A stretch of DNA of 64,000 nucleotides from Chloroflexota bacterium. Its GTDB lineage: Bacteria > Chloroflexota > Dormibacteria > CF-121. Below are positions 1 through 64,000 of the stretch, piece by piece. A program made the translations under genes and the position numbers. The notes beneath the pieces were generated by a model that was given only the letters and a program-made list of their open reading frames with translations, was not told the DNA's origin and ran no database searches. The stretch is taken from NCBI GenBank assembly GCA_005881215.1, contig VBDZ01000008.1, positions 2,275-66,274 of the forward strand. Reading direction: 5' to 3'. Each line of letters begins with the position of its first letter. Position 1 is the stretch's first letter.

Positions 1-1816
1 GGCTGTGGAAGCGGATCTTCTTGAAAATGGTGGCGAGCGCCCGGATTTGCACTTCACCGTGGTGCACGGCCAGCTCCGCCGCCGGGCGGCTGGCGAACGT
101 CTCCAGCACTTTGATGCTGACCGCGAGGTTGGCGTCCGTGTAGTAGTCGACCTTGACCGGCCGCACGTACGCCTTCTTCTCTTCCCAATCGAGGCGATCG
201 ACATGGTATTGCATCCCTTCGTGGAGATAGATCGCCTCTTCGTGCAGAAAGACCTGAGCGGAAAACTGGTCCATCTCCCCGACCACGCTGGCGCCGCGGG
301 TGACGTCGACAATCACGACGTTGTCGGCGTTGGCACTGCGCAGGCTCACGCCTTCCGCGGGGAAGGCGTCCGCGCTCCAGTGCCAGGCTTCCCCGGCCTG
401 GTGGACGGCGCCATCCTCCTCGAGGATGCGGAGCAGCTCGGCGACGGGCGCTTCGCCAAAGGGCTCGCCCGCCGGTAGCGGCAGCTCGAAGGTCGCCGCC
501 TGCAGATGGGCGCTCAGGATCAGCAGGTTGTCGGGATCGATTAGTCCCTGCTCCGGATCGCGCCCAAGGAAGTACTCCGGATGGTTGACGAGGTACTGGT
601 CCAGCGGATTGCTGGACGCCACGTAAACCGCGGCCGCCGCCCCCCGCCGCCGCCCGGCCCGGCCGATCTGTTGCCAGGCACTGGCGATGGTGCCCGGATA
701 GCCGCAGAGGATCGCGGCATCGAGGTGGCCAATATCGATCCCCAGCTCCAGGGCATTGGTGCTGACCACGCCGCGCACCGAACCGTCGCGAAGGCCGTGC
801 TCGATCTCGCGCCGCTGCAGCGGCAGGTAGCCGCCCCGGTAGCCGCGGATGGTCCCGGTCTTGCCTAAGCGATTGGCGAGCGACTGTTGCAGGTAGCTGA
901 GCAGGATCTCGACCTGCAGACGGGTGCGGCCGAAGACGATGGTCTGCACCCCGCCCCGCAGGAACTCCTCTGCGATTCGCTGGCTCTCCAGCGTCGACGA
1001 GCGACGGATCCCGAGCTGCCGGTTAACGACCGGCGGGTTGTAGAACAGCAGCCGCTTCGGCCCGCTGGGAGCACCGTTGTCGTCGACCAGTGTCATCGAG
1101 CGGCCGGTCAGCCGTTCGGCCAGCTCCTTAGGATTGGCGATGGTCGCCGAGCAGCAGATCACGACCGGATGGCTGTCGTAGAAGGCGCACACCCGCCACA
1201 GCCGGCGCAGCACGTTCGCCAGGTGACTGCCGAACACGCCCCGGTAGGCGTGGAGCTCGTCGATGACGACGTAGCGGAGGTTGGCGAACAACTTCACCCA
1301 GCGGGTGTGATGGGGCAGCACCCCGGTGTGCAGCATGTCCGGGTTGGTGACCACGATGTGGCCGGCCTGACGAATCGCCTGGCGAGCGCTGACCGGTGTG
1401 TCGCCGTCATAGGTGTAGGTCTTGAGGTCGACCTTCATCTCGCCGACGAGGCCGTGCAGCTCGGCCAACTGGTCCTGGGCCAGCGCTTTGGTGGGAAACA
1501 GATACAGGGCGCGGGCTTCCGGATCGCGGAGCATCGCCTGGAGGACGGGCAGGTTGTAGCAGGCGGTCTTGCCGGAGGCCGTCGGGGTGACAACCACCAG
1601 GTCTTTGCCGGACAGTGCCAGACCGGTCGCCTGCGCCTGATGGGTGTAGAGCCGGGTGATGCCGCGGGCCGCCAGCGCCTGCCCCAGCCGCAGGTCGAGG
1701 CCCTCCGGGAAGCTCGCGTAGCGAGCCTGGCGAGCCGGCAGCGTGTGATCGAGGGTTAGCTGGCGGCGGAACTCATCCTGAGCGAGAAGCCGATCCAGTA
1801 CGAACTCGACCGACAT
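1..1816 (-). CDS. DExH-box helicase, YprA/MrfA-like; N-terminal ~605 codons only, gene runs off the left edge
   Basis: Hand translation of the minus strand from ATG 1816-1814 gives MSVEFVLDRLLAQDEFRRQLTLDHT.... Walker A is VVVTPTASGKTA and the DExH box is VVIDELHAYRG. It is absent from the ORF track because it has no in-window stop. The + strand ORFs listed here are shadow frames. Confidence 0.85.
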   Translation of the reverse strand, partial: MSVEFVLDRLLAQDEFRRQLTLDHTLPARQARYASFPEGLDLRLGQALAARGITRLYTHQAQATGLALSGKDLVVVTPTASGKTACYNLPVLQAMLRDPEARALYLFPTKALAQDQLAELHGLVGEMKVDLKTYTYDGDTPVSARQAIRQAGHIVVTNPDMLHTGVLPHHTRWVKLFANLRYVVIDELHAYRGVFGSHLANVLRRLWRVCAFYDSHPVVICCSATIANPKELAERLTGRSMTLVDDNGAPSGPKRLLFYNPPVVNRQLGIRRSSTLESQRIAEEFLRGGVQTIVFGRTRLQVEILLSYLQQSLANRLGKTGTIRGYRGGYLPLQRREIEHGLRDGSVRGVVSTNALELGIDIGHLDAAILCGYPGTIASAWQQIGRAGRRRGAAAAVYVASSNPLDQYLVNHPEYFLGRDPEQGLIDPDNLLILSAHLQAATFELPLPAGEPFGEAPVAELLRILEEDGAVHQAGEAWHWSADAFPAEGVSLRSANADNVVIVDVTRGASVVGEMDQFSAQVFLHEEAIYLHEGMQYHVDRLDWEEKKAYVRPVKVDYYTDANLAVSIKVLETFASRPAAELAVHHGEVQIRALATIFKKIRFHS

Positions 1817-1853
1817 GTCCCCGCATCTTAGCGAACAAATGTTCGGAGTGCAA

Positions 1854-1891
1854 CCCTACCCCCACCCCAACCCTCCCCCTCAGGGGGAGGG
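1854..1891 (-). repeat. Intergenic C-run/G-run hairpin repeat, copy 1 (G-rich strand is minus)
   Basis: Perfect 9-bp stem: ccctccccc (1871-1879), loop tca, gggggaggg (1883-1891). It is preceded by ccc-ta-ccccc-a-cccc. The reverse complement reads CCCTCCCCC-tga-GGGGGAGGG-tt-GGGG-t-GGGGG-ta-GGG, nearly identical to copy 3. An adjacent 7-bp hairpin aaggcgc-gaa-gcgcctt lies at 1895-1911. Confidence 0.7.
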
Positions 1892-1923
1892 AGGAAGGCG
1901 CGAAGCGCCTTTTCGGCTCCGCT

Positions 1924-2640
1924 CTAGTCGCGCAGCTTGAAGTACTTGAAGCCTTCGGCCACGGGAAACTGCTGGCCGGTCGCCATCTCGGCGGCCCGCT
2001 CGCGAATCGTCTGCTCGAGCTCGGCCCAATCGCCGACCTGACTCTTGTGTTCCTGCAACGCCTGGACCTTCAGCTCGATCGTGTCGCTGATATCGACCCA
2101 GGCATCAGGCTCGTTCGATCCCGTCAGGTAGATCTCCTTCACCTGGTGCGGCTCCAGGCCCTCGTCGAGCAACTCCGGAAACACGAGTCGCGTATCCGAT
2201 CCGGGGATGATCGCGTCCAGGGTCGCCTCGCCGGCGGCCCGGTGATCGGGATGGTTGATGTAGCGCTGCCCGGTCCAGCGGCGGGTAGGGTCGGGTGCGA
2301 CCACGACGTCGGGCTTGGTTCGCCGGATCCAGCGCGTGATCTGGCGGCGCAAGTCAAGCGTCGGCAGCAAAGAGCCGTCGTCATAGCCGAGAAAGAAGAC
2401 GTCCTTGACGCCCAGCTTCATGGCCGCCGCTCGCTGTTCCGCATGCCGGATCTGCGCGAGCCGCTCGGCGGTCATGGTCGGGTCACTGCTGCCGCGGTTG
2501 CCGTCGGTCAGGATCAAGTAGGTGACCTGGCGGCCTTCCCTCGCCCATCTCGCCACCGTCCCCGCCGCCCCGAACTCCGCATCGTCAGGATGCGCCATCA
2601 CGACCAGGACGCGGACGAGCCCGTTTGGTGACTGCGCCAT
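1924..2640 (-). CDS. PIG-L/LmbE family deacetylase
   Basis: In ORF 1924..2724; the likely start is ATG 2640-2638 (MAQSPNGLVRVLVVMAHPDDAEFGAAG). AHPDD and HPDH motifs are present. The start overlaps the upstream stop by 1 nt (TGATG). Confidence 0.8.
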   Translation of the reverse strand: MAQSPNGLVRVLVVMAHPDDAEFGAAGTVARWAREGRQVTYLILTDGNRGSSDPTMTAERLAQIRHAEQRAAAMKLGVKDVFFLGYDDGSLLPTLDLRRQITRWIRRTKPDVVVAPDPTRRWTGQRYINHPDHRAAGEATLDAIIPGSDTRLVFPELLDEGLEPHQVKEIYLTGSNEPDAWVDISDTIELKVQALQEHKSQVGDWAELEQTIRERAAEMATGQQFPVAEGFKYFKLRD

Positions 2641-3812
2641 CAGGCGGCGGGCGTCGGGATCGCCGTCGAGACTTCGTAGTCGACGAAATCCTTGAAGTGC
2701 GCCCCCTCGCCGCAGACCGGGCATTGCGGATCGCGCTTGAGCCGGAGGGTACGGAATTCATCAGTCAGGGCATCGATCATCAGCAGCCGCCCTATCAGCG
2801 GATCGCCGATGCCCAGTAGCAGCTTCACGGCCTCGTTGGCTTCGAATAGCCCGACGATGCCCGGCAGGATTCCGAGTGTGCCGGCCTCGTCGCAGCTCGG
2901 CGCCAGCTCCGGCGGCGGCGGTTCCGGAAAGACGCAGCGATAGCAGGGACCGTCAAATGGCTTGAAGACACTGACCTGGCCGTCGAACCGGAAGATGCTG
3001 CCGTGCACGACGGTCTTCTTCAAGAGCACGCTGGCGTCGTTTACCAGGTAGCGGGTTGGAAAGTTGTCACTGCCGTCCACGATCAGGTCGTAGTTCTCGA
3101 AGATCTCGATGATGTTCTCGCGGGTCAACCGCGTCTGATACGGGACCACTTTGACATCAGGGTTCAAGTCCTCGAGCGTCTGCTTCGCCGAATCGACCTT
3201 CGGTTGCCCGATCCGCTTGCTGTTGTGCAGGATTTGCCGCTGCAGGTTGCTCTCGTCGACCACGTCGGAGTCGACGATCCCGAGCGTGCCGACCCCGGCG
3301 GCCGCCAGGTAGTAGGCGGCGGGCGATCCCAGGCCGCCGGCCCCGATGATGAGCACTTTGGAATCGAGCAGCTTCAGCTGCCCCTCCTTCCCCACCTCGG
3401 GAATCAGCACGTGCCGGCTGTAGCGCTTTTGCTGCGCTGGGGTGAGATCACGCGGCACCACAAACTTGAAGCCGGCGTCCTTCCAGGCGCCAAAGCCGCC
3501 CTTCAACGAGGCCACACGCTGGAAGCCCATCTGCTGGAGGGTTTCGGCGGCGAAGGCCGAGCGATTGCCGGAGGCGCAATAGGCGACGATCGGCGTGTCG
3601 TAGTCCGGGACGTACTGCTCGACCCGGGATTCGAGGAAGCCGCGCGGGATATGGATGGCGCCGGGGATGATCCCCTGCTCGACCTCGTCCTGCTCTCGGA
3701 CGTCGATCACGACCGGCTGCTGCGCGCCGTTGCGCGAGGCGTCCAGCTGGCGCACGTCCGTCTCACGGATGCGCGATTTGACGCCCTTGAGCAACTCACG
3801 ATAGCTTGCCAT
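2640..3812 (-). CDS. Rhodanese-ThiF/MoeB fusion (MoeZ-type adenylyltransferase/sulfurtransferase with permuted domain order)
   Basis: 390 aa. N-terminal rhodanese domain with active-site loop CASGNR. It is followed by a ThiF domain (LIIGAGGLGSPAAYYLAAAGVG, NLQRQ), two Cys pairs (CYRC, CPVC) and SCDEAGTLG. Confidence 0.85.
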   Translation of the reverse strand: MASYRELLKGVKSRIRETDVRQLDASRNGAQQPVVIDVREQDEVEQGIIPGAIHIPRGFLESRVEQYVPDYDTPIVAYCASGNRSAFAAETLQQMGFQRVASLKGGFGAWKDAGFKFVVPRDLTPAQQKRYSRHVLIPEVGKEGQLKLLDSKVLIIGAGGLGSPAAYYLAAAGVGTLGIVDSDVVDESNLQRQILHNSKRIGQPKVDSAKQTLEDLNPDVKVVPYQTRLTRENIIEIFENYDLIVDGSDNFPTRYLVNDASVLLKKTVVHGSIFRFDGQVSVFKPFDGPCYRCVFPEPPPPELAPSCDEAGTLGILPGIVGLFEANEAVKLLLGIGDPLIGRLLMIDALTDEFRTLRLKRDPQCPVCGEGAHFKDFVDYEVSTAIPTPAA

Positions 3813-3860
3813 GGTGCTCTTAAGTCTACCCGCGATCAGCCGAATTCATTCCCGCCTAAC

Positions 3861-3895
3861 TCCCTCCCCCTTGTGGGGCGGGCCGGGGAGGGGGA
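3861..3895 (+). repeat. Intergenic C-run/G-run repeat, copy 2 (variant)
   Basis: tccctccccc (3861-3870), ttgt, then GGGG-c-GGG-cc-GGGG-a-GGGGG (3875-3894). Same CTCCCTCCCCC head and four G-runs as copies 1 and 3. It sits between the icd stop (3897) and the moeZ-like start (3812). Confidence 0.6.
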
Positions 3896-3896
3896 C

Positions 3897-5000
3897 CTAG
3901 ATCGTGGTCGGAGTACGAGCCGTCTCCAGCCGAGCAACGATCGCGTCGGCCACCTCGCGGGTGCCGACCGCCGTTGGGTCGTTTCGATCCGCCTTCATGT
4001 CATAGGTCACCGACTTGCCTTCGCGGATCGTCTCCGCGATGGCCCCTTCGAGCATGTTGGCGGCGTAGGTCTCTCCGAGGTGGTGCAACATCATGACCCC
4101 AGACAGCATCATCGCCATCGGGTTGATCTTGTTCATGCCGGCATATTTCGGCGCGCTCCCGTGGGTGGCCTCGAACAGGGCGATCTCGTCACCCAGGTTG
4201 GCACCCGGCGCGAGCCCCAGCCCGCCGACCAGCCCGGCGGCCAGGTCGGACAGGATGTCGCCGTACAGGTTGGGCATCACGATCACGTCGTATTCCCGCG
4301 GGTTCTGGACCAGCTGCATCGACATGTTGTCGACGATCCGGTCATTGAACTGGATGTCGGGATGCTCCTTGGCGATCTCCTCGGCAACTTGCAGGAAGAG
4401 GCCGTCGGTGTATTTCATGATATTTGCCTTGTGGACGGCGGTGACCTTGCGGCGGCCGTGGGTCCGAGCGTAATTGAAGGCGAAGTTAACGATCCGGGCG
4501 CTGGCCGTCACGGAGATCGGCTTGATGCTCAGTCCGGAGTCGGGCCGGATCGGCTTGCCGGTCGCGGCGCTGATCTCCTTGATCATCCGATCCGTTTCGG
4601 GCTTCCCTTCCTGGAACTCGATCCCGGCGTAGATGTCCTCGGTGTTCTCGCGGACGATGATCAGGTCGATGTTGTCGTAGCGCGACCGCACCCCGGGGTA
4701 ACTCTTGCAGGGGCGGACCAGCGCGTAGAGATCGAGCTCCTTGCGCAGAGCCACATTGACCGATCGGATCCCCTTGCCGATCGGCGTCGTCAGCGGGCCC
4801 TTGATCGCCACCTTGTTCCGGCGGACCGACTGCAGGACCGGCTCCGGCATCGGGGTGCCGTATTTCTCCATCACCCCGAGGCCGGCGTTCTGGACATCCC
4901 AGTCGAATTGGACGCCGGTCGCCTCCAGCACACGGCGGGTGGCTTCGCTGACTTCTGGACCGACCCCATCGCCGGGGATCAAGGTCACGCGATGCGGCAA
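3897..5000 (-). CDS. icd: Isocitrate dehydrogenase, NAD-type (isocitrate/isopropylmalate dehydrogenase family)
   Basis: 367 aa, TTG start. Motifs [25 protein letters not shown] and [14 protein letters not shown] are typical of the family. Confidence 0.8.
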
Positions 5001-5044
5001 AACGTTTCCATCGTACCAGCGGGCTCTTACGTATCCTTATCTAT

Positions 5045-5533
5045 GTGGCGCAGGCGGAACTCCAGAGCAGCCCGTTCGAAACGCGGGCGCAGAGTCCGCT
5101 GGCCCAGGCCAACTACCGGCTCTGGATCGAGCATGCCCGGGCCGAGAATCGGCGCGAGCTGGAACGGCTGATCGCCACCCTCCACGAGGAGTGCGAGTAC
5201 GAGGTGATCCCGCTCGGCCGGCGCTGGCACGGCAAGGACGAGGTCCGCGAGTTCTACCGCGGCCTCTGGCGGGGCATCCCGAACGTCAAGCTGACGCTAC
5301 TGAACCGGGTCGACGCCGACGACTGCGTCGTGGAGGAATCGGAGATCTTTGGACGCATGGAAGGCCCGCTCTTCGACGTCGAGCCAAGCGGTCGGGACCT
5401 GCGTTACCGAGTGGTGATCTTCTTTCCCGTTCGCGATGGGCTCTTCACCGGCGAGCGGGTGTACTTCGACCTGGCTGAGTTCGCTCGCCAGGTCCCCGGC
5501 GCACGCTCGCTCCTCGAGGCCGCCGGCGGATGA
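5045..5533 (+). CDS. SnoaL/NTF2-like fold protein (function unknown)
   Basis: 162 aa, GTG start. The pattern resembles SnoaL-like polyketide cyclase/NTF2 family members. Its stop overlaps the pntAA ATG (ATGA at 5530-5533). Confidence 0.55.
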   Translation: MAQAELQSSPFETRAQSPLAQANYRLWIEHARAENRRELERLIATLHEECEYEVIPLGRRWHGKDEVREFYRGLWRGIPNVKLTLLNRVDADDCVVEESEIFGRMEGPLFDVEPSGRDLRYRVVIFFPVRDGLFTGERVYFDLAEFARQVPGARSLLEAAGG

Positions 5534-6634
5534 AAGTCGGCGTCGTCAAGGAGACCCTGCCGGGCGAGCGGCGGGTGGCAGTAGTTCCCGACACCGTGGC
5601 TAAGCTGGTCGCGGCCAAGCTCGAGGTGGCGATCCAGGCGGGAGCCGGCAGCGAGGCGTTTTATGCCGACGACGCGTATCAGAAGGCCGGCGGCACGCTC
5701 GTCCCCGAGGCCCGCGCCGTCCTCAGCCAGGCCGATGCCGTGCTCAAAGTGCAGCCGCCAAGCCAGGACGAAATCGGCGCGCTGAAGAGTGGCGCCATCC
5801 TGATCAGTTTTCTCCAGCCGTCGGCGCACGCCGACGTCGTCAAGGCACTGGCCGCACAGAAGGTGACGGCTTTCAGCCTGGAGCTGGTGCCGCGGATTAG
5901 CCGCGCTCAGAGCATGGACGCCCTCTCCTCGCAGGCAGGGGTTGCCGGCTACAAGGCCGTGCTAATCGCCGCCAACCGGCTGGGCAAATTCTTCCCCCTC
6001 CTGATCACGGCGGCCGGGACGGTCACGCCATCCCGCGTGCTTGTGCTGGGCGCGGGCGTCGCCGGCCTGCAGGCGATCGCCACCGCCCGCCGGCCCCGCC
6101 GTCAAGGACGAGGTCAAGAGCCTGGGCGCCAGCTTCGTCGAGCTGCCTTTGCAGGCGCAGGAGGGCCAGGGCGGCTATGCGGCTCAGCAGTCCGAGGAGT
6201 TCCTCCGACGGCAGCGTGAGCTGATCGGTGACCATGTCGCCGCATCCGACGTTGTCATCACCACCGCCGCGGTGCCGGGGCGCAAGGCGCCCATCCTCGT
6301 GACGAAAGACATGGTGGCGAGGATGCGACCCGGTTCGGTGATCGTCGACCTGGCGGCCGACACCGGTGGGAACGTCGAGCTCACCAAAGCGGGTGAGGCG
6401 GTGGTGAGCGGAGGCGTCACCATCGATGGTCCCCGAAATCTCGCCAGCAGTATGCCGGTCCACGCCAGCCAGCTGTTCAGCCGCAACGTCAGCACCCTGC
6501 TGCTCAGCCTGGTGAAGGACGGTCAGCCGAACATCGACTTCAACGACGAAATCGTGAAGGGGAGTTGCCTGACAAACGCAGGCGAGCTGGTCCACCCCCA
6601 GGCGAAGGCGCTGCTGGAGGCCTCCAAGGCATGA
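5530..6634 (+). pseudogene. pntAA: NAD(P) transhydrogenase subunit alpha part 1 (PntAA), disrupted by a deletion plus frameshift near 6093-6095
   Basis: Split between ORF 5530..6219 (MKVGVVKETLPGERRVA...VLVLGAGVAGLQAIATARR) and ORF 6041..6634 in the +1 frame (...PAVKDEVKSLGASFVEL...). The segment expected after the GxGxxG motif, carrying the conserved acidic NAD-ribose ligand, is missing. Confidence 0.75.
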
Positions 6635-6939
6635 ACAACGAGCTGCTCACCGAATTCACCTACTTCGTACTGGCCATCTTCGTCGGGATCGAGGTCATCT
6701 CCAAGGTTCCAACCATCCTGCACACGCCGCTGATGTCGGGAACCAACGCGATCCACGGCATCATCCTGGTCGGGGCGATCTTGATCGCCGCCAATGCCAC
6801 CAGCCCGCTCGAGATCATCCTCGGCTTCGTCGCCGTCCTGCTGGCGACCCTCAACGTGGTGGGCGGTTTCGTCGTGACCGACCGCATGCTCGAGATGTTC
6901 AAAGGCCGCCAGGCGCCCGCCAAACCGGAACCGAAGTGA
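6631..6939 (+). CDS. pntAB: NAD(P) transhydrogenase subunit alpha part 2 (membrane)
   Basis: ATG 6631 overlaps the pntAA stop (ATGA). 102 aa, hydrophobic: MNNELLTEFTYFVLAIFVGIEVISKVP...GGFVVTDRMLEMF. Confidence 0.9.
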   Translation: MNNELLTEFTYFVLAIFVGIEVISKVPTILHTPLMSGTNAIHGIILVGAILIAANATSPLEIILGFVAVLLATLNVVGGFVVTDRMLEMFKGRQAPAKPEPK

Positions 6940-8324
6940 CCGTCTGGATTGCGCTCGCCTACCTCCTGGCCGCCGTGCTATTTATCCTTGGCCTGAAGCA
7001 GCTCAGCAACCCGCGGGGCGCCCGCCGCGGTAACCAGACCGCCGCCGTCGGCATGGTGATCGCCCTGCTCGCCACCATCCCACTGCTGCACTTCACCACG
7101 GCCGGCATCGTCGTGACGTTCCTTGGCCTCGCGATCGGGGCGCCGGTCGGCGCCATCTCGGCACGCCGGGTGCACATGACCGCCATACCCCAGATGGTCG
7201 CCGCCTTCAACGGGGTCGGTGGTGGGGCGGCCGCGCTGGTCGCCATTTCCGAGCTCCTCCACCAGGGGATGCATCCCGCGTTCCAGCTCGCCTTTCCCAG
7301 CATCTTCTCCATGGTGGTCGGCGGCATCTCGTTCGCCGGCAGCGCCATCGCCTTCTCCAAGCTGCAAGGTCTGCTCACCGGGACGCCCATCACGTATGCC
7401 GGACAGCAGGTCGTCAACGCGCTGATCGCCATCGCGATCGTCGGGCTAGCGATCGCGAACCTCGCGATTGCGTCGCAGCCGATCCTGTTCGTGCCGTTGC
7501 TCGTCCTCGCCCTCGTGCTCGGCATCGCGTTTGTCCTCCCGATCGGCGGGGCCGACATGCCGGTGGTGATCTCGCTGCTCAACGCCTTCACCGGTCTATC
7601 GGTCGCCGCCAGCGGCTTCGTGCTCAACAACTTTGCGCTGATCGTCGCGGGGACGTTAGTGGGCGCCTCCGGGACGTTGCTGACCACGTTGATGAGCCAG
7701 GCGATGGGCCGCTCCCTCGCCAACGTGCTCTTCGGCGCGTTCGGCCAGGTCAAGGCCGGCGCCGGCGGCGCCGCGGCCACAGCCGAGGGCAAAAGCGTCC
7801 GGGCCGGCAGCCCGGAGGATGTCGGCACCATGCTGGCCTATGCCCGAAAGGTGATCATCGTCCCGGGTTACGGGCTCGCCGTCGCCCAGGGTCAGCATGC
7901 GCTGAAGGAGCTCGCCGACGAGCTGGAGAAGCGCGGCGTCGAAGTCGAGTACGCCATCCATCCCGTCGCCGGCCGCATGCCCGGACACATGAACGTGCTG
8001 TTGGCCGAAGCCAACGTCCCCTACGAACAGCTCAAGGAGATGGACGAGATCAACGGCGAGTTCCCCTCCACCGACGTGGCCCTGGTCGTCGGGGCGAACG
8101 ACGTGGTCAACCCGGCTGCCCGCAATACGCCCGGCAGCCCCATTTATGGGATGCCAATCCTCAACGTCGACCAGGCGAAGAACATCGTCTTCATGAAGCG
8201 GAGCATGCGGCCCGGCTTCGCCGGCATCGACAACGAGCTGCTCTACGACCCGAAGACGGTCATGTTGTTTGGCGACGCGAAGGACTCCCTGACGAAGCTG
8301 GTCGGCGCCGTCAAGGCCGCCTGA
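6936..8324 (+). CDS. pntB: NAD(P) transhydrogenase subunit beta
   Basis: 462 aa. GTG start overlaps the pntAB stop (GTGA). Polytopic N-terminus and a C-terminal dIII domain (VPGYGLAVAQGQH, HPVAGRMPGHMNVLLAEA). Confidence 0.95.
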   Translation: MTVWIALAYLLAAVLFILGLKQLSNPRGARRGNQTAAVGMVIALLATIPLLHFTTAGIVVTFLGLAIGAPVGAISARRVHMTAIPQMVAAFNGVGGGAAALVAISELLHQGMHPAFQLAFPSIFSMVVGGISFAGSAIAFSKLQGLLTGTPITYAGQQVVNALIAIAIVGLAIANLAIASQPILFVPLLVLALVLGIAFVLPIGGADMPVVISLLNAFTGLSVAASGFVLNNFALIVAGTLVGASGTLLTTLMSQAMGRSLANVLFGAFGQVKAGAGGAAATAEGKSVRAGSPEDVGTMLAYARKVIIVPGYGLAVAQGQHALKELADELEKRGVEVEYAIHPVAGRMPGHMNVLLAEANVPYEQLKEMDEINGEFPSTDVALVVGANDVVNPAARNTPGSPIYGMPILNVDQAKNIVFMKRSMRPGFAGIDNELLYDPKTVMLFGDAKDSLTKLVGAVKAA

Positions 8325-8354
8325 CCAACCACCCGCGATAGAATCCTCCAGCCC

Positions 8355-9332
8355 ATGGATATTGCCGTCGAAACTCGGGCGCTTCGGCGCGTCTACAAAA
8401 CCCGCAGCCAGGAGGTGGTGGCGCTCGATGGCGTCGACCTCCGCATCGGCCGCGGCGAGCGCTTCGGCGTCCTCGGCCCGAACGGCGCCGGCAAGACCAC
8501 CCTGATCAAGATCCTGGTGACACTCCTCCTGCCGTCATCCGGGGCCGCGTTTGTCGACGGCCTGGACGTGGTCACCCAATTCCGGGAGCTGCGCCATCGG
8601 ATCGCGATGGTCTCCGGTGGCGAGAACGTGGGCTTCGGCATGCTCAAGGTCAAAGAGCAGCTGTGGATGTTCTCCCAGTTCTACGGGATGCCAAGCAACC
8701 CGGCGAAGCGCCGCATCGCCGAGCTGCTCGAGCGCCTGGGGCTGAGCGACGCCGCCGACCGGCGAGTTTCGGGGTTATCCAGCGGCATGCGCCAGAAGAT
8801 GAATCTGATCCGGGGCCTGATCACGAACCCGCGCATCCTGTTTCTCGACGAGCCCACCGTGGCGCTGGACGTAGGAGCTGCCCGGGATGTTCGCGACGAG
8901 GTGCGTCGCTGGATGGCGGAGGATCCAACCCGGACCGTCATCCTGACCACCCATTACATGATGGAGGCCGACGAGCTCTGCGACCGGGTGGCGATCGTCA
9001 ACCGCGGCCGCATCGTCGCCCAGGGCACGCCGTCCGAGCTCAAGCAACAGGTCCAGCAGAATGCGATCGTCGATATTCAGCTGAGCCCGGGCCGTCGCCT
9101 GCTCGACGCGCTGCGGGAGGTCGACGGCGTTGCCGGGGCCAGCGTCGCCGAGCAAGACGGCATCGACCGGTTCACCCTCCTCCTCTCCAGCGACGCCGCA
9201 CTGGGGGGCGTCATGCGGATCGTCGAAGGCTCTGGCCGCGAGATTCGAGGCCTGCAGAAGCGCGAACCCACGCTGGAGGACGCGTTCGTCAAGCTAGTGG
9301 GTCGAGGCATGGCGGAAGAAGAGCAGGGATGA
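8355..9332 (+). CDS. ABC transporter ATP-binding protein (ABC-2/DrrA-like exporter)
   Basis: Walker A GPNGAGKTT, signature LSSGMRQK, Walker B ILFLDEPT. Confidence 0.9.
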   Translation: MDIAVETRALRRVYKTRSQEVVALDGVDLRIGRGERFGVLGPNGAGKTTLIKILVTLLLPSSGAAFVDGLDVVTQFRELRHRIAMVSGGENVGFGMLKVKEQLWMFSQFYGMPSNPAKRRIAELLERLGLSDAADRRVSGLSSGMRQKMNLIRGLITNPRILFLDEPTVALDVGAARDVRDEVRRWMAEDPTRTVILTTHYMMEADELCDRVAIVNRGRIVAQGTPSELKQQVQQNAIVDIQLSPGRRLLDALREVDGVAGASVAEQDGIDRFTLLLSSDAALGGVMRIVEGSGREIRGLQKREPTLEDAFVKLVGRGMAEEEQG

Positions 9333-10147
9333 GCCATCCATCGGCAGTCAGGATCTTTCTGAAGACGATCGTCGCCCGCGCCTTTCCACGCTTCGTTGGG
9401 TCGTATCGCAACCGGACGTGGATCGTCACCGAGACCCTGCTCCCCCTGATCGGGACGATCGCCATGATTTACGTCTACCGAGCACTGCACGCGCCCGCCC
9501 GCTATCTCGGCTTCGTCGTGCTGGGCGGGGTGCTGCTGGCCTTCTGGCAGAACGTGATCTGGGCGATGGCCACCCAATTCTTCTGGGACCGGGGCCAGGG
9601 AAATCTCGAGCTGTTCGCCATGGCGCCGACCAGCCTGGCGGCCATTCTGCTGGGCATGGCGCTCGGCGGGGCCTATCTCAGCTTGACCCGGGCGGTGACC
9701 GTGCTAATCGTCGTCTCCGTTTTGTTCGGGGTCGCCTATTCGACCTCGGGCATCTTGCCGGCCCTGGGCGTGTTCATCCTGACGATCTGCGCGCTTTACT
9801 GCCTCGGGATGCTGCTCGCCAGCGTCTTCCTTTTCTACCACCGGGAGGCCTGGCACCTGGCAGACGCGCTGCAGGAGCCGATTTACTTTCTCAGCGGTTT
9901 CTACTTCCCCATCCGGAGCCTCGGCGCATTTGTCGGCGGCGTGGGGTCGCTAATCCCGCTGACCCTTGGGTTAGACGCCATCCGCCAGCTCATCTTGCCT
10001 GGTACCCCGCAATTCATCCCGCTCCACTGGGAGATCGTGGCCGTGGTTGGCCAGATCGTCCTGTATGCGGTCCTCTCGCAGGTGAGCCTGCGGTATCTCG
10101 AGCGGCTGGCGCGCCAGGATGCCCGACTCATCCTGAGGTCGACATGA
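9329..10147 (+). CDS. ABC-2 type transporter permease
   Basis: In-frame part of ORF 8663..10147. ATG 9329 overlaps the ATPase stop (ATGA). Polytopic: MSHPSAVRIFLKTIVARAF.... Confidence 0.8.
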   Translation: MSHPSAVRIFLKTIVARAFPRFVGSYRNRTWIVTETLLPLIGTIAMIYVYRALHAPARYLGFVVLGGVLLAFWQNVIWAMATQFFWDRGQGNLELFAMAPTSLAAILLGMALGGAYLSLTRAVTVLIVVSVLFGVAYSTSGILPALGVFILTICALYCLGMLLASVFLFYHREAWHLADALQEPIYFLSGFYFPIRSLGAFVGGVGSLIPLTLGLDAIRQLILPGTPQFIPLHWEIVAVVGQIVLYAVLSQVSLRYLERLARQDARLILRST

Positions 10148-10995
10148 TCGCGACGATCGCCCAGTGGCGCGGCTTCAAGGCCGCGACCTGGCTTGGTTGG
10201 GAGATCTCGAGCAACTGGACCCGGCCGCTGATGTTCCTGATCTATTCCGTCCTCCGGCCGATTTCCGCGGCGTTCATCCTGGTGGTGATGTATCGCGTCA
10301 TCAGCGGCCGCGCGCCCGGCACCACCGACTACCTGGCTTTCCTGGTCAGCGGCGTAGCCTTCTGGTCGTTCGTTCAGTACGGGTTCGCCGGGCTCAGCAA
10401 CGGCATGGCGGAAGACCGCGGCGAGTACCGGATGTTGAAGTACGTCTACACCAGCCCGGTCGACTTCTATCTCTACCTGTTCGGCCGAGGCCTGGCGCAG
10501 CTGGCCAGCGCGGTCGCGTCGGCCCTGATCGTGCTGGTCGTCGCCACTATCGCGCTCAGCTTGCCGATCGACCCGCTGCGCGTCAACTACCCACTGCTGG
10601 TCGTCGGGTCGGTCCTGGCGCTGGCGGCCGTGATCGGCATGGCGATGGCCTACGGGTTCCTGCAGCTCCAGGCCGTCGATGCCCATGGCTACGGGGAGCT
10701 CGGCGCCAGCGTCCTGTACGTAATCTCGGGGGCGATCTTCCCCATCACCGTGCTGCCCGGCATCCTGGCGACGATCGCCAGCCTGTCGCCACTGGTCTAC
10801 TGGATGGAGCTGATCCGTCGCAGCCTGCTCGGGTCGCACGCCATCCGAATGTTTCCCACGCTGTCCGACGCCGATGTCCTCTTGCGGCTGGTGGTCACCA
10901 CGGTAGCCACGCTCCTCCTGGCTCACCTGGTCTTCAGCTGGGCCGATCGCCGCGCGCGGCGGCGAGGCCTGATCGACATGGAGTCGAACTGGTAG
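10144..10995 (+). CDS. ABC-2 type transporter permease (second subunit)
   Basis: In-frame part of ORF 9418..10995. ATG 10144 overlaps the previous stop (ATGA). MIATIAQWRGFKAATWLGWEISSNW.... Confidence 0.8.
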   Translation: MIATIAQWRGFKAATWLGWEISSNWTRPLMFLIYSVLRPISAAFILVVMYRVISGRAPGTTDYLAFLVSGVAFWSFVQYGFAGLSNGMAEDRGEYRMLKYVYTSPVDFYLYLFGRGLAQLASAVASALIVLVVATIALSLPIDPLRVNYPLLVVGSVLALAAVIGMAMAYGFLQLQAVDAHGYGELGASVLYVISGAIFPITVLPGILATIASLSPLVYWMELIRRSLLGSHAIRMFPTLSDADVLLRLVVTTVATLLLAHLVFSWADRRARRRGLIDMESNW

Positions 10996-11010
10996 GCCAG
11001 GCTTCCAAAT

Positions 11011-11047
11011 CTCCCTCCCCCGCTTGCGGGGGAGGGCAGGGTGGGGG
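11011..11047 (+). repeat. Intergenic C-run/G-run hairpin repeat, copy 3
   Basis: Perfect 9-bp stem: ccctccccc (11013-11021), loop gcttgc, gggggaggg (11028-11036), then ca-GGG-t-GGGGG (to 11047). It lies between convergent stops at 10995 and 11050. Confidence 0.7.
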
Positions 11048-11049
11048 CC

Positions 11050-11460
11050 TTAGGCGGTCTGATCCTCGCTCGGCTTCAGGTCGAGCGCCAGCGAGTTGAT
11101 GCAAAAGCGCTGGCCGGTCGGTTGGGGGCCGTCATCGAAGACGTGGCCCAGGTGCGAGCCGCATCGGCGGCAGACGACCTCCGTCCGGCGCATGAACAGA
11201 CTGTTGTCGGGGCGCAGCTCGACCGCCTCGAGGTTCGCCGGCTCGTAGAAGCTCGGCCAGCCGGTGCCCGACTCGAACTTGGTTTTGGAGTTGAACAGCT
11301 CGGCGCCGCAGGCGGCGCAGGTGTAGGTGCCGTCGGTCTTGCTATGAACGTACTTGCCGCTGAACGGCCGCTCGGTCCCTTTGTGGCGCAGCACATCGTA
11401 TTGTTCGGGCGTCAGTTCCGCCCGCCACTCGGCATCGGTTTTGGAAATTTCGGTGCTCAT
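11050..11460 (-). CDS. msrB: Peptide-methionine (R)-S-oxide reductase
   Basis: 136 aa. Zn CxxC pairs ([25 protein letters not shown]) and GTGWPSF. Confidence 0.95.
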
Positions 11461-11561
11461 GTCCAGAGTCTACCCAGCCGCGCCGGCTGGCAACCCAACC
11501 CTATAGTGAGCGGGTCCTGACCGACTGGCTGCGCGCGCCCGACTATTGGCTGAGCCGGCTG

Positions 11562-12944
11562 GTGATCACCCGCGGGCTGGGCGTGATCTACCTGGTCGCC
11601 TTCCTGGTCGCGCTCAATCAGTTTCGCCCGCTACTCGGAGAGCGCGGCCTGCTGCCGGCGCCACGCTTCCTGAGTCGGGTCACCTTCCGGCAGGCCCCCA
11701 GCCTGTTTCACCTTCGCTACTCTGACCAACTCCTGACAGCCTCAGCCGGGCTCGGCATCGCACTGTCGGTCTTGATCGTCGTCGGGCTGATCGACGCGGC
11801 GCCCCTGCTCGTGTGGATGCTGGTCTGGTTCGTGCTCTGGGCGCTCTACCTGTCGATCGTCAACATCGGGCAGACGTTCTATGGCTTCGGCTGGGAGTCG
11901 CTCCTGCTGGAAGCCGGGTTTCTCGGGATCTTCTTCGGGCCCGCGGGGATGGCTCCCCCCTTGGTCGTCATCTGGATGTTCCGCTGGCTGCTGTTTCGGG
12001 TGGAGTTCGGCGCCGGACTGATCAAGCTCCGCGGCGACCCCTGTTGGCGGGACCTGACCTGCCTCTACTACCACCACGAGACCCAGCCGATGCCCAATCC
12101 CCTGAGCTGGTTCTTCCACAATCTGCCCAAACGGCTGCACAACGTCGAGGTGCTGGGCAACCACTTTGCGCAGCTGGTCGCGCCGATTGGCCTGGCCTTC
12201 CCGCAGCCGGTTTCGAATCTCGCCGGCGTGATCATCGTGGTGACCCAGGGCTGGCTGGTGCTCAGCGGGAATTTCTCCTGGCTCAATGCGATCACGATTG
12301 TCTGCGCGGTGGCGGCGTTTGACAACGGTGCCCTGAGCAGGGTCTTGCCGGTTCACGTTCCGGTAATGAGCGCCCCGCCCCTGTGGTACGACGGCGTCCT
12401 GATCGCCCTGACGGTGTTCATCCTGGTGCTGAGCTATCAGCCGGCTCGCAACCTGCTCTCGCGGCGACAGCTGATGAACTTCAGTTTCAACCCGTACCAC
12501 CTGGTCAACGCCTATGGCGCGTTCGGGGCGATCACCCGGGTCCGCTACGAGATCGTCATCGAAGGAACGACCGCGCCCGAACTGAACGACGCGGCGGTGT
12601 GGACCGAGTACGAGTTCAAGGGCAAACCGGGCAGACTCCGGCGCATTCCTCCCCAGGTGGCTCCCTACCATCTGCGGCTCGACTGGTTGATGTGGTTCGC
12701 GGCGATGTCGACGCCACTGGATCATCCCTGGTTCGTCCCGCTGCTGATCAAGCTGCTCGAGAACGACCAGGCTACGTTGAAGTTGCTGCGTGGCAATCCC
12801 TTTCCGCACGCTCCGCCGACCTTCGTTCGCGCGCGGCTGTATCGATACCGCTTCACCAGCTCGCGGGAGCGGCGTGAAACCGGCAACTGGTGGGTCCGCG
12901 ATCTCGCCGGCGATTACGTTCCCCCGGTCCGTCTCGCCCATTAG
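11562..12944 (+). CDS. Lipase maturation factor (LMF1-like) family membrane protein
   Basis: 460 aa from GTG 11562. Family-typical stretches: YYHHETQPMPNP, FNPYHLVNAYGAFG, LDWLMWFAAM. The frame stays open upstream to 11364 with no ATG/GTG/TTG, so a CTG start at 11517 is possible. Confidence 0.8.
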   Translation: MITRGLGVIYLVAFLVALNQFRPLLGERGLLPAPRFLSRVTFRQAPSLFHLRYSDQLLTASAGLGIALSVLIVVGLIDAAPLLVWMLVWFVLWALYLSIVNIGQTFYGFGWESLLLEAGFLGIFFGPAGMAPPLVVIWMFRWLLFRVEFGAGLIKLRGDPCWRDLTCLYYHHETQPMPNPLSWFFHNLPKRLHNVEVLGNHFAQLVAPIGLAFPQPVSNLAGVIIVVTQGWLVLSGNFSWLNAITIVCAVAAFDNGALSRVLPVHVPVMSAPPLWYDGVLIALTVFILVLSYQPARNLLSRRQLMNFSFNPYHLVNAYGAFGAITRVRYEIVIEGTTAPELNDAAVWTEYEFKGKPGRLRRIPPQVAPYHLRLDWLMWFAAMSTPLDHPWFVPLLIKLLENDQATLKLLRGNPFPHAPPTFVRARLYRYRFTSSRERRETGNWWVRDLAGDYVPPVRLAH

Positions 12945-12971
12945 CAGTCAGAGGGATCGTCGCGAGGAAGA

Positions 12972-13047
12972 TGGTGCCGAGGGCCAGAATCGAACTGGCG
13001 ACACCATGATTTTCAGTCATGTGCTCTACCGACTGAGCTACCTCGGC
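12972..13047 (-). tRNA. tRNA-Phe (GAA), CCA encoded
   Basis: Reverse complement folds as GCCGAGG-UA-GCUC-AGUCGGUA-GAGC-A-CAUGA-CUGAAAA-UCAUG-GUGUC-GCCAG-UUCGAUU-CUGGC-CCUCGGC-A-CCA. 76 nt. Confidence 0.95.
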
Positions 13048-13069
13048 ACGAGTCGGTATTCTAGCTAGC

Positions 13070-13264
13070 GTGACGCCGGTCGTCCTGGCCACCATCGCGG
13101 TCGCCCTGGTCCTCGCAGGGCTTGCCGGCTTCGTCGGGCTGCGGCTATCAACGGGCCGGGGCAGCGGCACCACGACGGTAATGGCCGTTTTCCTTCTTGC
13201 GATCACGCTCAGCCTCGTCGCGATCTTCAGCGTCACCTTCATCCGGAAAACGGTCGGGGGCTGA
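13070..13264 (+). CDS. Small hypothetical membrane protein (two predicted TM helices)
   Basis: 64 aa, GTG start. Two hydrophobic stretches; no recognisable family. Confidence 0.4.
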   Translation: MTPVVLATIAVALVLAGLAGFVGLRLSTGRGSGTTTVMAVFLLAITLSLVAIFSVTFIRKTVGG

Positions 13265-13335
13265 GTTCTGGTCGGCCGGGTTACAATCCCCGGCAGGAAG
13301 GTCAGCACCATGCGCTTTGTTTACATCCGACGCAA

Positions 13336-13650
13336 GTGGCGCTCCAAATGATGGCTTCCACCAGCGAGGGCAGCTCGCATCACGAGTTGACCACCGAACT
13401 GGCCGCGCTCGATCGCCAGCTCCGTGACCTGTCGGAGCAATGGGAGGCCGTCGAGCGCTCGATCAGCGAAAAGATCCGGCGACGTCGGGAACTCATCGCC
13501 CGGCAGGAAGAGACGAATGAGGATCATGCCGAGGAGATCAACCGGTTGCAATCCGACGTCTACGCGTTGCGCGACCGGCTCGACCAGTTACGCGATTCGC
13601 ACCTAGATTTCAGCGCGTTGTATCGAATCCTGCAGCAAGCCCGAACCTAA
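13336..13650 (+). CDS. Hypothetical coiled-coil protein
   Basis: 104 aa (or from ATG 13348). Charged heptad-like sequence ELAALDRQLRDLSEQWEAVERSISEKIRRRRELIARQEE. No family recognised. Confidence 0.45.
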   Translation: MALQMMASTSEGSSHHELTTELAALDRQLRDLSEQWEAVERSISEKIRRRRELIARQEETNEDHAEEINRLQSDVYALRDRLDQLRDSHLDFSALYRILQQART

Positions 13651-13687
13651 CGGGTGGGGCCGACCTGGTCGGGCCGGCCCCAATTCG

Positions 13688-15826
13688 CTACTCGGCTTTT
13701 CCGAACGCCTTGATTTCCTCCAGCTCCTTTGCTGTGAGCTCGCGCGGCGTCTCCCCCCGCTTGACCTTCTCAGACTGGACCTGCTGGCGGATCGTTTCGA
13801 CGATCTCTGGGTTCGCGAGCGTTGTGATGTCGCCCGGAGACGTGAAGTTGGAAATGCCCGCGATCACGCGGCGCATGATCTTCCCCGAACGTGTCTTCGG
13901 CATGTCCGGAACGATCCAGATGTTCTTGGGTCGAGCCACCTTGCCGATCAGCCTCTCGATCGCACCAGACACCTTTTCCTCGACTTGCTTGCTCGGCTTC
14001 TGCCCCGGCTTGAGCGCGATGTACATCTCTACCGCCCGACCGCGCAGCTCATCGATGACCGGGACGGCGGCGGCCTCGGCTATCTCCTCGACCGTTATTG
14101 CTGCCGATTCCAGCTCCTTGGTGCCCAGTCGATGGCCGGCCACGTTGATCACGTCGTCGACGCGCCCGAGGATCCGGTAGTAGCCGTCCTCCGCCTGCAA
14201 CGCGCCATCGCCGGCGAAGTACGGCCAATCGTGCCAGTCCTTGCTGTCCTTCTTCTTGTTGTACTTCGCGTAGTACGTCGAGACAAACCGGTCGGGATCG
14301 CCATAGACCGTCTGGAAGATGCCGGGCCAGGGGTTGCGGATACAAATGTTGCCCGCCTTCGTACTACCCTTCGGGACTGGCTTTCCCTCCTCGTCGAGGA
14401 TCACCGGGTAAATGCCAAGCACCCCCGGACCGCAACTGCCAGGCTTCATCGGTTGTAGCGCGGGCAGCGTGCTCCCAAGAAAGCCGCCGTTCTCGGTTTG
14501 CCACCAGGTATCGACGATGACGGCTTCCTGTTTGCCCACAGACTGGTAATACCAGCGCCACACCTCGGGCTCGATCGGCTCCCCCACCGTGGTCATGTGC
14601 TTGAAGTGGTAGTTGTACTTCTTCGGTTCATCCGGTCCGAGTTTGCGCAGCATTCGAATGGTCGTGGGCGCGGTGTGGAAGATGTTGACGCCGAGGCGTT
14701 CGGCGATCCGCCAGGGACGGCCGGCATCTGGATAGGTGGGAACCCCTTCGTACATGACGCTGGTGGCCGCCAGGGTCAGTGGACCGTAAACGATGTAGGA
14801 GTGACCGGTAATCCAGCCAATGTCGGCGAAGCACCAGTAGGTGTCCTCTGGATGGATGTCCTGGTAGTACTTCGAGGTGCCGGCCACGTACGACAGGTAC
14901 CCCCCGGTACTGTGCTGGGCACCCTTGGGCTTGGCCGTGGTACCGCTGGTGTACATCAGGAACAAGGGAGCCTCAGCCGGCATCGACACTGGCTCCACGA
15001 TCTTTCCCTTGTAGTCGGCGAGTAGCTCATCCACGAAGAAGTCGCGACCCTTCACCATCTCGGTCTTGGACGAGTACTTCCCGGCGTGCCGTCGCCAGAC
15101 CAGGACCTTGTCTACCTTCTGGCCTTGCTTCTCGGCCTCGGCAATAGCCTCTTCGGCCTTGACTTTGTGGTCAAGCAGCTCGCCGTTACGGTAGTAGGCG
15201 TCCATGGTGACCAGCACGGTGCTCTTCGAGTCGGCGATCCGACCACCGCAGGCCGCTCCGCTGAACCCACCGAACACCTCTGAATGGATGACGCCGAGGC
15301 GCGCGCAGGCAAGCATCGAGACCGGAAGGTCCGGGACCATCGGCAGATGGAAGGTGATGCGATCACCCTGTTTGAGCCCGCAGAAGTCGCGCAGCAGTGC
15401 AGCGAACTCATTGATGCGCTTGTAGAGCTCCTGGTAAGTGATGGCCTGCGTGACCTGGTCCTCGGGCTCCGGCACCCAGATGAACGCCGCCTTGTTGCGG
15501 TACTTCGCCAGATGCCGATCAACGCAGTTATAGGAGGCGTTAAGCCGACCTCCGACAAACCATTTCCAGAAGGGCGCGTTGCTGGTATCGAGCGTTGTGT
15601 GCCAGTACGTATCCCAGGACAGCAGATCCGCATACTCCCTGAAGCATTCAGGAAATTTCTCCTCCGTGAATCGATCGAAGATGCTGGGGTCGCTCGCATT
15701 GGCCTGGCCAATGAATTTCGCGGGAGGGACGAAGTACTCCTCTTCTCGCCAGTGGACCGCGATCTGAGATTCGGAGACCTCAACCTCTTGCGCCGCTTTC
15801 ATGACCTCATCGGTTTGGATCGTCAT
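13688..15826 (-). CDS. acs: Acetate--CoA ligase (AMP-forming acetyl-CoA synthetase)
   Basis: 712 aa. Motifs NASYNCVDRHL, the AMP-binding motif YTSGTTAKPKG, WWQTENGG and the C-terminal RTRSGKIMRR. Confidence 0.93.
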   Translation of the reverse strand: MTIQTDEVMKAAQEVEVSESQIAVHWREEEYFVPPAKFIGQANASDPSIFDRFTEEKFPECFREYADLLSWDTYWHTTLDTSNAPFWKWFVGGRLNASYNCVDRHLAKYRNKAAFIWVPEPEDQVTQAITYQELYKRINEFAALLRDFCGLKQGDRITFHLPMVPDLPVSMLACARLGVIHSEVFGGFSGAACGGRIADSKSTVLVTMDAYYRNGELLDHKVKAEEAIAEAEKQGQKVDKVLVWRRHAGKYSSKTEMVKGRDFFVDELLADYKGKIVEPVSMPAEAPLFLMYTSGTTAKPKGAQHSTGGYLSYVAGTSKYYQDIHPEDTYWCFADIGWITGHSYIVYGPLTLAATSVMYEGVPTYPDAGRPWRIAERLGVNIFHTAPTTIRMLRKLGPDEPKKYNYHFKHMTTVGEPIEPEVWRWYYQSVGKQEAVIVDTWWQTENGGFLGSTLPALQPMKPGSCGPGVLGIYPVILDEEGKPVPKGSTKAGNICIRNPWPGIFQTVYGDPDRFVSTYYAKYNKKKDSKDWHDWPYFAGDGALQAEDGYYRILGRVDDVINVAGHRLGTKELESAAITVEEIAEAAAVPVIDELRGRAVEMYIALKPGQKPSKQVEEKVSGAIERLIGKVARPKNIWIVPDMPKTRSGKIMRRVIAGISNFTSPGDITTLANPEIVETIRQQVQSEKVKRGETPRELTAKELEEIKAFGKAE

Positions 15827-15863
15827 CGCCTCATACAGCCTCCTTCAGAGAGAATCACTCGCC

Positions 15864-16490
15864 TTAGCCGCGGCGGCGACTTTCGCTCCACATCGGACGG
15901 CCAACGGGAAGGATCGCGCGCCCGGCCATCCCCGAGATCACATCGGCCGCCGACGTGTAGAAGGCGACGGCCGCCGTCAGGACGCCGACCAGGCCACCAA
16001 CCAGGATCAGCCCCTCGCCTGCCTTGCTACCGTTGAAGAACCCGATGAAGAGCAGGATCTCGGTGAGCTCGAGGGTCAGGAAGACACCGAACACGGCGGT
16101 GTTGATCCGCAGGCTCCAGAACAGCATGTAGGTGTTGAAGATCGCAAACGCCAGCAAAAACCACCCCAGAGCGTTGTTCGCATCTGCCGCGGGAGCTTTC
16201 CCGAAGACAACGAGCAGGAAATAGGTGGCCAGGCTGAGCCAGAAGGCACCGTAGGTCGAGAACGCGGTGGCCGTAAAGACATTGCCGCGCCGGAACGACC
16301 ACATGCCGGCCAAGAATTGCGCCAGACCGCCGTAGAAGAGAGCGGTGCCCACCCAAATGAAGTCCGGGGCCCAGCCCGCGTTATGGGCACTGAGCAGCAA
16401 CGTCGTCAACGCGAATCCTGCCAGCCCTAGCGGTGCCGGATCGGCAATCGCCGGGACTGCGCCCGCTCGCATTTCTTGTGCCATCGTCAT
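15864..16490 (-). CDS. satP: GPR1/FUN34/YaaH family acetate transporter
   Basis: 208 aa, six hydrophobic helices. Family motif DPAPLGLAGFALTT and YGAFWLS. AAGGAG RBS 5 nt upstream of the ATG. Lies directly upstream of acs. Confidence 0.88.
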   Translation of the reverse strand: MTMAQEMRAGAVPAIADPAPLGLAGFALTTLLLSAHNAGWAPDFIWVGTALFYGGLAQFLAGMWSFRRGNVFTATAFSTYGAFWLSLATYFLLVVFGKAPAADANNALGWFLLAFAIFNTYMLFWSLRINTAVFGVFLTLELTEILLFIGFFNGSKAGEGLILVGGLVGVLTAAVAFYTSAADVISGMAGRAILPVGRPMWSESRRRG

Positions 16491-16773
16491 TCACTCCTTA
16501 TCGTTCGTTCCTGATAGACCGAACTGATTCGTGCCGTGAGTGCGAGTCACGGCGCGTGAGGGGTGTGACCGGAGCGCGCCAACCGCGAGGGGTAGTCCGT
16601 TGCTTCCACCATCCCCTGCCGCGAGATCGAGTCAGATTCATCCTAGCGCAGCAGGAAGCGGGTCGGCTGAGGCCGGTGGGCGAGCGGTCGGCCTCTCAGC
16701 TGCCCCTCCTACCGCCAAGGCCTATCGGACGATTCCCTCTCCCGAGCCCTAAGAGGCCGCCCGCCTGACGCCG

Positions 16774-16801
16774 AGAATACGCTTTCGAACGGGGCTGTCA
16801 A
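16774..16801 (-). promoter_or_regulatory. Candidate sigma70-type promoter for satP-acs
   Basis: The minus strand reads TTGACA (16801-16796), a 16-nt spacer, then TATTCT (16779-16774). It starts 22 nt after the yceI stop and implies a leader of roughly 275 nt. Confidence 0.4.
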
Positions 16802-16822
16802 GCCACCAAATTGGCCAGGCGC

Positions 16823-17380
16823 TTAAGCGGTCGTGGTCGCCGGTTCCTTTGCCTCGACCTCGACCAGCTCGCCCTCGATCTGGATGAGGATCTCGTTACT
16901 GACGACGAACTTGCCGTCGAGCATCATCTCGAAGCGCATGCCGAAGTCCTTGCGGTTGATCTTGGTCTCGGCGGCATAGCCGATCCGGTGGCCCATCATC
17001 GGATCGTTGAATTCGCCGTACTTGACCACGTTGAGCGTCACGGGATGGGTCTCACCCTTGATCGTGAGATCGCCGGTCATCGTTCCCTTGTCCGGACTCT
17101 TCTGCTCGATCTTGGTGCTCTTGAAGAGGATCGTCGGGTACTTGCCGACCTCGAGGAAATTCGAGGAGCGCAGATCGTTGTCCCGCTGGTCGTTGTGAGT
17201 CCGAATGCTCGCTGTGTTGATCGTCACGTCGACGCTCGACCTCTCGGGTTGATCGGGAAAGAGCTGACCGGTTGCGTTGACCTCGGCGAAATGACCGCGG
17301 ACGGTCATCATTCCGAGATGCTTGGCCGAAAATTCCACTTGCAAGTGCGCGGGATCGAACTTCCAGGTAGCCATGGGCAT
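16823..17380 (-). CDS. yceI: YceI family polyisoprenoid-binding protein
   Basis: 185 aa: WKFDPAHLQVEFSAKHLGMMTVRGHF...SIRTHNDQRDNDLRS. GAGGAGG RBS. Confidence 0.88.
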   Translation of the reverse strand: MPMATWKFDPAHLQVEFSAKHLGMMTVRGHFAEVNATGQLFPDQPERSSVDVTINTASIRTHNDQRDNDLRSSNFLEVGKYPTILFKSTKIEQKSPDKGTMTGDLTIKGETHPVTLNVVKYGEFNDPMMGHRIGYAAETKINRKDFGMRFEMMLDGKFVVSNEILIQIEGELVEVEAKEPATTTA

Positions 17381-17480
17381 GCCTCCTCGAGTAATTCGGG
17401 CTCTGCTGGCGAAGCTAACACGTCGAGCTTACTTTTCGCAAGTTCCTGCAGTCTTTTGCTGGCCGCGCTACACTCCGGGT

Positions 17481-17879
17481 GTGGCGCGGAGGCCAACCGT
17501 GAGTTTGGCGGAGCGGCCGGCGGAGCAAGTGCGCGAATGCGACGAGCGGCTTTCCCAGGCGTTTGCTTTGCTCGGAAAGCGCTGGTCCGGCGTCATTGTT
17601 GGCCTGCTGCTCCAGGGCCCGGCCCGGTTTGCCGTCCTGGCCCGCACGATTCCTGGAATCAGCGAGCGTGTGCTATCCGACCGCCTGGCCGAGTTGGCCA
17701 GCGCCGGCCTGGTCGCTCGCACGGTCCTCGATGGTCCGCCGCTCGGCGTCGTTTACGAACTGACCGAGAGCGGCCGGGCGCTTGGACCCGGCCTCCTCAA
17801 GCTGGGTGAGTGGGCCGACCGCTACATGGCTCCGAAACCACGTGGCGCGACCCGACCCCTGATGAGGCGTGGGCGGTGA
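17481..17879 (+). CDS. HxlR family transcriptional regulator
   Basis: In ORF 17322..17879. The start is likely GTG 17481 or 17499, since earlier starts would overlap yceI. Motifs LLGKRWSGVIVGLLLQGPARF and GISERVLSDRLAEL. Divergent from yceI. Confidence 0.8.
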   Translation: MARRPTVSLAERPAEQVRECDERLSQAFALLGKRWSGVIVGLLLQGPARFAVLARTIPGISERVLSDRLAELASAGLVARTVLDGPPLGVVYELTESGRALGPGLLKLGEWADRYMAPKPRGATRPLMRRGR

Positions 17880-17942
17880 GAGACTCGAACTCCCGACATT
17901 CTGCGTGTAAAGCAGACGCTCTACCAGCTGAGCTAACCGCCC
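17870..17942 (-). tRNA. tRNA-Val (TAC), CCA not encoded
   Basis: Reverse complement reads GGGCGGU-UA-GCUC-AGCUGGUA-GAGC-G-UCUGC-UUUACAC-GCAGA-AUGUC-GGGAG-UUCGAGU-CUCUC-ACCGCCC-A. 73 nt. Its 3' end overlaps the hxlR stop by 10 nt on the opposite strand. Confidence 0.93.
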
Positions 17943-17953
17943 GAAGCGCCTAA

Positions 17954-18604
17954 TTATGCAACGTGGGCGGCGGGTTTCCCCGTCAGCACGAAGCGCCTGG
18001 AGAACCGCGAAATGATTGCATCCTCAACCGCCGCCATGGGGGGCGCCACACCCAGCTCGAGCGCCATCGAGGTCACGCCCTTGTCCGGGAGGCCGCAGGC
18101 CAGGATGTGGGTGAAGAGGCTCAGGTCGGTCGACACGTTGAGCGCAAAGCCATGGGTGGTCACGCCTTGCGAGACCTTGACCCCGATGGCAGCGATCTTT
18201 CGGTCGCCCAGCCAGACGCCCGTATAGCCCTCCAGCCGTCCGGCAAGGATTTCAAAATCGGCCAGCACGTCGATCAGGCACCCCTCGAGGTTGCGCAGGT
18301 ACCGGCCGACGTCGGGTTGCGGTCCGAGATCGAGGATCGGATAGCCGACCAGCTGGCCCGGGCCGTGATATGTGACATCACCGCCGCGGTCGACGTCGAG
18401 GCAGGTGATACCGCGCGCCTCCATCTCCGCCTCGCTGAGAAAGACGTGGTCGCGGGTGCCGCTTCGGCCGATGGTGTAGGTGTGCGGGTGCTCGAGCAGG
18501 ATGAGCGTGTCCGGCACGATCCCGGCGCGCCGGCCGCCGGCCAGCCGATTCTGCAGCGCCCAGGCCTCCTCGTATGGAACCAGTCCGAGCCGGCGGACGT
18601 CCAT
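17954..18604 (-). CDS. lipB: Octanoyltransferase LipB
   Basis: In ORF 17954..18724, starting at ATG 18604 (MDVRRLGLVPYEEAW). Motifs HPHTYTIGR, GGDVTYHGPGQLVGYPIL and KIAAIGVKV. The start is 1 nt after the lipA stop. Confidence 0.9.
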   Translation of the reverse strand: MDVRRLGLVPYEEAWALQNRLAGGRRAGIVPDTLILLEHPHTYTIGRSGTRDHVFLSEAEMEARGITCLDVDRGGDVTYHGPGQLVGYPILDLGPQPDVGRYLRNLEGCLIDVLADFEILAGRLEGYTGVWLGDRKIAAIGVKVSQGVTTHGFALNVSTDLSLFTHILACGLPDKGVTSMALELGVAPPMAAVEDAIISRFSRRFVLTGKPAAHVA

Positions 18605-18605
18605 G

Positions 18606-19532
18606 TCAGCCAGCGGCGGCGCGGGCCGGTACCTGACTGGCCGCGTGGTACGAGCTGCGCACCAGTGGCCCGGATTCCACATGACGGAAGCCGAGCTTGA
18701 GCGCCTCCACTTTGAGCACCGCAAATTCCTCCGGGGTCACGTATCGCGCGATCGGCAGGTGGTTGGCCGTCGGCCGAAGGTACTGACCGACGGTCAGGAT
18801 CTCGACGTCATGCGCCCGCAAATCGCGGAAGACCTGGATCACCTCGTCGAGCTCCTCCCCCAGGCCGAGCATGATGCCGGACTTGACATAGACGGTTGCG
18901 TCCATCCGCTTGGCGCGCTGCAATAATTCCAGCGAGCGCGGGTAACGGCCCTTCGGCCGTACCTGTGGGTACAGGCTGGGAACGGTCTCGATGTTGTGGT
19001 TGAGGATGTCAGGGCGCGCCCGCATCACGGTCGCCAGCGCCGCCTCGTCGCCCATGAAATCCGGGATCAGAACCTCGATGCCGCACTGCGGAATCCGCTT
19101 GCGAATCTGCCGGATGGTGCCGGCGAAGATGGCGGCGCCCCCATCCTCGAGCTCGTCGCGGTTGACCGAGGTGATGACGGCGTGCTTGAGGCCCATCCGC
19201 TCGACCGCTTCCGCCACCCGAATCGGCTCGCCCAGGTCGAGCACGCCCGGCCGACCGGTCTTCACCGCGCAGAAGCCGCAGGCCCGGGTACAGGTGTCGC
19301 CCAGGATCATGAAGGTGGCCGTGCGCGCGTTCCAGCACTCGCCGATGTTGGGGCAGCGCGCCTCCTCACAGACGGTGTGCAGGTCGAGCCCGCGCATGAT
19401 GCCCTTCAGTTCGGAGTAGTTCTGGCCGCCGGGCAGGCGGACCCGGAGCCAGTCCGGGCGGCGGGTGTCGATCGGGACGACGGCGTTGCGCTTGGAGCGG
19501 CCGTAGAACTTGATTGGTGCGACGTCAGCCAT
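18606..19532 (-). CDS. lipA: Lipoyl synthase LipA
   Basis: 308 aa. N-terminal cluster [12 protein letters not shown] and radical-SAM motif CTRACGFC. Confidence 0.95.
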
Positions 19533-19568
19533 GGTTATCAGTATCCCAAAGGTCGGCCGAATTCGGCG

Positions 19569-20837
19569 TCAATACAACGGAACTTGTTCCGAAAACCCCT
19601 CCAGCCAGCGCCGGACGCCCTGCAGGAAGCGGGCGGCCGAGACCCCGTCCAGCACCCGGTGATCGAAGCTCAGGCAGAGATTCATCATCGATCGGATGGC
19701 GATCGCGTCGCCGTCCAGCACCACCGGGCGTTTCACGATCGCGTCCATCGCCAGGATGCCGGCCTGTGGTGGCGCAATGATCGAGTACGACAGGATGGTC
19801 CCGAAGGTGCCGGGATTATTGACCGTAAAGGTCGCGGCCTGGACGTCGGGGATGGTCAGTTTTGTAGCGCGGGCCCGGCGGGCGAGGTCGTCGATCGATT
19901 TCGCCAGGCCGGCGATCGACATCCGGTCGGCCTGGTGAACGACCGGCACGATCAAGCCGTCTTCGACCGACACGGCGACCCCGATGTTGATGTCTTTGTG
20001 CAGAACCACGCCGTCGTCGCTCCAGCTGGCGTTGAGGACCGGCACTGCCTTGAGGCCCTCGACGACCGCCTTGACGATGATCGGTACGAAGGTCAGATCG
20101 ACACCCTCGCGCTGTTTGAAGCTGTCCTTGACCTGTTGGCGGAAGCGGACGACGTTCGTCATGTCGACCTCGGCCACCGTCCAGGCGTGCGGGATCGTCT
20201 GCTTGCTCTTCAGCATGTTGCTGGCGATCGCACGGCGCATCGGCGTGAGCGGCACCGTGGTCTCGGCTCCTGGTACCGCGGGCGCTTCCGCCACGGCCTG
20301 ACGCTGCTCGCCATTTGCGGCGACCGGCTGGGCGCGGCGTCCGACGAAGTCCTCGATGTCCTTCTTGCTGATCCTCCCGCCGACGCCCGAACCCTGGATG
20401 CGACCCAGCTCGGCGTCGGTGATGTGATGCTCCTCGATCAGGGCGCGAACGGCAGGCGATAGGCGGGTGCGAGACTCTGTCGACCCCCCACCCAGGGCCT
20501 CGCCCGGCATCGGGGCGGCAACCGCTGGCGCCGATTCCTGCGCGACTGGTTGTGGCTCCCTCCCCCGCTCGCGGGGGATGGTCGGGGTGGGGGCGGCTGC
20601 CACCGATTCCTCGATCACTGCGATTTCGGTCCCCACCGTGACCGTGGTTCCCTCTTTGACCTTGATCTCTTTGAGCACCCCGGCCAGCGGCGCCGGAATC
20701 TCCGCGTTGACCTTGTCAGTGATCACCTCGACCAGCCCCTCGTATTTCTTGACCTGGTCGCCCGGCTGCTTGAGCCATTTCGAGATCGTGCCCTCGGTGA
20801 TCGACTCACCGAGCTGCGGCATTTTGACGGAGGCCAT
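19569..20837 (-). CDS. Dihydrolipoamide acyltransferase (E2) of a 2-oxoacid dehydrogenase complex
   Basis: The true start is ATG 20837 (MASVKMPQLGESITEGT). Lipoyl-lysine motif VITDKVNAEIP, a peripheral subunit-binding domain, and catalytic DHRVLDG. The upstream 214 codons of the 637-aa ORF overlap E1beta in another frame. Confidence 0.92.
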   Translation of the reverse strand: MASVKMPQLGESITEGTISKWLKQPGDQVKKYEGLVEVITDKVNAEIPAPLAGVLKEIKVKEGTTVTVGTEIAVIEESVAAAPTPTIPRERGREPQPVAQESAPAVAAPMPGEALGGGSTESRTRLSPAVRALIEEHHITDAELGRIQGSGVGGRISKKDIEDFVGRRAQPVAANGEQRQAVAEAPAVPGAETTVPLTPMRRAIASNMLKSKQTIPHAWTVAEVDMTNVVRFRQQVKDSFKQREGVDLTFVPIIVKAVVEGLKAVPVLNASWSDDGVVLHKDINIGVAVSVEDGLIVPVVHQADRMSIAGLAKSIDDLARRARATKLTIPDVQAATFTVNNPGTFGTILSYSIIAPPQAGILAMDAIVKRPVVLDGDAIAIRSMMNLCLSFDHRVLDGVSAARFLQGVRRWLEGFSEQVPLY

Positions 20838-20851
20838 CGGGGTACCCCGCC

Positions 20852-21835
20852 CTAGTAGGCGGCCAGCTCCTTTGCCTTGGCGAGGATTTTTTCCGCGTTT
20901 GGCATGAAGGCATCCTCGAGCACGTGGTTGAACGGCATGGCGGGCACGTCCGGCCCGGTCAGCCGCATCACGGGGGCGTCGAGCGCATCGAAGGCGTTCT
21001 CCATGATGATCGCGCTCACCTCGGCGGCAATGCCGGCAAACCGGTTGTCTTCGTGGACGACGAGCACCTTGCCCGTCTTCTTCGCGGTGGCGAGGATGGC
21101 GGCCTGGTCGATCGGCTTGATGGTGCGCAGGTCGAGCACCTCGGCCGAAACGCCATCCGCTGCCAGCTTCTCCGCCACCTCCAGGCAGTAGGTGAGCATC
21201 AGCCCGTAGGCGATCAGGCTGAGATCCTTTCCTTCTCGTTTGATCTCGGCCTTGCCGATCGGGACCACCCCGTCGCCATCGGGAACCTCGCCTTTGACCA
21301 GCCGGTAGGCCCGCTTGTGCTCGAGGAAGAGGACCGGGTCGGGATCGCGGACGGCCGCCTTGAGCAGACCCTTGGCATCGGCCGGCGTCCCCGGCGCGAC
21401 GACCTTCAAGCCGGGGATGTGGCTGAAGGTCGCCTCGATACTCTGCGAGTGGTAGAGCGCGCCATGCACCCCGCCACCCCACGGCGCTCGGATCACCATC
21501 GGCAGGTTGAAGTCCCCGGCGGTCCGGTAGCAGAAGCGGGCGGCCTCTTCGATGATCTGGTTCATCGCCGGTGCGATGAAGTCGGCAAACTGAATTTCGG
21601 CAATCGGCCGCATGCCGTTGACGGCCGCGCCGATCGCCACCCCCACGATGCAGGACTCGGCGAGCGGCGAGTCGATCACGCGATCCTCACCGTATTTCTT
21701 GTAGAGGCCGTCACTGGCCAGGAACACGCCGCCGCGCTGGCCGACGTCCTCGCCGATCAGAAAGACGGAGGGGTCGCGCGCCATCTCCTCGTCCATCCCC
21801 TCGCGGATCGCCTCGATGTAGGTCTTGACCGCCAT
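20852..21835 (-). CDS. 2-oxoacid dehydrogenase E1 component, beta subunit
   Basis: 327 aa: MAVKTYIEAIREGMDEEMARDPSVFLIGEDVG.... The start overlaps the E1alpha stop by 1 nt. Confidence 0.93.
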   Translation of the reverse strand: MAVKTYIEAIREGMDEEMARDPSVFLIGEDVGQRGGVFLASDGLYKKYGEDRVIDSPLAESCIVGVAIGAAVNGMRPIAEIQFADFIAPAMNQIIEEAARFCYRTAGDFNLPMVIRAPWGGGVHGALYHSQSIEATFSHIPGLKVVAPGTPADAKGLLKAAVRDPDPVLFLEHKRAYRLVKGEVPDGDGVVPIGKAEIKREGKDLSLIAYGLMLTYCLEVAEKLAADGVSAEVLDLRTIKPIDQAAILATAKKTGKVLVVHEDNRFAGIAAEVSAIIMENAFDALDAPVMRLTGPDVPAMPFNHVLEDAFMPNAEKILAKAKELAAY

Positions 21836-22872
21836 CAGGGCCGCGGCTCCTGCTTGTAGACGAACTTCGTCAGCTCCTCGGGCGTGGGGTCCGGGGCTTG
21901 CTCGGCATATTCCGTCGCGTCGTCCACCTGCTGCTCGATCCGCTCGCTGATCTCCTGCTCGACCGGATCGGTCAGCGTGCCGCTCTCACGCAGGTATTTC
22001 GCGTACCGCTGGATTGGATCCTTCTGGCGCCAGATGGCGACCTCTTCGGCCTGCCGGTAGCGGCGGTCGTCATCGTCGCTCGAATGCGCCGTGAAGCGGT
22101 AGGTCTTGGCCTCGATCAGGGTCGGGCCATCGCCGCGCCGGGCACGTTCCACGGCTGTGCGGGCGACCTCGTAGCACGCCAGTATGTCGTTCCCATCGAC
22201 GACGACCCCGGGGAAGCCATAGCCCGCGGCGCGATCCGCCACGTTCTGAATCGCCATCTGGTGGCTCTGCGGCACGGAGATGGCGTAGCCGTTGTTCTCG
22301 CAGACGAAGATGACGGCCAGCTTGTGGATGCTGGCGAAGTTCATCGCCTCGTGGCAATCGCCCTGGCTGGCGCCCCCTTCCCCGAAGAAGGTGGCGGTGA
22401 CCGCGTCCTCCTTGCGTTGTTTCGAGGCCAGCGCCACCCCGGCGGCATGCAGCAGCTGGGTCGCCACCGGGCTGCCCCCGGTGACGATGTGCAGCCGCTT
22501 GCTGCCGTAGTGCCCGGGCATCTGCCGGCCGCCGCTGTTGGGGTCCTCGCGCCGGGCGAAGAAGGACAGCATCTGATCCCGCGCGGTCATGCCGAACCAG
22601 AGCACGACGCCGGCATCGCGGTAATAGGGCGCCACCCAGTCATGGCCGGGCCGCAGGGCCGCGGCAGTGCCGACCTGCGCGCCCTCCTGACCCTGGCAGG
22701 AGATGACAAACGGGGCGCGGCCCTGCCGGTTGATCAGCCACATCCGCTCGTCGACCGCGCGTGCCAGCCGCATCACTTCGTACATGCGCAGCGCCTGGTC
22801 GTCGGTCAACCCGAGCGAGCGATGCCGGCTCTGCCCGCCCTTGGCTTCGACCTCCTGGGTCTTGGTCGCCAT
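21835..22872 (-). CDS. 2-oxoacid dehydrogenase E1 component, alpha subunit (TPP-dependent)
   Basis: In ORF 21835..22899; the likely ATG is 22872, 4 nt after the lpd stop. Motifs GEGGASQGDCHEAMNFA, NNGYAIS and TYRFTAHSSDDD. Confidence 0.9.
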   Translation of the reverse strand: MATKTQEVEAKGGQSRHRSLGLTDDQALRMYEVMRLARAVDERMWLINRQGRAPFVISCQGQEGAQVGTAAALRPGHDWVAPYYRDAGVVLWFGMTARDQMLSFFARREDPNSGGRQMPGHYGSKRLHIVTGGSPVATQLLHAAGVALASKQRKEDAVTATFFGEGGASQGDCHEAMNFASIHKLAVIFVCENNGYAISVPQSHQMAIQNVADRAAGYGFPGVVVDGNDILACYEVARTAVERARRGDGPTLIEAKTYRFTAHSSDDDDRRYRQAEEVAIWRQKDPIQRYAKYLRESGTLTDPVEQEISERIEQQVDDATEYAEQAPDPTPEELTKFVYKQEPRP

Positions 22873-22876
22873 CCCG

Positions 22877-24268
22877 CTAGATGTGGATCGCGAGGCCATC
22901 GACGGCCAGCGCGGCCTCCTTGACGGATTCCGATACGGTCGGATGCGGATGGATGCTGGCGCCGATCTCCCAGGGCGTCGACTCCAGGAGCTTTGCCAGC
23001 GCCGTCTCCGAGATCAGCTCGGTGGCGTTCGGCCCGAGGATGAAGACCCCGAGCAGATCGCCCGAGTCTTCGTCGCTGATGATCTTGACGAAGCCTTCGG
23101 TCTCTCCCAGGATCACGGACTTCGCGTTCCCGACCAGGGGGAACTTGCCGACCTTGACCTTGAGCCCCTGGTCGCGCGCTTGCTTCTCGGAGAGACCGAG
23201 GCTGGCCACCTGCGGGTAGCTGTAGGTCGCCCGGGGGACGCGGTTGTAGTCGAGCGGCTTGGGATTCTTGCCGGCGATGACCTCCATGATGTGCTCGCCT
23301 TCGTAATAGGCGACGTGGGCGAGCAGGAAATTGCCGATGACGTCTCCCGCGGCGTAGACGTTGGGATGCCCGGTCCGGTAGTGCTCGTCGGTCTTGATGA
23401 AGCCCTTCTCGATCTGGATGTCGAGCTTCTCTAGCCCAAACCCGTCGGTGATCCCCTGACGGCCCACCGCGAGCAGCAGGCGCTCGCCGTCGATGGTCTG
23501 GGTCTCCGCTCCGGTCTTGACCGCGACCGTCATCCGGCCGTTGACCTGCTTCAGGCTCTCCGGTTCAACTTGTGCCCCGGTCATCACCTTGATGCCCCGT
23601 TTGCTAAGAATTTTTGCCAACTGCTGACCCACCTCCGCGTCTTCCGCGGGCAGCAGGGTCGGCAAAAACTCGACGAGCGTGACATCGCCGCCGTAGCCGT
23701 TGTAGACGCAGGCGAACTCGGTTCCCACCGCGCCGGCCCCGACGATCACGATCGATTTCGGCATCTGGTCGAGGTTTACGGCGTGGTCGCTGTTGATCAC
23801 CCGGTTGCCGTCCATGGTCAGGCCGGGCAAGGACTTCGGCCGCGACCCGGTGGCAACCACCAGGTTCTTGGCGTTGATCGCCTGGCCGCTGTCTTTGACT
23901 GTGACCGTGTGCTCCGATTCGATGTTGGCTTCGCCTTTGATGACCGTCACCTTGTTCTTCTTCAGGAGGAACTCGGTGCCACGCCAGAGCTGGTTGACCA
24001 CCGCCTCCTTTCGCTTCAGCACCGCCGGCCAGTCGACCTGCAGTTCGGCTTTGAGCCCGAGCGCCTCGGCGCTGTGCAGCTGGTGCGCCAGCTCGGACGA
24101 ATGCAAGAAGGACTTGGTCGGGATGCAGCCGCGATGCAGGCAGGTGCCGCCGACCTTTTCCTTCTCGATAACTGCGACCTTGAGCCCCAGCTGGGCCCCA
24201 CGAATGGCACCGACATATCCGGCGGAGCCGCCGCCGATGACGGCTACGTCGAACGCCTCATCGGGCAT
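22877..24268 (-). CDS. lpdA: Dihydrolipoyl dehydrogenase (E3)
   Basis: In ORF 22877..24385, starting at ATG 24268 (MPDEAFDVAVIGGGSAGY). Redox-active GGTCLHRGCIPTK and C-terminal HPHPTVSE. Confidence 0.93.
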   Translation of the reverse strand: MPDEAFDVAVIGGGSAGYVGAIRGAQLGLKVAVIEKEKVGGTCLHRGCIPTKSFLHSSELAHQLHSAEALGLKAELQVDWPAVLKRKEAVVNQLWRGTEFLLKKNKVTVIKGEANIESEHTVTVKDSGQAINAKNLVVATGSRPKSLPGLTMDGNRVINSDHAVNLDQMPKSIVIVGAGAVGTEFACVYNGYGGDVTLVEFLPTLLPAEDAEVGQQLAKILSKRGIKVMTGAQVEPESLKQVNGRMTVAVKTGAETQTIDGERLLLAVGRQGITDGFGLEKLDIQIEKGFIKTDEHYRTGHPNVYAAGDVIGNFLLAHVAYYEGEHIMEVIAGKNPKPLDYNRVPRATYSYPQVASLGLSEKQARDQGLKVKVGKFPLVGNAKSVILGETEGFVKIISDEDSGDLLGVFILGPNATELISETALAKLLESTPWEIGASIHPHPTVSESVKEAALAVDGLAIHI

Positions 24269-24302
24269 ACGAATCGATTGTAGCCACCAGACCGGGGCGA
24301 GC

Positions 24303-25583
24303 CTAACCCTCGAGGATGGCCAGCGCGGCGGCCAGCTGCGTGTCCTTGGCGAAGTCATTGGGCGTCGCGTCAACCGCATACTCATCCAGCGCGCTGGCGA
24401 GCGTCACGGTCTTGTCCGGGGTGATGCCGGTCTTTTCGATCGAGTGGCGGTTCGGGGTGAGCCAGTAGGCGATCGTCAGGTGGAGGTCGGCATCGCCCCG
24501 CAGCGGGTAGTCCTGCTGGACCGAGCCTTTGCCGAAGGTCTTGACGCCCACCAGCTTCCCCCTTGAATGGTCCTTGAGGGCGCCCGCCGTGATCTCAGAG
24601 GCGCTCGCCGAGTTCTCGTTGACCAGCACCGCCAGCGGTACGGAGAAGGCGCGCCCGTCGCCGGTGACTTTCTCCACCTGTTCTTGCCCGCCGCGCCGGA
24701 CCAGGATGGTGCTGGTCCCGGAGCGAACGAACTCGCTGATGATGCTGTTCGCCGCGTCCACGTAGCCGCCCGGGTTGTCGCGCAGGTCGAGCAGCACCAT
24801 CGTGACCGAGCCCTTCAGGTTGGTCTTCAGCGCCTGGTCGAAATCGGACGCCGTCTTCGTCCCGAAGTCGAAGACCCGGATATACAGCACGCGGTTGTCG
24901 AAGATATGCGTGCTGACGCTCGGGACGTTGATTTCCGCGCGGGTCAGGTTGAAGGTGAGCGTCTGGCCGTTCCGGCTGACCTGCAGCTGGACCTGGGTGT
25001 TGGCCTTCCCCCGGATGTGATTGACGGCCTCGTCCGCCGTCCAGCCCTTGGCGCTCTGCCCATCGACCGCGGTGATGGCGTCACCGGCCTTGATGCCGGC
25101 CTTTTCAGCCGGCGTGTTCGGCAACACGCCGGCGATCACGACCTGGTCGCCTTTCTGCTGGACGGATGCGCCGATGCCGGCGAACTGACCGGCGAGGAAA
25201 CTCTGGTTCGCGCGGTATTCGTCCGGTGTCAGGTAACGGGAGAACTGGTCGCCGAGCGCCCCGACCATCCCGGAGGCGGCGCCCTGGGTGAGCTTCGTGC
25301 CGTCCGGGTTGGGCTTGACGTAGTGCTGCTGGATGCTGGTGAAGACGTCGTTGAGCGCCCCGTAATCGACATTCGATTTCGGCGGCGTGTAGAAGAGCAG
25401 TGCCTTCGCCCAATCGGGCGCGTAGCCGCCCCATTGGAACTCGGCCAGGCTGCCGGCATAAAACGCGCCGATCGCGACCGCCAGGAGGATCGCGATGTTT
25501 CGGACTCGGGACATCAGTGGATTATCGCCCCGGGTGGGCGCGACCTGAGGCCGGAGCGGCCCCGCCGCGCGGGGATCGATCAC
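24303..25583 (-). CDS. S41 family C-terminal processing peptidase (PDZ-containing)
   Basis: 426 aa from GTG 25583 (GTGA overlap with the upstream stop), or from ATG 25514. N-terminal anchor, PDZ (GIGASVQQKGDQVVIAGVLPNTPAEKAGI) and SASASE. Confidence 0.88.
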   Translation of the reverse strand: MIDPRAAGPLRPQVAPTRGDNPLMSRVRNIAILLAVAIGAFYAGSLAEFQWGGYAPDWAKALLFYTPPKSNVDYGALNDVFTSIQQHYVKPNPDGTKLTQGAASGMVGALGDQFSRYLTPDEYRANQSFLAGQFAGIGASVQQKGDQVVIAGVLPNTPAEKAGIKAGDAITAVDGQSAKGWTADEAVNHIRGKANTQVQLQVSRNGQTLTFNLTRAEINVPSVSTHIFDNRVLYIRVFDFGTKTASDFDQALKTNLKGSVTMVLLDLRDNPGGYVDAANSIISEFVRSGTSTILVRRGGQEQVEKVTGDGRAFSVPLAVLVNENSASASEITAGALKDHSRGKLVGVKTFGKGSVQQDYPLRGDADLHLTIAYWLTPNRHSIEKTGITPDKTVTLASALDEYAVDATPNDFAKDTQLAAALAILEG

Positions 25584-26749
25584 GAAGCCGGCAGGTACGC
25601 GAGCGGATCGACGGGCGTACCGGCCAGGTCGATCTCGAAGTGGACGTGCGGGCCGGTGGAGTTGCCGGTCGACCCTTCGTAGCCGATCACGGTGTCCTTA
25701 TCAACCTGGACTCCGTCGCCCACCGCCCAACTGGAGAGGTGGCCATAGAGGGTGGTAAAGCCGCCGGCGTGAACCATCACCACGTAACGACCGTAGCCAC
25801 ACAGCCCGCCGCCCCACCCGCAGCCCATGGTGAAGTTGTGGACGATGCCGCCGTCCGCCGCATGCACCGGGGTGCCGTAGTCGGTCGCAATGTCGAGGCC
25901 GCTATGGAAGTGATGGCTCGGGCAGCTCGGATCGTATGGTTCGAAGGGATAGGTGGTACACCCGAAGCCCTGGGTGATGACGCCGTCGATCGGCCACTTC
26001 CATTTTCCGGATGACCGCGCCCGGAAGCTCTCGTGGATGAGCGACGCGATTTGCGCCTGGAGCGCCGCCCGCTGGGCTTCCATATCCGCCAGCATCTGCT
26101 GGAAGCGGGCCTCGATGGCGGCGATCTGCTTCACGCTGGCTGCCCGCTGGTCGCGGATCGCCTGCAGCTGGGTCTTTTGGTCCTGGATCTGCTTGACCAC
26201 CTGCGCCTGCTGAGCCTGCTTGGCTTCGAGGTCGGCCTTCATGGCCTCGATCGCGGCCCGCTCCTTCTGCAGCTCCGCCAGCTGGCGGCGGTCTTCACGA
26301 ACGATGTCATTGAAGAAAAAGATCCGGTTCATCAGGTCGGTGAAGTTCGCCGCGGAGAAGACCAGCTCCAGCCCACTGACCTGGCCGCTCTTGTACATGA
26401 TCCGCATCCGATGGCCGAAATCGGCGATGTGTTGCGCCAGCTCGGCCTGCTTGAGGGCGAGCTGCTCTTTGGCCAGGTCCACCTGCTGACCGAGCTGGAT
26501 CAGCTTCGCCGTCTCCTGGTCGATCTGGACCTGGACGGCCTGCAGCTGCGAATCGAGACTGGCGATCTGGCTCTGGAGTTGCCGCTCCTGGCTGAGGAGC
26601 TGCCCGATCTGGGCCTTGGTGGCGATGATCTGTCCATTGAGCCCCTGTAGCTGTTTCTGCTTGTCGTACACGGTGTCGGAGACCGTGCTCAGCAGCGCCC
26701 CGGCCAGCACCACGATGGCCAATGCCGTCTGGAAGCGCGCCGACCTCAC
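25580..26749 (-). CDS. M23 family metallopeptidase with N-terminal coiled coil (EnvC-like)
   Basis: 389 aa. Long Q/L-rich coiled coil, then HSGLDIA and GPHVHFEI. Confidence 0.88.
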   Translation of the reverse strand: MRSARFQTALAIVVLAGALLSTVSDTVYDKQKQLQGLNGQIIATKAQIGQLLSQERQLQSQIASLDSQLQAVQVQIDQETAKLIQLGQQVDLAKEQLALKQAELAQHIADFGHRMRIMYKSGQVSGLELVFSAANFTDLMNRIFFFNDIVREDRRQLAELQKERAAIEAMKADLEAKQAQQAQVVKQIQDQKTQLQAIRDQRAASVKQIAAIEARFQQMLADMEAQRAALQAQIASLIHESFRARSSGKWKWPIDGVITQGFGCTTYPFEPYDPSCPSHHFHSGLDIATDYGTPVHAADGGIVHNFTMGCGWGGGLCGYGRYVVMVHAGGFTTLYGHLSSWAVGDGVQVDKDTVIGYEGSTGNSTGPHVHFEIDLAGTPVDPLAYLPAS

Positions 26750-27648
26750 TGCTTGAGGAACCGCCTTACGCCCAGATAACTCCCAACGCTTCCGAGTAAC
26801 AGCCCGAAGCCAAGCATCGCCGCCAGCACGACCCGCAGGTAGGACGGGTCAAAGGCGAGCGGAACGAAGATCAGCACGCTCTGCAGGTTGATCACCGCCG
26901 GCCGATAGCCGAAGCCAACGATGACGACGGCGACCACAGCGCCAATGACACCAACGATCAGCCCCTCGACGATGAAGGGCCAGCGCACGAACCAGTCGGT
27001 CGCCCCCACCAGCTTCATGACCTCGATCTCCTTCCGCCGCAGGTAGATCGCGGTTCGGATGGTGAGCATGATGATGAAGACGGAAAGCCCGGTCAGCCCG
27101 ATGATCAACACCAGTCCGGCGATGCCGGCGACCCGCGCCAGCAGGATGATCTTGTCGATCACATTCGGTTCGTAGTTGGTCGCCGGCGACTTGTCGACCA
27201 GGGGCGAGGTCCGCACCTCTTGATCGATCGCGCCCAGGTCGCGGATGTCCCGGACGGTGACGTCCAGGCTGGCCGGCAGGGGGTTGGTGCCCAGGGTATC
27301 GATCACGCTTGGGTCCAACGCCGGCAGCTGCCGGAACCTTGCCAGCGCCTGGTCCTTGGAGACGTAGGTGACGTTGGTCACCCGCGGGTCCTGCTCGAGG
27401 TGCAGCTTGAAATCCATGGCGCTGCTGAGGGGCGTCGTATCCGCCAGGTAGACCGAGATCGCGCTGGCCTTGGTCTTTTCCAGGGCCACGATCTGGTCCA
27501 GCGAGTGGAGGACGAGCAGCAGGCTCCCCAGGGCCAGCAGCACCACCCAGACGATGAGCACGCTCGCGACGCTGACCGCGGCATTCCGCCAGAAGTTCTG
27601 CCAGGCGCTGCTGAAGGCAAAGTCAATGCGATTCCAGAGCCGGTGCAT
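26746..27648 (-). CDS. ftsX: Cell division ABC transporter permease-like protein FtsX
   Basis: In ORF 26746..27678. ATG 27648 is preceded by GGGAGGG plus 4 nt. MHRLWNRIDFAFSSAWQNFWRN, four TM helices. It overlaps the ftsE 3' end by 26 nt. Confidence 0.88.
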   Translation of the reverse strand: MHRLWNRIDFAFSSAWQNFWRNAAVSVASVLIVWVVLLALGSLLLVLHSLDQIVALEKTKASAISVYLADTTPLSSAMDFKLHLEQDPRVTNVTYVSKDQALARFRQLPALDPSVIDTLGTNPLPASLDVTVRDIRDLGAIDQEVRTSPLVDKSPATNYEPNVIDKIILLARVAGIAGLVLIIGLTGLSVFIIMLTIRTAIYLRRKEIEVMKLVGATDWFVRWPFIVEGLIVGVIGAVVAVVIVGFGYRPAVINLQSVLIFVPLAFDPSYLRVVLAAMLGFGLLLGSVGSYLGVRRFLKQ

Positions 27649-28348
27649 GGTACCCTCCCGCATCTTCGTCTCTGACAATCTGGCCGCCTTCGATGGCCAC
27701 CACTCGTCGCCGCATGACGTCGACGATCTCCCGGTTGTGGGTCGCCATCAAGACGGTGGTGCCCCGCGCGTTGATCTGTAGCAGCAGCTGGATGATCTCC
27801 CAGGAGGTCGCCGGGTCGAGGTTGCCGGTCGGCTCATCCGCGAGGAAGATCCGCGGATCGTGGACCAGGGCGCGCGCGATCGCGACCCGTTGCTGCTCGC
27901 CGCCGGACAGCTGGTCCGGATACTTGTTCTCCTTCCCCTCGAGCCCCACGATGCTGAGCACTTCCTCGACCTTGGGTTTCAGGTGCCGCAGCGCGCCTTC
28001 GGTGACCCGTAAGGCGAAGCCCACGTTCTGGAAGACGGTGAGGTTGGGGAGCAGCTTGAAGTCCTGGAACACCATCCCGATCTTCCGGCGCAGGTACGGA
28101 AGGTGCCGGCGCTTGAGCCGGCTGAGGTCCTGTCCCTCGACCCGGATGGTGCCGGTGGTCGCTTTCTCCTCGCGGATCAACAGCCGGACCAGGGTCGATT
28201 TGCCGGCGCCACTTGGCCCGACCAGGAAGACGAAGTCCTGCTTGGGAATCTCCAGCGTCACGTCGCGCAGCGCGACCGTGCCATTGGGATAGGTCTTTTG
28301 CACGTGATCGAGGCTGATCTGCGGGGCGGCCGGAATTATGGTTGCCAC
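27623..28348 (-). CDS. ftsE: Cell division ATP-binding protein FtsE
   Basis: In ORF 27623..28405. GTG 28348 has an AAGGG RBS; GTG 28405 has none. Walker A GPSGAGKST, LSGGEQQR, FLADEPTGNLD. Confidence 0.9.
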   Translation of the reverse strand: MATIIPAAPQISLDHVQKTYPNGTVALRDVTLEIPKQDFVFLVGPSGAGKSTLVRLLIREEKATTGTIRVEGQDLSRLKRRHLPYLRRKIGMVFQDFKLLPNLTVFQNVGFALRVTEGALRHLKPKVEEVLSIVGLEGKENKYPDQLSGGEQQRVAIARALVHDPRIFLADEPTGNLDPATSWEIIQLLLQINARGTTVLMATHNREIVDVMRRRVVAIEGGQIVRDEDAGGYHAPALESH

Positions 28349-28558
28349 GCGCGCCCTTGCTGGCAACGTCGTCCGTGTCGGCTGGGTCGTGATTGTTGCT
28401 GGCACGAAAGCAAATCCATTCCGAAAGCCGGGGCCACGGCAGGCTGAGCCCTTTCGGGCCGAACGACTTGGGAAGTATAGGGCATCCTTTCGCGCAATGC
28501 TCTGTTAATTCACTCTCTGTCCAAAAGCCGGCCGACCCGCTTCCTATACTCAAGCACC

Positions 28559-29563
28559 ATGCCTTTTCTCGCCGCCCCGATGGTCCGCGTCGAGCGTGGC
28601 GGCGTCGAGGAGGCGATCCACCCCGGACATCTGGCGGCGGTCGACGCCAGCGGTCGGGTCCGGGCGAGCGTGGGAAATCCCGATCGCCTCACCTACTTTC
28701 GTTCCTGCGCGAAGCCGTTTCAGGCGATGGCGGCGCTGCGCACCGGGATGGCTCTCCGGTTCAACCTGGCGTCGGAACACGTGGCCATCATGGCCGCCTC
28801 CCACAACGGCGAGCCGGGTCACGTCGAAGTGGTTCGCGACCTTCTCGATCGCGTGGGCATCCCCGAAAGCGCGCTGCAATGCGGCGCCCACTGGCCCTAT
28901 TACGAGCCGGCGGCGACCGTGGCCCGCCGCGCGATGGAGGAGCCGCTGGAGATCTTCAACAACTGTTCGGGAAAGCACGCCGGCATGCTCGCCGCGGCCC
29001 GCGCCCTCGGCGCGCCGCTGGAGACCTACCTCGACCGCGAGCATCCGATCCAGCAACGCATCGCCGCCGTGATCGGCGAGTTCACCGCGGAACGGCCGGC
29101 CGAGATTCACTGGGGCATCGACGGTTGCAGCGCACCCAACGCGGCCGTGCCGCTAGCAGCGATCGCGCGGAGCTTCGCGGCGCTGGTCACCTCCCGGGAC
29201 GACCTCGCCCGCGGTACGGTCGAGGCGATGACGGGGCATCCCTTCCTGATCGGCGGGACGGACCGCTTCGACACCCGGCTGATGGAAGTGACGCACGGCC
29301 GGCTGCTGGCCAAGGGCGGGGCGGCCGGCGCGCACTGTACCGCTGACCGTCGGTCGGGACTCGGGCTTTCGATCAAGCTTGACAGTGGCGACGGCACCTG
29401 GACCGCGGTGGCCGTGATGGCGGCGCTGGAACGCCTCGGCTGGCTCGAGGAGGCCGAACGGGAGGCGCTGAAGTCGTTCGCCTCGCCCAGCCTGCGCAAC
29501 CACAAGCGGGTCGTGGTGGGCTCGGTCCGCCCGGTGTTCGACCTGGCCGTAACGGCCGCGTAA
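28559..29563 (+). CDS. Asparaginase_II family protein
   Basis: 334 aa: RSCAKPFQA, NCSGKHAGML, IDGCSAP. Confidence 0.8.
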   Translation: MPFLAAPMVRVERGGVEEAIHPGHLAAVDASGRVRASVGNPDRLTYFRSCAKPFQAMAALRTGMALRFNLASEHVAIMAASHNGEPGHVEVVRDLLDRVGIPESALQCGAHWPYYEPAATVARRAMEEPLEIFNNCSGKHAGMLAAARALGAPLETYLDREHPIQQRIAAVIGEFTAERPAEIHWGIDGCSAPNAAVPLAAIARSFAALVTSRDDLARGTVEAMTGHPFLIGGTDRFDTRLMEVTHGRLLAKGGAAGAHCTADRRSGLGLSIKLDSGDGTWTAVAVMAALERLGWLEEAEREALKSFASPSLRNHKRVVVGSVRPVFDLAVTAA

Positions 29564-29596
29564 CAGCGCGCGTAACCGGCCCGTATCGCGGGTTAT

Positions 29597-30886
29597 ATGC
29601 CCGTGCGGCGATTGCTGGGCTGGCCGGATCCCCAAGCGCTGGTCGTCAGCGGCCTGATCGGGCTGCTGCTGGCGGTGTACGCGTGGGTCGCGGTGGTCCC
29701 GGTATTCGGGGCGCATGCGCCGCGCGCCGACGACTTCCAGGATTACCTGCTCGCCGCCCACCAGCTCGCCACTGGCGGGGATCCGTACGCCAGTTTCGTC
29801 AACACCCGCGTGACCCACGATTGGTCTCTCAGCAGCGGCTATATCTATCCGCCAGTGTTCGCGGTCACCCTGATCCCGCTGACCTGGCTCTCGAATGACC
29901 TGGCCGTCCGCCTCTGGCTGATCCTGATCCAGGCGGCCGTTGTCGCCAGCCTGGTGATCATCTATGGCGTCATCGGCCGGCCGCGACGCGGCGAACTGCT
30001 CTGCCTGGTCGCGGTCCTGACGACGTTTTTCCCCTTGTTGAGCAGCAATCTCACCGGCACCATGAACGCGATCCTGCTGCTCTTACTGACCGGGGCGTGG
30101 GCCGCGTGGCAACGACAACGCGACCTCGCCGCGGGTGCAATGGTGGGGATCGCCGCGGTGTTCAAGCTCTTTCCGATTGCCCTGGTGCCGTACCTTGCCT
30201 GGCGACGCCATTGGCGGCTGCTCGCCGCCCTCGGCGCCACGCTGATTGGTGGCCTGCTCCTTGGTCTCGCCGTCACCAGCCTTGAGCACAACATCTATTA
30301 CTTCCACGACATCCTGCCCCACCTGGCGGCGGGCACCGGCTACCGGGAAAACCAGTCTCTCGCGGGATTTACGGCCCGAATCTGTAACCCCTCCCTGGCG
30401 GATGCCGGCGGCAGCGCCGGCTGGTGCGGCCGCCTGCTCGACTGGCCGCTGGTGCTGGCGCTCCTGTTCATCGTCGTGATGGCGACCTCAGGCGCGAGCC
30501 GCTCCGGGCTTGAGTTCGCGCTGGCGGTCACCACCCTGCCCCTGATCAGCAGCGTGACCTGGAGCTTCCACCTGGTGGTCCTGATTCTGCCGATCGCCCT
30601 TCTGATCCGGCGGGCGTTCAGCGGCGAAATGTCGCGAGGCGCCGGTCGCGTCTTGATCGTCGCCTGGCTCTGCTTCTCGGTCGGCCCCGCGATCCACTAC
30701 CTGTTGATCTTCCATCCCCTCCCCCAGTTGCCCGGCATCCTCGACGTGGTTCCTCCTGCGCTAACCCGATTGGCCGCCGAGGCCTACGTCATCGGAACGC
30801 TCGTCGTTTTCGCGAGCCTCTGGTTCGCCCTGCGATCCGATCGCAACGCCGGATCGGCCGACCAGCCGTTCGCCAGGGCTGCCTGA
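29597..30886 (+). CDS. DUF2029/GT87-like polytopic membrane glycosyltransferase (remote paralogue of the 48-56 kb set)
   Basis: 429 aa. After TM1 it has DDFQDYLLAAHQLATGGDPY, then YIYPPVFAV, and mid-protein FKLFP. Confidence 0.75.
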   Translation: MPVRRLLGWPDPQALVVSGLIGLLLAVYAWVAVVPVFGAHAPRADDFQDYLLAAHQLATGGDPYASFVNTRVTHDWSLSSGYIYPPVFAVTLIPLTWLSNDLAVRLWLILIQAAVVASLVIIYGVIGRPRRGELLCLVAVLTTFFPLLSSNLTGTMNAILLLLLTGAWAAWQRQRDLAAGAMVGIAAVFKLFPIALVPYLAWRRHWRLLAALGATLIGGLLLGLAVTSLEHNIYYFHDILPHLAAGTGYRENQSLAGFTARICNPSLADAGGSAGWCGRLLDWPLVLALLFIVVMATSGASRSGLEFALAVTTLPLISSVTWSFHLVVLILPIALLIRRAFSGEMSRGAGRVLIVAWLCFSVGPAIHYLLIFHPLPQLPGILDVVPPALTRLAAEAYVIGTLVVFASLWFALRSDRNAGSADQPFARAA

Positions 30887-30890
30887 GCGA

Positions 30891-31472
30891 TCAGGCTTGC
30901 TCTAATAATCGGTCGATCGGCACGGCGAGCCGGAATCCTGGCGCATTCGCGGAGCTCAACGACGTTCGTTCGATGACCTCCCGATGAGGCCACGGCCACA
31001 GCGTCAATTGCGAGAGAACGTCAAGTCTGGTGCGGTCTCCGCTGAGGTTCAGATAGGCTCGGATTCGCCACGGCCGCCCGGCTTGGCCGCGATACAGGCA
31101 GCTCCATTCGATCGGTCGCGCGAATTCCTCGGCGAGGACGGCACCAAGGCGCTGGAAGGGTACGTCGCTAGACGGCCAGCGGTCGACGACGTGGCCCAGA
31201 TCGATCTGATCGTGATCGCTAAGGTCGGAGACGACGGCCCACCGAAGATCAACGAATTCCGGCCGGGCGAGGAACACGAGCGAGACGCCACCAAGCCAGT
31301 GATGCGGGATGACGAGGATACAGACCTCTTCGCCTTCTCCCGTGATCAACGTCTCGAGAGGGTCGACCATCCCAGGAGCTTGCGCCTGTAGGGCTTCGCG
31401 GACCGCGCCAATCAGCGCCTGCCAGCGCGGGAAATATTCGGCGCTGACCCCCACACGTAGATACTGGCTCAC
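30891..31472 (-). CDS. Hypothetical protein, no recognisable family
   Basis: 193 aa soluble ORF with no motif I can assign. Confidence 0.5.
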   Translation of the reverse strand: MSQYLRVGVSAEYFPRWQALIGAVREALQAQAPGMVDPLETLITGEGEEVCILVIPHHWLGGVSLVFLARPEFVDLRWAVVSDLSDHDQIDLGHVVDRWPSSDVPFQRLGAVLAEEFARPIEWSCLYRGQAGRPWRIRAYLNLSGDRTRLDVLSQLTLWPWPHREVIERTSLSSANAPGFRLAVPIDRLLEQA

Positions 31473-31495
31473 CGCCCGCTCTCGGAGGCTCGAGC

Positions 31496-32609
31496 TTAGG
31501 CCGCCTCACCCTCGCGGCCGGCGTCGAGGCGGAGGAAGGCTTCCATGAAGTTGTTCAGGTCGCCGTCGAGCACCGCCTGGACGTTGCCCACCTCGAGACC
31601 GGTGCGATGGTCCTTGACGAGGGTGTAGGGATGGAGCACATAGCTGCGGATCTGGCTGCCCCACTCGTTCGACTGGTGCGCGCCCTTCAGCTCCTGCCGC
31701 TGCTCGGACCGCTGCTGCTCGCGTAGCGCCACCAGGCGGGAGCGCAGCACCTTGAGCGCCAGTTCGCGGTTCTTGATCTGGGAGCGCTCGTTCTGGCAGG
31801 TCACGATGATGCCGGTCGGCAGGTGGGTCATCCGGACCGCCGACGAGGTCTTGTTCACGTGCTGGCCGCCTGCCCCGCTCGAGCGGTAGACATCGACCTT
31901 GAGGTCCTCGGGGCGGATCTCGATGTCGGTGTCGTCCTCGATCTCCGGAATCACCTCGACCAGGGCGAACGAGGTATGCCGCCGGTGGGCCTGGTCGTAG
32001 GGCGACAAGCGGACCAGCCGGTGCACACCGCGCTCGGCGCGCAGCCATCCGAAGGCGCGCTTCCCGGTGATGCGCACCGTCACGCTCTTATACCCGGCCT
32101 CTTCCCCGGGTGACTCGTCGATGATCTCGGCGTGCAACTTGTTCCGCTCAGCCCACCGCAGATACATCCGGAGCAGCATCTCGGCCCAGTCCTGCGAGTC
32201 GGTGCCGCCGGCGCCGGCGTGAATGCTGACCAGCGCGGGATTGCCGGCATACGGGTTGGCGAAGAGCAGGTCGACCTCCTGCTTCTCGACATCAGTATTG
32301 AGGGCGCGCAGGTCCTGCTCGAGCGTCTCCTGGAGGTGCCCGTCATCCTCGGCCATCGCCATCTCGGCCAGGCCGATGACGTCTTTGGCGCGGACCTCGA
32401 GCCTTCGCCAGACCTGGACCTCGTCGCGCAGGCCCTTGGATTCCTGGGCCAGCCGCTGGGCTCGCGGCGGATCCTGCCAGATGTTGGGGTCGGCTAGCTC
32501 GCGCTGCAGCGCGTCGAGGCGCTGGCTCTTGTCGGGCAGGTCAAAGATGCTCCTGGAGTTGCAGGATCTTCTTCAGAAGGTCGTTCGCCTGGTCGAGGAT
32601 CTGTTCCAT
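31496..32609 (-). CDS. prfB: Peptide chain release factor 2, expressed via programmed +1 frameshift
   Basis: ATG 32609 gives MEQILDQANDLLKKILQLQEHL, then CTT TGA C. A +1 shift continues DLPDKSQRLDALQRELADPNIW... into ORF 31496..32362, which contains GGQ (SGAGGQHVN). Confidence 0.95.
32540..32554 (-). other. RF2 programmed +1 frameshift site
   Basis: The minus strand reads AGGAG-CAT-CTT-TGA-C. An internal SD-like AGGAG sits 3 nt before the slippery CUU, followed by an in-frame UGA (32543-32541) and then C. Confidence 0.92.
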
Positions 32610-32612
32610 GGC

Positions 32613-32858
32613 CTAGTGTCCGTGACAGTTCTTGAATCGCTTGCCGCTGCCGCAGGGACAGATGTCGTTGCGCCCGACGCCGGCGAAATTCAGCGATTGC
32701 GGCCGGCGGAATGGCAACCGCGGGGCCGCGGCTGCGCTGGCGCCTCCCGCCTTCGGCGCCTGGGGCGGCTGCGCCACGTCCTCGGCCCGTACCGGATTCG
32801 CCGCGGTGGCCGCCTTGACGGGTGACGTCTTGTTCGACCCGGCCTTCTTCTTAGCCAT
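32613..32858 (-). CDS. Small SEC-C motif (SecA C-terminal zinc-finger-like) protein
   Basis: 81 aa. Lys/Ala/Pro-rich N-terminus and a C-terminus [20 protein letters not shown]. Its stop is 3 nt before the prfB ATG. Confidence 0.75.
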
Positions 32859-32923
32859 CGCCGGAAATCCTACCCGAAGATGGGCGATTTTACGCCAGCG
32901 CTATTCTTCCCTGAGATCAGCCA

Positions 32924-33274
32924 ATGCTCGACAAGGCCAAACTGCCGCCTGATATCTGGGCCCGGATCCTCTGGCTGCCGGCTGACGATTCTGACCGAAG
33001 CCAGCGCCCGATCGTCCTGGTCACCGACCGCCCCCGCTTCTTGATTGGCGGCATTCCCGCGGTGGCGGCCCTCTTCGTAGCCGTGGTTCTCTTGCTGGCT
33101 CGGGTGCCCGTCGGGGTGGGATTCCTTTTCCTGATCATCTCGATTGCAGCCGGACTTTATGCCCGCGGCGGTAAGAGCGGGTACTACGACGTTGCCCAGG
33201 ACGGCAGCCTGGGTCACTTTTACGGACGGCGAGTTCCGGCGGGCCTCAGCGCAATGCGTCGAACGAAACCGTAG
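32924..33274 (+). CDS. Hypothetical membrane protein (two TM helices)
   Basis: 116 aa. High third-position GC, and two clear hydrophobic helices. The overlapping minus ORF 32870..33217 looks like a shadow frame. Confidence 0.5.
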   Translation: MLDKAKLPPDIWARILWLPADDSDRSQRPIVLVTDRPRFLIGGIPAVAALFVAVVLLLARVPVGVGFLFLIISIAAGLYARGGKSGYYDVAQDGSLGHFYGRRVPAGLSAMRRTKP

Positions 33275-33295
33275 CCCTGGATCGCGCCCGGCCGA

Positions 33296-35872
33296 TCAGC
33301 GGCCGTGACATTTCTTGTATTTCTTTCCGCTCCCGCACCAGCACGGATCGTTGCGGCCGAGCTTCGCGCCCGCCGGCACCGGGGTCTTCGCGCCACCGCC
33401 GTTGGGGCTCGCCGCGCGCGGCGGCGAGGCCGGCGGGTTGGCCATCGCGGGCGGCGGCGGGGGTTCCTTCGTGATTTGCACCCGGTACATCATGGAGGCG
33501 ATCTCGAACTGGATGTCGTTGAGCAGCTCCTGGAAGGCCTGGAACGCCTCGTTCTTGTACTCGACCAGCGGGTCTTTCTGGCCGAACGCCCGCAGCCCGA
33601 TGCTCTCTTTGAAGTTCTCCATCATCGTCAGGTAACTGATCCACTTGCTGTCGATCGTCCGCAACACGATCCACTTCTCCGCGCCGCGCATCACCTCCGG
33701 CGTCAGCTCGGCTTCCTTCGCCTGGTAGGCGGTGTCGGCGTACTCCATCAGGCGGTCGACCGCCGCTTCCCTGGTCTCGCCGAACTCCTCGGCCGGCATC
33801 TCGCTGAACGGTGGCAACGGGAACACTGCGCCCAGCTGCGCGTGCAGGCCTTCCAGGTCCCAGTTGCCGGGGTGCCGCGATTCGCAGTGCTCGTTGACCG
33901 CGTCCTCGACCGCCTTGCGGATCCAGCTCTGCACCTGCTCGCGGAGGTCTACCCCCTCGAGCACCCGGCGGCGCTCGCCGTAGATGATCTCGCGCTGCTT
34001 GTTCATCACGTCGTCGTATTCGACGAGATAGCGGCGGGCGTCGAAGTTATGCCCCTCGACCTTGGTTTGCGCCCCCTCGATCTGCCTCGAGACCAGGCGG
34101 GACTCGATCGGTTCATCGTCGGCGACCCGGAGCATGTTCATCATGCTTTTGATCCGCTCGCCGCCGAAGATCCGCATCAGGTCGTCGTCCAGCGCCAGGA
34201 AGAAGCGGGATGAGCCCGGGTCTCCCTGCCGGCCGGAGCGACCGCGCAGCTGGTTGTCGATCCGGCGACTCTCGTGCCGCTCGGTGCCGACGATGTGCAG
34301 GCCGCCCGCGTCCGCCACCCCGGGGCCGAGGACGATGTCGGTGCCGCGGCCGGCCATGTTGGTGGCGATGGTGACCGCGCCGGGCTGCCCGGCCTTGGCC
34401 ACGATCAGGGCTTCGCGTTCGTGCTGCTTGGCGTTCAGCACCTCGTGCGGGACGCCCCGCTTTTCCAGCAGCCGGGCGAGCCGCTCGGACTTCTCCACCG
34501 ACACGGTGCCGACCAGGACCGGCCGGCCGGTGCCGGCCGTCTCCTGGATCTCGTCGGCCACGGCCTTGAACTTGGCGTCTTCGGTCTTATAGATGAGGTC
34601 CGCGTTATCGGTGCGGATCATCGGCTTATGGGTGGGAATCACCACCACCTGCAGCTTGTAGATCTTGTCGAACTCCTCGGCCTCGGTCACGGCCGTCCCC
34701 GTCATGCCGGCCAGCTTCTTGTAGAGGCGGAAGTAGTTCTGGTAGGTGATGGTGGCCAGCGTCTGGGTTTCCTGCTGGACCTTGACGCCTTCCTTGGCCT
34801 CCACTGCCTGGTGCAGGCCGTCGGCCCAGCGGCGGCCGGGCTGCTGGCGCCCGGTGAACTCGTCGACGATCACGACCTCGCCGTCCTTGACGAGGTAATC
34901 CCGGTCGCGCTTGAAGAGCGTGTACGCCTTGAGCGCCTGGTTGATCTGGTGGGCCTCGTCCACGTGCTCCAGTTCGTAGACGTTCTTGATCCCGGTCCAG
35001 CGCTCGATCTTGGCGATCCCCTCTTCGGTGAGGGCCGCCGACTTGGTTTTCTCGTCGACGGTGTAATCCTCCGGGGCGAGCCGCGGGATCAGGCGAGCGT
35101 ACTGGTAGTACTTTTCGGTCGATTCCTGCGCCTGCCCGGAGATGATGAGCGGCGTCCGGGCCTCGTCGATCAAGATGCTGTCGACCTCGTCGACGATGGC
35201 GAAGTTCAGGCCGCGCTGCACGCACTGGGCCAGGTCGACCGCCATGTTGTCGCGCAGGTAATCGAACCCGAACTCGCTGTTGGTGCCGTAGGTGATGTCG
35301 GCCTGGTAGGCCTCCGCGCGAGTGACTGGGCGCAGGTGTTGCAGCCGGGGATCGGGATGGGTCTCGTCCAGGAAATCGGGGTCATAGCGCAACGACATCT
35401 CGTGGCCCATGACGGCGACGCTCATCCCCAACGCGTGGTAGATGGGCGCGTTCCAGCCGGCGTCGCGGCGGGCCAGGTAGTCGTTGACCGTGATCAGGTG
35501 CGCACCCTTCCCCTCCAGCGCATTCAGGTACAGCGGCAGCACGGCGACCAGGGTCTTGCCCTCGCCGGTCTTCATCTCGGCGATGTGTCCCTGGTGCAGC
35601 ACGATGCCGCCCACCAGCTGGACGTCGAAGGGCCGCAGCCCGATGGTGCGGCGGGCTGCCTCCCGGACGACAGCGAATGCCTCGACCAGCAGGTCGTCCA
35701 GGGCTTCGCCCTGCTCCAGGCGCTGGCGGAACTCCGCCGTCTTGGCCTTCAGCTCGTCGTCGTTGAGCTTCTCGAGCAGCGGCTCGAGCTCGTTGGCCTC
35801 GGCCACCCGCTCGAGGTGCCGCTTGACTTCGCGGGCATTCGGATCGCCTAAGACTTTGGTAAGGACGCTCAT
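33296..35872 (-). CDS. secA: Preprotein translocase ATPase SecA
   Basis: 858 aa: [18 protein letters not shown]..., [10 protein letters not shown], and the C-terminal zinc finger [20 protein letters not shown]. Confidence 0.97.
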
Positions 35873-35932
35873 GGACAGAGCTGAGGACTCAGCAACCAGT
35901 AAGCATACCCGGCCTCAATTGAGCCAAACGGG

Positions 35933-36493
35933 CTAGCTGAGATCGGCTTCGACCAGCCCCAGGCTCCCGTCGTGCCGGCGGTAGAGCAGGTTCAGCTCCT
36001 GGGTGTCCTCGTTGAGAAAGAGGAAGAAGGCATGGCCGAGGCGCTCCATCTCCTCGCGCGCCTGCTCCTCCGGCATCGGCTTCATCTTGAAGCGTTTGAT
36101 CTTCGCCACCCCGTTCGGCCGCAGCGCCGTTGTGGCCGGCGAGGTCGGACCGAGGGCGACCACGGCCGCCGGCTTGGCGCGGCGATGGTCCTTCAGCTTC
36201 TCCTTGTGCTGCCGGATCTGGCGATCCATCTTGTCGATCACCAGGTCCACCGCCTCGTTCATGTGGCCCGCGGACTGGACCGCCTTGAGGATGTTGCCGG
36301 TGCGGCCCGTGACGTGCACCGTCAGCTCGGCCACCTTCATGTTTTCCAGGCTCTTGTTCTTCTCCGTCCCCAACTCCATGCGCGCTTCCAGGATGTGGTC
36401 GAAATGGCGCGCCAGCTTCTCGAGCTTGGCCTGTGCGTACGCCTTGATCTGCGGATCGGCCGCGGACTTCTTGGCCTGGATCAAGATCTCCAT
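35933..36493 (-). CDS. hpf: Ribosome hibernation promoting factor (long form)
   Basis: In ORF 35933..36652. ATG 36493 is preceded by AGGAGG. It has an N-terminal YfiA/S30AE domain and a C-terminal dimerisation domain (FFLFLNEDTQELNLLYRRHDGSLGLV). Confidence 0.9.
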   Translation of the reverse strand: MEILIQAKKSAADPQIKAYAQAKLEKLARHFDHILEARMELGTEKNKSLENMKVAELTVHVTGRTGNILKAVQSAGHMNEAVDLVIDKMDRQIRQHKEKLKDHRRAKPAAVVALGPTSPATTALRPNGVAKIKRFKMKPMPEEQAREEMERLGHAFFLFLNEDTQELNLLYRRHDGSLGLVEADLS

Positions 36494-36581
36494 GGTGCCT
36501 CCTGTGAGATCTTTGTGGACAGGAGTATAGATCAGCGGCTCGCGCACGGGGACGAATCCGTTCGCGCGCGCCAGATAGCAG

Positions 36582-37718
36582 CTAGGCGCGTTCGGTTGCC
36601 CGGCGATCCGGGAAGACCCGCGCCAGCTCTGGCGGGATGGGCACGCCGGCACCGAACAGCTTGTCCATGATGTGCGGCCGGATGCCGGTCGGCCGGAAGA
36701 CGCCGGTCATCTGGCCGTCTTTTCCGACGCCGTGCGACTCGTAGATGAAGATCTCCTGCATGGTGATCGTGTCGCCCTCCATGCCGGTGATTTCGGTGAT
36801 GCTGGTCACCTTGCGCTGCCCATCGCGCATGCGGGATAGCTGCACGATCAGGTCGATGGCGGAGGCGGTCTGCTGCCGGATCGCCTTGGCGGGCAGGTCG
36901 ATCCCGGCCATCAGCACCATGGTCTCCAGCCGCGACAGGGCGTCGCGAGTGGTGTTCGCATGCAGGGTGGTGATCGAGCCGTCGTGGCCGGTGTTCATCG
37001 CCTGCAGCATGTCCAGCGCCTCGCCGGCACGACACTCGCCGACGACGATCCGGTCCGGACGCATCCGCAGGGCGTTGATGACCAGGTCGCGAATGGCGAC
37101 CTTGTTCTCACCGTTGAGGTCGGGTGGGCGGGACTCCATCCGGCAGACGTGCTCCTGGTGGAGCTGCAGCTCGGCGGCATCTTCGATGGTGACGATCCGC
37201 TCGTCGGGAGGGATGAACGAAGAACAGACGTTGAGGAGCGTGGTCTTGCCGGTACCCGTTCCGCCCGAGATCAGCAGGTTGGAGCGAGCCATGACGCAGG
37301 CCTTGAGGAAGCCGACCGCCTCGTGCGTAATGGTGCCGAAGTTCACGAGGTCCTCAGCCTGATAGGGATCCCGGGAGAACTTTCGGATCGTCAGCATCGG
37401 GCCGTCCAGCGCAATCGGCGAAATCACGGCGTTGACGCGGGACCCGTCGAGCAGCCGGGCGTCAACCATCGGGGTGCGGAAGTCGATGCGCCGGCCGACG
37501 GCGGAGACGATAAAGTCGATCACCCGCAGCAGGTGATTCTCGTCGTCGAACTTGCGGTCGGTCAGCAGGATCTTGCCGTTGCGCTCGACGTAGATGTTTT
37601 CATGGCCGTTGACCATGACTTCGGTCAAGCTCTCGTCCAGGACCAGGTCGCGAATCGGTCCCAGCGCCTCGTAATAACGGGCTAGTTCGTCCTGCGAAAC
37701 CTCGGACGCGTTGACCAT
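36582..37718 (-). CDS. CpaF/TadA-family secretion ATPase, second copy (short N-terminus)
   Basis: In ORF 36582..37820, starting at ATG 37718. Walker A GGTGTGKTT, IVTIEDAAEL, ALRMRPDRIVVGECRAGEA, AMNTGHDGS. It is clearly paralogous to 40695..42116. Confidence 0.85.
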   Translation of the reverse strand: MVNASEVSQDELARYYEALGPIRDLVLDESLTEVMVNGHENIYVERNGKILLTDRKFDDENHLLRVIDFIVSAVGRRIDFRTPMVDARLLDGSRVNAVISPIALDGPMLTIRKFSRDPYQAEDLVNFGTITHEAVGFLKACVMARSNLLISGGTGTGKTTLLNVCSSFIPPDERIVTIEDAAELQLHQEHVCRMESRPPDLNGENKVAIRDLVINALRMRPDRIVVGECRAGEALDMLQAMNTGHDGSITTLHANTTRDALSRLETMVLMAGIDLPAKAIRQQTASAIDLIVQLSRMRDGQRKVTSITEITGMEGDTITMQEIFIYESHGVGKDGQMTGVFRPTGIRPHIMDKLFGAGVPIPPELARVFPDRRATERA

Positions 37719-37746
37719 GTAAGCCACAATCCCCCAAAACAGAGAT

Positions 37747-38400
37747 TCAGGGACACGTCGATTGTCCCGGCAATGTAACGGCGAGTGCCGGCAAAGTTTG
37801 CGCCCTGGCGAGAACCACAAAAGCCCCGATCGAGCCGCCTGCCCGGGCCACCGCTTCGGCGGCCGCCGTCAGGGTGGCGCCCGTGGTGCAGACGTCATCG
37901 ACCAGCGCCAGGCCCCTCGGCGGCGGCGCGGTGGCCGCCCACTCGAAGGCGCCCAGCATGTTGACCTGCCGCTCGGGCTGGCTCAGCCCCACCTGGGCGG
38001 GTGTGGGGCGAAGCCGGGTGAGTCCGCCGACCAGCGGGACAGCCAGCCGGCCGGCCAGGGCGCGGGCGAGCCGCTCCGCCTGGTTGAAGCCCCGCTCGCG
38101 CCGTCGCTGGGGATGGAGCGGGATGTAGGTGAGCGCGGCGAGCTCGAGGTTGCTGGCTGCCGTGGCACGCCAGAGCAGCTCGCCGAGCACGCTGGCGAGC
38201 CCCGGCCGCGGCCGGTACTTGTAGGTATGGATCGCCTGCTGCAGCGGGCCGTCGAGCCGGCCGGCCGCGACCAGCGGCATGCCGTTCAGGGTGGCCAGCG
38301 GCTGGGGCTGGACTCGGGCGGCGCACGCGTCGCACCAGGCCACGCCCTCACGGCCGCATCCGCCGCAGCGCGGCGGAAAGATCAGGTCGAGGAAATTCAC
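37747..38400 (-). CDS. comF: ComF family protein (phosphoribosyltransferase-like, ComFC type)
   Basis: 217 aa, GTG start. N-terminal Cys cluster PPRCGGCG...WCDACA and PRTase motif LVDDVCTTGATL. Confidence 0.85.
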   Translation of the reverse strand: MNFLDLIFPPRCGGCGREGVAWCDACAARVQPQPLATLNGMPLVAAGRLDGPLQQAIHTYKYRPRPGLASVLGELLWRATAASNLELAALTYIPLHPQRRRERGFNQAERLARALAGRLAVPLVGGLTRLRPTPAQVGLSQPERQVNMLGAFEWAATAPPPRGLALVDDVCTTGATLTAAAEAVARAGGSIGAFVVLARAQTLPALAVTLPGQSTCP

Positions 38401-38745
38401 CTAGGCCGCGACCTGCAGGTGGTCCCCGGGCTTGATCGCATGCCGGCGGATGGTGCCAACCGGCAGCTCGGCGCACTTGTCCGCCCGCCAAACGAAGGGC
38501 ACCATCCCGATCCACGGCAGCAGCCGCTCATAGGTCTTGACCACGACGTTCTTCTTGTCGACGAAGACGGCGTCGATCGGAAAGCGCATGAACATCATGT
38601 GAATGCCACTGCAGCCATGGATCAGCAGCCCACCGTTCTCGGGCAACCTTGCCCGTCCCATCAACCCCAGGCCGGAGCTGATGAAGTTGCGGGCCTCCTC
38701 GAGCGGCTCCGCGACCACCGTCCCGTCCGGTTTTGTCAGTCGCAA
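38401..38745 (-). CDS. DUF192 domain protein
   Basis: 114 aa, TTG start with a GGAGA RBS. GLMGR...GLLI...IHMMFMRFPIDAVFVD is typical of DUF192 (COG1430). Confidence 0.7.
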   Translation of the reverse strand: MRLTKPDGTVVAEPLEEARNFISSGLGLMGRARLPENGGLLIHGCSGIHMMFMRFPIDAVFVDKKNVVVKTYERLLPWIGMVPFVWRADKCAELPVGTIRRHAIKPGDHLQVAA

Positions 38746-38810
38746 AACTCTTTCTCCGTATTGATTGTATCGCGTTGAGCGGCCCGTGGGCCGCCGCCCT
38801 TGGCCCGGAT

Positions 38811-39737
38811 TTATTTGTGCTGGAAGGTGTGGATGATGATGATGACGGCCGGGCCCATCAGCACGATGAACAGGGTCGGGAAGATGCAGCCGATCATCGG
38901 GAAGAGCATCTTCAGCGGGGCCTGGGCGGCCTTCTCTTCCGCGCGCTGCCGGCGGCGGCGCCGCATCTCTTCCGATTGGATGCGCAGCACCTTGGCGATC
39001 CCGACGCCGAGCTGTTCGGATTGGATCAGCGCCTGGATGAAGGTGTGGAGCTCCTCGACGCCGGAACGGCGCCCCATGTCATCGAGGGCCTCCAGCCGCG
39101 GCCGGCCCAGCCGGATCTCGTTGAGCACCTGGGCAAACTCATCCGACAGCGCGTTCTTGAATTTTTCGACCAGGCGGCCGATGGCGGCATCGAAGCCGAG
39201 CCCGGCCTCAACCGAGATGGTCAGCAGGTCGAGCGCGTTCGGCAGCGCGAGCCGAAGCTCGGTCTGCCGTCCCTTGATCCGGTTGTTGAGCAGCACATCG
39301 GGGAGGAAACGGCCGCCCACAAACCCCAGGCCGGCGGCGGCCAGCTTGAGCGCAAACGTGGTCGGAAACACCAAGCCACCAAACCAGAAGGCGACCAGGG
39401 CGACGACCAGCCCGGCGATCACCTTGAACACCTCGAAGCCGTTGACCGTGAGGCCGTATGGCCGGCCCGCCAGGTTCAGCTTGTTCTGGACCACCAATTG
39501 CCGGTTCTTCGCCATCCGGGCGGTGAGCAAGCTGCCCAGCCGCTCCAGCGCCGGCTTGATGAACCGCTCGCTGAACGGTAGAGAGAGCTCGATCTCGTCG
39601 AGGGTGAGGTTGTGATCGCGGTACTGCGCCAGCCGTTCGGCGATCAGGTCCTGGCGCGGCTTGGCGGTCACCGCCTGAACGGCGATGAAGATACCGCTGA
39701 AGGCGAGGAAGGCGAAGACGATGGTGAAAATGCTCAT
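38811..39737 (-). CDS. tadC: Tad pilus platform protein TadC (T2SS F-domain)
   Basis: 308 aa. N-terminal TM, a cytoplasmic T2SSF domain and C-terminal TMs. Confidence 0.85.
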   Translation of the reverse strand: MSIFTIVFAFLAFSGIFIAVQAVTAKPRQDLIAERLAQYRDHNLTLDEIELSLPFSERFIKPALERLGSLLTARMAKNRQLVVQNKLNLAGRPYGLTVNGFEVFKVIAGLVVALVAFWFGGLVFPTTFALKLAAAGLGFVGGRFLPDVLLNNRIKGRQTELRLALPNALDLLTISVEAGLGFDAAIGRLVEKFKNALSDEFAQVLNEIRLGRPRLEALDDMGRRSGVEELHTFIQALIQSEQLGVGIAKVLRIQSEEMRRRRRQRAEEKAAQAPLKMLFPMIGCIFPTLFIVLMGPAVIIIIHTFQHK

Positions 39738-39740
39738 TCG

Positions 39741-40694
39741 CTACACCTGGATGTTCGTGATTTTCGAGATGATGCCGTATCCGATCGCGATCGAGACCAG
39801 GCCCATGCCGATCAGGATGTAGCCAAGCCATTCGTGAAAGAGCGGTGTGATGTAGCTCGGCGAAATGAAGGTCAGGATGAGGGCCAGCGCAAAGGGCAGG
39901 CCGGTGATGATGTACCCGGAGGCCCGCGCTTGCGCGGTCAGGGTGCGGATTTCACCCTGGATCCGGATGCGCTCGCGAATGGTGAAGGCGATCGTGTCGA
40001 GGATTTCCGCCAGGTTGCCACCGACCACCCGGTGGATCTGCACGGCGGTGACCATCAGGTCGAAGTCTTCGCTCTCGATCCGCTTGACCATGTGGGCCAG
40101 CGAGTCGTCAACCGAAACGCCCAGGTTCATTTCCCGCACCGCCCGGCTGAACTCGTCGGCCATCGGGGGCGACGAGCTCTTGGCGATGGTTGCCATCGCC
40201 TGGGCGAAGGAGTAACCGGCCTTCAGCGCGTTGGAGAGCAGGACGATGGTGTCGCCCAGCTGGTTGTTGAACGCCTTCAGCCGGCGCCGCTGCCGGAACT
40301 TGAGGAAGAAGCCCGGGGCAAAGTAGCCGACCGGTATCCCGATCAGCGCCAGCAGCGGGTTATGGAAGCGCAAGAAGAGAATCGCCATCAGGAGCACGAT
40401 CAGGCCGACGATCAGCATCACGTACTCCGAGACGCGGAGCTTGAGGTCGGCCTTGGCCAGCTCCTCCGTCAGCCTCGAGGTACGCCCGCCCTTGTTACGC
40501 GTCAGGCTCTTGTTGAATCCCTCCAGGAAGCCTTCGAAGACACCGCCCTTCTTGGCGGTCGGGCTGGCGGCCGGGTTGTAGCCGTCCATGTGCAGGTCGA
40601 CCTCGGTCGCCGAGTTCCGGTTGGACATGAGCGCCATCACCACGATCAGCGCCCCGATGGCGGCCATCGCCGCGAAGATCAGCTGGATCGACAC
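39741..40694 (-). CDS. tadB: Tad pilus platform protein TadB (T2SS F-domain)
   Basis: 317 aa. GTG start abutting the cpaF stop. T2SSF domain (LSNALKAGYSFAQAM). Confidence 0.85.
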   Translation of the reverse strand: MSIQLIFAAMAAIGALIVVMALMSNRNSATEVDLHMDGYNPAASPTAKKGGVFEGFLEGFNKSLTRNKGGRTSRLTEELAKADLKLRVSEYVMLIVGLIVLLMAILFLRFHNPLLALIGIPVGYFAPGFFLKFRQRRRLKAFNNQLGDTIVLLSNALKAGYSFAQAMATIAKSSSPPMADEFSRAVREMNLGVSVDDSLAHMVKRIESEDFDLMVTAVQIHRVVGGNLAEILDTIAFTIRERIRIQGEIRTLTAQARASGYIITGLPFALALILTFISPSYITPLFHEWLGYILIGMGLVSIAIGYGIISKITNIQV

Positions 40695-42116
40695 TTACTT
40701 GCCTCCTTTTCCGGCAGGATCCGGCACCGGCGTGAACAATTCCTTGGCCACGCCCTCGCCCGACGACTGCAGATGGTCGAAATACTTGGGCATGATGCCG
40801 GTGGCCGTGAAGTAGCCCTGCACCTTACCGTCTTCGCTGACGCCGGTCTGCTTGAACACGAAAATGTCCTGCACCTTTACCTGGTCGCCGTGCAGACCGA
40901 GCACCTCGCTGACGGCGATGATCTTTCGCGTTCCGTCCCGCAAGCGGCTCTGCTGCACGATGACGTTTATGGCGGACGAGATCTGCTCCCGGATCGCCCG
41001 GGAGGGCAGTTCTGCCCCCGCCATCAACACCAACGTTTCCAGGCGGTTCAAACTGTCACGCGGCGAGTTCGCGTGGATAGTCGTCAACGAACCGTCATGA
41101 CCCGTATTCATCGCCTGCAGCATGTCCAGTGCCTCGCCGCCGCGGCACTCCCCGACCACGATTCGATCTGGCCGCATCCGCAGCGCGTTGACCACCAGGT
41201 CCCGGATCGCGATCCGGCCGCGGCCCTCGACGGTGGCGGGTCGTGACTCAAGTGTTACAACGTGCTCCTGGTTCAGCTGGAGCTCCGCGGCATCCTCCAC
41301 CGTCACCACCCGCTCCTCTTCGGGGATGAAGCTGGACAGGACGTTGAGCGTGGTTGTCTTCCCGGAGCCCGTCCCGCCGGAGACCAGCATGTTCAGGCGC
41401 GACCGGACGCAGGCCCGCACAAATTGGGCCATGGGGTCCGTCAGGGTGCCGAACTTGATCAGGTCGTTGATCTTGTAGGGGTCCTTGGAGAACTTTCGGA
41501 TGGTCAGGATGGGCCCGTTGAGCGCCAGCGGCGGGATGATGACGTTGACGCGGGAGCCGTCCTTGAGCCGGGCGTCGACCATGGGCGAGCTCTCGTCGAT
41601 CCGCCGGCCGATGGTCGAGACGATCCGGTCGATCACCCGGCGAAGCTGGTCCTCGCTCTCGAACTGCACGTTGGAGAGCGTCAGCTTGCCCTTGTGCTCG
41701 ATGAAGATCTGGTCCGGCCCGTTGACCATGACCTCGGTGATGCTGGCGTCGGCGAGGAGTGCCTCGATCGGACCCAGCCCGAGGAAGTCGTTGAGGACCG
41801 AGTCGAGCAGGCGTTGTTTCTCCGGCTTGGTCAGCGAGAGTCCCATCTCGGCGACCACCACGTTCAGGGCCTCGGTGATCCGGGTCGCCCGCTGTTCCTT
41901 GTCCTCGTCCTCGGCGTCGTCGATATTCTCGACCAGGCGCGCCTGCAGCCGGTTCTTGACCCGTTCGGCCTGCTGCTCGAAGGGGGTTCGGACACGAGCG
42001 GCGGTGGAGCTCTGGCGGGCCGCCTGGCCGGCGCCGGCCTGCGGGACATAGGCGCCTTCGGGGGGTGCGTTGGGGTCGGGCGCTTGCTGCTTCTGGACGC
42101 GATCGAGCAGCGACAC
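40695..42116 (-). CDS. cpaF: Tad pilus secretion ATPase CpaF/TadA
   Basis: In ORF 40695..42185 (TTG). I prefer GTG 42116 (VSLLDRVQKQQ), which is preceded by GAGGTGG plus 7 nt. Walker A GGTGSGKTT, VVTVEDAAEL, AMNTGHDGS. Confidence 0.9.
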   Translation of the reverse strand: MSLLDRVQKQQAPDPNAPPEGAYVPQAGAGQAARQSSTAARVRTPFEQQAERVKNRLQARLVENIDDAEDEDKEQRATRITEALNVVVAEMGLSLTKPEKQRLLDSVLNDFLGLGPIEALLADASITEVMVNGPDQIFIEHKGKLTLSNVQFESEDQLRRVIDRIVSTIGRRIDESSPMVDARLKDGSRVNVIIPPLALNGPILTIRKFSKDPYKINDLIKFGTLTDPMAQFVRACVRSRLNMLVSGGTGSGKTTTLNVLSSFIPEEERVVTVEDAAELQLNQEHVVTLESRPATVEGRGRIAIRDLVVNALRMRPDRIVVGECRGGEALDMLQAMNTGHDGSLTTIHANSPRDSLNRLETLVLMAGAELPSRAIREQISSAINVIVQQSRLRDGTRKIIAVSEVLGLHGDQVKVQDIFVFKQTGVSEDGKVQGYFTATGIMPKYFDHLQSSGEGVAKELFTPVPDPAGKGGK

Positions 42117-42215
42117 GGCTACGCCACCTCTTCGTTCGTCACCGATAGCGACCTGCCAGCCACGGTACGTGGTACCAGTAGGCAAGCGACAACCGCGCGA
42201 GTCATCTCAACCTTC

Positions 42216-43484
42216 CTAACGGCGGGCGAACAGACCCTTGCGGGATTTCTTCTCGGCGGGCTCGGCCTCTGCCGCCGCCGGGGCCGTCGGGAGCAGCTTG
42301 GCGACCAGCTCTCGAATCCGCTGGCTGATCTCGGACTCCGGGTGGGTGGTCACGAACGGGTTGCCGCGGTTGATCGAGTTGATCACCAGCTTCGGGTCGT
42401 TGGGGATCTGGCCCGCGATCGGAAAGCGCAAGTTGGCCTCCACGCTCTCTTTGTTGAACTCCGAGTGGGCATCTGACTTGTTCAGCAGCAGCACCACCCG
42501 ATCGGGCGAGATGGACAGCGAGTCGAAGATCTTGAGCGCGAGCTTGGTGTTTTTGATCGCCGGGATACTGAGCGAGGTGACGACCACCACCTTGTCGGCG
42601 TGGTCCAGCACCTCCAGGTTGATCTCGCCCAGGTGCGCGCTGCTGTCGACGATGATGTAGTCGAACATCTTCCGCAGCTCGCCGAAGATGCGGCGAACGT
42701 GCTCCACGGTCACCAGGTCGGCCAGCTCCGGGCTGATCGGGGTGAGCAGCACCTTGATCCCGTAGGGCCCGTCCACCATGATCTCCCGGATGAATTCCGG
42801 GTCCATGTGGTCGATGTTTTCGATCAGGTCGGTGATCCCCTGGGAGTGGTCGAGGTTGAGCAGCACCCCGATGTCGCCGAATTGCAGGTCGAGATCGACC
42901 AGGGCGACCTTCCCCTTGGTTTCGTTGGCCATCGAGACCGCCAGGTTGGCCGCGATCAGCGACTTGCCGACGCCGCCTTTGCCGGAGTAGAAGAAAAAGA
43001 CCTGGCCATGCTCGGCGCGCCTGCCGGCCGGGGTCCCGCCGTCGGGCGGGGCGGCCGCCGCCACCGGGGTGCCGCCGGTGGTCTTGGCCAGGAAGGACTC
43101 TTTCTTCTGCTCCAGCTGATAAACCCGGCGGATGCTGGCGATCAGCTCGTCGCCGGAAAAGGGCTTGATCAGGAACTCGCGGGCGCCGGACTGCATCGCC
43201 CGCCGCAGGTAGTCACGCTCCCCCTGGACCGACATGATGATGACCGGGGAGCCCGGCACCTCCTGGGCGAGCGTCTCGGTCGCCTGGATGCCGTCCATGA
43301 TCGGCATGTTGACGTCCATCAGGACGATGTCCGGGGCCAGCTTCTTGGCCTGCTCCACTCCTTCCTTGCCGTTGACGGCGGTCGCCATCACCTGGATGTC
43401 GGGCTCGAAGGAGAGGAGCTTCTGGAGGTTGTCCAGGGTGCTGGTGATGTCGTCAACGATCAGGACTTTGATTGGCTCGGTCAT
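42216..43484 (-). CDS. cpaE: Response-regulator receiver domain fused to CpaE/TadZ-type ParA/MinD ATPase
   Basis: 422 aa. REC domain with D11 D12, D57 (IVLMDVNMP), S85 and K107 (FLIKP). It is followed by a deviant Walker A, SGKGGVGKS. Confidence 0.88.
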   Translation of the reverse strand: MTEPIKVLIVDDITSTLDNLQKLLSFEPDIQVMATAVNGKEGVEQAKKLAPDIVLMDVNMPIMDGIQATETLAQEVPGSPVIIMSVQGERDYLRRAMQSGAREFLIKPFSGDELIASIRRVYQLEQKKESFLAKTTGGTPVAAAAPPDGGTPAGRRAEHGQVFFFYSGKGGVGKSLIAANLAVSMANETKGKVALVDLDLQFGDIGVLLNLDHSQGITDLIENIDHMDPEFIREIMVDGPYGIKVLLTPISPELADLVTVEHVRRIFGELRKMFDYIIVDSSAHLGEINLEVLDHADKVVVVTSLSIPAIKNTKLALKIFDSLSISPDRVVLLLNKSDAHSEFNKESVEANLRFPIAGQIPNDPKLVINSINRGNPFVTTHPESEISQRIRELVAKLLPTAPAAAEAEPAEKKSRKGLFARR

Positions 43485-43508
43485 CCAGTCATCTCGTTAA
43501 AGACAGCA

Positions 43509-43536
43509 CCCCGCGAAATCTTCCGATTTCGCGGGG
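43509..43536 (-). other. Perfect 11-bp intercistronic hairpin between cpaB and REC-cpaE
   Basis: ccccgcgaaat (43509-43519), loop cttccg, atttcgcgggg (43526-43536). It lies 29 nt after the cpaB stop and 24 nt before the cpaE ATG. Confidence 0.6.
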
Positions 43537-43565
43537 AGCCTGTCAACGTTTTTCTGTGGTCGGGT

Positions 43566-44309
43566 CTAGCGCAGGCTGTAGGTCCTGCTAAAGCTGTCCC
43601 CGGTCGTCGACGAGGTGTCACTATCGACGTGGTCGTAGTCGTCCACCGCTTTGAGGACGTATTTGTAGTTCGTGTTGTCCAGCAACCACTTGAGGTCCTG
43701 CGCCTGCTGGAGCGTGACGATCACGGTTAGGCTGGACGAGATGCCACGGGCATTCGGTCCGCCGGCCGGTCCAACCCGGATGATGTGCAGGTTGGTGAAG
43801 GTCACCTTGGTCAGGGACTTCCCATTGACGGTGGAGGTCACGAGAACGTCAATCCGGTCGTCCGGCTGGATGTAACCGCCGGCGCCGACCAGCTCTCCGG
43901 TCGGGATCTGCATCGCGACCTGGCCCGGTGGGATCTTCAGGAACGCCTGCTTGGCGGGCACCACGCTGCCCGCGTCGCTCACGATGTCGGTGTCGATAAC
44001 CGCCGCGTTGGCATGGATCGGAATCGCCGCGTACTTCCCGATGACGAGATTCTTGTCCCGGAACGCGAAGGGCGGCACGGTGTCCTCCGAGAACTTCTGA
44101 ATGGTCACCAGGGCCGCCGTGATCTGCGTCGATGCCGCGATCTCCTGGGTGGCCACCACGACGTCCGTGTTCTTCGCCCCTCCGCCGATCGCTGTCGTGC
44201 CACCCGAGGTGCGGCCAACGAGCAAGGCCCCTCCGAACGCCACGATGGCGAGGAAAACACCGAAGATCAAGAGGATGCGGTTGCTCTTCGGCTTTACCTC
44301 AGTCGCCAA
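43566..44309 (-). CDS. cpaB: Flp pilus assembly protein CpaB/RcpC
   Basis: 247 aa, TTG start with a GGAGGTG RBS. N-terminal TM, a SAF-like segment (VVVATQEIAASTQI) and an RcpC-type domain (PGQVAMQIPTGELVGAGGYIQPDDRIDVLV). Confidence 0.85.
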   Translation of the reverse strand: MATEVKPKSNRILLIFGVFLAIVAFGGALLVGRTSGGTTAIGGGAKNTDVVVATQEIAASTQITAALVTIQKFSEDTVPPFAFRDKNLVIGKYAAIPIHANAAVIDTDIVSDAGSVVPAKQAFLKIPPGQVAMQIPTGELVGAGGYIQPDDRIDVLVTSTVNGKSLTKVTFTNLHIIRVGPAGGPNARGISSSLTVIVTLQQAQDLKWLLDNTNYKYVLKAVDDYDHVDSDTSSTTGDSFSRTYSLR

Positions 44310-44403
44310 TCAACTCACCTCCTGAAATTCGGCGCCAGCGCCCAAAGCGAGACGCTCTTTCGGCTGATGTATCTAGAAAGGCACGCGCTTCCTTGCGCAC
44401 TGG

Positions 44404-44435
44404 AAAAAGAAGAGAGCGGGCCGTTGCCCGCTCTC
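44404..44435 (-). terminator. Rho-independent terminator/attenuator downstream of flp
   Basis: The minus strand reads GAGAGCGGGC-AACG-GCCCGCTCTC (10-bp perfect stem, 44435-44412) followed by TTCTTTTT (44411-44404). It starts 26 nt after the flp stop. Confidence 0.85.
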
Positions 44436-44460
44436 CTGTTTTGCTCCCAGAAGGTGTCCC

Positions 44461-44640
44461 TTACTGGCCGAGACCGCCCGAGATGTTGCAGAAGACGTTC
44501 TTGACCTGGTTGCCGAGCACGATCAGGACGACGATGACGACCACCGCGATCAAGACGAGAATGAGGGCGTACTCAACCATACCCTGCCCTTCCTCACGGT
44601 TGAGCAGTTCGCGGAGGCGCAGATAAAGGTTGGTCAACAT
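44461..44640 (-). CDS. flp: Flp family type IVb pilin (59 aa; below the ORF-track cutoff)
   Basis: Hand translation gives MLTNLYLRLRELLNREEGQG/MVEYALILVLIAVVVIVVLIVLGNQVKNVFCNISGGLGQ. It has the Flp motif G/xVEYALI. An AGGAGG RBS lies 8 nt upstream, and a strong terminator lies downstream. Confidence 0.9.
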   Translation of the reverse strand: MLTNLYLRLRELLNREEGQGMVEYALILVLIAVVVIVVLIVLGNQVKNVFCNISGGLGQ

Positions 44641-44817
44641 GCTAATTCACCTCCTTTGCGAGTAGATCGAACGGCCCCAGTTTCACACCGGCCCGAATTG
44701 AAGACAACGGACAGCCCGCCAAAGAACGGCGAAGATGTTTTGACGCCTTCGTAACAGCCGTCACTGTCTTACAGCGATCGTTACGAGTGGGCAGCAAAGC
44801 GCCGCGGACCCGAGCGG

Positions 44818-45903
44818 CTAGCGCTTGCTGAGTGGAACCTCGACCTTGACTTCGGTGCCTCGGCCCGGTTGACTGCGGATCTCGAGGGTGCCCTTTTCCA
44901 GCTCGGCGCGTTCCCGCATGCTGAGCAAACCGAGATTCTTGTTCTTGTGGAGGTTGGCCTCGGTGCGGGCCACGTCGAAACCCTGCCCGTCGTCCTTGAT
45001 CACCACCGAGACCCGGGACGGCTGCAGGTTCATGGTGACCTCGGCCATCTTGGCGCGCGCGTGTTTGTGCACGTTGGTCAGGGCCTCCTGAACGATGCGG
45101 AACAGCACCCCCTCGGTGTTCCCCGGCAGCCGGCGCTCCTGGCCCACCACGTTGAAGCGGGTGGCCAGACCGTAGCGGTCGCCGTACTCCTTGATGAACT
45201 TTCGCAGCGTCGGCACCAGCCCGAGGTCGTCGAGCGTCATCGGCCGCAGGTCGAAGATCAGCTGCCGGGTCTCTTCCAGGGCATTGCGCACACTGTTCTT
45301 GAACTCGGCCAGCTCGGTCACCAGCTGTTTGGGGTTTCGATCGAGCAGCCGCTCCAGGATCTCCGCCTGGAGGACCAGGTTGGCCATCGATTGCGCCGGT
45401 CCGTCATGCATGTCGCGGGCGATCCGCATCCGCTCTTCTTCGATGATCTGGAACACCTGACGGGAGGCATCACGAAACTGCTTGTCGCCGTCGGCCTGAG
45501 CCGGATGCCCGCCGTTCTCCCCGTACATCCGCTGCAGGTCGGCGAGGATCTGGCTGGCGGAGCGGAGAAACTGCCCCTGGTCCTTGAGCTCGGCGCGCCG
45601 AGCCGCCAGCGCCTCGTACTCGAACTCGGCCCGCTCCACGCTCAGCTGCGTTTCCCGGATGTTGGCAAAGGTCGCCTGCACCTCGGACGGCGAGAACTGC
45701 TTGAGGTTGTTCAGCAGGTGCTTTTCCACCACCCGCGACTCCTCCGCTTGCTCGCGCACCTGTTCGAGCGACGCCTCGAGCTCGCGCGACTTGGCTTCGG
45801 CAGTCTCCAGTTCGGCCTCGACTGTCTGCAGGCGGGCCGTGACCGATTGGTGAATCAGCACGAATGGATCGAAGATCTCATCCGTGGCCTGGATCGCACT
45901 CAT
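44818..45903 (-). CDS. Soluble DegS-like histidine kinase (HisKA_3 + HATPase_c), no adjacent DNA-binding response regulator
   Basis: 361 aa. No TM segment, an N-terminal coiled coil, an H-box (ARDMHDGPAQSMANL) and an ATPase domain (EALTNVHKHA, DDGQGF, GLLSMRERA). Confidence 0.88.
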   Translation of the reverse strand: MSAIQATDEIFDPFVLIHQSVTARLQTVEAELETAEAKSRELEASLEQVREQAEESRVVEKHLLNNLKQFSPSEVQATFANIRETQLSVERAEFEYEALAARRAELKDQGQFLRSASQILADLQRMYGENGGHPAQADGDKQFRDASRQVFQIIEEERMRIARDMHDGPAQSMANLVLQAEILERLLDRNPKQLVTELAEFKNSVRNALEETRQLIFDLRPMTLDDLGLVPTLRKFIKEYGDRYGLATRFNVVGQERRLPGNTEGVLFRIVQEALTNVHKHARAKMAEVTMNLQPSRVSVVIKDDGQGFDVARTEANLHKNKNLGLLSMRERAELEKGTLEIRSQPGRGTEVKVEVPLSKR

Positions 45904-46002
45904 AGTGGGCTACGGAACGGCCCCCGCGCCAAGCTGGAGCCCCGTTTGGCGGCCCCATGATAGCAGGAAAATCGCCGAATTCACGCTGAATCTCCGTAGC
46001 AG

Positions 46003-46668
46003 ATGAGCGAACGAGCGTCCTTCATCCTGGGACGGGCGCTGCCTCTGGGCGTGTTCGGCTTCCTGGTCGCCATCCAGGGCGAGCTCGCCTATGCCGGCGT
46101 TCAGCAGGCCTTCGCCGGGGTGATGGACCGGGCGCAGGTCATGTATCTCCTCAACCGTGTCCTGACCATCGCCTTCTTCGCCTTCCTGCTCGGCATCTAC
46201 ACCATTCGCCGCAAGGCGGTGGCCCACGACCACAATCCGGTGGCCGTCGCCGCAGCCCTGGTGGGCAGCTTCATCCTGTACGGGATTTTCCTGATCCCCG
46301 GCCAATCGCGCAGCACCGAGCTTCCGGTGCTCGCGTCGAGTGACATGCTGCTCGCCTGCGGCATGATCTGGGCTCTCTATTCGCTGACCTACCTGCGCAA
46401 CCGCTTCAGCATCGTGCCTGAGGCGCGCGGTCTGGTCACCACCGGTCCCTACCAGTTCGTGCGACATCCGATCTACCTCGGTGAGATCATCGCCGGCTTC
46501 GGTTTGGTGCTGCCCACCGTGTTCAGCCTGCATCTCCTGGTGTTCGCCGTCTTCCTGTGCGCCCAGGTGGCCCGCACCTATTTCGAGGAGCGGATGATGC
46601 GCACCGTCTATCCCTCATACGAGGCGTATGCCCGGCACACCTGCCGGCTCATCCCCTTCATCGTCTAG
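46003..46668 (+). CDS. Isoprenylcysteine carboxyl methyltransferase (ICMT)/phospholipid methyltransferase family membrane protein
   Basis: 221 aa, polytopic. Family motif GPYQFVRHPIYLGEII...EERMM. Confidence 0.8.
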   Translation: MSERASFILGRALPLGVFGFLVAIQGELAYAGVQQAFAGVMDRAQVMYLLNRVLTIAFFAFLLGIYTIRRKAVAHDHNPVAVAAALVGSFILYGIFLIPGQSRSTELPVLASSDMLLACGMIWALYSLTYLRNRFSIVPEARGLVTTGPYQFVRHPIYLGEIIAGFGLVLPTVFSLHLLVFAVFLCAQVARTYFEERMMRTVYPSYEAYARHTCRLIPFIV

Positions 46669-48262
46669 TAGATTGGCAAGCCTGCCCCGCTCCGCCGCCC
46701 CATCCCCAGCCGAGCAAGGTCCGGATCGCTGGCTGAGCCGAGCCGTGCGCTGGCTCGACCTGCCCCACTTCTTCACCATCGCCATCTTCGTGACGATGCT
46801 GATCGCGGCCATCCAGCCGGTCACCGACCCCGACTTCTGGTGGCATGTGACGACCGGCAACTGGATCCTGAGCCACCACGCGGTGCCCCGCACCGACCTC
46901 TTCACCTACACCGTCAGCGGCCACCGCTGGATCACCCACGAATGGTTGAGCGAGGTACTCCTCTCAACCCTCTACGCGGTTGGCCGGCTGCCGCTGGAGA
47001 GTTTCGCCCTGGGCGCGATTACCGCCGCCGGCTTCTTCCTGGTCTATCGGGCGATCGATCGCCGGGTGAACTTTGTGATCGCTGGACTGGCGCTCGCCCT
47101 CGGCGTGGCCGCGGCCAATCCGATCTGGGGACCGCGGATCCAGATGGTCACCTTCGCCCTGACGGCGCTGACCTACCTGTGGGTCAAACGGTTCTGCGAG
47201 GGCCACGGTCGGGCGCTCTATTTCCTGCCGGCGGTCATGCTCGTCTGGGTCAACCTCCACGCCGGATTCGTCGTCGCCTACGCGGTCGTCGGGACCGCGC
47301 TGCTGGTGGAGGGTCTGCGCTACCTGGCCCGCCGTCCCGGGGCGATGCCGATCGACCGGCTGAAGACGATGGGGATCGTGCTGCTTGCCGCGGTGGCGGT
47401 CGCCATCGTCAACCCCAACGGCTGGGACATCTACCTCTATCCCTTCCAGACCGGCGGCAGCCCGGAGCAGCAGCGGCTGATCGTCGAGTGGTTCTCCCCG
47501 AATTTCCAGATGTCGCAGATCTGGCCCTTCGAAGCCATGGTGTTCCTGATCATCGGCGGACTGGCTTTGGCGCGCCGCATCGAGCTGCGTCAGTTCCTCC
47601 TGCTGTTGCTCGGCCTGGGCCTGGCGCTGCACTCGGTCCGCAACCTCTCCTTCTTCATGCTGGTGGCGGTGCCCGCCCTGGCCGATTACGCCCAGCAGGC
47701 GCGCGAGCGCCTCCCCTGGCACTGGCCGCGGCGCCTGCCCCGGACGTCGATCGCCACCTTCTCCGTGAACGTCCTCATGGTTCTTCTGCTCTGCGCCGTG
47801 GTGGCGCTGGCCAGCGTCCCCAGCCTGGTGCAGCGCGTCGACGGCAAGCTCGTGGCCAAAGACTTCCCCATCAAGGCGGCCGACTTTCTCCTCCAGCATC
47901 CGGCGCCCGGGCACATGCTCAACGTCTACGGTTGGGGCGGCTACCTGATTTACCGGCTCTACGGCCACACCCCGGCGCAACCGGTTTTCATCTTTGGCGA
48001 CGCCGCCCTCGACGGCGACCAGCTGCTGCACGACTATTCCCACCTGCAGTCGCTGGGGTCGGACCAGCCGCAGTTGCTGGCGCGCTATCAGATCAACTGG
48101 GTCATCTTCCACTCGGATGATCCGATCATCACCGAGTTACGCCAGGACCATAACGCACCCGGCCACGTCGGGTGGTTCGAGCTGGGCAGCTTCGACAAGG
48201 CGACCATCATGCTGCGCGACACGCCGGAGAACCGCGCCTACGCTGCCGGGTCCGGCCGGTGA
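46628..48262 (+). CDS. GT-C-like polytopic membrane protein, family 1 (paralogue of 59227..60768)
   Basis: 544 aa (alternative TTG start at 46673). After TM1 it has DPDFWWHVTTGNWIL (46826-46846). It has many TM helices. YGWGGYLIYRL (47927-) lies at the start of a C-terminal soluble domain. Confidence 0.8.
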   Translation: MPGTPAGSSPSSSSRLASLPRSAAPSPAEQGPDRWLSRAVRWLDLPHFFTIAIFVTMLIAAIQPVTDPDFWWHVTTGNWILSHHAVPRTDLFTYTVSGHRWITHEWLSEVLLSTLYAVGRLPLESFALGAITAAGFFLVYRAIDRRVNFVIAGLALALGVAAANPIWGPRIQMVTFALTALTYLWVKRFCEGHGRALYFLPAVMLVWVNLHAGFVVAYAVVGTALLVEGLRYLARRPGAMPIDRLKTMGIVLLAAVAVAIVNPNGWDIYLYPFQTGGSPEQQRLIVEWFSPNFQMSQIWPFEAMVFLIIGGLALARRIELRQFLLLLLGLGLALHSVRNLSFFMLVAVPALADYAQQARERLPWHWPRRLPRTSIATFSVNVLMVLLLCAVVALASVPSLVQRVDGKLVAKDFPIKAADFLLQHPAPGHMLNVYGWGGYLIYRLYGHTPAQPVFIFGDAALDGDQLLHDYSHLQSLGSDQPQLLARYQINWVIFHSDDPIITELRQDHNAPGHVGWFELGSFDKATIMLRDTPENRAYAAGSGR

Positions 48263-49479
48263 CCGGCGCCGATCGGGCCGCCCGGCTGCGCCGCCGTCAA
48301 CGGCTCTTCCTGATTTTCACCGCGGTGCTCTGCGTGGCCTACGCCCGCCAGCTGCTCACCTCGCCCACCGCCGGCCAGGATTTTCGCGCCTTCTTCGCCG
48401 CCGCCACCGTGAGCGCCCACGGCGGCGACCCCTATGACTGGACCATCCTGGGCCGGACCGAGGACGCGCTCTACAACGCCCCCATCCATGCCCGACCCGG
48501 TGATCCGCGCTACAACGATTTCCTTCCCTTTCCGGAAGGGCCCTGGCTCGCGCTCGGGCTGCAGCCGCTGACCGGGTTCCCCTGGCAGGTCGTCTATCCG
48601 CTGTTCGCCGGCGTGATGCTGCTGGCGATCGCCGCCGGCGCCTGGCTCGTCCTGCTGCGGCTCGGCTGGCCGCCGGCGCGGCGGCGGATCGCGGTGGCCG
48701 CGACCGTCCTCTCCCCCATCGCCTTCCTCAACGTTTTCCAGGGACAGGTCAGCGCGCTCGTCTTTCTCGGGTTTGCCGGCGCCTGGTATCTCGCCGGCCG
48801 CGGCCGGCCGGTGTGGGCCGGGCTGGTGCTCACCCTCGTCTGGATCAAGCCGAATCTCGGAGTGGCGCTGCCGCTGGTGCTGCTGCTGCTCGAGCCGGCG
48901 TCCGTCACCCGGTTGCTGCTGGGTTTCGGCGGCGGCAGCGTCGTCGCCTTCGCCCTGGCAGCCCTGGCGCTGCCCGGCGTCCTGTGGCACTGGGCCAATG
49001 AGCTGATCTCCCACTGGCGCGCGGTGCAGGGCACCCAACCGGACGTCGCCTCGATCCACAGCCTCTACTACCCGGCGCTGACCGGCCCGCTCAAAACCGT
49101 GGCGCTGGTCATCGTGCTGGCGGGCGGTGCCGCCTATACGGTCTGGGCCGTCCGCCGCGGGCAGCAGGCGCGCGCCCGCGGCCTGACGGTGTTGCTGCTG
49201 TGGTTCGCGCTGCTGCCCTATGTCCACTCCTTCGACGCCATCCTCTTGCTGCCGCTGGTCGTGTTCTTGCTCGGACCGGATCTGCGCGGCTGGGCGGATC
49301 CATTGACCGAGGTGGTGGTCTGGGCCTTCGCGATCCTGCCCTTTGGCTACTTCATCGGCTTGCGGCTTGGATTTTTCAACGGCTTTACCGCAGTGCCGGT
49401 CCTCCTGCTCCTGCTCGCCTGGCATCAGCGAGTGATCCGCGACCGGCCGCGCGTCGTGCCGGAGGCGGTCGCCGCATGA
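48259..49479 (+). CDS. DUF2029/GT87-like membrane glycosyltransferase
   Basis: In ORF 48172..49479. GTG 48259 overlaps the upstream stop (GTGA). Motifs GQDFRAFFAAATVSAHGGDPY and WIKPNLG. Confidence 0.8.
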   Translation: MTGADRAARLRRRQRLFLIFTAVLCVAYARQLLTSPTAGQDFRAFFAAATVSAHGGDPYDWTILGRTEDALYNAPIHARPGDPRYNDFLPFPEGPWLALGLQPLTGFPWQVVYPLFAGVMLLAIAAGAWLVLLRLGWPPARRRIAVAATVLSPIAFLNVFQGQVSALVFLGFAGAWYLAGRGRPVWAGLVLTLVWIKPNLGVALPLVLLLLEPASVTRLLLGFGGGSVVAFALAALALPGVLWHWANELISHWRAVQGTQPDVASIHSLYYPALTGPLKTVALVIVLAGGAAYTVWAVRRGQQARARGLTVLLLWFALLPYVHSFDAILLLPLVVFLLGPDLRGWADPLTEVVVWAFAILPFGYFIGLRLGFFNGFTAVPVLLLLLAWHQRVIRDRPRVVPEAVAA

Positions 49480-50789
49480 CGACCTGGTGGGGCATCCGGC
49501 GGCTCTACGAGCCGCGCTTTTTAGAGCGGATCCTCCTCCTGTTGCTCCTGGTCGCCGCCGCCTACTATGCCGTCTTCGCGATCGTCCAGTGGACGACCTT
49601 GACCCCGGAGGCGCTGCGGTTCGATTTCGCGAACTATTTCGGCGGCGCCCAGGCGGCCGCGCACGGCAGCGACGTCTACGCCGACTTCAAGCGGTCGTGG
49701 GGAACCGAGGCCTGGGTGGTCGCCTACATCTACCCGCCCTTCTTCGCCGAGCTGCTCGCGCCGCTGACGCCGCTCGGGCTGGTAGGCGCCGCGCGGGTCT
49801 GGCTGCTCGCGGTGCACGCCGCGTTCTTCGGCTCGCTGGCGCTGCTGCTGCGCCTCCATCCCGAGCTGTCGCGCGCCGGCCGTCTGGTGCTGCTGGTGGC
49901 CGCGCTCGGCTTCATGCCGGTGTACCTCAACCTGAAGTTCCAACAGGTGGCGACGGTGTGGCTGCTGCTGGTGACGGCCGCGCTCTGGGCCGCGCTGCGG
50001 CGACGGGACGGCCTGGCCGGCGGCTTCATCGCGCTGGCCGCGTCGCTCAAGGTCGCCCCCATCTTCCTGATTCCGCTCTTGGCCCGACTGGGGCGGCGGC
50101 GGGTGGCGATCGTGGGCGGCGGGCTGCTGCTGGTGGTGACCGTGGTCACCATGCTGGCGTCACCGGGCAGCTGGCAATTCTTCACCGTCGTGCTGCCGCG
50201 CATCGGCCTGGGAACGGCGAACTGGGACAACGGCTCGATCGACGGGCTGGTCAGCCGCATCGTGGTGCTGGCGCCGCACCTGCTCGGCGGCGCCACCCAG
50301 ACGGCGGCAAAAGTCGTGATTGCGCTGGCCGCGGTGAGCGTCATCGGCGTGACCATCTGGCTGGCGGGCCGGGCCGCGAGCCACGATGGATGGACGATCC
50401 GGCTCGGCGTCGCCGCCCTGATGACGTCGCTGCTGATCGTCAGCAGCGTGACCTGGCAGCATCACCTGGTCACCCTGCTGCTGCCGATGGCGACCGCGCT
50501 GGCGTGGATCAGCGCGCGACGGCCGGGGGCGCGCTACGGCTGGGCCCTGATGGCCGCCTATGGGGCGTGCTGGATCGACCGTCGGGCGTTTCCCTTACCG
50601 GCGGACCTCCAGGTGCATTCGGCGTCGCAGGGGGCGCTGGTGCTGGCCGGCACCTCGGTGAAACTGCTCGGCCTGCTGCTGCTCTGGGGGCTGCTACTCG
50701 AGATGCTGCGCCGCGAGCGCAAGCTGATGGGTGCGCTCAGGCGGCCTGGACGACCGGCGGCCGCCGATGCTGTTGCGCCCGCTGCCTGA
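49476..50789 (+). CDS. DUF2029/GT87-like membrane glycosyltransferase
   Basis: In ORF 49200..50789. ATG 49476 overlaps the upstream stop (ATGA). Motifs RFDFANYFGGAQAAAHGSDVY, YIYPPFFA and SLKVAP. Confidence 0.8.
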   Translation: MTTWWGIRRLYEPRFLERILLLLLLVAAAYYAVFAIVQWTTLTPEALRFDFANYFGGAQAAAHGSDVYADFKRSWGTEAWVVAYIYPPFFAELLAPLTPLGLVGAARVWLLAVHAAFFGSLALLLRLHPELSRAGRLVLLVAALGFMPVYLNLKFQQVATVWLLLVTAALWAALRRRDGLAGGFIALAASLKVAPIFLIPLLARLGRRRVAIVGGGLLLVVTVVTMLASPGSWQFFTVVLPRIGLGTANWDNGSIDGLVSRIVVLAPHLLGGATQTAAKVVIALAAVSVIGVTIWLAGRAASHDGWTIRLGVAALMTSLLIVSSVTWQHHLVTLLLPMATALAWISARRPGARYGWALMAAYGACWIDRRAFPLPADLQVHSASQGALVLAGTSVKLLGLLLLWGLLLEMLRRERKLMGALRRPGRPAAADAVAPAA

Positions 50790-51903
50790 AGCGCCACCCG
50801 TACCACAAGACGACCGCGGTCATCACGATGGGCCCCAGCGGCAGGCCGACGCCGTGAAGGTCGATCAGCAGCGCCAGGTCGATGAGCAGCAGGCCGGGGA
50901 TCGGGTTGGGCAGGCGGCCCTCGAAAAAAAGGTCGACCGCGAGCCACGCCGGCACCGCCAGCATCAGCAGATCATGGGGAAGCGCATGCGGAGAGGCCAG
51001 CAGCGACAGCGCGACCGCCAGGACGGCGAAGCCGGTGGTTGACGCCGGCCGCCGCCAGGCGGTCAGCCCCAGCGCCGCCAGCACCGCCAGGTAGACGGCG
51101 ATCGCGACCGCCGTCGCCGCCACGGCTGGGAGCGCCGGGCCGAGGACCCCGATCCAGGCCTCGTCGAGACGGATCGCCACCGCCTGGTTGGCGCGCAGCG
51201 CGTTGTGCACCATGGCGGCCATGCCACCGGCGCCGGCCGCCAGCGGGCTCATCAGGACGAGGGTGGCTGCGACGCCGGCGACCAGCAGCATTCGCCAACG
51301 CCGGGCCGCCAGCACGACCAGCAGGTACGCCGGCAGGTACTGCGGCTTGATCGCGAGCAGCGCGCCGCCGGCGGCCGCCAGCCCCCACCGGTCCCGGCTC
51401 AGCGCCGCGACCAGCAGCGCGCCACCGACAACCAGCAACGGAGTCACCTGTCCTTCGGTCAGCGCGGTCCAGGTGGGGACGGCGGCCAGCAGCCCCAGCA
51501 TGGCGAACGCCGGCGCCTTGCGGTCCAGCGGTCGCGCCCGCTGCAGGATGAGGACCGCCACCAGCAACAGCGCCGCGGCGACGATCTGCCAGACGCGAAA
51601 TGCGAGGTCGATCGAGAGCAGCGAGAGGGCGGCAAACGGCAGGGCGGCGACCAGCGGCAGGCTGAAGGGCAATCGGGGGTCGATCGCCCCGTCCGGCGCC
51701 ACCCGACGCATGGTGTCAGCGAGCGCGGCCTGCCGATAGGGGGCGGCGAAGTGGCCTTGTCGGACCAGCACGCCCGCGCTGTAGTTGATGGTGAAGTCGG
51801 AGGACAGCCGCGCCGCGCGCGGCTGCAGCAGGATCACGAGGAAGCCCGCCGCCGCCAGGGCGACGACCAGCGCCAGCATGGCCTGATGCAACGGTCGCCT
51901 CAC
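50737..51903 (-). CDS. DUF2029/GT87-like membrane glycosyltransferase
   Basis: In ORF 50737..52506. GTG 51903 overlaps the upstream stop (GTGA) and has an AGGTG RBS. Motifs SSDFTINYSAGVLVRQGHFAAPY and AIKPQY. Its 3' end overlaps the convergent gene by 53 nt. Confidence 0.75.
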   Translation of the reverse strand: MRRPLHQAMLALVVALAAAGFLVILLQPRAARLSSDFTINYSAGVLVRQGHFAAPYRQAALADTMRRVAPDGAIDPRLPFSLPLVAALPFAALSLLSIDLAFRVWQIVAAALLLVAVLILQRARPLDRKAPAFAMLGLLAAVPTWTALTEGQVTPLLVVGGALLVAALSRDRWGLAAAGGALLAIKPQYLPAYLLVVLAARRWRMLLVAGVAATLVLMSPLAAGAGGMAAMVHNALRANQAVAIRLDEAWIGVLGPALPAVAATAVAIAVYLAVLAALGLTAWRRPASTTGFAVLAVALSLLASPHALPHDLLMLAVPAWLAVDLFFEGRLPNPIPGLLLIDLALLIDLHGVGLPLGPIVMTAVVLWYGWRFRQRAQQHRRPPVVQAA

Positions 51904-53501
51904 GGTTGCACCTGGAAGACGGCCGCATCCCCCTCGCGGTCGACGATGCGCAGCCGCGGGTCGTCCCGCAGCCGCTGGACGAAGCCCGGATCCGTCGCCA
52001 GCACGTAATCGATGTGGTTCGCCTGAGCAAAGGCGGCGCGCTCGGCGGTTGACCAGCGGGTGAAGAAGGCCAGCGCCTGGTCGGCCTTGCGACCGGCGTC
52101 GATCGTCATTTCCGGATGCCCGGTGAAGGCGCGGGCGCCCGACTGCGCCGGGACGAAGATGCCGTCCAGATAGGTCGTCAGGACCACGTCTTGCGCGGTG
52201 ACCTGCGGCGCCAACCGAGCCAGCAGCGCGGCTTCGGCGCGGCTTTCGTACTCGGCTCGTGGATCCAACCGGAACGCGGCAATCCAGTATGGCTGCGTCA
52301 GGCTGAGGATGCCGTAAAAGCTCGACACCGCCACGGTGCTGACCAGCAGGCGTCGCCGCCACGCCACCGAACGGACGCCGCGGAGCATCGTGAGCAACCC
52401 CGGCGCGGCGCAGAGACCAAACGGCACCGAGCTGGCCATGAAGCTGCGTCCGAGGATGCCACTGATGCCGGGCGCAAACATGAAGACCGTCATGCCCGCA
52501 ATCCACAACGCGGGCAGCAGCAGATCACCGCGAAGGCGTCGCCGCCAGATGGCGATGACGATGAGGACCGTGGCGACCAGGTGCGACAGCACCAGGAAAC
52601 CGAACGGGTCTCCGACATCGAGCGCCGGGCGGATCACCCGCAAGGCGTCGGGGGCGGTGGCCCAAATCCACAGCAGGTAACCGAGGTAGGGCAGCTGCAG
52701 GGCGGCGCCCGCGACGGCAAACCAGATCGCGCGCCGGTGCCGGCGCGCCAGCGACCAGCCGAACAGGCAGGCCACGGCGAGCAGGGCGAGTTGCGGATAG
52801 ATCAACTGCAGCCCGAGGATGGCGCCCAGCCCACTGATGAGCACGCTTGCGGAGTCACGGTGACGCAGACGAAGACCAGCGGTCATGGCCCAGCACATCA
52901 ACGCCATCGCCCATGGCAGATGCGGGGCCATGCCGACCAGGTCAGCCACGCTGCTTCCCGGCGAGGTCATCTCGGTCGCGTGGCTGACGAACGGACCAAG
53001 GTGGATGTCGTGCGGGAGCAGCGCGCCGATCCCACCGCCCAGGATGCACAGCGCAAACGCCCAGCGCCTCACCAGTCGGGGGCGGAACAGCTCGGCGATC
53101 AGCAACCAGACCGAGCTCAGCAAGGCCGCGCCGGCCGCCAGCCGGCCGAGATGATAGAGCCAGGGACCGGTCGCCCAGCCAACCAGGTGGGCCGGCCACA
53201 GATACCAGGGATACAACACGATGCCGGGTAACGACTCCGAGCTGTAGGGCGAATGGAAGAGCCAGGCACCCTGCCACCCGGCGCGCCAGAGGGCCTGGTA
53301 GACCTCGGCGTCGCGGGCAATCACGACGTATCCCGTAAAAACGCTACCGGCCGGCGTCCGGATCCCGGCCAGCAGGATCGGTGGCATCGTCATCAGGCAG
53401 AGGGCGGCGAGGAACACGACGGACCGGGTAACGCGCAGCCGACGCGGCCGGGGCGACTCGTTGCCGGGCTCCTCGTACCGGCGCGGGCGCGCGAGCGCCA
53501 T
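51900..53501 (-). CDS. GT-C-like polytopic membrane protein, family 2 (ArnT/PMT-like; paralogue of 56096..57724)
   Basis: 533 aa. After TM1 it has FTGYVVIARDAEVYQALWRAGWQGAWLFHSPYSSE. It has many TM helices and a C-terminal soluble domain ending DREGDAAVFQVQP. Confidence 0.8.
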   Translation of the reverse strand: MALARPRRYEEPGNESPRPRRLRVTRSVVFLAALCLMTMPPILLAGIRTPAGSVFTGYVVIARDAEVYQALWRAGWQGAWLFHSPYSSESLPGIVLYPWYLWPAHLVGWATGPWLYHLGRLAAGAALLSSVWLLIAELFRPRLVRRWAFALCILGGGIGALLPHDIHLGPFVSHATEMTSPGSSVADLVGMAPHLPWAMALMCWAMTAGLRLRHRDSASVLISGLGAILGLQLIYPQLALLAVACLFGWSLARRHRRAIWFAVAGAALQLPYLGYLLWIWATAPDALRVIRPALDVGDPFGFLVLSHLVATVLIVIAIWRRRLRGDLLLPALWIAGMTVFMFAPGISGILGRSFMASSVPFGLCAAPGLLTMLRGVRSVAWRRRLLVSTVAVSSFYGILSLTQPYWIAAFRLDPRAEYESRAEAALLARLAPQVTAQDVVLTTYLDGIFVPAQSGARAFTGHPEMTIDAGRKADQALAFFTRWSTAERAAFAQANHIDYVLATDPGFVQRLRDDPRLRIVDREGDAAVFQVQP

Positions 53502-54820
53502 CAGGCCGCGAGCCGATCGGCCTGGTCGCTGCCGGCCGGGGCCAGGCTCCGGTCACCCAGCGGCCGGATGCACAGCAGGAGGGTGATGACGACCGCCAGG
53601 TAGTTGTCGTTGAAGAAGCGGGCAAAGAAGGTGAAGGCGAGCAGCAGGGCCGAGTAGCCCGCCATCCAGCGAGCGGCCGTCGGCCACCGGAGGAAGGCCC
53701 GCGCCCCGATCCACAGCACCGGGATCATCGCCGCCAGCTGGAAGACTCCGAAAGGAAAGGCGTCGGTTCGGTGGGCAACGAGATGGGTCTGGAAAAGGAA
53801 TTCGCCAAAACCGTAGCCGGCGATCGGATAGGCATCCGGGATGCCGCCGGCGGCGTACAGCACGGTGTCGGTCCAGAACGCCGACGGGTCGGCAAGGACA
53901 AACGGCGCCACGGTGGCCACCGGCACGATCGCGAGCGCCGCCACACTGAGCAGGACCTCGCGGATCGACCGGCTGTCGCGCCAGCGAAGGTAGAGCACCA
54001 GCAGCAGGAACGGCACCGCCACCCAGGCAAATGGCTTGAGCGCCGCGGCGACGCCCAGGGCGGCGGCGGCCAGCGTCGGGTGGCCGCGGGTGAGCAGGGC
54101 AAGACTCAGGAGCACCACCGCCAGGAACTCGATGTCGTTTCTGCCCGCCCACAGATACAGCGTGATCAGCGGGCTCAGGTAGACAGCGGTAAGCAGCATG
54201 ACGCGACGTTCGGCGTGGACCGGAAGGGCGGCGATGGCGCCCAGGCCGAGACAGGCGAAGGCGATCAGGACGATGCGGTAATCGAAGGGCAGGCCCAGCG
54301 CACCGGTCACCAGCCGGAAGGGAACGCCTACCAGCACCGTCAGGGGGTAGTACGCCATGTGGTGGAGAGCCGGGTTGCCGCCCGGGGTCAGGTCCCAGGG
54401 GAAGCTGGCCATCGGCGTGCTCGACCAGTCCACCCCATAGATCGGCCGGCCCGCGAGCAGGCGGTCGATCGCCGATTCGACTTGCAGCAAGCCGTCGTGC
54501 TCCATCGTCAACCCCATGCGCGGCCGTTGCACGATGCCGGTCAGGGTGGGGCCGATCGCCACCAGCACGCCCAACGACCCGACGCACCAGAGTTTTAACC
54601 GCCAGTGGCCGGCGACCCGGACGACCAACGCGAGCAGCGCGACGTAGGCCACCGTCACACTCAAAGGCAACCACCAGCCGAAATGCCCCCGGAGCATCCA
54701 CAGGACCAGCACCTGGAGACCACCGAGGACGCCAAGGTAGGCGGTCGGAGTCGTCAACCGGGCGGCCACCCGGGTCAGTGGACCCGCCGCTGGACCGCTC
54801 CGGCGTCGGGCGCCGGTCAT
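53501..54820 (-). CDS. DUF2029-like polytopic membrane protein (divergent member)
   Basis: 439 aa: EHDGLLQVESAIDRLLAGRPIYGVDW, HMAYYPLTV and ALKPFAW. Its stop overlaps the next ATG by 1 nt. Confidence 0.7.
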   Translation of the reverse strand: MTGARRRSGPAAGPLTRVAARLTTPTAYLGVLGGLQVLVLWMLRGHFGWWLPLSVTVAYVALLALVVRVAGHWRLKLWCVGSLGVLVAIGPTLTGIVQRPRMGLTMEHDGLLQVESAIDRLLAGRPIYGVDWSSTPMASFPWDLTPGGNPALHHMAYYPLTVLVGVPFRLVTGALGLPFDYRIVLIAFACLGLGAIAALPVHAERRVMLLTAVYLSPLITLYLWAGRNDIEFLAVVLLSLALLTRGHPTLAAAALGVAAALKPFAWVAVPFLLLVLYLRWRDSRSIREVLLSVAALAIVPVATVAPFVLADPSAFWTDTVLYAAGGIPDAYPIAGYGFGEFLFQTHLVAHRTDAFPFGVFQLAAMIPVLWIGARAFLRWPTAARWMAGYSALLLAFTFFARFFNDNYLAVVITLLLCIRPLGDRSLAPAGSDQADRLAA

Positions 54821-54878
54821 GACGACGGTGTAACGCCCGGTGTGAGGAACCCCTTCTGCCGGCCGTTATAGCTGGGTC

Positions 54879-56117
54879 GTGTCGACCCGTCCCTCCGCGG
54901 CCCGGGCAACACCGGCGACGCCCACCGTCGGGAGAATCCGGCTGGCCTTCGTCGCCCAGGCCGGCCTGGTCGGGTCAGCCGCCGCGATCTATGCCATCGT
55001 TCTCAGCCAGGCCGGTCCAATGCACCAGGACCTCGGCGCCTACCTGGCTGCGGCGCGGGCCATCTGGCACGGGCAGCCGCTCTATTCGACATTCCTGCAC
55101 CATCCCTTCCCTGACCCGACCCTGCGGCCGGCCTATATCTACCCGCCCGTTTTCGCGGTCCTGGTTGCCCCGCTCGGTCTGCTGTCCGACTTCGTTGCCG
55201 GCGTCGTCTGGTTGCTGATCGGGCAGGTGGCGTTGGCGGCGGCCCTGGTCATCGTCTTGCGTTCCTGCCGTCCGGCCTCCTGGGCCATCACCGCGGTGCT
55301 CTGCGCCACGCTGACCTTCTATCCGCTGTGGGTGGATGCCGCCCAGGGCCAGGCCAACCTGCTGGTCATGCTGCTCGTCACCATCGGGGTCGTCGGGATC
55401 GCGCAGGGCCGGCCTCGGGCCGCGGCCGCCCTCGGCGCGGCGGCGGCGTTGAAGCTGACCCCCGCCATCCTGCTGGTCTGGCTCCTGGTCGACCGCCGCG
55501 TTCGAGAAGGCGCCTGGATGGTGGCCGGCATGGCGGCCGTAACCGGCGTCGGCGCCCTGCTCCGCTTTCAAGACACCCTGGCGTTTTTCGGCCAGGTCGT
55601 GCCCGCCCTGGCATCGGGCACGGCGTATTACGCGAACCAGTCGCTCGCTGGGATCCTGCGCCGGGTCGTCACCCCGAACCCGTACACCCGGCCGTGGACC
55701 GTCTTCGGCTGGCCATTCCTGTTGCTGGCCGTGATCGCCATCGGCCTGACCGTCTGGTGGTTCTGGCGGACGCGCGGCCATTCATCGCTGGCTCGTTCGG
55801 CGGCCTTCATTCCGCTGCTGCCGCTGTTATCGGCGGTGACCTGGCCGCACCACCTCGTCATCCTGCTTCCCGTGATCTGGCTGAGCATCGTTGCGATTGC
55901 GGCCCGCGAGTGGCCGCTGGCGCCGACGCTGGTTCTGGCCGCGGTGCTGATCGTCTTCGACGTGGTCTCGCGCTGGCCGGTCAGGCCCGGCTTCAACCAG
56001 CCCGGGTTCAAGCTCGCCCAGACCGCCGATCCCGCCGTGTTCCTGGTCGCCAACTCGCTGTTCTTCGGGACCCTCATCCTGTTCCTGGCTTCGCCATGGC
56101 TGCTGCGCTCCCGCTGA
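54879..56117 (+). CDS. DUF2029/GT87-like membrane glycosyltransferase
   Basis: 412 aa, GTG start. Motifs HQDLGAYLAAARAIWHGQPLY, YIYPPVFAV and ALKLTP. Confidence 0.8.
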   Translation: MSTRPSAARATPATPTVGRIRLAFVAQAGLVGSAAAIYAIVLSQAGPMHQDLGAYLAAARAIWHGQPLYSTFLHHPFPDPTLRPAYIYPPVFAVLVAPLGLLSDFVAGVVWLLIGQVALAAALVIVLRSCRPASWAITAVLCATLTFYPLWVDAAQGQANLLVMLLVTIGVVGIAQGRPRAAAALGAAAALKLTPAILLVWLLVDRRVREGAWMVAGMAAVTGVGALLRFQDTLAFFGQVVPALASGTAYYANQSLAGILRRVVTPNPYTRPWTVFGWPFLLLAVIAIGLTVWWFWRTRGHSSLARSAAFIPLLPLLSAVTWPHHLVILLPVIWLSIVAIAAREWPLAPTLVLAAVLIVFDVVSRWPVRPGFNQPGFKLAQTADPAVFLVANSLFFGTLILFLASPWLLRSR

Positions 56118-57724
56118 TTCGGCCGGTGCCGCCACCGTCGGCGCGGCCTCGGCACGCCCCGCGCTTCGCGCTGGTCTTCGCGATCGCGGTTGCCATCGCC
56201 TCGCTGGTTCCCTACCTGCTCGCCTACCTGTGGACGCCGCCCGGTCATCACTTCGCCGGTTTCTTCTTCATCGCCGACGACGCCACCACCTACCTGGCGA
56301 AGATGCGCCAGGGCGCGCAGGGATCCTGGTTGTGGAACGACCCCTACACCAGCGAGGCGCACGGCGGCGTCTTTCTGTTCGGCTTCTACCTGCTGTTCGG
56401 CCAGCTGGCGGGCCTGCTGCATCTGCCCCTCATCGCCGCCTATCACCTCGCCCGGGTGTCGGGAGCGATCGCGCTCGTGCTGTCGGCCGATCGGCTCTGC
56501 CGCCGCCTGCTCGCGCCCGAGCTTCGCCGGCTGGCGCTGGCGCTCGTGATCCTGGGATCTGGCGTCGGCGTCCTCGCCCAGGTCGCCGGCAATCCCTCCA
56601 TCTTCGGCAGCAAGCTCGAGGCGCTCGACCTCCACCTCCCCGAGCTGAGCGGCTGGTACTCCATCCTGGCGATCCCGCATTTCGCCTGGGCCACCGCGCT
56701 GATCATCGTCGCGCTGCTCGGCCTGCTCGAGATCGCCGACCGGCCGCGCTGGCAGTCCCTGGCGGTGACGTCGATGGCGTTGATCGCGCTGACGGCCATC
56801 CATCCGCAGATGATCCCGGTGCTCGGCATCATCTGGTGCGCCTACCAGGCGGTGCTGGCCTGGTGGGGGCGGCGGCCGGGGTGGCGGGCGCTGGCGGCAC
56901 AGACCGTTCCCTTCGTCGCCACCATTCCGCTGCTCGCCTACAACGCCTGGATCCTCTTTCGCGATCCAACCATCGCCGAGTGGGCGCGCCAGTGGCGACA
57001 CCAGGCGCCCGGGCCACTCAGCCTGGGGCTGAGCCTCGGCCTGCCGCTGCTGCTGGGCATCGCGGGGATGGTACTCGCCTGGCGCCGCCGCGACCAGGGG
57101 CTGGCGCTGCTGATGGTCTGGCCGCCGCTGGTGTTCCTGTTGCTCTACCTGCCCAACGTCGCGAACATCCAGCGCCGCCTGCTGGATGCCCTCTACGTCC
57201 CGCTCGGCATCCTGGCGGCGGTCGGGCTGCAGGCGCTGGTCCACCGGTTCAACCCGGTCCAGGCTCGCCGCATCAAAGCCGCTCTGCTCACTGTCTGCTG
57301 CCTCTCATCGGCGATCGTGCTGGCCATCGCGCTGCGCTTCGCCTCGGGCGCGTTTGCTGAGGCGTACATCAGCAACGACGCCTGGCACGCGATGCAGTGG
57401 CTCTCGGCCCATCACCAGCCGGCAGACCGCGCCCTTTCCTCGCCGCAGGCCGGGCAGCTGCTGCCCGCCTGGTCGGGCGTCAGCGTCTACGTGGGGCACT
57501 ACAGCGAGACGCTGAATTATTTCCAGAAGCTCCGCAACGAGGCCGCGGTGCTGCGGTCGGATGCCGCGGCGTCGACCGTGCGGTCGTTTCTTTCGGCCAA
57601 TGGCGTCACCCTGCTCTACTGGGGGCCCGACGAGGCAGCCACCGGCTTCCAGCCCCAGCTCCAACCCTACCTCGAGCCGGTGCACCGGGATGGCAGCGTC
57701 ACGATCTACCGGGTGCTGCCCTAG
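56096..57724 (+). CDS. GT-C-like polytopic membrane protein, family 2 (ArnT/PMT-like)
   Basis: In ORF 55328..57724, starting at ATG 56096 (or GTG 56126). FAGFFFIADDATTYLAKMRQGAQGSWLWNDPYTSE. The C-terminal soluble domain ends HRDGSVTIYRVLP. Confidence 0.8.
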   Translation: MAAALPLIRPVPPPSARPRHAPRFALVFAIAVAIASLVPYLLAYLWTPPGHHFAGFFFIADDATTYLAKMRQGAQGSWLWNDPYTSEAHGGVFLFGFYLLFGQLAGLLHLPLIAAYHLARVSGAIALVLSADRLCRRLLAPELRRLALALVILGSGVGVLAQVAGNPSIFGSKLEALDLHLPELSGWYSILAIPHFAWATALIIVALLGLLEIADRPRWQSLAVTSMALIALTAIHPQMIPVLGIIWCAYQAVLAWWGRRPGWRALAAQTVPFVATIPLLAYNAWILFRDPTIAEWARQWRHQAPGPLSLGLSLGLPLLLGIAGMVLAWRRRDQGLALLMVWPPLVFLLLYLPNVANIQRRLLDALYVPLGILAAVGLQALVHRFNPVQARRIKAALLTVCCLSSAIVLAIALRFASGAFAEAYISNDAWHAMQWLSAHHQPADRALSSPQAGQLLPAWSGVSVYVGHYSETLNYFQKLRNEAAVLRSDAAASTVRSFLSANGVTLLYWGPDEAATGFQPQLQPYLEPVHRDGSVTIYRVLP

Positions 57725-57749
57725 CGCCGCATCATCTATTACGGTCGAG

Positions 57750-58511
57750 CTAGGCCGACGCGCGTCGCTCGCCCGCTTTGTTGACGCCCGGGGTCGGGTG
57801 CGCGCGGACCCGATTCGGGATGGCGAGCAATTCGAGGAACATCGTGGCGGAGTGCCGGATCGGATGGACCCGGCTCTGCGGCGAGTTGATCCAGCGGGTC
57901 GGCACCTCGACGATCCGGTAGCCCGCCCGCTTCGCCCGGTAGAGCACCTCGACGTCGAAGCCGAAGCCGCGGGTCTGCAGCGAAGGAAAGACTCGCTCCG
58001 CGACTTCCGCCGTGAAGGCTTTGAAGCCGCACTGGGTGTCGGCGACGCCGCCGAAGACGAAGATCCGCACCAGCCGGTTGAAGATCTTCCCCATCGTCTC
58101 CCGGTACCAGGGCTGGTGCAGCTCGACCTGCGAATCGCGCAGCCCGCGGGAGGCGATCGCCACCCCCGCCCCGCCGCGGAGCGGCCGCAGCAGCTTTTCC
58201 AGGTCGTCGATGGGCACGCTGAGGTCGGCATCGCTGAAGACCCGGAAGCGACCGCGGGCGGCCGCCATGCCGAGTCGCACCGCAGCCCCCTTGCCGCCGT
58301 TGCGCTCGGCCGCGACCAGCCGCAGCTGGGGCCAGCGCGCCGCGCGCTGGCGAACGATCTCCGCGGTACCGTCCCGGCTCCCGTCGTCGACCACGATCAC
58401 CTCGGCCGGGGTGCCGGTCGTGGCCAGATAACGCTCGACCCGGTCGAACGTCGCCGGCAGCCGGAGCGCCTCGTTGTACGCCGGAATGATGATCGAGATT
58501 TCCGGCGTCAT
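57750..58511 (-). CDS. GT2 family, Dpm1/ALG5-like polyprenyl-phosphate glycosyltransferase
   Basis: 253 aa: ISIIIPAYNE, VVDDGSRDGT, NGGKGAAV, FSDADLS. The ATG overlaps the upstream stop (ATGA). Confidence 0.85.
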   Translation of the reverse strand: MTPEISIIIPAYNEALRLPATFDRVERYLATTGTPAEVIVVDDGSRDGTAEIVRQRAARWPQLRLVAAERNGGKGAAVRLGMAAARGRFRVFSDADLSVPIDDLEKLLRPLRGGAGVAIASRGLRDSQVELHQPWYRETMGKIFNRLVRIFVFGGVADTQCGFKAFTAEVAERVFPSLQTRGFGFDVEVLYRAKRAGYRIVEVPTRWINSPQSRVHPIRHSATMFLELLAIPNRVRAHPTPGVNKAGERRASA

Positions 58512-59230
58512 GCGGCGTTCTCCACTTTGCGCATCTCGGCGCGGAAGGCGAACAACTCTCCGAACGCTCGCAGCACCACCCGCGGGTTGGCACCCGTCTG
58601 CTTCCCGGATCGGCGTGGGTAGTGATGCACCGGGACTTCCACCACCCGGGCGTGCATCTGGCGGGCCAGCACCAGCAGCTCGGTGTTGACCAGGGCGCCT
58701 TCGGCATGCAGCACCATGCCGGTGAGCAGGTCACGGCGGATCAGCTTGAAGGCGCAGTTCACGTCCCGGACCAGCCGGCCGAACAGCAGGCGGACCAGGG
58801 TGAAGAATGCCCAGGCATTGAGTCGGCGGGTCAAGGGATCGCGCCGGTGCCGGCGGTAGCCGGCCACGATGTCCGCCTCCGCCGCCCGCGCCAGCAGCAG
58901 GCCGATCTCCGCCGGGTCGAACTGGTTGTCGGCATCCATCAGGAAGACCCAGGGCAGGCGGGCCGCGTCGAATCCCGATCGGACGGCGGCACCATAGCCG
59001 CGATTGACCGGGTGGCGGACCACCCGAAGGTTGGAGTGCACCACCTTCAGCCGCTCCAGCACCGCCGGCGTGTCGTCGCGGCTGCCGTCGTCGACCACGA
59101 TGATCTCGAAGCTGCGAGCCTGAGCGGCCAGCGCCTCGGCGGTGCGGCCGACCGCTTGCTTCAGGTTGGTGGCCTCGTTGAAGGCGGGCATGACGGCGCT
59201 GATGTCCATCGACGGCGCAACCCGTCTCAT
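58508..59230 (-). CDS. GT2 family, Ppm1/Dpm1-like polyprenyl-phosphate glycosyltransferase
   Basis: 240 aa: ISAVMPAFNE, VVDDGSRDDT, NRGYGAAVRSG, LMDADNQFD. The ATG overlaps the upstream stop (ATGA). Confidence 0.85.
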   Translation of the reverse strand: MRRVAPSMDISAVMPAFNEATNLKQAVGRTAEALAAQARSFEIIVVDDGSRDDTPAVLERLKVVHSNLRVVRHPVNRGYGAAVRSGFDAARLPWVFLMDADNQFDPAEIGLLLARAAEADIVAGYRRHRRDPLTRRLNAWAFFTLVRLLFGRLVRDVNCAFKLIRRDLLTGMVLHAEGALVNTELLVLARQMHARVVEVPVHHYPRRSGKQTGANPRVVLRAFGELFAFRAEMRKVENAA

Positions 59231-60768
59231 GGTTGGAAGCCTACTCGCGTGAACACCGTCGCCACCCCGTCCCGGGTCATCAGCCGCCAGCCGGGATCAC
59301 GCTGCAGCAAACCGACCAGCGGATGGGCGCTGGGCACGACGATCGCATCGGGATTGGCCCGGGCGATCACGGCCGGCCAGCCCTCGGCCAGGTAGCTCAC
59401 CTGGAGGTACTCGCTGAAGATCCGCGAGCCGTAGACCTCGACCCGGCCGTCGATGAAGACCCGTCCGCCGCCGGGGTACAGGCGCCAGACGAGGTAGCCG
59501 CCGTAGTCGTAGTAGTTGAAGATCCGCAGCGGCCGGCCGATTCGCTCCAGCGCCGCGGTCGATTCCACCGGCAGCACCACCCTGATGGCGGCCGCCTGGT
59601 TGGCGGGTTGCAGGTTGGGCAGCGCGCGGTAGCCCAGCATGCCGGCGCCGACCGCCAGCAGGAGGGCCAGGTTGATGGCGCCGAGCGCCACGCCCGGCCC
59701 GGCGGGCCGAGCCGGCGACCAGCGGAATGCCGCCGCGCTCATCGACCGCTGGGCCACCGGCGCCAGTTCGCCCGCGAGCTCGAGCAGCGCCTGGGCGCAG
59801 CGGCCGGCCAGCGGCGCGGCGCCCAGGATGAAGAGCGGCACGTTCCGTTGGGAGGCCAGCCCCAGGTAGAGCAGGGCGAAGGCCAGCAGCCATTCACTCG
59901 TCCGGGCGGTCACCCGGCGGGTCGCCAGCCCGGCAAGCAGCAGGAAGAGAAAGACCTCGAGCATCAGCCCCGCGGTGGAGTGGAAATCCGGCGAGGCCCA
60001 CTCCTGGATGTTGTTCTGGATCAAGGGCGAGGTCAGGGTGCCCAATGGGAAGAGGACCGTCTGGATGCCAAAGGGGTTGACGAGGGCGAGCGCTGTGGCG
60101 GCGGCGACCGCCAGGCCCAATGCGCGGATCCGCCGCAGCGGCATCGGGGCGGCGCGGTGAAGCCAGGCGTCGAGGCCTTCGCCGGCGACGAACAACAGGC
60201 TGATGATCACGCCGACCAGGAAACCCGAGTGCAGGTTGGCCCAGAGCCAGATGAAGGGCGGGAGCATCCACGCCCGCAGGTGACGGTCGCGATAGCGGGC
60301 CAGCCCGACCAGCAGCACGCCGGTGAAGAGCAGGTTGAGCAATTGCGGGCGCGCCCCCCAGGCGGTCGAACCGGCGAGCGCCCCGACGAGCGTGAGCCCC
60401 ACCGCGGCGCTCGGGTTAAGGCCGGTCCGCCGGAGCAGGTGATAGAGGCAGAGCGCGGCCCCCGTCACCGCGAGGGCCGCGATCGCGACCAGCAGCGGCA
60501 GGCCGCCGAGCTGGTAGAGGCCGTACATGCCGAGATCGGCGAGCCACTCATGCATCACCCACGGTTGGCCGGCGGCGCTGAACGAATAGACGTCGACGTG
60601 CGGAATCGACGCCGTGGTCAGGATCAGCCGCCCGTTGGCGAGATGCCACCAGAGGTCGGGATCGAGCGGCGGGACTGCGGCGAGGCTGAAGATCGCCACG
60701 AACAGCAGGCCGCGCAGCACCAGGGCACTGGTCAACCGGCGCAGCAAGCCGGCCAGGGCAGGCATCAT
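59227..60768 (-). CDS. GT-C-like polytopic membrane protein, family 1 (paralogue of 46628..48262)
   Basis: 513 aa. After TM1 it has DPDLWWHLANGRLIL (from 60663). YYDYGGYLVWRL (59491-59514 encodes YYDYGGYL) lies at the start of the C-terminal soluble domain. Confidence 0.8.
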   Translation of the reverse strand: MMPALAGLLRRLTSALVLRGLLFVAIFSLAAVPPLDPDLWWHLANGRLILTTASIPHVDVYSFSAAGQPWVMHEWLADLGMYGLYQLGGLPLLVAIAALAVTGAALCLYHLLRRTGLNPSAAVGLTLVGALAGSTAWGARPQLLNLLFTGVLLVGLARYRDRHLRAWMLPPFIWLWANLHSGFLVGVIISLLFVAGEGLDAWLHRAAPMPLRRIRALGLAVAAATALALVNPFGIQTVLFPLGTLTSPLIQNNIQEWASPDFHSTAGLMLEVFLFLLLAGLATRRVTARTSEWLLAFALLYLGLASQRNVPLFILGAAPLAGRCAQALLELAGELAPVAQRSMSAAAFRWSPARPAGPGVALGAINLALLLAVGAGMLGYRALPNLQPANQAAAIRVVLPVESTAALERIGRPLRIFNYYDYGGYLVWRLYPGGGRVFIDGRVEVYGSRIFSEYLQVSYLAEGWPAVIARANPDAIVVPSAHPLVGLLQRDPGWRLMTRDGVATVFTRVGFQP

Positions 60769-60807
60769 CGTTGTAACGGCCGGGTCACGGACATCCTTCG
60801 TGGGTGG

Positions 60808-61530
60808 TTAGCGAGGCTCGCGTAAGACGCGCAGCACGAAGCGCGGCAGGGCCAGCATCCGCCGCCAGCGCCACGGCTCCCGGCCCAGCCGGTGCAGCCA
60901 CTCGAGCCCGTGCTCACGCATCCAGGGCGGCGCCCGCCGCGACCGCCCGGAGATGAAGTCGAAGGCACCCCCCACGCCCATGCCGACGATCGCGCCGGAG
61001 CCGGCCAGGTTGCGCGCCAGCCAGGCTTCCTCGGCGGCGGCGCCGTAGGCGAGGAAGAGCAGCTGGGCGCCACTCGAGCGAATCGCCTGGGTGATCCCCG
61101 CATCGTTGAACCGGTCGGGCGACCCCGCGTCGGTCCCGGCAAGCTGAAAGCCGGGGAATCGCTCCCGCAACGCCGCGCCCGCTGCCTCGGCGACCCCCGG
61201 CGCGCCGCCGAGGAAAAAGAATCGCCAGCCCTCGCTTCCGCCCCGCGCGGCCAGCGATTGGAGCAGGTCAACCCCGGCCACCCGGCCGGGCAGAGGATGG
61301 CGGATCCGGCGGGCCGCCCACAGCACGCCGGCGCCGTCGGCCAGCGCCAGGTCCGCGCGCGCAAGCACGGCGGCAAACTCCGGATCGCGGGCGGCCCGCA
61401 TGATCCGTTCGGGGTTCACGCTGATGATCAATCGCGGCCGACGTTCCGCGATCGCCCGGGTCACCCAGTCCACCGCCTCGGCTTCTGTCATCGGGTCGAT
61501 CGGGACCCCGAGGAGGGTGAAACGGGTCAC
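60808..61530 (-). CDS. WecB/TagA/CpsF family glycosyltransferase (GT26)
   Basis: In ORF 60808..61767. GTG 61530 overlaps the upstream stop (GTGA). VTRFTLLGVPIDPMTEAEAVDW..., GVDLLQSL, FFLGGAPGVAE. Confidence 0.85.
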   Translation of the reverse strand: MTRFTLLGVPIDPMTEAEAVDWVTRAIAERRPRLIISVNPERIMRAARDPEFAAVLARADLALADGAGVLWAARRIRHPLPGRVAGVDLLQSLAARGGSEGWRFFFLGGAPGVAEAAGAALRERFPGFQLAGTDAGSPDRFNDAGITQAIRSSGAQLLFLAYGAAAEEAWLARNLAGSGAIVGMGVGGAFDFISGRSRRAPPWMREHGLEWLHRLGREPWRWRRMLALPRFVLRVLREPR

Positions 61531-62666
61531 GCCGCGAGTGCCTGCCGGTAGACCTCCGCGGTCTCGCGCCCCAGGCGCTCGACACTGAACGCCGTCGATC
61601 GTTTCAGCCCGGCCTCGCGCAGCCGGCGCTGCTCGTTGTCGAATCGAAGGAGTCGCTCTATCGCCTGGGTGAGTTCTTCCACGCTTTCGGTGCGGAGCAC
61701 CACGCCGGCCTGGTCGACCAGTTCGACCAGCGCGTCCGCCGACGACACGATCACCGGCGCTCCGCACGACATCGCTTCCAGAACCGGGAGGCCAAAGCCC
61801 TCGTAACGCGAGGGATAGCTGAAGACGGCGGCGCCGCTATAGATCGCGGGCAGGACGTCTCGCGGCACGTAGTCGAGCGCGATCACATGTCCGCGTGGTC
61901 CGGGCAGCCGCAGCTGTCGGGCGAGACGTTCGGCCCCGCGGTTGACGCGGCCCACGAAGACGAGCGCCGAATCGTCGGCCAGGTCGGGAGGCAGCAGCTC
62001 GTAGGCCGAGCGCAGCCGTGGCAGGTCCTTGCGCGGGTCGACGGTGCCGACATAGAGGACGTAGCGCTCGGGAAGACCGTACTGCTTGCGGACAGTCGCG
62101 ATCTCTTCCGCCGGTCGCGGCGTGAAGATGGCGTCGGCGCAGAGGGGGACATAGCTGACCCGCTCCGGCGCGATATGGTACAGGTCGATGACCTGGCGGC
62201 AGACCGCTTTCGAGGAGACCATCACCCGGCGTGCCCGGCGAATACTCGGCGGGCCAAGGGTCCCGAAGTACCAGCGGGCCCGTGGATGCATGTCTTCGGG
62301 ACGAGCCCGATAGGCGAGGTCGGGCACGGTCAGCACCAGCGGTGCGGCATTGAGCAGCGGCGCCACCCCGAGCACCGAATGCAGCAGGCGCAGCGATTGA
62401 GGATAGGCGCCAAACCGCCAGGGCAGCGACCATTGTTCGCGGCCAAGCCGCAAGCCACGCGGCACCTTCGCGAAGGGCACCAGCCGATGACCGCGGGCCG
62501 CGTCGCCCAGTTCGGACATTACGTCGGCGGGAACGAGCACGTCAACCGAGACGCCGACCGCGCGCAAGCCGCGCAGGATATGCAGCGCGTGATGCTCGAG
62601 GCCGGTGAAGGGTTGCGCCGCAAACAGCAGATCGACCGCAATCCCTTCGGCGGCGACATTCGACAC
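61527..62666 (-). CDS. GT4 family (GT-B) glycosyltransferase
   Basis: 379 aa, with the E-x7-E region PSRYEGFGLPVLEAMSCGAPVIVS. Confidence 0.88.
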   Translation of the reverse strand: MSNVAAEGIAVDLLFAAQPFTGLEHHALHILRGLRAVGVSVDVLVPADVMSELGDAARGHRLVPFAKVPRGLRLGREQWSLPWRFGAYPQSLRLLHSVLGVAPLLNAAPLVLTVPDLAYRARPEDMHPRARWYFGTLGPPSIRRARRVMVSSKAVCRQVIDLYHIAPERVSYVPLCADAIFTPRPAEEIATVRKQYGLPERYVLYVGTVDPRKDLPRLRSAYELLPPDLADDSALVFVGRVNRGAERLARQLRLPGPRGHVIALDYVPRDVLPAIYSGAAVFSYPSRYEGFGLPVLEAMSCGAPVIVSSADALVELVDQAGVVLRTESVEELTQAIERLLRFDNEQRRLREAGLKRSTAFSVERLGRETAEVYRQALAA

Positions 62667-62704
62667 GTCGCGGATGCTAGCGGAACCCTAGGGCCTCGGG
62701 CCGC

Positions 62705-63793
62705 GTGATCATCGGCATCGACGGGACGCCGGCGGTGCGGCGCGTGGCGACCGGAACCGAGATCTATGCCAGGAGCATCATCGAGGCGCTGGCCAGATTG
62801 AGGGGCGAGCGCACGATGCGCGTCTTCGCCAACGCCGTCGAGCGGCCGTTATGGCTGGCGCCTGGCGTGGAATGGCGTGGCATCCCCTTTCCGCGCTTGT
62901 GGACCCACTGGCGGCTGCGACAGGCGCTGCGACGCGAACGCCCCGACGTGACGTTTATTCCCAGCCACGTACTGCCGGTCGCGCTGGGGCTACGTGCAGT
63001 CGTCACCATCCACGACCTCGGACACCGGCGGGAGCCGCGATCCTACACCCACGCGGCGCGCTGGTACCTGGAAGCCACGACCCGCTACGCCGCCCGCCGG
63101 GCGAGTCGGTTGATCGCCGTGTCGCAATCGACCGCGGACGACCTGGCTCGCTACTACGGGGTGCCGGGCGGGCGCATCGCGGTGGTGCATTCTGGGATCG
63201 GTCCCCGGTTCAACCCCCAGAGCCCTCGCACCGTGCAGGAGGTTACCCATCGTCTTGGCATTTCCGGCCCCTACTTTCTCTACGTCGGGCGCAACCACCC
63301 GCGAAAGAATCTGCCGATGTTGCGACGCGCCTTCGACGACGCGCGGCGGCGCGGACTGGAGGCGACGCTGGTGCTGGCCGGACCTGGTCACGATCCGGCC
63401 TCGAGCGATCCGGTGCGGGTGCTGCCGTACATACCGGACGGCGAGCTGCCGGCGCTCTACGCGGGCGCGCTGGCCCTGACGCTGCCCTCGCGGTTCGAAG
63501 GTTTTGGCTTTCCGGCGCTGGAGGCGATGGGCTGCGGCACGGCGGTGATCGCCTCGACCGCCGGCGCGCTCCCCGAAATTGTTGGCACCGCCGGGATTCT
63601 GCTGAGCCCCGATGATGCCGGCGCCTGGAGCCAGGCCCTGCTCGAGCTGGCCGGCGACCCCGCGCTGCAGCGCCGGCTGATCGCAGCCGGCAGTGCGCGC
63701 GCCGCCACGTTTACCTGGGAGGCCGCGGCCGAGAAGACCTGGCGGGTGCTCGAAGCCGTCGCCCGGCAGGGTCAGCCGGCGACCGCGGCGTAA
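62705..63793 (+). CDS. GT4 family (GT-B) glycosyltransferase
   Basis: 362 aa, GTG start: PSRFEGFGFPALEAMGCGTAVIAS. Divergent from 61527..62666 across a 38-nt spacer. Confidence 0.88.
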   Translation: MIIGIDGTPAVRRVATGTEIYARSIIEALARLRGERTMRVFANAVERPLWLAPGVEWRGIPFPRLWTHWRLRQALRRERPDVTFIPSHVLPVALGLRAVVTIHDLGHRREPRSYTHAARWYLEATTRYAARRASRLIAVSQSTADDLARYYGVPGGRIAVVHSGIGPRFNPQSPRTVQEVTHRLGISGPYFLYVGRNHPRKNLPMLRRAFDDARRRGLEATLVLAGPGHDPASSDPVRVLPYIPDGELPALYAGALALTLPSRFEGFGFPALEAMGCGTAVIASTAGALPEIVGTAGILLSPDDAGAWSQALLELAGDPALQRRLIAAGSARAATFTWEAAAEKTWRVLEAVARQGQPATAA

Positions 63794-64000
63794 ACCTCGC
63801 GGTGCGCGGCGGCGCTCGCCGACCAGGTGAAGAGGGACGCCCGGGCTCGGCCGGCAGCGACCTGACGCTCGCGCAGCTCGGGGTCCTGCAGGATTCGCCG
63901 CAGATTCTCGGCCACCGCCGCGACGTCCTCGGGATCGCAGAGCAGGGCCGCATCACCGGCCACCTCCGGGATGGCTCCCGCGGTCGACGCGATCACCGGC
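63772..64000 (-). CDS. GT4-like glycosyltransferase, C-terminal part only (runs off the right edge)
   Basis: The minus frame reads ...VIASTAGAIPEVAGDAALLCDPEDV...FTWSASAAAHREVYAAVAG*. Its 3' end overlaps the convergent gene by 22 nt. Confidence 0.7.
   Translation of the reverse strand, partial: PVIASTAGAIPEVAGDAALLCDPEDVAAVAENLRRILQDPELRERQVAAGRARASLFTWSASAAAHREVYAAVAG

Follow-up and report, generated by a model that had tools for sequence, protein, structure and literature searches.

A Tad/Flp pilus operon from an uncultured soil bacterium of Candidatus Dormibacterota begins with a gene for a soluble, DegS-like histidine kinase and encodes a CpaE ATPase whose receiver domain is predicted to be phosphorylatable. 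The DNA analyzed (the window) is a 64,000-nucleotide stretch of a metagenome-assembled genome (MAG) that is 88% complete. Direct phosphotransfer from the kinase to the CpaE receiver is, by inference, the best-supported reading and in our judgment probable, if only just; we hold with the same modest confidence the explanation as a whole, in which a monoderm-type Tad/Flp pilus operon has kept half of an ancestral DegS–DegU module. If this reading is correct, pilus assembly would be switched directly by phosphorylation of the assembly ATPase. We found no published description of a kinase/REC-CpaE module in the literature.

Layout of the locus

Pfam searches of the translated open reading frames placed the tad/flp genes on the minus strand in the order kinase–flp–cpaB–REC-cpaE–cpaF–tadB–tadC (Table 1). 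Spacers of 177 and 151 bp and a terminator-like hairpin lie between the kinase gene, flp, and the genes that follow; the position of the hairpin 3′ of flp would fit attenuation past the pilin gene, ahead of the machinery genes. Synteny of the downstream module is kept across Dormibacteria, and DUF192 follows tadC in Bacillota loci as well. At the other end of the operon, the divergent arrangement of the PEMT and kinase genes is kept in relatives.

Table 1. Features of the tad/flp locus, in coordinates of the window.
Feature	Position	Strand	Basis or remark
PEMT/ICMT-type methyltransferase gene, divergent	46003..46668	+	Upstream boundary of kinase gene
Soluble DegS-like histidine kinase, 361 aa	44818..45903	−	Pfam HisKA_3 + HATPase_c; first operon gene
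flp prepilin gene, 59 aa	44461..44640	−	Pfam Flp_Fap, E 4e-9; directly after kinase in relatives too
Terminator-like hairpin 3′ of flp, 12-bp stem then CTTTTT	44410..44437	−	Consensus match only
cpaB/rcpC-like gene, 247 aa, TTG start	43566..44309	−	Pfam RcpC, SAF; NCBIfam TIGR03177 87.6 bits, above cut-off
Hairpin in cpaB/REC-cpaE spacer, 12-bp stem, weak T tract	43509..43536	−	
cpaE, 422-aa product	42216..43484	−	Pfam Response_reg + ParA/AAA_31/CbiA
Receiver domain of CpaE, aa 1–125	43110..43484	−	Pfam, residue look-up, AF2 model
Ala/Pro-rich disordered linker of CpaE, aa 126–158	43011..43109	−	pLDDT <50 at 135–157
ParA/MinD-type ATPase domain of CpaE, aa 159–409, Walker A GKGGVGKS	42258..43010	−	Pfam, Foldseek
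Basic amphipathic C-terminal tail of CpaE (…KKSRKGLFARR)	42219..42257	−	
cpaF/tadA secretion ATPase, 496 aa	40695..42185	−	Pfam T2SSE 230.8 bits; NCBIfam TIGR03819 331.9 bits, below cut-off of 373
tadB (T2SSF)	39741..40694	−	Pfam
tadC (T2SSF)	38811..39737	−	Pfam
Conserved downstream module	36582..38745	−	DUF192-like gene 38401–38745, comFC 37747–38400, second TadA-like ATPase 36582–37820

A soluble kinase related to DegS

The kinase carries Pfam HisKA_3 (residues 157–224, 69 bits) and HATPase_c (267–359, 50 bits) domains, with the H-box MHDGPAQS (H165), the N-box EALTNVHKHA, and the G1 motif DDGQGFD. Its N-terminus is a coiled coil, and the protein is soluble and cytoplasmic, with no transmembrane or other hydrophobic segment (maximum Kyte–Doolittle 19-mer 0.85). 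Pfam detected no GerE/LuxR domain on the contig that carries the locus (C204). Domain matches, hydropathy, and gene neighbors thus bear out a preliminary description of this DNA, which had placed a soluble HisKA_3 kinase immediately upstream of flp with no LuxR-type neighbor.

The kinase did not match the Pfam DegS family (PF05384) even at E ≤ 10, and one relative gave E 0.51. A profile of its N-domain aligned to the N-domains of Bacillota (Firmicutes) DegS proteins at 94.4% probability (hhalign, E 9e-8), and in a tree of kinase cores it fell in a clade (support 90/90) with Bacillota DegS kinases and a paralog from the same genome (C147). By these sequence comparisons, the kinase appears to be a diverged DegS. 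Its core (DHp-CA) is under strong purifying selection, with dN/dS within the genus of 0.03–0.05 compared to 0.04–0.13 for the CpaE receiver and 0.26–0.37 for CpaB.

A canonical receiver fused to a ParA/MinD-type ATPase

CpaE matched Pfam Response_reg (PF00072) over residues 7–118 at 97.7 bits (cut-off 30.2), and direct look-up located D11, D12, D57 (IVLMDVNMP), S85, the aromatic switch residue F104, K107, and P108 (FLIKPF). These results confirm the earlier assignment of all catalytic residues to CheY-like positions. TadZ_N was absent from the Pfam matches listed for CpaE. An AF2 model of the domain has five β-strands and five helices (pLDDT 84–94 over residues 1–80 and 66–77 over 81–120) and superimposes on the receivers of Spo0A, NarL, and LiaR with TM 0.9 and an rmsd of about 1.1 Å (Foldseek). 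In characterized TadZ/CpaE proteins, which the preliminary description had called degenerate in this region, the N-domain is indeed described as an 'atypical receiver domain' and works without phosphorylation (bioRxiv 10.64898/2026.07.08.737194). By its residues, the receiver analyzed here is canonical rather than atypical in the sense of that family and is predicted to be phosphorylatable.

A receiver tree placed the CpaE receivers in a single clade (100/94), with NarL-type receivers, to which HisKA_3 kinases usually signal, as its sister group (100/98). Helix α1, the principal specificity element of a receiver, follows the pattern DD..eTr.ni..LL in REC-CpaE, together with KPF, whereas DegU-like regulators have DDH.liR.GL..iL, together with KD. 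Because the two α1 helices differ, sequence does not show a common docking specificity, and the idea that one kinase serves both REC-CpaE and DegU draws no support from this comparison.

The rest of CpaE matches ParA/AAA_31/CbiA (Pfam, residues 162–397), with the deviant Walker A motif starting at residue 168. Foldseek matched the ATPase domain to 3EA0 (TMt 0.91) and also to MinD, FlhG, and FleN; the best match to both domains was 3FKQ, the TadZ of E. rectale (E 1e-13, 17% identity). The linker differs in length between families, and whole CpaE ranges from 422 to about 560 residues. Tails of the KGLFGKLFG type recur in most REC-CpaE homologs and, we presume, resemble the membrane-targeting sequence of MinD. 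CpaE scored 52.7 bits against NCBIfam TIGR03815 (CpaE_hom_Actino), below the cut-off of 154.45, and close homologs are labeled 'pilus assembly protein CpaE' in JGI.

Ancestral and candidate present partners of the kinase

The order kinase–flp–cpaB–REC-cpaE–cpaF–tadBC is kept in five Dormibacteria families (f1–f5), and in all Dormibacteria loci examined the interval between kinase and flp is free of LuxR regulator genes. The corresponding locus of Clostridia has the order DegS–DegU-like regulator–flp … cpaB–REC-cpaE–cpaF. The kinases of 24 kinase-bearing Bacillota tad loci are bona fide DegS proteins (PF05384, E 1e-39 to 1e-56), and 23 of these loci also encode a DegU-like regulator and a canonical REC-CpaE; in the other (L127), flp follows DegS directly, DegU having been lost there independently a second time. 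Because the Clostridia locus keeps both DegS and a DegU-like regulator, the ancestral partner of the kinase was a transcription factor. By gene content, this partner is lost in Dormibacteria wherever the kinase adjoins flp, in five families, and signaling from the kinase to CpaE in place of a transcription factor would be a derived Dormibacterial state or an apparent one only.

The preliminary description had proposed that the kinase phosphorylates CpaE rather than a transcription factor, and had counted a conserved pairing of the kinase with a LuxR-type regulator elsewhere as evidence against this proposal. For the kinase family as a whole, the Bacillota loci come close to such a pairing, with a DegU-like LuxR regulator after the kinase ortholog in 23 of 24 cases, and the proposal does not hold as the basic design of the module. 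For Dormibacteria, it is strengthened by an intact, constrained kinase kept beside flp–cpaB–REC-cpaE in five families, by the kinship of CpaE receivers with NarL-type receivers, by receiver decay seen only in loci that lack the kinase (see below), and by the outcome of a genome-wide search for another NarL/DegU-type partner, a check that the same description had suggested. Neither this MAG nor a relative assembled as a single contig (G129) yielded a DegU-type regulator or an orphan of the NarL type, within the limits of an 88%-complete MAG and of Pfam thresholds, which the HTH domains of some regulators may fail to reach. In a tree, 22 DegU-like regulators group in a clade, and the nine NarL regulators of this genome all fall outside it, leaving the genome with no DegU ortholog among them; each of the nine is encoded beside or near its own HisKA_3 kinase, at a distance of up to about 2 kb. 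One of them, on contig C169, was considered as an orphan and rejected; its partner is a kinase cut at the end of contig C47. In G129, each of the five NarL regulators adjoins its own kinase, and among histidine kinases only that of the tad locus is an orphan. The orphan receivers of G129 comprise REC-CpaE, a single regulator of the OmpR type, and two CheY-like proteins.

These data also bear on the strongest alternative, in which the target of the kinase is an unlinked regulator that controls flp/tad transcription (an orphan OmpR-type or CheY-like protein, an atypical NarL-like protein, or a paired NarL regulator reached by cross-talk) and CpaE is phosphorylated by another kinase or by acetyl phosphate. 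The conserved Bacillota partner of the kinase family is a DegU-like transcription factor, α1 of REC-CpaE is unlike that of DegU, and G129 has orphan receivers, as G006 has orphan NarL regulators. In many genomes of family f2, moreover, the kinase adjoins an unrelated single-domain receiver far from the tad genes, 33–47 kb away on the same contig, and three kinase-less loci (L126, L130, and L144) retain a canonical CpaE receiver, so another donor must exist at least there. The missing DegU ortholog and the pairing of every NarL regulator with its own kinase, both here and in G129, nevertheless speak against this alternative, as do the types of the non-CpaE orphans in G129, since OmpR and CheY types are not usual partners of HisKA_3 kinases. 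A C21-type atypical orphan NarL-like regulator was rejected as the partner: it occurs in none of 12 kinase-bearing f5 genomes and is present in kinase-less f3 lineages, whereas REC-CpaE co-occurs with the kinase. C147, the nearest kinase paralog, is membrane-bound and differs in its H-box region. Altogether, we regard signaling to an unlinked regulator as unlikely, although it deserves weight.

Retention of the receiver and co-occurrence with the kinase

If the CpaE receiver were never phosphorylated, it would act as an interaction or dimerization module whose acidic pocket is kept for folding or metal binding only. The characterized TadZ/CpaE N-domains offer a precedent, and some Bacillota CpaE homologs have degenerate receivers, so loss of the site is tolerated. 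We nonetheless consider this explanation improbable. Of 98 CpaE receivers from two phyla, 77 retain the complete set of five catalytic residues (DD, D, S/T, K), the dN/dS of the receiver is low, and its identity across Dormibacteria families (76–84%) exceeds that of the ATPase part (53–58%). Moreover, for non-Dormibacterial loci whose upstream sequence extends over 6 kb or more, or whose upstream flank is shorter but includes a kinase, the receiver is canonical in 24 of 24 loci with the kinase compared to three of six without it, a correlation underlain by few independent evolutionary events. The decayed receivers carry changes such as D57Y, K107M, and D12K. Such a restriction of decay to kinase-less loci is what one would expect were the site in use in loci that have the kinase.

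Co-occurrence of the kinase with REC-CpaE, which the preliminary description had put forward as a check on its proposal, was scored in 121 Dormibacteria genomes that are each at least 85% complete. Kinase orthologs were present in 79 genomes, 78 of them with REC-CpaE; seven genomes had CpaE only, one had the kinase only, and 35 had neither, counts that again reflect few independent evolutionary events. That the kinase gene is a mere neighbor with a promoter region common to flp and no functional link to the pilus is very improbable: the terminator-like hairpin, the spacers, and the separation of kinase and tad genes in f2 genomes would fit this idea, but kinase–flp adjacency is kept in two phyla, 78 of 79 kinase-bearing genomes also have REC-CpaE, and the separated f2 copies stay at a roughly constant distance on the same contig.

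A proposed model for control of pilus assembly

In the model that we favor, direct phosphotransfer to CpaE, the coiled-coil domain would sense a cytoplasmic cue, the kinase would autophosphorylate on H165, and the phosphoryl group would pass to D57 of CpaE, the sole receiver left in the operon being the canonical, NarL-like one that is flexibly linked to the MinD/ParA-type ATPase of CpaE/TadZ. Phosphorylated receivers would dimerize, as NarL-family receivers do, so that the MinD-like domain would more readily form its ATP-sandwich dimer and bind the membrane through the amphipathic tail. CpaF and the TadBC platform would then be recruited or licensed, turning on pilus assembly post-translationally. 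In Clostridia, this kinase probably has two outputs, transcription through DegU and assembly through REC-CpaE. More broadly, Tad assembly may be a direct two-component output, sole in the DegU-less Dormibacterota and parallel to DegU in Clostridia, with DegS–DegU of Bacilli a remnant of an ancestral module for Tad-pilus control; we advance this generalization tentatively, as quite possible though short of probable.

Comparison with known systems

CpaE occupies the operon slot of Aggregatibacter TadZ, Caulobacter CpaE, and E. rectale TadZ (3FKQ), between cpaB/rcpC and cpaF/tadA, and shares their two-domain plan of a receiver-like N-domain and a deviant-Walker-A ParA/MinD-type ATPase. The receivers of those proteins are atypical and non-phosphorylatable, whereas every phospho-acceptor residue is present here, together with a long disordered linker and a MinD-like C-terminal tail. 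The kinase resembles DegS of the Bacillus subtilis DegS–DegU system in being a soluble protein of ~360–390 residues with a coiled-coil N-domain, HisKA_3, and HATPase_c, but it falls below the Pfam DegS threshold, matching only profile-to-profile, and no DegU gene adjoins it. In Pseudomonas aeruginosa, the PprA–PprB two-component system, encoded beside the flp-tad-rcp locus, governs Flp pilus production; PprB is a transcription factor and the TadZ of that species is not known to be a phospho-acceptor, whereas the candidate acceptor here is the assembly ATPase itself. CheY-like receivers also control a pilus motor post-translationally in the Chp system, where PilG and PilH act on type IVa pili, and MinD, FlhG, and FleN position machines by ATP-dependent dimerization and membrane binding through an amphipathic tail. 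These systems keep the receiver and the positioning ATPase apart, as two proteins, and rely on a CheA-type kinase as donor; the Dormibacterial locus joins the receiver to the MinD-like ATPase in one polypeptide, with a DegS-type kinase as candidate donor.

Gene order around the REC-CpaE gene

The gene encoding REC-CpaE, a CpaE/TadZ-type ATPase with an N-terminal receiver, lies in a minus-strand gene string on contig C204 of the source MAG (2.79 Mb, 255 contigs, 88% complete; Candidatus Dormibacterota by database names), of which the window is part.

Genes of the tad string, listed from the kinase onward
Feature	Coordinates	Strand	Position in string
HisKA_3 kinase	45903→44818	minus	first gene of string
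flp	44640→44461	minus	downstream of kinase
cpaB	44309→43566	minus	between flp and REC-cpaE
REC-cpaE	43484→42216	minus	between cpaB and cpaF
cpaF	42185→40695	minus	followed by tadB and tadC
DUF192-like gene, comFC, second TadA-like ATPase gene	within 36582-38745	minus	3' of tadC
hpf and secA		minus	close of string, beyond second TadA-like ATPase gene

Upstream of the kinase, a divergent PEMT/ICMT methyltransferase gene heads a glycosyltransferase cluster, and terminator-like hairpins are found 3' of flp and 3' of cpaB. The preliminary description had placed a soluble HisKA_3 kinase immediately upstream of flp with no LuxR-type regulator adjacent, and this held: the 361-aa kinase has a coiled-coil start, no hydrophobic segment, a HisKA_3 domain (H-box MHDGPAQS) and a complete HATPase_c domain, and Pfam detected no GerE/LuxR domain anywhere on C204. 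A minus-strand ORF at 45910-46533 was rejected as a hidden regulator, its translation being low-complexity nonsense that overlaps the real plus-strand PEMT gene. A tblastn search of the whole MAG with a Bacillota tad-locus prepilin peptidase (Peptidase_A24) gave no match at E≤1e-3, and TadE-like matches fell on contigs C27, C127 and C187; either the enzyme that processes the pilin has diverged beyond detection or it belongs to the 12% of the genome that is missing.

The order kinase–flp–cpaB–REC-cpaE–cpaF–tadB–tadC–DUF192, with divergent PEMT, recurs in five Dormibacteria families (f1, f4, f5 and parts of f2 and f3), and no regulator was seen between kinase and flp in any Dormibacteria locus examined. 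In two loci this gap holds an opposite-strand cation-efflux gene, a cation-diffusion-facilitator gene inserted in one Dormibacterial lineage (L074, 7607-8626, minus; L128). In much of family f2 (L049, L050, L162, L075-L087), the kinase lies 33–47 kb from the tad genes on the same contig, flanked on one side by a HAD hydrolase and on the other by a divergent single-domain receiver and a GT-C-like membrane protein; the f2 tad locus is itself rearranged and can contain as many as three REC-CpaE paralogues (DED/DGD pockets), plus a further single receiver adjoining PEMT.

A DUF192-like gene 3' of tadC is common to Dormibacteria and Bacillota (L043-L057, L097-L135). In Dormibacteria the next genes are comFC, the second TadA-like ATPase gene, hpf and secA; several Bacillota loci have comFC a few kb beyond. 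The order in the window from 33296 to 45903 (DegS-like kinase … comFC … hpf … secA) recalls that of B. subtilis, presumably degS-degU-degV-comFA-FC … hpf-secA, and the Bacillus deg region might be a tad-bearing locus minus its tad genes.

The CpaE receiver

That CpaE begins with a canonical receiver, as had been claimed, was confirmed in full. In this 422-aa protein, Pfam assigns Response_reg to residues 7-118 (97.7 bits) and ParA/AAA_31/CbiA to residues 162-397; D11, D12, D57, S85, F104, K107 and P108 are all in place, and a deviant Walker A motif, GKGGVGKS, occurs at residue 168. In an AlphaFold2 model (mean pLDDT 77), a (βα)5 receiver is connected through a disordered linker (135-157) to a MinD-like domain. 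By Foldseek, the receiver superposes on those of Spo0A, NarL and LiaR (TM about 0.9), the ATPase matches 3EA0, MinD and FlhG, and the best two-domain match is 3FKQ, E. rectale TadZ (E 1e-13, 17% identity). The receiver sequence matches phosphorylatable CheY, Spo0A, NarL, VraR and DesR at about 1e-18 and is the most conserved part of CpaE, with 76–84% identity across Dormibacteria families versus 53–58% for the ATPase domain, to which it is joined by a flexible linker of variable length. In family f4 (L045-L048; G030, G027, G033, G039), this linker has grown into an Ala/Pro/Glu-rich tract, bringing the whole protein from 422 to about 560 aa, and two f4 genomes (G033, G039) have a substituted Walker A lysine (GKGGVGTS).

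The C-terminal tail of CpaE is basic, amphipathic and conserved, ending in KGLFARR in the window protein (42219-42257, minus) and reading KRKGLFGKLFG, GKGILGRLFG or KGLLGGIFGKR in relatives (L097-L147). We liken it, as an assumption, to the membrane-targeting sequence of MinD, and we know of no description of such a tail for TadZ. Database searches returned more than 4,400 relatives of REC-CpaE at E ≤ 1e-20 from at least two phyla, and Response_reg is present in all 120 listed of these. The fusions are named 'response regulator', 'MinD/ParA family protein' or 'pilus assembly protein CpaE'.

Descent of the tad kinase

In a comparison of 80 loci fetched with a REC-CpaE profile, 23 Bacillota/Clostridia loci, including those of Thermincola, Syntrophaceticus schinkii, Clostridium cavendishii, Dethiobacter and Limnochordia, had the order kinase – NarL/LuxR-type regulator – flp(s) – … cpaB – REC-cpaE – cpaF – tadB – tadC – DUF192; the full module is thus present in cultured Clostridia, such as C. 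cavendishii DSM 21758, S. schinkii and Thermincola. All three Bacillota tad-locus kinases scanned are bona fide DegS by Pfam (PF05384, E 1e-39 to 1e-56), and the same model fails on the Dormibacterial tad kinase. A profile of the Dormibacterial kinase N-domain aligns to Bacillota DegS N-domains with 94.4% probability, and a catalytic-core tree places the Dormibacterial kinase, the Bacillota DegS kinases and one membrane-bound paralogue from the source MAG in a 90/90 clade. Because of this alignment and this clade, we take the Dormibacterial tad kinase, on sequence grounds, to be a diverged DegS whose ancestral neighbour was a DegU-like transcription factor. In one Bacillota locus (L127), DegS is followed directly by flp, with kinase and canonical REC-CpaE both kept; we count this as a second loss of DegU, independent of the first. 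The earlier proposal that the kinase acts on CpaE instead of on a transcription factor stays plausible as a prediction, and it was incomplete with respect to the DegU ancestry of the module, as seen in the 23 loci that carry a regulator.

Search for a lost or moved regulator

The source MAG encodes 12 HisKA_3 kinases, nine with a NarL-type regulator adjacent or close by (immediately 3' of the kinase in eight cases, convergent with it on C122), one adjoining a single receiver, and two with no regulator beside them, namely the tad kinase and a C5 kinase that runs off the contig start. A kinase cut at the end of C47 pairs with an apparent orphan NarL regulator at the end of the 2.4-kb contig C169. 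The latter was rejected as the missing partner, its orthologue lying directly 3' of a 600–750-aa HisKA_3 kinase in better assemblies; as the two genes are contiguous there, we treat C47 and C169 as one locus split by assembly, and C47 (3715-5418) and C169 (1-2418) are probably adjacent in the MAG. After the C169 regulator comes a third CpaF/TadA-like ATPase gene (1-1353, minus), hinting at a second Tad-like system equipped with a two-component pair of its own.

In a full-length tree, 22 DegU-like regulators formed a clade (support 81/73, in 84% of bootstrap trees) that contained none of the nine NarL regulators of the MAG. A regulator on C251 grouped loosely with them in a REC-only tree and was rejected as DegU-like, as it fell outside the full-length clade and has its own adjacent kinase. 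Also rejected was the closest paralogue of the tad kinase (C147), which is membrane-bound, differs in its H-box region and has its own regulator. The LuxR-type HTH of an atypical orphan NarL-like regulator (C21:1-723, minus) is divergent and scores under the Pfam threshold; orthologues of this regulator are 440–500 aa, with an extra C-terminal region, and patchy across the class. The regulator was discarded as a partner, being carried by none of 12 kinase-bearing f5 genomes and present in kinase-less f3 lineages. The single-domain receiver beside the f2 kinase was dismissed for want of an orthologue in the MAG, where its best matches are OmpR-type receivers (about 40% identity).

The cleanest test of regulator loss came from G129, a single-contig relative of 2.49 Mb. 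Five of its six HisKA_3 kinases adjoin a REC-LuxR regulator, and the sixth is the tad kinase. The remaining two LuxR-domain proteins, an HD-domain fusion and a short solo HTH, have no receiver; every other histidine kinase has a paired regulator; and the receivers left without a pair are REC-CpaE, a single OmpR-type regulator and two CheY-like proteins. A PP2C/SpoIIE-type phosphatase fused to an RsbW-like HATPase_c domain (L173, G129:C1:1834500-1837500) is of the partner-switching type and not a histidine kinase. The genome-wide search for a cognate NarL/DegU-type regulator, suggested in the preliminary description along with a co-occurrence test, therefore found no DegU-clade member in the source MAG and no visible unlinked LuxR-type partner in G129.

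Does the kinase act on CpaE?

We propose that the kinase would phosphorylate D57 of CpaE, that the phosphorylated NarL-like receiver would dimerise, and that dimerisation would favour membrane binding by the MinD-like domain and its assembly into the ATP-bound sandwich dimer, with licensing of CpaF and the TadBC platform as the next step. In Clostridia, DegU and CpaE would be parallel targets of the kinase, and in Dormibacteria the CpaE branch alone would remain. We give this mechanism as a whole somewhat better than even chances.

HisKA_3 kinases normally serve NarL-type receivers. In a tree of all 56 receivers of the source MAG that exceeded the cut-off together with the locus proteins, the CpaE receivers of both phyla formed one clade (100/94), sister (100/98) to NarL-type receivers. 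Within the genus, dN/dS was 0.03–0.05 for the DHp-CA core of the kinase, the lowest in the operon, 0.04–0.13 for the CpaE receiver and 0.26–0.37 for CpaB; we count the constraint on the kinase in favour of the link because a partner-less kinase should decay. Among 121 Dormibacteria genomes, each at least 85% complete, 78 have kinase and CpaE, one has the kinase alone, seven have CpaE alone and 35 have neither, so that 78 of 79 kinase-bearing genomes carry both; in the CpaE-only group, at least one genome has a diverged kinase adjoining flp.

The main alternative, in which the kinase has an unlinked partner and CpaE another phosphodonor, draws on three observations that count against the link. 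The receiver α1 helix is the main docking determinant, and that of REC-CpaE (DD..eTr.ni..LL, with a later KPF) differs from that of DegU-like regulators (DDH.liR.GL..iL, with KD); in much of f2 the kinase is far from the tad locus and adjoins an unrelated type of single-domain receiver; and three kinase-less loci have an intact receiver. A search for covariation of receiver α1 with the DHp helix of the kinase gave no usable signal, because this helix hardly varies (HDGPAQSMANLVL…) and in effect just two lineages are represented. Set against the G129 inventory, we regard this alternative as unlikely.

Phosphorylation-independent function of the CpaE receiver appears distinctly improbable. The DD-D-S/T-K residues are kept in 77 of 98 CpaE-linked receivers, nearly always in the company of a DegS-type kinase. 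Receiver decay goes with absence of the kinase, which we count in favour of the link: clearly degenerate receivers, with D57Y, K107M/I/T, D12K or S85A, occur only in loci with no kinase found in the available sequence, two of which have too little upstream sequence for judging its absence. Outside Dormibacteria, where loci were counted if they had at least 6 kb of upstream sequence or a kinase within a shorter upstream flank, the receiver is canonical in 24/24 kinase-bearing versus 3/6 kinase-less loci, counts that are not phylogenetically independent. That the kinase–flp neighbourhood is meaningless is the least probable reading, given its recurrence in five families.

Comparison with known systems

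No paper on a phosphorylatable TadZ/CpaE, on a link between DegSU and tad, or on REC-CpaE fusions came out of the literature searches; the arrangement of REC-CpaE with a DegS-like kinase is real, conserved and unstudied. If the kinase feeds the D57 site, assembly of the Tad pilus would be gated directly by two-component phosphorylation of a MinD/ParA-family ATPase, Tad pili would rank among the few surface machines under such direct gating, response regulators would gain a new output class, and an evolutionary origin for DegS-DegU would be on offer, with the DegU-less Dormibacterial version serving as a natural experiment on the CpaE branch alone.

The usual view sees TadZ/CpaE as a positioning protein and its receiver-like domain as a dead relic. 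The window protein fills the same operon slot and is predicted to work like TadZ/CpaE, but it fails both the 'atypical receiver' feature of that family and the curated NCBIfam cut-off. Likewise, the tad kinase is predicted to work like DegS but differs from it in having no detectable Pfam DegS domain and no DegU.

Follow-up and report, generated by a model that had tools for sequence, protein, structure and literature searches.

The window, a 64,000-nucleotide stretch of a contig from an uncultured soil bacterium (Candidatus Dormibacterota), contains a ~20-kb block of glycosyltransferase genes that begins at position 46003 and runs to about 66100 in window coordinates, ending ~2 kb beyond the window at mreB-murA-atp. 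Nine genes in this block (A to I) and a tenth at 29597 (J) had been predicted to encode GT-C-like membrane glycosyltransferases; the coordinates of all ten open reading frames proved right, and all are free of internal stops, with a third-codon-position GC of 0.78–0.91 that is typical for genes in this 65–72% GC window. In near-identical metagenome contigs, independent gene calls agree in length for F (439 aa), G (412), H (542), and I (513), as well as for two GT2 genes, GT2a (253 aa) and GT2b (240 aa). The seven predicted stop/start overlaps are all present, specifically GTGA at 48259 and ATGA at 49476, and on the minus strand GTGA at 51900, TGATG at 53501, ATGA at 58508, ATGA at 59227, and GTGA at 61527. 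Overlaps of 1–4 nt pack the cluster genes, leaving no space for hidden genes, and the stop/start overlaps tightly couple the translation of the GT-C genes with that of the GT2, GT26, and GT4 genes; the cluster comprises six alternating transcription units. Gene calls and Pfam matches in related contigs (L001–L003) place a GT9-like gene, mreB, murA, and the atp operon downstream of the last GT4 gene (MreB and MurA were assigned by NCBIfam). The noted lack of initiating transferase, flippase, and nucleotide-sugar genes was borne out: in or beside the cluster there was no initiating phosphoglycosyltransferase, polymerase, LCP-type ligase, or nucleotide-sugar gene, nor was a flippase of the GtrA, SMR, MATE, Wzx, or ABC type found in the locus.

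All ten GT-C candidates are polytopic membrane proteins, and they fall into three families as originally proposed: all-against-all BLASTP linked A with I, E with H, and C, G, and J with one another (~32% identity among the latter three), whereas B, D, and F were grouped with C/G/J solely by a common Pfam GT87 match. Each GT-C protein has 6–11 hydrophobic segments, and the acidic/aromatic motif lies in a long loop after the first of these, except in F, where it follows the third segment because of an N-terminal extension; the prediction of a motif directly after the first helix thus stands generally but fails for F. By a crude positive-inside prediction, the topology of B, C, E, F, and H was clear and that of A, G, I, and J ambiguous, and D came out reversed.

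Six Proteins of the GT87 Family

Proteins B, C, D, F, G, and J all scored above the gathering threshold of the Pfam GT87 family (PF09594, 25 bits). The best-scoring is G (54879–56117, plus strand; 123.4 bits), which keeps 7/7 equivalents of the PimE active-site residues, followed by C (49476–50789, plus strand; 102.4 bits), in which D50, Y54, Q157, K192, W327, H329, and H330 match those of PimE throughout. B (48259–49479, plus strand; 47.2 bits) and D (50737–51903, minus strand; 45.4 bits) are divergent members, with D41 and K197 of B equivalent to PimE D58 and K195, and D36 and K186 conserved in D; the 3′ ends of C and D overlap by 53 nt. F (53501–54820, minus strand; 31.7 bits) is the most divergent, with a weak match to PIG-U, an additional N-terminal block of membrane segments, a conserved K262, and the Asp shifted by one residue. 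The unlinked paralog J (29597–30886, plus strand; 101 bits), which retains D46, Y50, and K190, adjoins an asparaginase II gene.

A profile built from the six proteins matched PimE (9dm5) at 3.3e-14 over a nearly full-length alignment, and equivalents of PimE D58 and K195 are found in 5/6 (one residue off in F) and 6/6 of them, respectively. Orthology with PimE was nevertheless rejected, as the proteins scored 24–80 bits against NF009915 (PimE), for which the cutoff is 413. The acidic loop sits at the position equivalent to PimE D58, a residue that the solved structure places in the periplasm (PMC12041525); by this equivalence, the cytoplasmic placement that would have spoken against GT-C enzymes is not supported.

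Two Unnamed GT-C Families

Neither the A/I nor the E/H family matched any Pfam, NCBIfam, or PDB sequence. A (46628–48262, plus strand) may start at TTG 46673, giving 529 aa as in many homologs, rather than at ATG 46628; its paralog I (59227–60768, minus strand), with the motif LDPDLWWH after TM1, shares 29% identity with it over 499 aa (BLASTP E 1.8e-51). In 73 A-family sequences, D67-P-D69..W72-H73, with the putative catalytic acidic residues D67/D69 just past TM1, is conserved in at least 97%. E (51900–53501, minus strand) and its paralog H (56096–57724, plus strand; IADDATTY after TM1) are likewise 29% identical (E 1.9e-35), and the corresponding acidic residue of E, D64, just past TM1, is invariant in 130/130 diverse relatives with ~23% mean identity. 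The C-terminal soluble domains of the two families are homologous (hhalign probability 95%, E 2e-8).

AlphaFold2 models of A (pLDDT 72, pTM 0.73) and E (pLDDT 64) were compared with known structures by Foldseek. For A, only STT3 structures matched at E ≤ 0.001 (2e-5 to 8e-4, probability 1.0), with weaker matches below them to the GT-C-fold proteins PIG-U, Pmt1/2, and PIG-M. For E, the top 19 matches were all GT-C enzymes (DPY19, STT3, AftA, PglB, ArnT; probability 1.0), followed by a sharp drop. The models are of moderate confidence, and TM-scores to GT-C structures were 0.4–0.5. On these models, A/I and E/H are putative GT-C families not described before. Together with the GT87 matches and PimE residues, they bear out the GT-C assignment of all three families, and no protein matched a non-glycosyltransferase family. 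Judging from database sequences, E/H proteins also occur outside this genome: the family comprises >4,500 representative clusters, those named being from Chloroflexota and Dormibacterota, and its distant members sit within glycan loci that also carry Wzz, Wzm/Wzt, GT2, GT4, PMT, and YfhO-like genes.

GT2, GT26, GT4, and Methyltransferase Genes

The two tandem GT2 genes had been read as polyprenyl-phosphate-sugar synthases, and over ~200 residues of catalytic domain the closest relatives are indeed DPMS, ArnC, and GtrB. GT2a (57750–58511, minus strand; PF00535 2.5e-32) is DPMS-like, with the dolichol-P-mannose synthase of P. furiosus (5mlz) as its top PDB match (8.6e-21, residues 4–205), and GT2b (58508–59230, minus strand; PF00535 1.8e-29) is ArnC-like, with ArnC itself (9hwj) as its top PDB match (7.6e-25, residues 4–214) and further matches to DPMS and GtrB. 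Both consist of the catalytic domain only, neither has a TM segment, and all equivalog scores for sugar specificity were far under their cutoffs.

The GT26 gene (WecG/TagA/CpsF family; 60808–61530, minus strand) was confirmed by PF03808 (184 bits) and TIGR00696 (137.5 bits, cutoff 69). A longer frame extending to 61767 was rejected, and in related contigs the gene is called at the same 240 aa. The protein's alignments to the TarA, WecG, and EpsA models run from one end to the other, but its scores lie under every equivalog cutoff (e.g., TarA, 114 vs. 350). Characterized GT26 enzymes act on polyprenyl-PP-linked acceptors. Of the at least three GT4 genes predicted, the family assignment stands, but just two are complete within the window: GT4a (61527–62666, minus strand; PF00534 4e-27) and GT4b (62705–63793, plus strand; PF13692 9e-25, PF13439 4e-19), both GT-B glycosyltransferases. 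Only the 3′ end of GT4c (63772–64000, minus strand) is present, the gene extending to 64857 according to gene calls in L001–L003 and Pfam. The GT4 enzymes partially match models of MshA, MSMEG_0565, and glycolipid-anchor synthases. Upstream, at 46003–46668 (plus strand), lies a polytopic membrane methyltransferase (MT) of the PEMT/ICMT superfamily (Pfam PEMT 2.9e-12, ICMT 2.3e-6) with the motifs RHPIY (154) and EE (195), and it directly precedes A in nearly all related loci reaching that far (L004–L082).

Conservation Across Dormibacterota

This gene order recurs in related loci L004–L040, and a compact core, MT-A-H-GT2-GT2-GT26-CE4/GT4-GT4-GT4-mreB-murA, is found in ~40 divergent Dormibacterota genomes. 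Among compact loci of sufficient length, nearly all have an H ortholog and most have GT4b; GT4c is also a core gene. GT4a had no match in compact loci; in the two examined (L053, L068), a CE4 deacetylase (PF01522) occupies its position. No GT87 gene occurs in the compact core, and B, D, and F are individually absent from some close relatives (e.g., L020, L024, L025, L033, L036, and L040). By this comparison of gene content, the conserved core is much smaller than the nine-gene array, and a lineage-specific expansion added E, I, and the five GT87 genes of the cluster. Directly upstream, both cluster forms have a conserved Tad pilus locus; since this flank and mreB-murA are also conserved, part of the clustering could reflect general synteny rather than functional linkage.

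Proposed Pathway and Alternatives

Family membership and gene context suggest that the locus is probably an assembly line for a polyprenyl-linked cell-envelope glycopolymer, in line with the original prediction, which was supported overall. Predictions for the host phylum are of a monoderm envelope with peptidoglycan (10.1101/2021.08.23.457424), to which the product may be attached. A phosphoglycosyltransferase encoded elsewhere would start a polyprenyl-diphosphate-linked primer, which the TagA/WecG-like GT26, the GT4s, and the GT9-like enzyme would lengthen at the cytoplasmic face. The two soluble GT2s would charge polyprenyl monophosphate with two different sugars, one of them probably mannose, and after flipping the GT-C enzymes would add sugars singly to the growing glycan outside the membrane. 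The conserved core has one A-family and one H-family GT-C, the same number as donor synthases (two). Duplications of A to I and of H to E, plus five GT87 enzymes, would have brought the number to nine in this lineage, presumably making further linkages and branches with the same two donors.

This logic is well known, whereas the product, its acceptor, and the two GT-C families are undescribed; no characterized pathway was matched, and no paper describing the cluster was found. The logic is shared with mycobacterial arabinogalactan synthesis (WecA, WbbL, GlfT1/2, Wzm/Wzt, AftA-D, EmbA/B, Lcp1), in which a polyprenyl-PP linker unit is made in the cytoplasm before many GT-Cs act outside with polyprenyl-monophosphate sugars; cell-wall genes also adjoin the present locus, and the E model matches AftA (8if8, E 3e-5). 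However, the window lacks UbiA/DprE-type decaprenyl-phosphoarabinose genes, Emb/AftD-type enzymes, galactofuranosyltransferases, and an LCP ligase, the locus contains no ABC exporter, and its donors would be made by GT2 enzymes. The 240-aa GT26 (137–184 bits to family models) likewise recalls TagA/TarA and WecG of wall teichoic acid and ECA linkage units, but it falls below their equivalog cutoffs and no TagO/WecA, TagB/F, or TagGH is nearby.

It is rather unlikely that the product is instead a lipomannan-like lipoglycan that remains in the membrane without linkage to peptidoglycan, the GT4s making a glycolipid anchor at the cytoplasmic face (cf. PimA/PimB, MgtA) and, once it is flipped, the GT87s and other GT-Cs elongating and branching a mannan on the lipid. 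To our knowledge, characterized GT87 enzymes all act on PIM/LM/LAM lipoglycans (also PMC12041525). The locus shares with that mycobacterial pathway (PimA/PimB' GT4, Ppm1 GT2, PimE/MptC GT87, MptA/MptB) its cytoplasmic GT4 steps, with the partial GT4 matches given above, a polyprenyl-phosphate-mannose-type synthase (the DPMS-like GT2a), and multiple GT87s that retain the catalytic Asp of PimE and its phosphate-binding Lys (PMC12041525). The original prediction of LM/LAM logic with different families holds for the two unnamed families, but with six of ten proteins in LM/LAM's own family the composition is less foreign than had been thought. Against a lipoglycan, the GT26 in the conserved core points to a primer on polyprenyl-PP and not to a phosphatidylinositol anchor, phosphatidylinositol-related genes are absent, none of the GT87s is a PimE ortholog by the NF009915 scores, and the compact core has no GT87. 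The locus further differs from the mycobacterial pathway in its phylum and in that the two unnamed families form the conserved core, the GT87s being a late addition. A glycoprotein pathway, in which the STT3-like A would move a GT26/GT4-built polyprenyl-PP-oligosaccharide en bloc to an S-layer protein or the upstream Tad pilin while the remaining GT-Cs only decorate the glycan, seems quite improbable. STT3 subunits are the sole significant structural matches of A, STT3 and PglB are among those of E, the architecture of membrane domain plus C-terminal soluble domain resembles that of STT3/PglB/AglB (GT66), and the E/H profile marginally matched 3vu0 (E 0.024), which we take to be the AglB C-terminal domain; the conserved Tad locus is also consistent with this. 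Yet A, I, E, and H have neither a WWDYG-type motif nor a Pfam STT3 match and are much shorter (510–545 aa), TM-scores to STT3 (0.46–0.50) are no better than expected of any GT-C enzyme, no candidate acceptor protein was identified, and the pairing of two core GT-Cs with two polyprenyl-P-sugar synthases fits monosaccharide transfer.

We also regard as unlikely that these are independent modification modules, grouped by local duplication and conserved synteny, whose GT-Cs decorate different envelope molecules (e.g., wall polymer, lipids, proteins) from a shared lipid-sugar donor. The six alternating transcription units would suit such modules, as would the patchy presence of B, D, and F, typical of dispensable decorating enzymes such as Gtr-type three-component systems (PMC11127046); however, the core set stays together in the divergent genomes, and stop/start overlaps couple the GT-C genes to those for GT2, GT26, and GT4. 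In three-component extracytoplasmic glycosylation systems (GtrA/GtrB/GtrX; CsbB/GtcA/YfhO; GacI/GacL; GT136), a GtrB/DPMS-type GT2 is similarly paired with GT-Cs that use a lipid-monophosphate sugar outside the membrane (PMC11127046). The present locus differs in having no flippase gene, with gaps too small for one, in having nine GT-Cs per two synthases, and in GT2s lacking the membrane anchors that GtrB and ArnC have at their C termini; unlike these systems, it seems to build a glycan instead of just decorating one.

Gene content and limits of the cluster

The nine clustered GT-C genes, lettered A to I in order from 46628 to 60768, and the unlinked tenth gene J (29597-30886) were all uninterrupted open reading frames, as originally predicted, with third-position GC of 0.78-0.91, as expected for genuine genes in this genome; the G+C content of the window is 62-72%. 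F, G, H, I, the two GT2 genes (GT2a, 57750-58511; GT2b, 58508-59230), and the GT26 gene had the same lengths in independent gene calls on near-identical metagenome contigs, and A may alternatively start at TTG 46673. The seven stop/start overlaps read as a sign of co-expression were found in the sequence exactly as claimed. The GT26 gene is present, with its extent corrected to 60808-61530 (240 aa), and the third of the GT4 genes (GT4a, GT4b, GT4c) is cut off by the end of the window. All-against-all BLASTP reproduced the division into three sequence families: A (46628) and I (59227) share 29% identity (E 2e-51), E (51900) and H (56096) share 29% identity (E 2e-35), and C, G, and J are mutually ∼32% identical, with B, D, and F more weakly linked to them. 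Cluster genes are separated by at most 58 nt, which leaves no place for a hidden small gene. The two divergent intergenic regions of the cluster, 54821-54878 (58 nt) and 62667-62704 (38 nt), could hardly accommodate a pair of conventional promoters and their leaders and point to leaderless mRNAs or to promoters that overlap.

Contigs with an identical GT4b were used to follow the locus past 64000, where a third GT4 gene and a weak GT9-like gene are succeeded by mreB, murA, and the ATP synthase operon. On its other side, before 46003, the cluster is preceded by a HisKA_3 histidine kinase gene and a Tad/Flp pilus locus. Farther upstream are genes for HPF, SecA, and RF2, J beside an asparaginase gene, FtsEX together with peptidases of the M23 and S41 families, and genes for pyruvate dehydrogenase; unrelated housekeeping genes occupy the first 20 kb of the window. 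This flanking gene content limits the glycosyltransferase block to 46003 to about 66100 in window coordinates. Genes for an initiating phosphoglycosyltransferase, a flippase, a polymerase, a ligase, or nucleotide-sugar synthesis are absent from the window, in line with the original prediction, and from the extension as well.

Features common to the GT-C proteins

GT-C superfamily enzymes have 7-13 transmembrane helices and an extracytoplasmic loop after the first, TM1 (PMC11127046). Each of the ten proteins has 6-11 hydrophobic segments, a count with which the helix maps of the AlphaFold models of A and E agree, and a loop of 42-80 aa after TM1 (after TM3 in F) that is poor in K and R except in D. 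The claim that this acidic loop faces outward fared unevenly in a crude positive-inside analysis. For B, C, E, F, and H this predicted an internal N-terminus and an external motif loop; for D it gave the reverse orientation, and for A, G, I, and J no clear one. Homology to solved GT-C enzymes is thus the main ground for the topology. The adjacent DPMS/ArnC-like GT2 pair fits, and indirectly supports, a putative role of the GT-C proteins as users of lipid-phosphate-linked sugars on the outer face of the membrane.

Six GT87 paralogues

At the Pfam gathering threshold of 25 bits, the GT87 model PF09594 matched B (47.2 bits), C (102.4), D (45.4), F (31.7), G (123.4), and J (101), and did not match A, E, H, or I, which thus fall outside GT87 as Pfam defines it. 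Orthology to the mannosyltransferase PimE failed in all six, since the best score against the NCBIfam equivalog NF009915 was 79.6 bits (G) against a cutoff of 413; by sequence, B, C, D, F, G, and J are classed as GT87 paralogues and not as PimE. A phmmer search of PDB sequences with G returned nothing useful, and the PimE structure from M. abscessus (9dm5) was reached only with a profile of the six GT87 sequences, which matched it over nearly its full length (E 3.3e-14). In PimE, a GT-C(A) enzyme, the catalytic base is D58 at the tip of juxtamembrane helix 1, Y62 is its essential partner, and K195 is a phosphate ligand (PMC12041525). The equivalent of D58 is in register in five of the six proteins and one residue off in F, that of K195 is kept in all six, and that of Y62 is present in G, C, and J only, the same three proteins in which a W-x-H-H motif is mainly found. 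All characterised GT87 enzymes known to us use polyprenyl-phosphomannose, and for this reason we lean, and only lean at identities of about 25-30%, toward mannose as the likely donor for this set.

Two GT-C families recognised by predicted structure

Neither the A/I nor the E/H family matched any model in Pfam or NCBIfam or any PDB sequence, and phmmer searches of PDB sequences with A and E gave nothing useful. AlphaFold models were obtained for A and E, and I and H were covered through their homology to these two. Foldseek comparison of the A model (pLDDT 72, pTM 0.73) returned STT3 subunits as the only matches with E <= 0.001 (2e-5 to 8e-4), followed by the GT-C-fold proteins PIG-U, Pmt1/2, and PIG-M; for the E model (pLDDT 64), all of the top 19 matches were GT-C proteins (DPY19, STT3, AftA, PglB, ArnT) with probability 1.0, falling to <=0.3 thereafter. 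TM-scores of both models to GT-C structures were 0.4-0.5. The GT-C fold, proposed at the outset from hydrophobic pattern and motif, is therefore borne out for A and E at the level of predicted structure.

Both families carry a strongly conserved acidic motif after TM1. In A/I, D67-P-D69..W72-H73 is kept in at least 97% of 73 sequences, including orthologues at about 40% identity, and in E/H, D64 is invariant in 130 relatives with a mean identity of ∼23% (consensus DGNSYLAKMRQG). With shallow alignments, hhalign found no link among the three families (probability below 1%); with deeper ones it joined the C-terminal soluble domains of A/I and E/H (probability 95%, E 2e-8). The oligosaccharyltransferase-type motif WWDYG (WWD or W.D[YW]G) is absent from A, I, E, and H, none of which has a Pfam STT3 match, and A was for these reasons ruled out as a true oligosaccharyltransferase of family GT66. 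Together with the structural matches, the missing motif indicates that, as judged from the models, A, I, E, and H are GT-C enzymes of STT3-like or ArnT-like fold, resembling GT66 in fold only.

An exhaustive profile search with the E/H family recovered 4,519 representative clusters at E <= 1e-3, of which 626 remained at E <= 1e-30. The family reaches well beyond Dormibacterota; its named members, all annotated as hypothetical, come from Chloroflexota (Anaerolineales, Ardenticatenaceae) and Dormibacterota, and a Pfam scan of 75 diverse members gave marginal matches only (DUF6541, DUF6798, Dpy19, DUF2206). The broad profile search for gene contexts returned close relatives only, and the distant contexts come from look-ups of single representatives, in which E/H members sit in glycan loci. 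One from Ardenticatenaceae (L083) encodes Wzz, a weakly MptA/B-like GT-C, a GMPPB-like nucleotidyltransferase, and a PMT protein; one from Anaerolineae (L085) encodes a small GT2, a GT4, and a DegT aminotransferase; and one from a MAG (L086) encodes a small EamA-like transporter, a protein with a faint YfhO-like GT-C match, Wzm/Wzt, and a sulfotransferase-like protein. In a fourth, also from a MAG (L087, 8001-12176), a 1391-aa fusion joins an N-terminal YfhO-type GT-C domain to an E/H-family domain (residues 796-1357), and a TMEM260_N-type gene and a UbiA prenyltransferase gene lie nearby.

Soluble enzymes and the membrane methyltransferase

GT2a best matched the dolichol-phosphate-mannose synthase of P. 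furiosus (5mlz, 8.6e-21, residues 4-205) and GT2b best matched ArnC (9hwj, 7.6e-25, residues 4-214); both also matched GtrB (5ekp), the matches covering about 200 residues of catalytic domain, and neither has a membrane segment. These matches place both proteins among the predicted polyprenyl-phosphate glycosyltransferases of the DPMS/GtrB/ArnC type. The scores against the ArnC, PpgS, AglJ, and DPhHxTase equivalogs were 47-90 bits, far below the cutoffs of 325-529, so that no equivalog assigns a sugar to either enzyme. The GT26 assignment held, with 184 bits against PF03808 (threshold 27.4) and 137.5 bits against TIGR00696 (threshold 69), and the protein scored below the TarA and WecG equivalog cutoffs. 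The GT4 genes encode generic GT-B enzymes.

The gene at 46003-46668 (MT) encodes a polytopic membrane methyltransferase of the PEMT/ICMT superfamily with RHPIY and EE motifs. A weak Steroid_dh match had raised a polyprenol/steroid reductase as a candidate, which was rejected because the scores for PEMT/ICMT are much higher and a methyltransferase accounts for the RHPxY and EE motifs. MT adjoins A in nearly every related locus that reaches that far (L004-L082), and we know of no described GT-C system with a PEMT/ICMT-like methyltransferase partner.

Two conserved architectures

Homologues of A and E come almost entirely from MAGs labelled Candidatus Dormibacteraeota or, as in earlier naming, "Chloroflexi bacterium." They lack Pfam domains, and wherever a source gives them a name it is "hypothetical protein." A search of GTDB species representatives for A-family relatives yielded 212 stretches, of which the best 79 were almost entirely from Dormibacterota MAGs, with a few records under other taxon names, and these 79 loci were compared with all the cluster proteins by tblastn. 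Gene neighbourhood was conserved in two forms. In the expanded form (L004-L040), in which A is 58-83% identical to that of the window, the order is histidine kinase, MT, A, B, C, D, E, F, G, H, GT2a, and onward as in the window, with B, D, or F absent now and then. In the compact form (L041-L082), in which A is about 40% identical, the order is MT, A, H, GT2, GT2, GT26, GT4b, GT4c, (mreB), murA, and most loci are without GT87 genes, E, and I; three intermediates among them (L041, L061, L073) carry I, C, or E.

These architectures imply an ancestral system of two GT-C enzymes and two polyprenyl-phosphate-sugar synthases, from which, on the comparison of sequences, the lineage of the window grew to nine GT-C genes by duplication and by insertion between A and H. 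In the two compact loci examined in detail, the place of GT4a between GT26 and GT4b is taken by a CE4 polysaccharide deacetylase gene (PF01522, E 3e-25; L053, 15319-16338, minus strand; L068, 15341-16348, minus strand), which hints at a core glycan with a de-N-acetylated amino sugar.

Proposed pathway and its product

In the proposed pathway, a polyprenyl-diphosphate-linked primer would be started in the cytoplasm by an initiator encoded elsewhere and extended by the GT26, GT4, and GT9-like enzymes, the GT2 pair would make two polyprenyl-monophosphate sugars, and the GT-C enzymes would lengthen the glycan at the membrane's outer face. By analogy, this logic of a cytoplasmic primer, GT2-made donors, and GT-C extenders resembles that of mycobacterial LM/LAM and arabinogalactan synthesis, as the original prediction had proposed. 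The proposed logic is also that of Gtr-type three-component systems (PMC11127046). From all of these the present cluster differs in four respects: the two GT-C families of its conserved core have no curated model, the core includes GT26 and a membrane methyltransferase, a local flippase gene is lacking, and the host belongs to an uncultured phylum. A small Gtr-type flippase (GtrA, SMR, MATE) was not found in the cluster or among the flanking genes, and the arabinan machinery of mycobacterial arabinogalactan and LAM (Emb/Aft, and UbiA/DprE for decaprenyl-phosphoarabinose) was not found among the scanned window genes or in the extension. No published paper mentioning the cluster was found.

As the product, we favour a wall-associated polymer, on the basis of the neighbouring mreB and murA, the TagA-like enzyme, and a host that is predicted to be monoderm with peptidoglycan; Dormibacterota as a group are predicted to be monoderm and to make peptidoglycan (10.1101/2021.08.23.457424; PMC10608941). 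A lipomannan-like lipoglycan would suit the lean toward mannose in the GT87 set, genes that most compact loci do without. A protein-glycosylation system with A as the transferase would draw on the STT3-like fold of A and would have to work through an enzyme with no WWDYG motif. The third alternative, a set of independent decoration modules, may be set beside the occasional loss of B, D, or F from expanded loci on one side and the recurrent order of the compact core on the other.

Around the favoured wall-associated polymer a broader reading can be drawn, which we offer tentatively and judge somewhat improbable as a whole: that the core (MT, one A-family and one H-family GT-C, two polyprenyl-phosphate-sugar synthases, GT26, and CE4/GT4 enzymes, beside mreB-murA) produces a wall-associated glycopolymer that is phylum-wide in Dormibacterota and possibly essential, that its two GT-C families qualify as new CAZy families, and that in the lineage of the window five clustered GT87 enzymes and two duplications have turned the polymer into a complex outer glycan layer of mannan-like character. 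If true, such an envelope would have arisen independently, outside Actinobacteria, as a counterpart of the arabinogalactan/lipomannan envelope of mycobacteria, and it might aid persistence in cold, dry soils. Members of the Dormibacterota are found worldwide and in abundance in soils, permafrost, and Antarctic deserts; to our knowledge, none has been cultured. The locus offers a concrete, conserved genetic handle on this envelope and, read from its genes, predicts a complex glycopolymer assembled outside the membrane. It also exposes two GT-C families without a curated model, one with thousands of members in Chloroflexota and Dormibacterota, and the contrast between compact and expanded forms presents a two-enzyme system growing into a nine-enzyme one. 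Were the product characterised, multi-GT-C envelope assembly in the mycobacterial style would be shown to reach beyond Actinobacteria, and two new CAZy families would gain defined catalytic motifs. The cluster gives envelope and glycobiology specialists testable targets, but no new principle.

Other features of the window

The Tad/Flp pilus locus adjoining the cluster upstream (36582-44309) encodes two T2SSE ATPases, two T2SSF proteins, a response-regulator-ParA protein, and RcpC, and the compact locus L053 has an RcpC gene and a T2SSE ATPase gene at the corresponding position (4324-8663); no secretin was seen. Both PIG-L de-N-acetylases and ABC-2 transporters can serve glycan pathways, and the window encodes a PIG-L family de-N-acetylase at 1924-2724, >35 kb from the cluster, and an ABC-2 type pair at 8355-10995, consisting of an ATPase with a DrrA-like C-terminal domain and a permease. 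The ABC-2 pair was set aside as a glycan exporter, being 35 kb off with unrelated genes between.

The prfB gene for RF2 (31496-32620, minus strand) has the classic programmed +1 frameshift: a short ORF0 runs from ATG 32609 and ends in "AGGAG CAT CTT TGA C," with CTTTGAC at 32540-32546, and the main part of RF2 is then read in the +1 frame as far as 31496, which accounts for a mechanical open reading frame of only 288 aa that matches the PCRF model only from position 57. Between prfB and secA (33296-35872), which has a SEC-C motif of its own, lies an 81-aa open reading frame (32613-32858, minus strand) ending in a SEC-C-type zinc motif. The gene at 11562-12944 encodes a bacterial homologue of the eukaryotic lipase maturation factor (LMF1, E 1e-62; LMF1_C, E 1e-52).

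Follow-up and report, generated by a model that had tools for sequence, protein, structure and literature searches.

Two large membrane proteins encoded in the window (the whole stretch of 64,000 nucleotides that was analysed), here called A and B, raise the question whether they are divergent bacterial oligosaccharyltransferases (OSTs) of the STT3/AglB/PglB type, as had been proposed from the sequence alone, or GT-C glycosyltransferases of another kind. GT-C enzymes make or decorate most extracytoplasmic glycoconjugates. Here we describe the paralogy, predicted fold, conservation, topology and gene neighbourhoods of A and B, and conclude that they belong to a new GT-C family.

Paralogues, fold and conserved residues

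The reading frames of A and B were as the sequence-only reading had stated. B may start further downstream than its longest ORF, at TTG 46673 or GTG 46745, because many of its orthologues have 505-509 aa (mostly 505-530 aa). BLASTP aligned ~497 residues of A and B with 30% identity (E = 3e-58), and on this comparison, far above chance, the two are paralogues, as had been claimed. Every peptide quoted earlier was found in the translations. The first motif, directly after TM1, reads 'PLDPDLWWHLANGRLIL...VDVYSFSAAGQPW' in A and 'VTDPDFWWHVTTGNWIL...TDLFTYTVSGHRW' in B; the second, 'FNYYDYGGYLVWRLYPG' in A and 'NVYGWGGYLIYRLYG' in B, lies ~37 residues past the last predicted TM helix and falls in the strand and helix with which the soluble C-terminal domain begins. 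The yeast STT3 motifs cited for comparison were also correct, PDB chain 6c26_A reading 'HEFDPWFNYRAT' and 'AAWWDYGYQ'.

The family comprises ~34,500 clusters at 50% identity (E ≤ 0.001) from Dormibacterota, Acidobacteriota, Chloroflexota, Actinomycetes, Armatimonadota and at least one probable archaeon, and its named members are all "hypothetical protein". Neither A nor B matched any Pfam, NCBIfam or PDB sequence entry, when searched as single sequences or with two profiles. Similarly, 41 diverse members showed no match to any Pfam GT-C family, GT87 and PMT_2 included.

For A, the AlphaFold (AF2) model (pTM 0.80) shows a GT-C_A fold: 11 predicted TM helices are followed by a small C-terminal alpha/beta domain of ~130 aa, which in the model packs onto the membrane domain. 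The predicted topology places the N-terminus inside and the C-terminus outside, with a positive-inside bias in the inner loops. The seven best Foldseek matches in the PDB were yeast or human STT3 (E 3.5e-6 to 2.3e-5, TM 0.54-0.58), followed by ArnT (6e-4), PglB (1e-3) and then DPY19, AftA, AftD, ALG3 and AftB; ArnT, PglB, DPY19, AftA and AftD were matched with a probability of 1.00, and all matches at E < 0.1 were GT-C_A enzymes. The polytopic domain, the conserved Asp in the first external loop and the structural similarity together assign the protein to the GT-C_A superfamily. The GT-C-like nature proposed earlier holds up. In line with the accompanying caveat on other GT-C families, all other GT-C_A families are structural matches too. 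When the C-terminal domain was modelled alone, its motif segment fell to pLDDT < 50 and Foldseek returned no significant match; the sole full-length matches were AglB-S C-domains (TM ~0.4, E ~0.3, not significant).

Conservation was counted in 146 family members with <50% identity to each other. The acidic first-loop motif pointed out earlier proved near-invariant family-wide (D36 130/146, D38 145/146, W41 and H42 139/146 each, G46 144/146), and the model and predicted topology place it on the outer face. A second acidic motif, in the flexible external loop TM7-TM8, is conserved as well (E256, W257 and P260 in 140/146 each, S259 in 123/146), with residues 258-262 of A modelled at pLDDT below 50. 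Further outer-face motifs are H-E-W, W-G-x-R-P-Q, W-x-N-L-H, I-x-E-W-x-S-P (in the flexible loop) and an invariant Arg308. D59, W70, W75, R140, W176/N178/H180, P232 and R308 are also near-invariant, whereas H73 and E74 are looser (116/146); all of these residues fall in predicted outer-face loops.

The C-terminal domain opens with F-N-x-Y-x-W-G-G-Y (N418 128/146, Y420 136/146, W422 114/146, G423 and G424 144/146 each, Y425 139/146). Position 421, the Asp of YYDYG in A, is variable (N36/G32/D27/A11/E10), the first aromatic of the pentad occurs in 10/146 members, and the full pattern aromatic-aromatic-D-aromatic-G in only 8/146; the family norm is S-Y-N-W-G-G-Y, and B has VYGWG. Close orthologues of A keep [YF]YD[YF]G in 118/118 cases, while A-type orthologues at 40% identity have FYSFG, EYKYG or DYSYG instead. 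YYDYG was therefore rejected as a hallmark of the family, being restricted to the shallow clade of A.

Gene neighbourhoods of A and B

The genes around A and B, together with the motif positions, are listed in Table 1.

Table 1. Positions in the window of A, B, their conserved motifs and neighbouring genes
Feature	Position	Strand	Remarks
Tad pilus cluster with HisKA_3 kinase	36582..45903	-	
CpaF-like ATPases	36582-37820, 40695-42185	-	
TadB/C	38811-39737, 39741-40694	-	
CpaE-like	42216-43484	-	
RcpC	43566-44309	-	
Flp pilin	44461..44640	-	59 aa; cleavage motif G/MVEYALIL
HisKA_3 kinase	44818-45903	-	
PEMT/ICMT-like membrane methyltransferase	46003..46668	+	immediately upstream of B; Pfam PEMT 2.9e-12
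B	46628..48262	+	544 aa as longest ORF
B, D-P-D loop motif	46826-46858	+	equivalent of A 36-46
B, TM7-TM8 loop motif	47480-47506	+	equivalent of A 254-262
B, C-domain motif	47918-47962	+	equivalent of A 417-431; LNVYGWGGYLIYRLY
Block of GT87 (GT-C mannosyltransferase-like) genes and protein D	48172..56117	mixed	Pfam GT87 1.7e-7 to 1.7e-35
GT87 genes of the block	48172-49479, ~49487-50789, 54879-56117	+	
GT87 genes of the block	50737-~52000, 53501-54820	-	
Protein D	51900-53501	-	within GT87 block
Protein C	56165..57724	+	~519 aa; GC3 frame; no Pfam match
Second GT2	57750..58511	-	253 aa; AglJ / Dol-P-hexose-transferase-like; ATGA overlap with preceding GT2
GT2	58508..59230	-	240 aa; ArnC/PpgS-like; Pfam Glycos_transf_2 1.8e-29; presumed polyprenyl-phosphate sugar synthase
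A	59227..60768	-	513 aa
A 417-431, F-N-Y-Y-D-Y-G-G-Y-L-V-W-R-L-Y	59476..59520	-	opens C-terminal domain; putative positional counterpart of OST WWDYG
A 254-262, I-Q-E-W-A-S-P-D-F	59983..60009	-	conserved acidic motif, flexible external loop TM7-TM8
A 36-46, D-P-D-L-W-W-H-L-A-N-G	60631..60663	-	first extracytoplasmic loop; presumed catalytic acids
WecG/TagA/CpsF family (GT26)	60808..61767	-	directly upstream of A; Pfam Glyco_tran_WecG 1.9e-54, also NCBIfam
GT4	61527..62666	-	upstream of WecG
GT4	62705..63793	+	divergently transcribed

A lies in an operon WecG-A-GT2-GT2 that is translationally coupled by ATGA stop/start overlaps, the start of the 240 aa GT2 overlapping the stop of A. The true start of WecG is probably downstream of 61767, because its ORF overlaps the GT4 gene. 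The order WecG-A-GT2 is kept in ~35 Dormibacterota loci, and a small GT2 gene adjoins family genes in Chloroflexota, Acidimicrobiales and other lineages as well; in one locus (L081) the GT2 is fused to GtrA_DPMS_TM, and in the distant Dormibacterota genome L087 an LPG_synthase_TM protein lies between the GT2s. The best NCBIfam matches of the two GT2 proteins coupled to A included ArnC, PpgS, AglJ, Dol-P-hexose transferase and PgfS; for the 240 aa GT2 they were ArnC (1.2e-25), PpgS, AglJ and PgfS, all under the curated cut-offs. The ORFs scanned at 44-64 kb, a set that took in only part of the small ones, gave no recognisable flippase gene of the GtrA, MATE or SMR type. Several family members (L083, L085, L092) have no glycosylation genes nearby.

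B is placed between the Tad pilus cluster and a GT-C block with five GT87 genes; the window has six GT87 copies. Its pairing with the PEMT gene recurs in L058, L064, L077 and L087. The GT87 (PimE-like) mannosyltransferases are GT-C enzymes in the same cluster and presumably draw on a common polyprenyl-phosphate sugar pool, but they have no C-terminal domain; A and B did not match Pfam GT87, and hhalign of the family against the GT87 set of the window gave 0.6%. Proteins C and D form a second paralogous pair (29% identity, E 4e-33), the C-terminal domain of which is homologous to that of the A/B family (hhalign 95%, E 3.7e-8).

Proposed donor and reaction of A and B

We consider it probable, with moderate confidence, that A and B are active-site-intact, polyprenyl-phosphate-sugar-dependent GT-C_A transferases of a very large unannotated family, for which we infer activity, donor and acceptor. 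The ArnC/DPM1-like GT2 context favours monosaccharide donors carried on a lipid monophosphate over en bloc transfer of an oligosaccharide. The cytoplasmic ArnC/DPM1/AglJ-like GT2 neighbours would charge polyprenyl phosphate with a sugar, the product would be flipped across the membrane, and the GT-C protein would hand the single sugar to an acceptor on the outer face. The first-loop aspartates could act as base or metal ligands, and Arg/His/Asn residues may hold the phosphate. The acceptor of A would probably be a glycan that the WecG/TagA and GT4 enzymes of its operon begin, and that of B a product of the GT87 and other GT-C genes clustered next to it, beside the Tad/Flp locus, possibly the pilus.

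Such an arrangement, with a small GT2 polyprenyl-phosphate sugar synthase gene beside a GT-C gene, is that of the ArnC/ArnT, GtrB/Gtr*, CsbB/YfhO and GT136-type systems. GT136 was founded in CAZy on unclassified GT-C enzymes of synthase/flippase/GT-C systems (PMC11127046). GT136 enzymes, like the present family, have 11 TM helices and a C-terminal external domain, and ArnT is the next structural match family behind STT3. However, A and B have no sequence similarity to GT83, PMT_2, YfhO or GT136 models, and here two GT2 genes share one operon and the cluster of the window showed no recognisable flippase gene.

In favour of the OST proposal, STT3 subunits are the closest structural neighbours in the Foldseek list (TM 0.56-0.58, with a shared GT-C_A fold). 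STT3 'FDPWFNYR' and 'LDPDLWWHL' of the family both place an acidic-Pro motif and an aromatic-rich helix right after TM1, and a flexible external loop with a conserved Glu may be a further common feature. OSTs have a conserved acid in EL1 and a catalytic Glu on their flexible loop EL5; in the family, D36/D38 and E256, the latter in a loop of low pLDDT, are conserved, and first-loop acids are generic to GT-C enzymes. The C-domains also share an order of strand, aromatic-x-aromatic-G-Y helix and strand-D-G/N (OST: AAWWDYGYQI...TLVDNN), and two independent C-domain profiles aligned colinearly to STT3 489-571 in hhalign, with weak scores, matching the motif region to AAWWDYGYQI...TLVDNN...DVDYVLV. 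The YxxGGY segment thus probably holds the same architectural position as WWDYG, and this much of the suggested WWDYG-like motif at the membrane/soluble junction stands; its W-W-D is not conserved, the positional counterpart being F-N-x-Y-x-W-G-G-Y. The W-W-D of WWDYG is functionally essential and binds the sequon Ser/Thr. Nor is a DK/MI motif evident in the family, and its C-domain is of ~130 aa, as against 230-450 aa in OSTs.

The general resemblance to STT3/AglB holds in structure but not in sequence profiles or helix number. A and B had no match to PF02516 (STT3; CAZy GT66) at E ≤ 10, the 41 diverse members had none at E ≤ 0.1, and profile searches of PDB sequences found no OST at E ≤ 10. 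Against an OST profile (verified yeast STT3, C. lari PglB and fungal STT3s), hhalign gave 1-2.4% probability, and the alignment was not colinear and hung on a spurious 'WGGY' inside a TM helix of STT3; as shallow profiles of this kind pick up no cross-family GT-C link whatever in calibration, this value rules out close kinship only. The OST N-terminal domain has 13 TM helices (PMC10859629), as compared to the 11 predicted in the AF2 model of A.

Accordingly, it is improbable that A and/or B are true divergent OSTs, in which YYDYG would do the work of WWDYG and a preassembled polyprenyl-diphosphate oligosaccharide would pass en bloc to Asn of secreted proteins. The retention of YYDYG in the A clade, the AglB-S C-domains as sole full-length matches of the isolated C-domain, and the WecG and GT4 enzymes of the A operon, which could make a diphosphate-linked glycan, would fit an OST. 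But that C-domain match is not significant, W-W-D is not conserved even in A-type orthologues at 40% identity, and the tightly coupled partners are presumed synthases of polyprenyl-monophosphate sugars, not a full LLO pathway with flippase. The same WecG/TagA and GT4 enzymes are builders of diphosphate-linked glycans, and therefore a diphosphate-linked donor, with OST-, ligase- or polymerase-like chemistry, is possible for A. That the nearest structural neighbours are OSTs, users of diphosphate-linked donors, is a counterpoint to a monophosphate donor, and the lack of a recognisable flippase gene among the scanned ORFs and the members that lie away from glycosylation genes also speak against the proposed mechanism. 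Least probable of all, in our estimate, is that A attaches or polymerises a WecG/GT4-built repeat of an envelope glycan rather than decorating it: conserved outer-face Arg and His could bind a diphosphate, but every structural match is a GT-C_A transferase and the two GT2 synthases would have no partner. The known polymerases and ligases Wzy, WaaL, SEDS and LCP have folds other than GT-C_A. It is more likely that A and B transfer sugars singly from lipid carriers to a target at the cell surface, which could be Tad/Flp pili.

A possible link to Flp/Tad pili

Neighbourhoods in Dormibacterota, Acidobacteriaceae, Chloroflexota and an archaeal-looking contig suggest a pilus-related acceptor for B-type and other members. 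In the related loci, which are mostly from Dormibacterota and Acidobacteriaceae, the family gene is immediate to the major pilin gene in Acidobacteriaceae and the archaeal-looking member, B is two genes from flp, and A has no such neighbour. About 22 Acidobacteriaceae loci carry GT87/small GT-C-like genes followed by the family gene, flp, rcpC, cpaC, tadZ and cpaF; an ORF 'c9' in these loci looks like a shadow ORF. Dormibacterota, including the distant L087, have TadB/C-CpaF-CpaE-RcpC-Flp-HisKA_3 beside PEMT-B-GT-Cs, Chloroflexota L089 and L065 have flp a few kb away at most, and in the archaeal-looking L093 the family gene is directly followed by two Flp-like class III pilins and ~7 minor-pilin-like genes. 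Orthologues of the Flp gene of the window are called Flp_Fap (PF04964) in L087, L088 and L089.

There is a precedent in TfpW of Pseudomonas aeruginosa group IV, a GT-C pilin arabinosyltransferase encoded immediately beside the major pilin gene, pilA (bioRxiv 10.1101/2020.04.19.049825). Like the family, TfpW is predicted to cross the membrane with 11 TM helices, starts in the cytoplasm, bears an acidic motif in its first periplasmic loop and ends in a domain on the periplasmic side. By its description, it differs in a TPR C-terminal domain, an Emb-like Pro motif, a type IVa pilin acceptor and a gene downstream of pilA, whereas the family has a small alpha/beta C-domain with no TPR Pfam match, Flp/Tad-type pilins and a gene upstream of the pilin.

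A tentative proposal, which we rate as possible though rather unlikely, is that B-type and related members act on the outer face to glycosylate Flp/Tad pilins or some other part of the Tad apparatus, and that GT87 and further GT-C enzymes then lengthen the glycan. Many members, A included, have no nearby pilin genes, the Acidobacteriaceae loci, being syntenic, count as a single lineage and leave only ~4 independent events, and adjacency may instead mean co-regulated surface or adhesion functions. Some linked Flp pilins (L087) have no Ser/Thr in their mature part, and no conserved acceptor site is evident. The Flp of the window has 'NIS', yet an N-x-S/T sequon occurs in just 2/29 linked Flp pilins, and the sequon was rejected as evidence of N-glycosylation. 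Pilin glycosylation would refine the best explanation for B and does not compete with it. A bolder version, which we regard as doubtful and less probable still, would make the family an ancient OST-related group of protein glycosyltransferases that serve only Flp/Tad-type (archaeal Epd-like) pilins and moved with the filaments between archaea and bacteria. They would add the first sugar to the pilin, for GT87 or other GT-C enzymes to extend, possibly at a non-canonical site, which is supposed because some linked pilins have no Ser/Thr. If true, Tad pili of the soil phyla Acidobacteriota, Dormibacterota and Chloroflexota would be glycosylated by machinery not described before.

Newly characterised GT-C families have each given rise to a CAZy class of their own, as GT136 did in 2024. 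The present family is not covered by Pfam, NCBIfam or the PDB and lacks a functional name, and its motif set could seed a family model for annotating tens of thousands of 'hypothetical proteins'. A fold nearest to the catalytic subunit of N-glycosylation, combined with repeated linkage to Flp/Tad genes, gives a testable lead on whether, and by what route, Tad pili are glycosylated in abundant but little-studied soil bacteria, and the same lead bears on the relation of the OST C-terminal module to simpler GT-C enzymes.

Two paralogous genes of a large unannotated family

The genes A and B, which the sequence-only reading suggested might encode divergent bacterial enzymes like the oligosaccharyltransferases (OSTs) STT3, PglB and AglB (GT66), are both present as that reading gave them, and all the peptides quoted from them were found. 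They are paralogues, since BLASTP aligned their products with 30% identity over ~497 residues (E = 3e-58). The start of B is uncertain, with alternative starts at 46673 and 46745, and its orthologues are mostly of 505-530 aa. The G+C content of the window is 66%, and its nearest relatives in the databases carry the names Candidatus Dormibacteraeota / Dormiibacterota.

A search of Pfam, including PF02516 (STT3) and the GT-C models, revealed no match for A, B or any of 41 diverse relatives. No NCBIfam model was matched by A or B, and no PDB sequence was matched even when family profiles were used. When 1.84 billion cluster representatives were searched exhaustively with a profile, 34,500 relatives passed E ≤ 0.001 and 9,075 passed E ≤ 1e-30, most of them of 470-550 aa and matching end to end. 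The sole name on any named member was 'hypothetical protein'. The A/B family was found in Dormibacterota, Chloroflexota, Acidobacteriota, Armatimonadota, Actinomycetes/Acidimicrobiales and one archaeal-looking contig.

Features of the window and of related loci (L numbers; coordinates within the locus)
Feature	Coordinates	Strand	Remarks
Sixth GT87	29597-30886	+	distant from main cluster, adjoins L-asparaginase II gene
T2SSE/CpaF-type ATPase genes	36582-37820 and 40695-42185	-	Tad region
CpaE/TadZ-like ParA ATPase	42216-43484		Tad region; response-regulator-fused
Flp pilin	44461-44640	-	59 aa, textbook; G/MVEYALIL processing motif; ...EEGQG/MVEYALILVLIAVVV...
PEMT/ICMT-like membrane methyltransferase	46003-46668	+	isoprenylcysteine-methyltransferase-like, E 1e-9
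B	46628-48262	+	544 aa if longest ORF taken
D, large polytopic membrane protein	51900-53501	-	no Pfam or NCBIfam match
C, large polytopic membrane protein	~56165-57724	+	no Pfam or NCBIfam match
GT2	57750-58511	-	operon of A
GT2	58508-59230	-	operon of A
A	59227-60768	-	513 aa
WecG/TagA	60808-61767	-	operon of A
L046-L080 (Acidobacteriaceae) conserved block	~6001-13400
L087 (distant Dormibacteria) LPG_synthase_TM region	15220-17503		MprF flippase-domain-like
L093 (archaeal-looking) pilin region	7572-12146		class III signal peptides (KGQ/TALEY...), directly after A/B-family gene

Predicted fold and relation to oligosaccharyltransferases

AlphaFold2 modelled A (pLDDT 77, pTM 0.80) with 11 long helices in the membrane and, at the C-terminus, an alpha/beta domain of ~130 residues. 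When the model was compared with the PDB by Foldseek, only GT-C_A glycosyltransferases gave credible matches: yeast and human STT3 as the seven top hits (E 3.5e-6 to 2.3e-5, query-normalised TM-score 0.54-0.58), ArnT (E 6e-4, 0.43), PglB (E 1.3e-3, 0.47) and DPY19 (E 2.4e-3, 0.51), and AftA, AftD, ALG3 and AftB with weaker E and lower TM-scores. Alignment of 146 family members with <50% mutual identity revealed conservation (A numbering) of D36-P-D38-x-W-W41-H42-L-x-x-G46, P56, D59, W70-x-x-H73-E74-W75-L, W137-G-x-R140-P-Q142, W176-x-N178-L-H180-G-G-F, N231-P232, I254-x-E256-W257-x-S259-P260-[DN]-F-H and S306-x-R308, and, in the C-domain, of F417-N418-x-Y420-x-W422-G423-G424-Y425-L-I-W-R-L-Y-P and V437-F-I-D440-G-R442-A-D444. 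All the conserved positions lie in predicted outer-face loops, with the N-terminus inside, and the short inner loops are rich in Lys/Arg, which agrees with the positive-inside rule. GT-C active sites typically place one or more catalytic acids in the first external loop and the basic residues that bind phosphate at the membrane boundary, and the conserved residues of the A/B family follow this standard layout. The loop bearing E256 was modelled with pLDDT <50 and may, by analogy, resemble the catalytic loops of OST and ArnT, which are mobile.

STT3 is the best structural neighbour of the predicted model, and its 'FDPWFNYRAT' (sequence verified) resembles 'LDPDLWWHLAN' of A. Residues 489-571 of STT3 aligned colinearly and in a single register with the C-domain profile of the A/B family and, independently, with that of the second paralogous pair, C/D, though at a probability of 1-5%; a helix was paired with 'FREAYYWL', 'FNYYDYGGYL' with 'AAWWDY-GYQI', 'VFIDGR' with 'TLVDNN' and 'ARANPDAIVV' with 'KEHDVDYVLV'. 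The isolated C-domain model, in which the motif segment is poorly modelled out of context, gave full-length Foldseek matches only to the minimal C-terminal domains of A. fulgidus AglB-S1/S2, at non-significant values (TM 0.39-0.40, E 0.3-0.7). Against the OST-like reading, no profile-level similarity to OSTs was found in Pfam, PDB-sequence profile or hhalign comparisons, and the A model has 11 TM helices as compared to 13 in PglB and AglB (PMC10859629). The YYDYG of A had been proposed as counterpart of WWDYG, the OST signature at the junction of membrane and soluble domains. The pentad [YF]YD[YF]G was present in all close A orthologues (118/118), but the W-W-D, which is the part defining WWDYG function, is not conserved across the family. 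An aromatic-aromatic-D-aromatic-G pentad occurred in 8 of the 146 diverse members, every one in A's own clade, and the commonest pentad at this position was SYNWG. A-type orthologues of ~40% identity that share this operon context with A carry FYSFG, EYKYG, DYSYG or SYEYG, and B-type proteins [VAQ]YGWG.

As calibrated here, hhalign with these shallow profiles sees no cross-family GT-C relationship (GT87-OST, C/D-GT87 and the rest all <3%), and so the negative profile result excludes membership or close kinship, but not remote common ancestry. OSTs probably have both this C-terminal module and the placement of its aromatic-Gly motif in common with the A/B family, as likely do other GT-C_A enzymes with similar periplasmic domains. 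We read the motif of the A/B family as structural, and not as a sequon-binding WWDYG. A and B are members of a large, unannotated GT-C_A family, nearest in fold to OST catalytic subunits but lacking the features that define these, and are not to be classed as GT66. The sequence-only interpretation is supported in part.

Gene neighbourhoods and GT2 partners

The operon of A reads WecG/TagA, A, GT2, GT2, with 39 nt separating WecG from A, ATGA stop/start overlaps at the A-GT2 and GT2-GT2 junctions, and GT4 genes upstream. This order is kept in ~35 Dormibacterota loci. The best matches of both GT2s include the polyprenyl-phosphate sugar synthases ArnC (1.2e-25), PpgS, AglJ, Dol-P-hexose transferase and PgfS; because all of these fall below curated cut-offs, both GT2s are taken as putative synthases of this class. 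Elsewhere, a small GT2 adjoins the A/B-family gene in an Acidimicrobiales contig, GT2, SAM-methyltransferase and A/B-family gene follow each other in Chloroflexota loci, L091 has the order A/B-family gene, methyltransferase, GT2, epimerase, and L081 carries a GT2 fused to GtrA_DPMS_TM along with PMT_2 GT-C genes. A small GT2 beside a GT-C gene is also the pattern of the ArnC/ArnT, GtrB/Gtr* and CsbB/YfhO systems and of the recently defined GT136 systems (PMC11127046; see also PMC8035078). In the distant Dormibacteria locus L087, an LPG_synthase_TM protein, a candidate lipid-linked sugar flippase, lies between the two GT2s of the equivalent cluster; its counterpart was not found in the window.

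B is preceded by the PEMT/ICMT-like methyltransferase gene, which overlaps its longest ORF, and followed by five GT87 genes. The PEMT-B pairing is kept in Dormibacterota loci L058, L064, L077 and L087; in Chloroflexota, a soluble Methyltransf_23 enzyme stands between GT2 and the A/B-family gene in place of PEMT. C and D (29% identity, E 4e-33) have the N-terminal motif 'PPG..F.G...IA.DA..Y.A..R.G.QG.WL...PY.SE' in common. By hhalign, their C-terminal domain is a homologue of the one in A/B (95%, E 3.7e-8), and loci of Dormibacterota and Chloroflexota contain relatives of C/D together with the A/B family. C/D probably represent another unannotated GT-C family. Nine large polytopic membrane proteins are thus encoded at 46-61 kb, among them five that can be recognised as GT-C (GT87) enzymes, along with the two putative GT2 synthases.

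Linkage to Tad/Flp pili and proposed function

Directly upstream of B lie genes for a HisKA_3 kinase, Flp pilin, RcpC, CpaE, CpaF and TadB/C, the kinase standing between flp and the glycosylation cluster. This connection to pili goes beyond what the sequence-only reading had noted. The same or a similar pilus-linked arrangement is present in four lineages. In Dormibacteria it recurs in a distant genome (L087/L088). In ~22 Acidobacteriaceae loci, counted as one event, the A/B-family gene shares its strand with flp, which it immediately precedes; rcpC, cpaC, tadZ and cpaF come next, and genes for GT87 and small GT-C-like membrane proteins stand before the A/B-family gene. The conserved block there opens with SpoIIE/FHA phosphatase and GT87, followed by 2-3 copies of 'c0', a 338-aa membrane protein without Pfam match carrying 'HADPYD' after its first TM helix, and then by the A/B-family gene, flp, rcpC, the cpaC secretin, tadZ and cpaF; a group of GT-C-like genes therefore stands ahead of the Tad operon. 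Chloroflexota L089 carries GT2, methyltransferase, GT2, uncharacterised membrane proteins and the A/B-family gene, as well as a Mannosyl_trans2 GT-C, a GerE/HisKA_3 two-component system, also flanking flp, and Flp; in L065, two A/B-family genes in tandem have two flp genes close by. On the archaeal-looking contig L093, where FBPase_3, DUF371 and a class III signal peptide are among the neighbours, a PMT_2 GT-C precedes the A/B-family gene. Next come two Flp-like class III pilins, of which one contains two N-S-T sequons, then a polytopic protein of 242 aa, perhaps a prepilin peptidase, and ~seven N-x-S/T-rich minor-pilin-like proteins. TfpW, the best-known GT-C encoded beside a pilin gene, combines 11 TM helices with a DDX motif in periplasmic loop 1, and its C-domain lies in the periplasm (bioRxiv 10.1101/2020.04.19.049825).

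Most likely, A and B transfer sugar from a polyprenyl-phosphate carrier, onto which the coupled GT2 enzymes would load it, to an extracytoplasmic acceptor. For A this would probably be a WecG/GT4-initiated envelope glycan, and for B the product of the GT87-rich cluster beside the Tad locus, possibly the pilus. The analysis establishes the predicted fold, residue conservation, topology and synteny; enzymatic activity, donor and acceptor are inferred. The mature window Flp ends in ...NVFCNISGGLGQ with an N-I-S sequon, which is not conserved, an N-x-S/T sequon being present in 2/29 linked Flp pilins; some linked mature Flp sequences are entirely devoid of Ser/Thr. Since sequon and Ser/Thr are not conserved, pilin genes are absent near many members, A included, and the Acidobacteriaceae loci are one event, the pilin is kept as a hypothetical acceptor. 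The A/B family is of interest for its size, its missing annotation, its STT3-like predicted fold and its testable link to pili.
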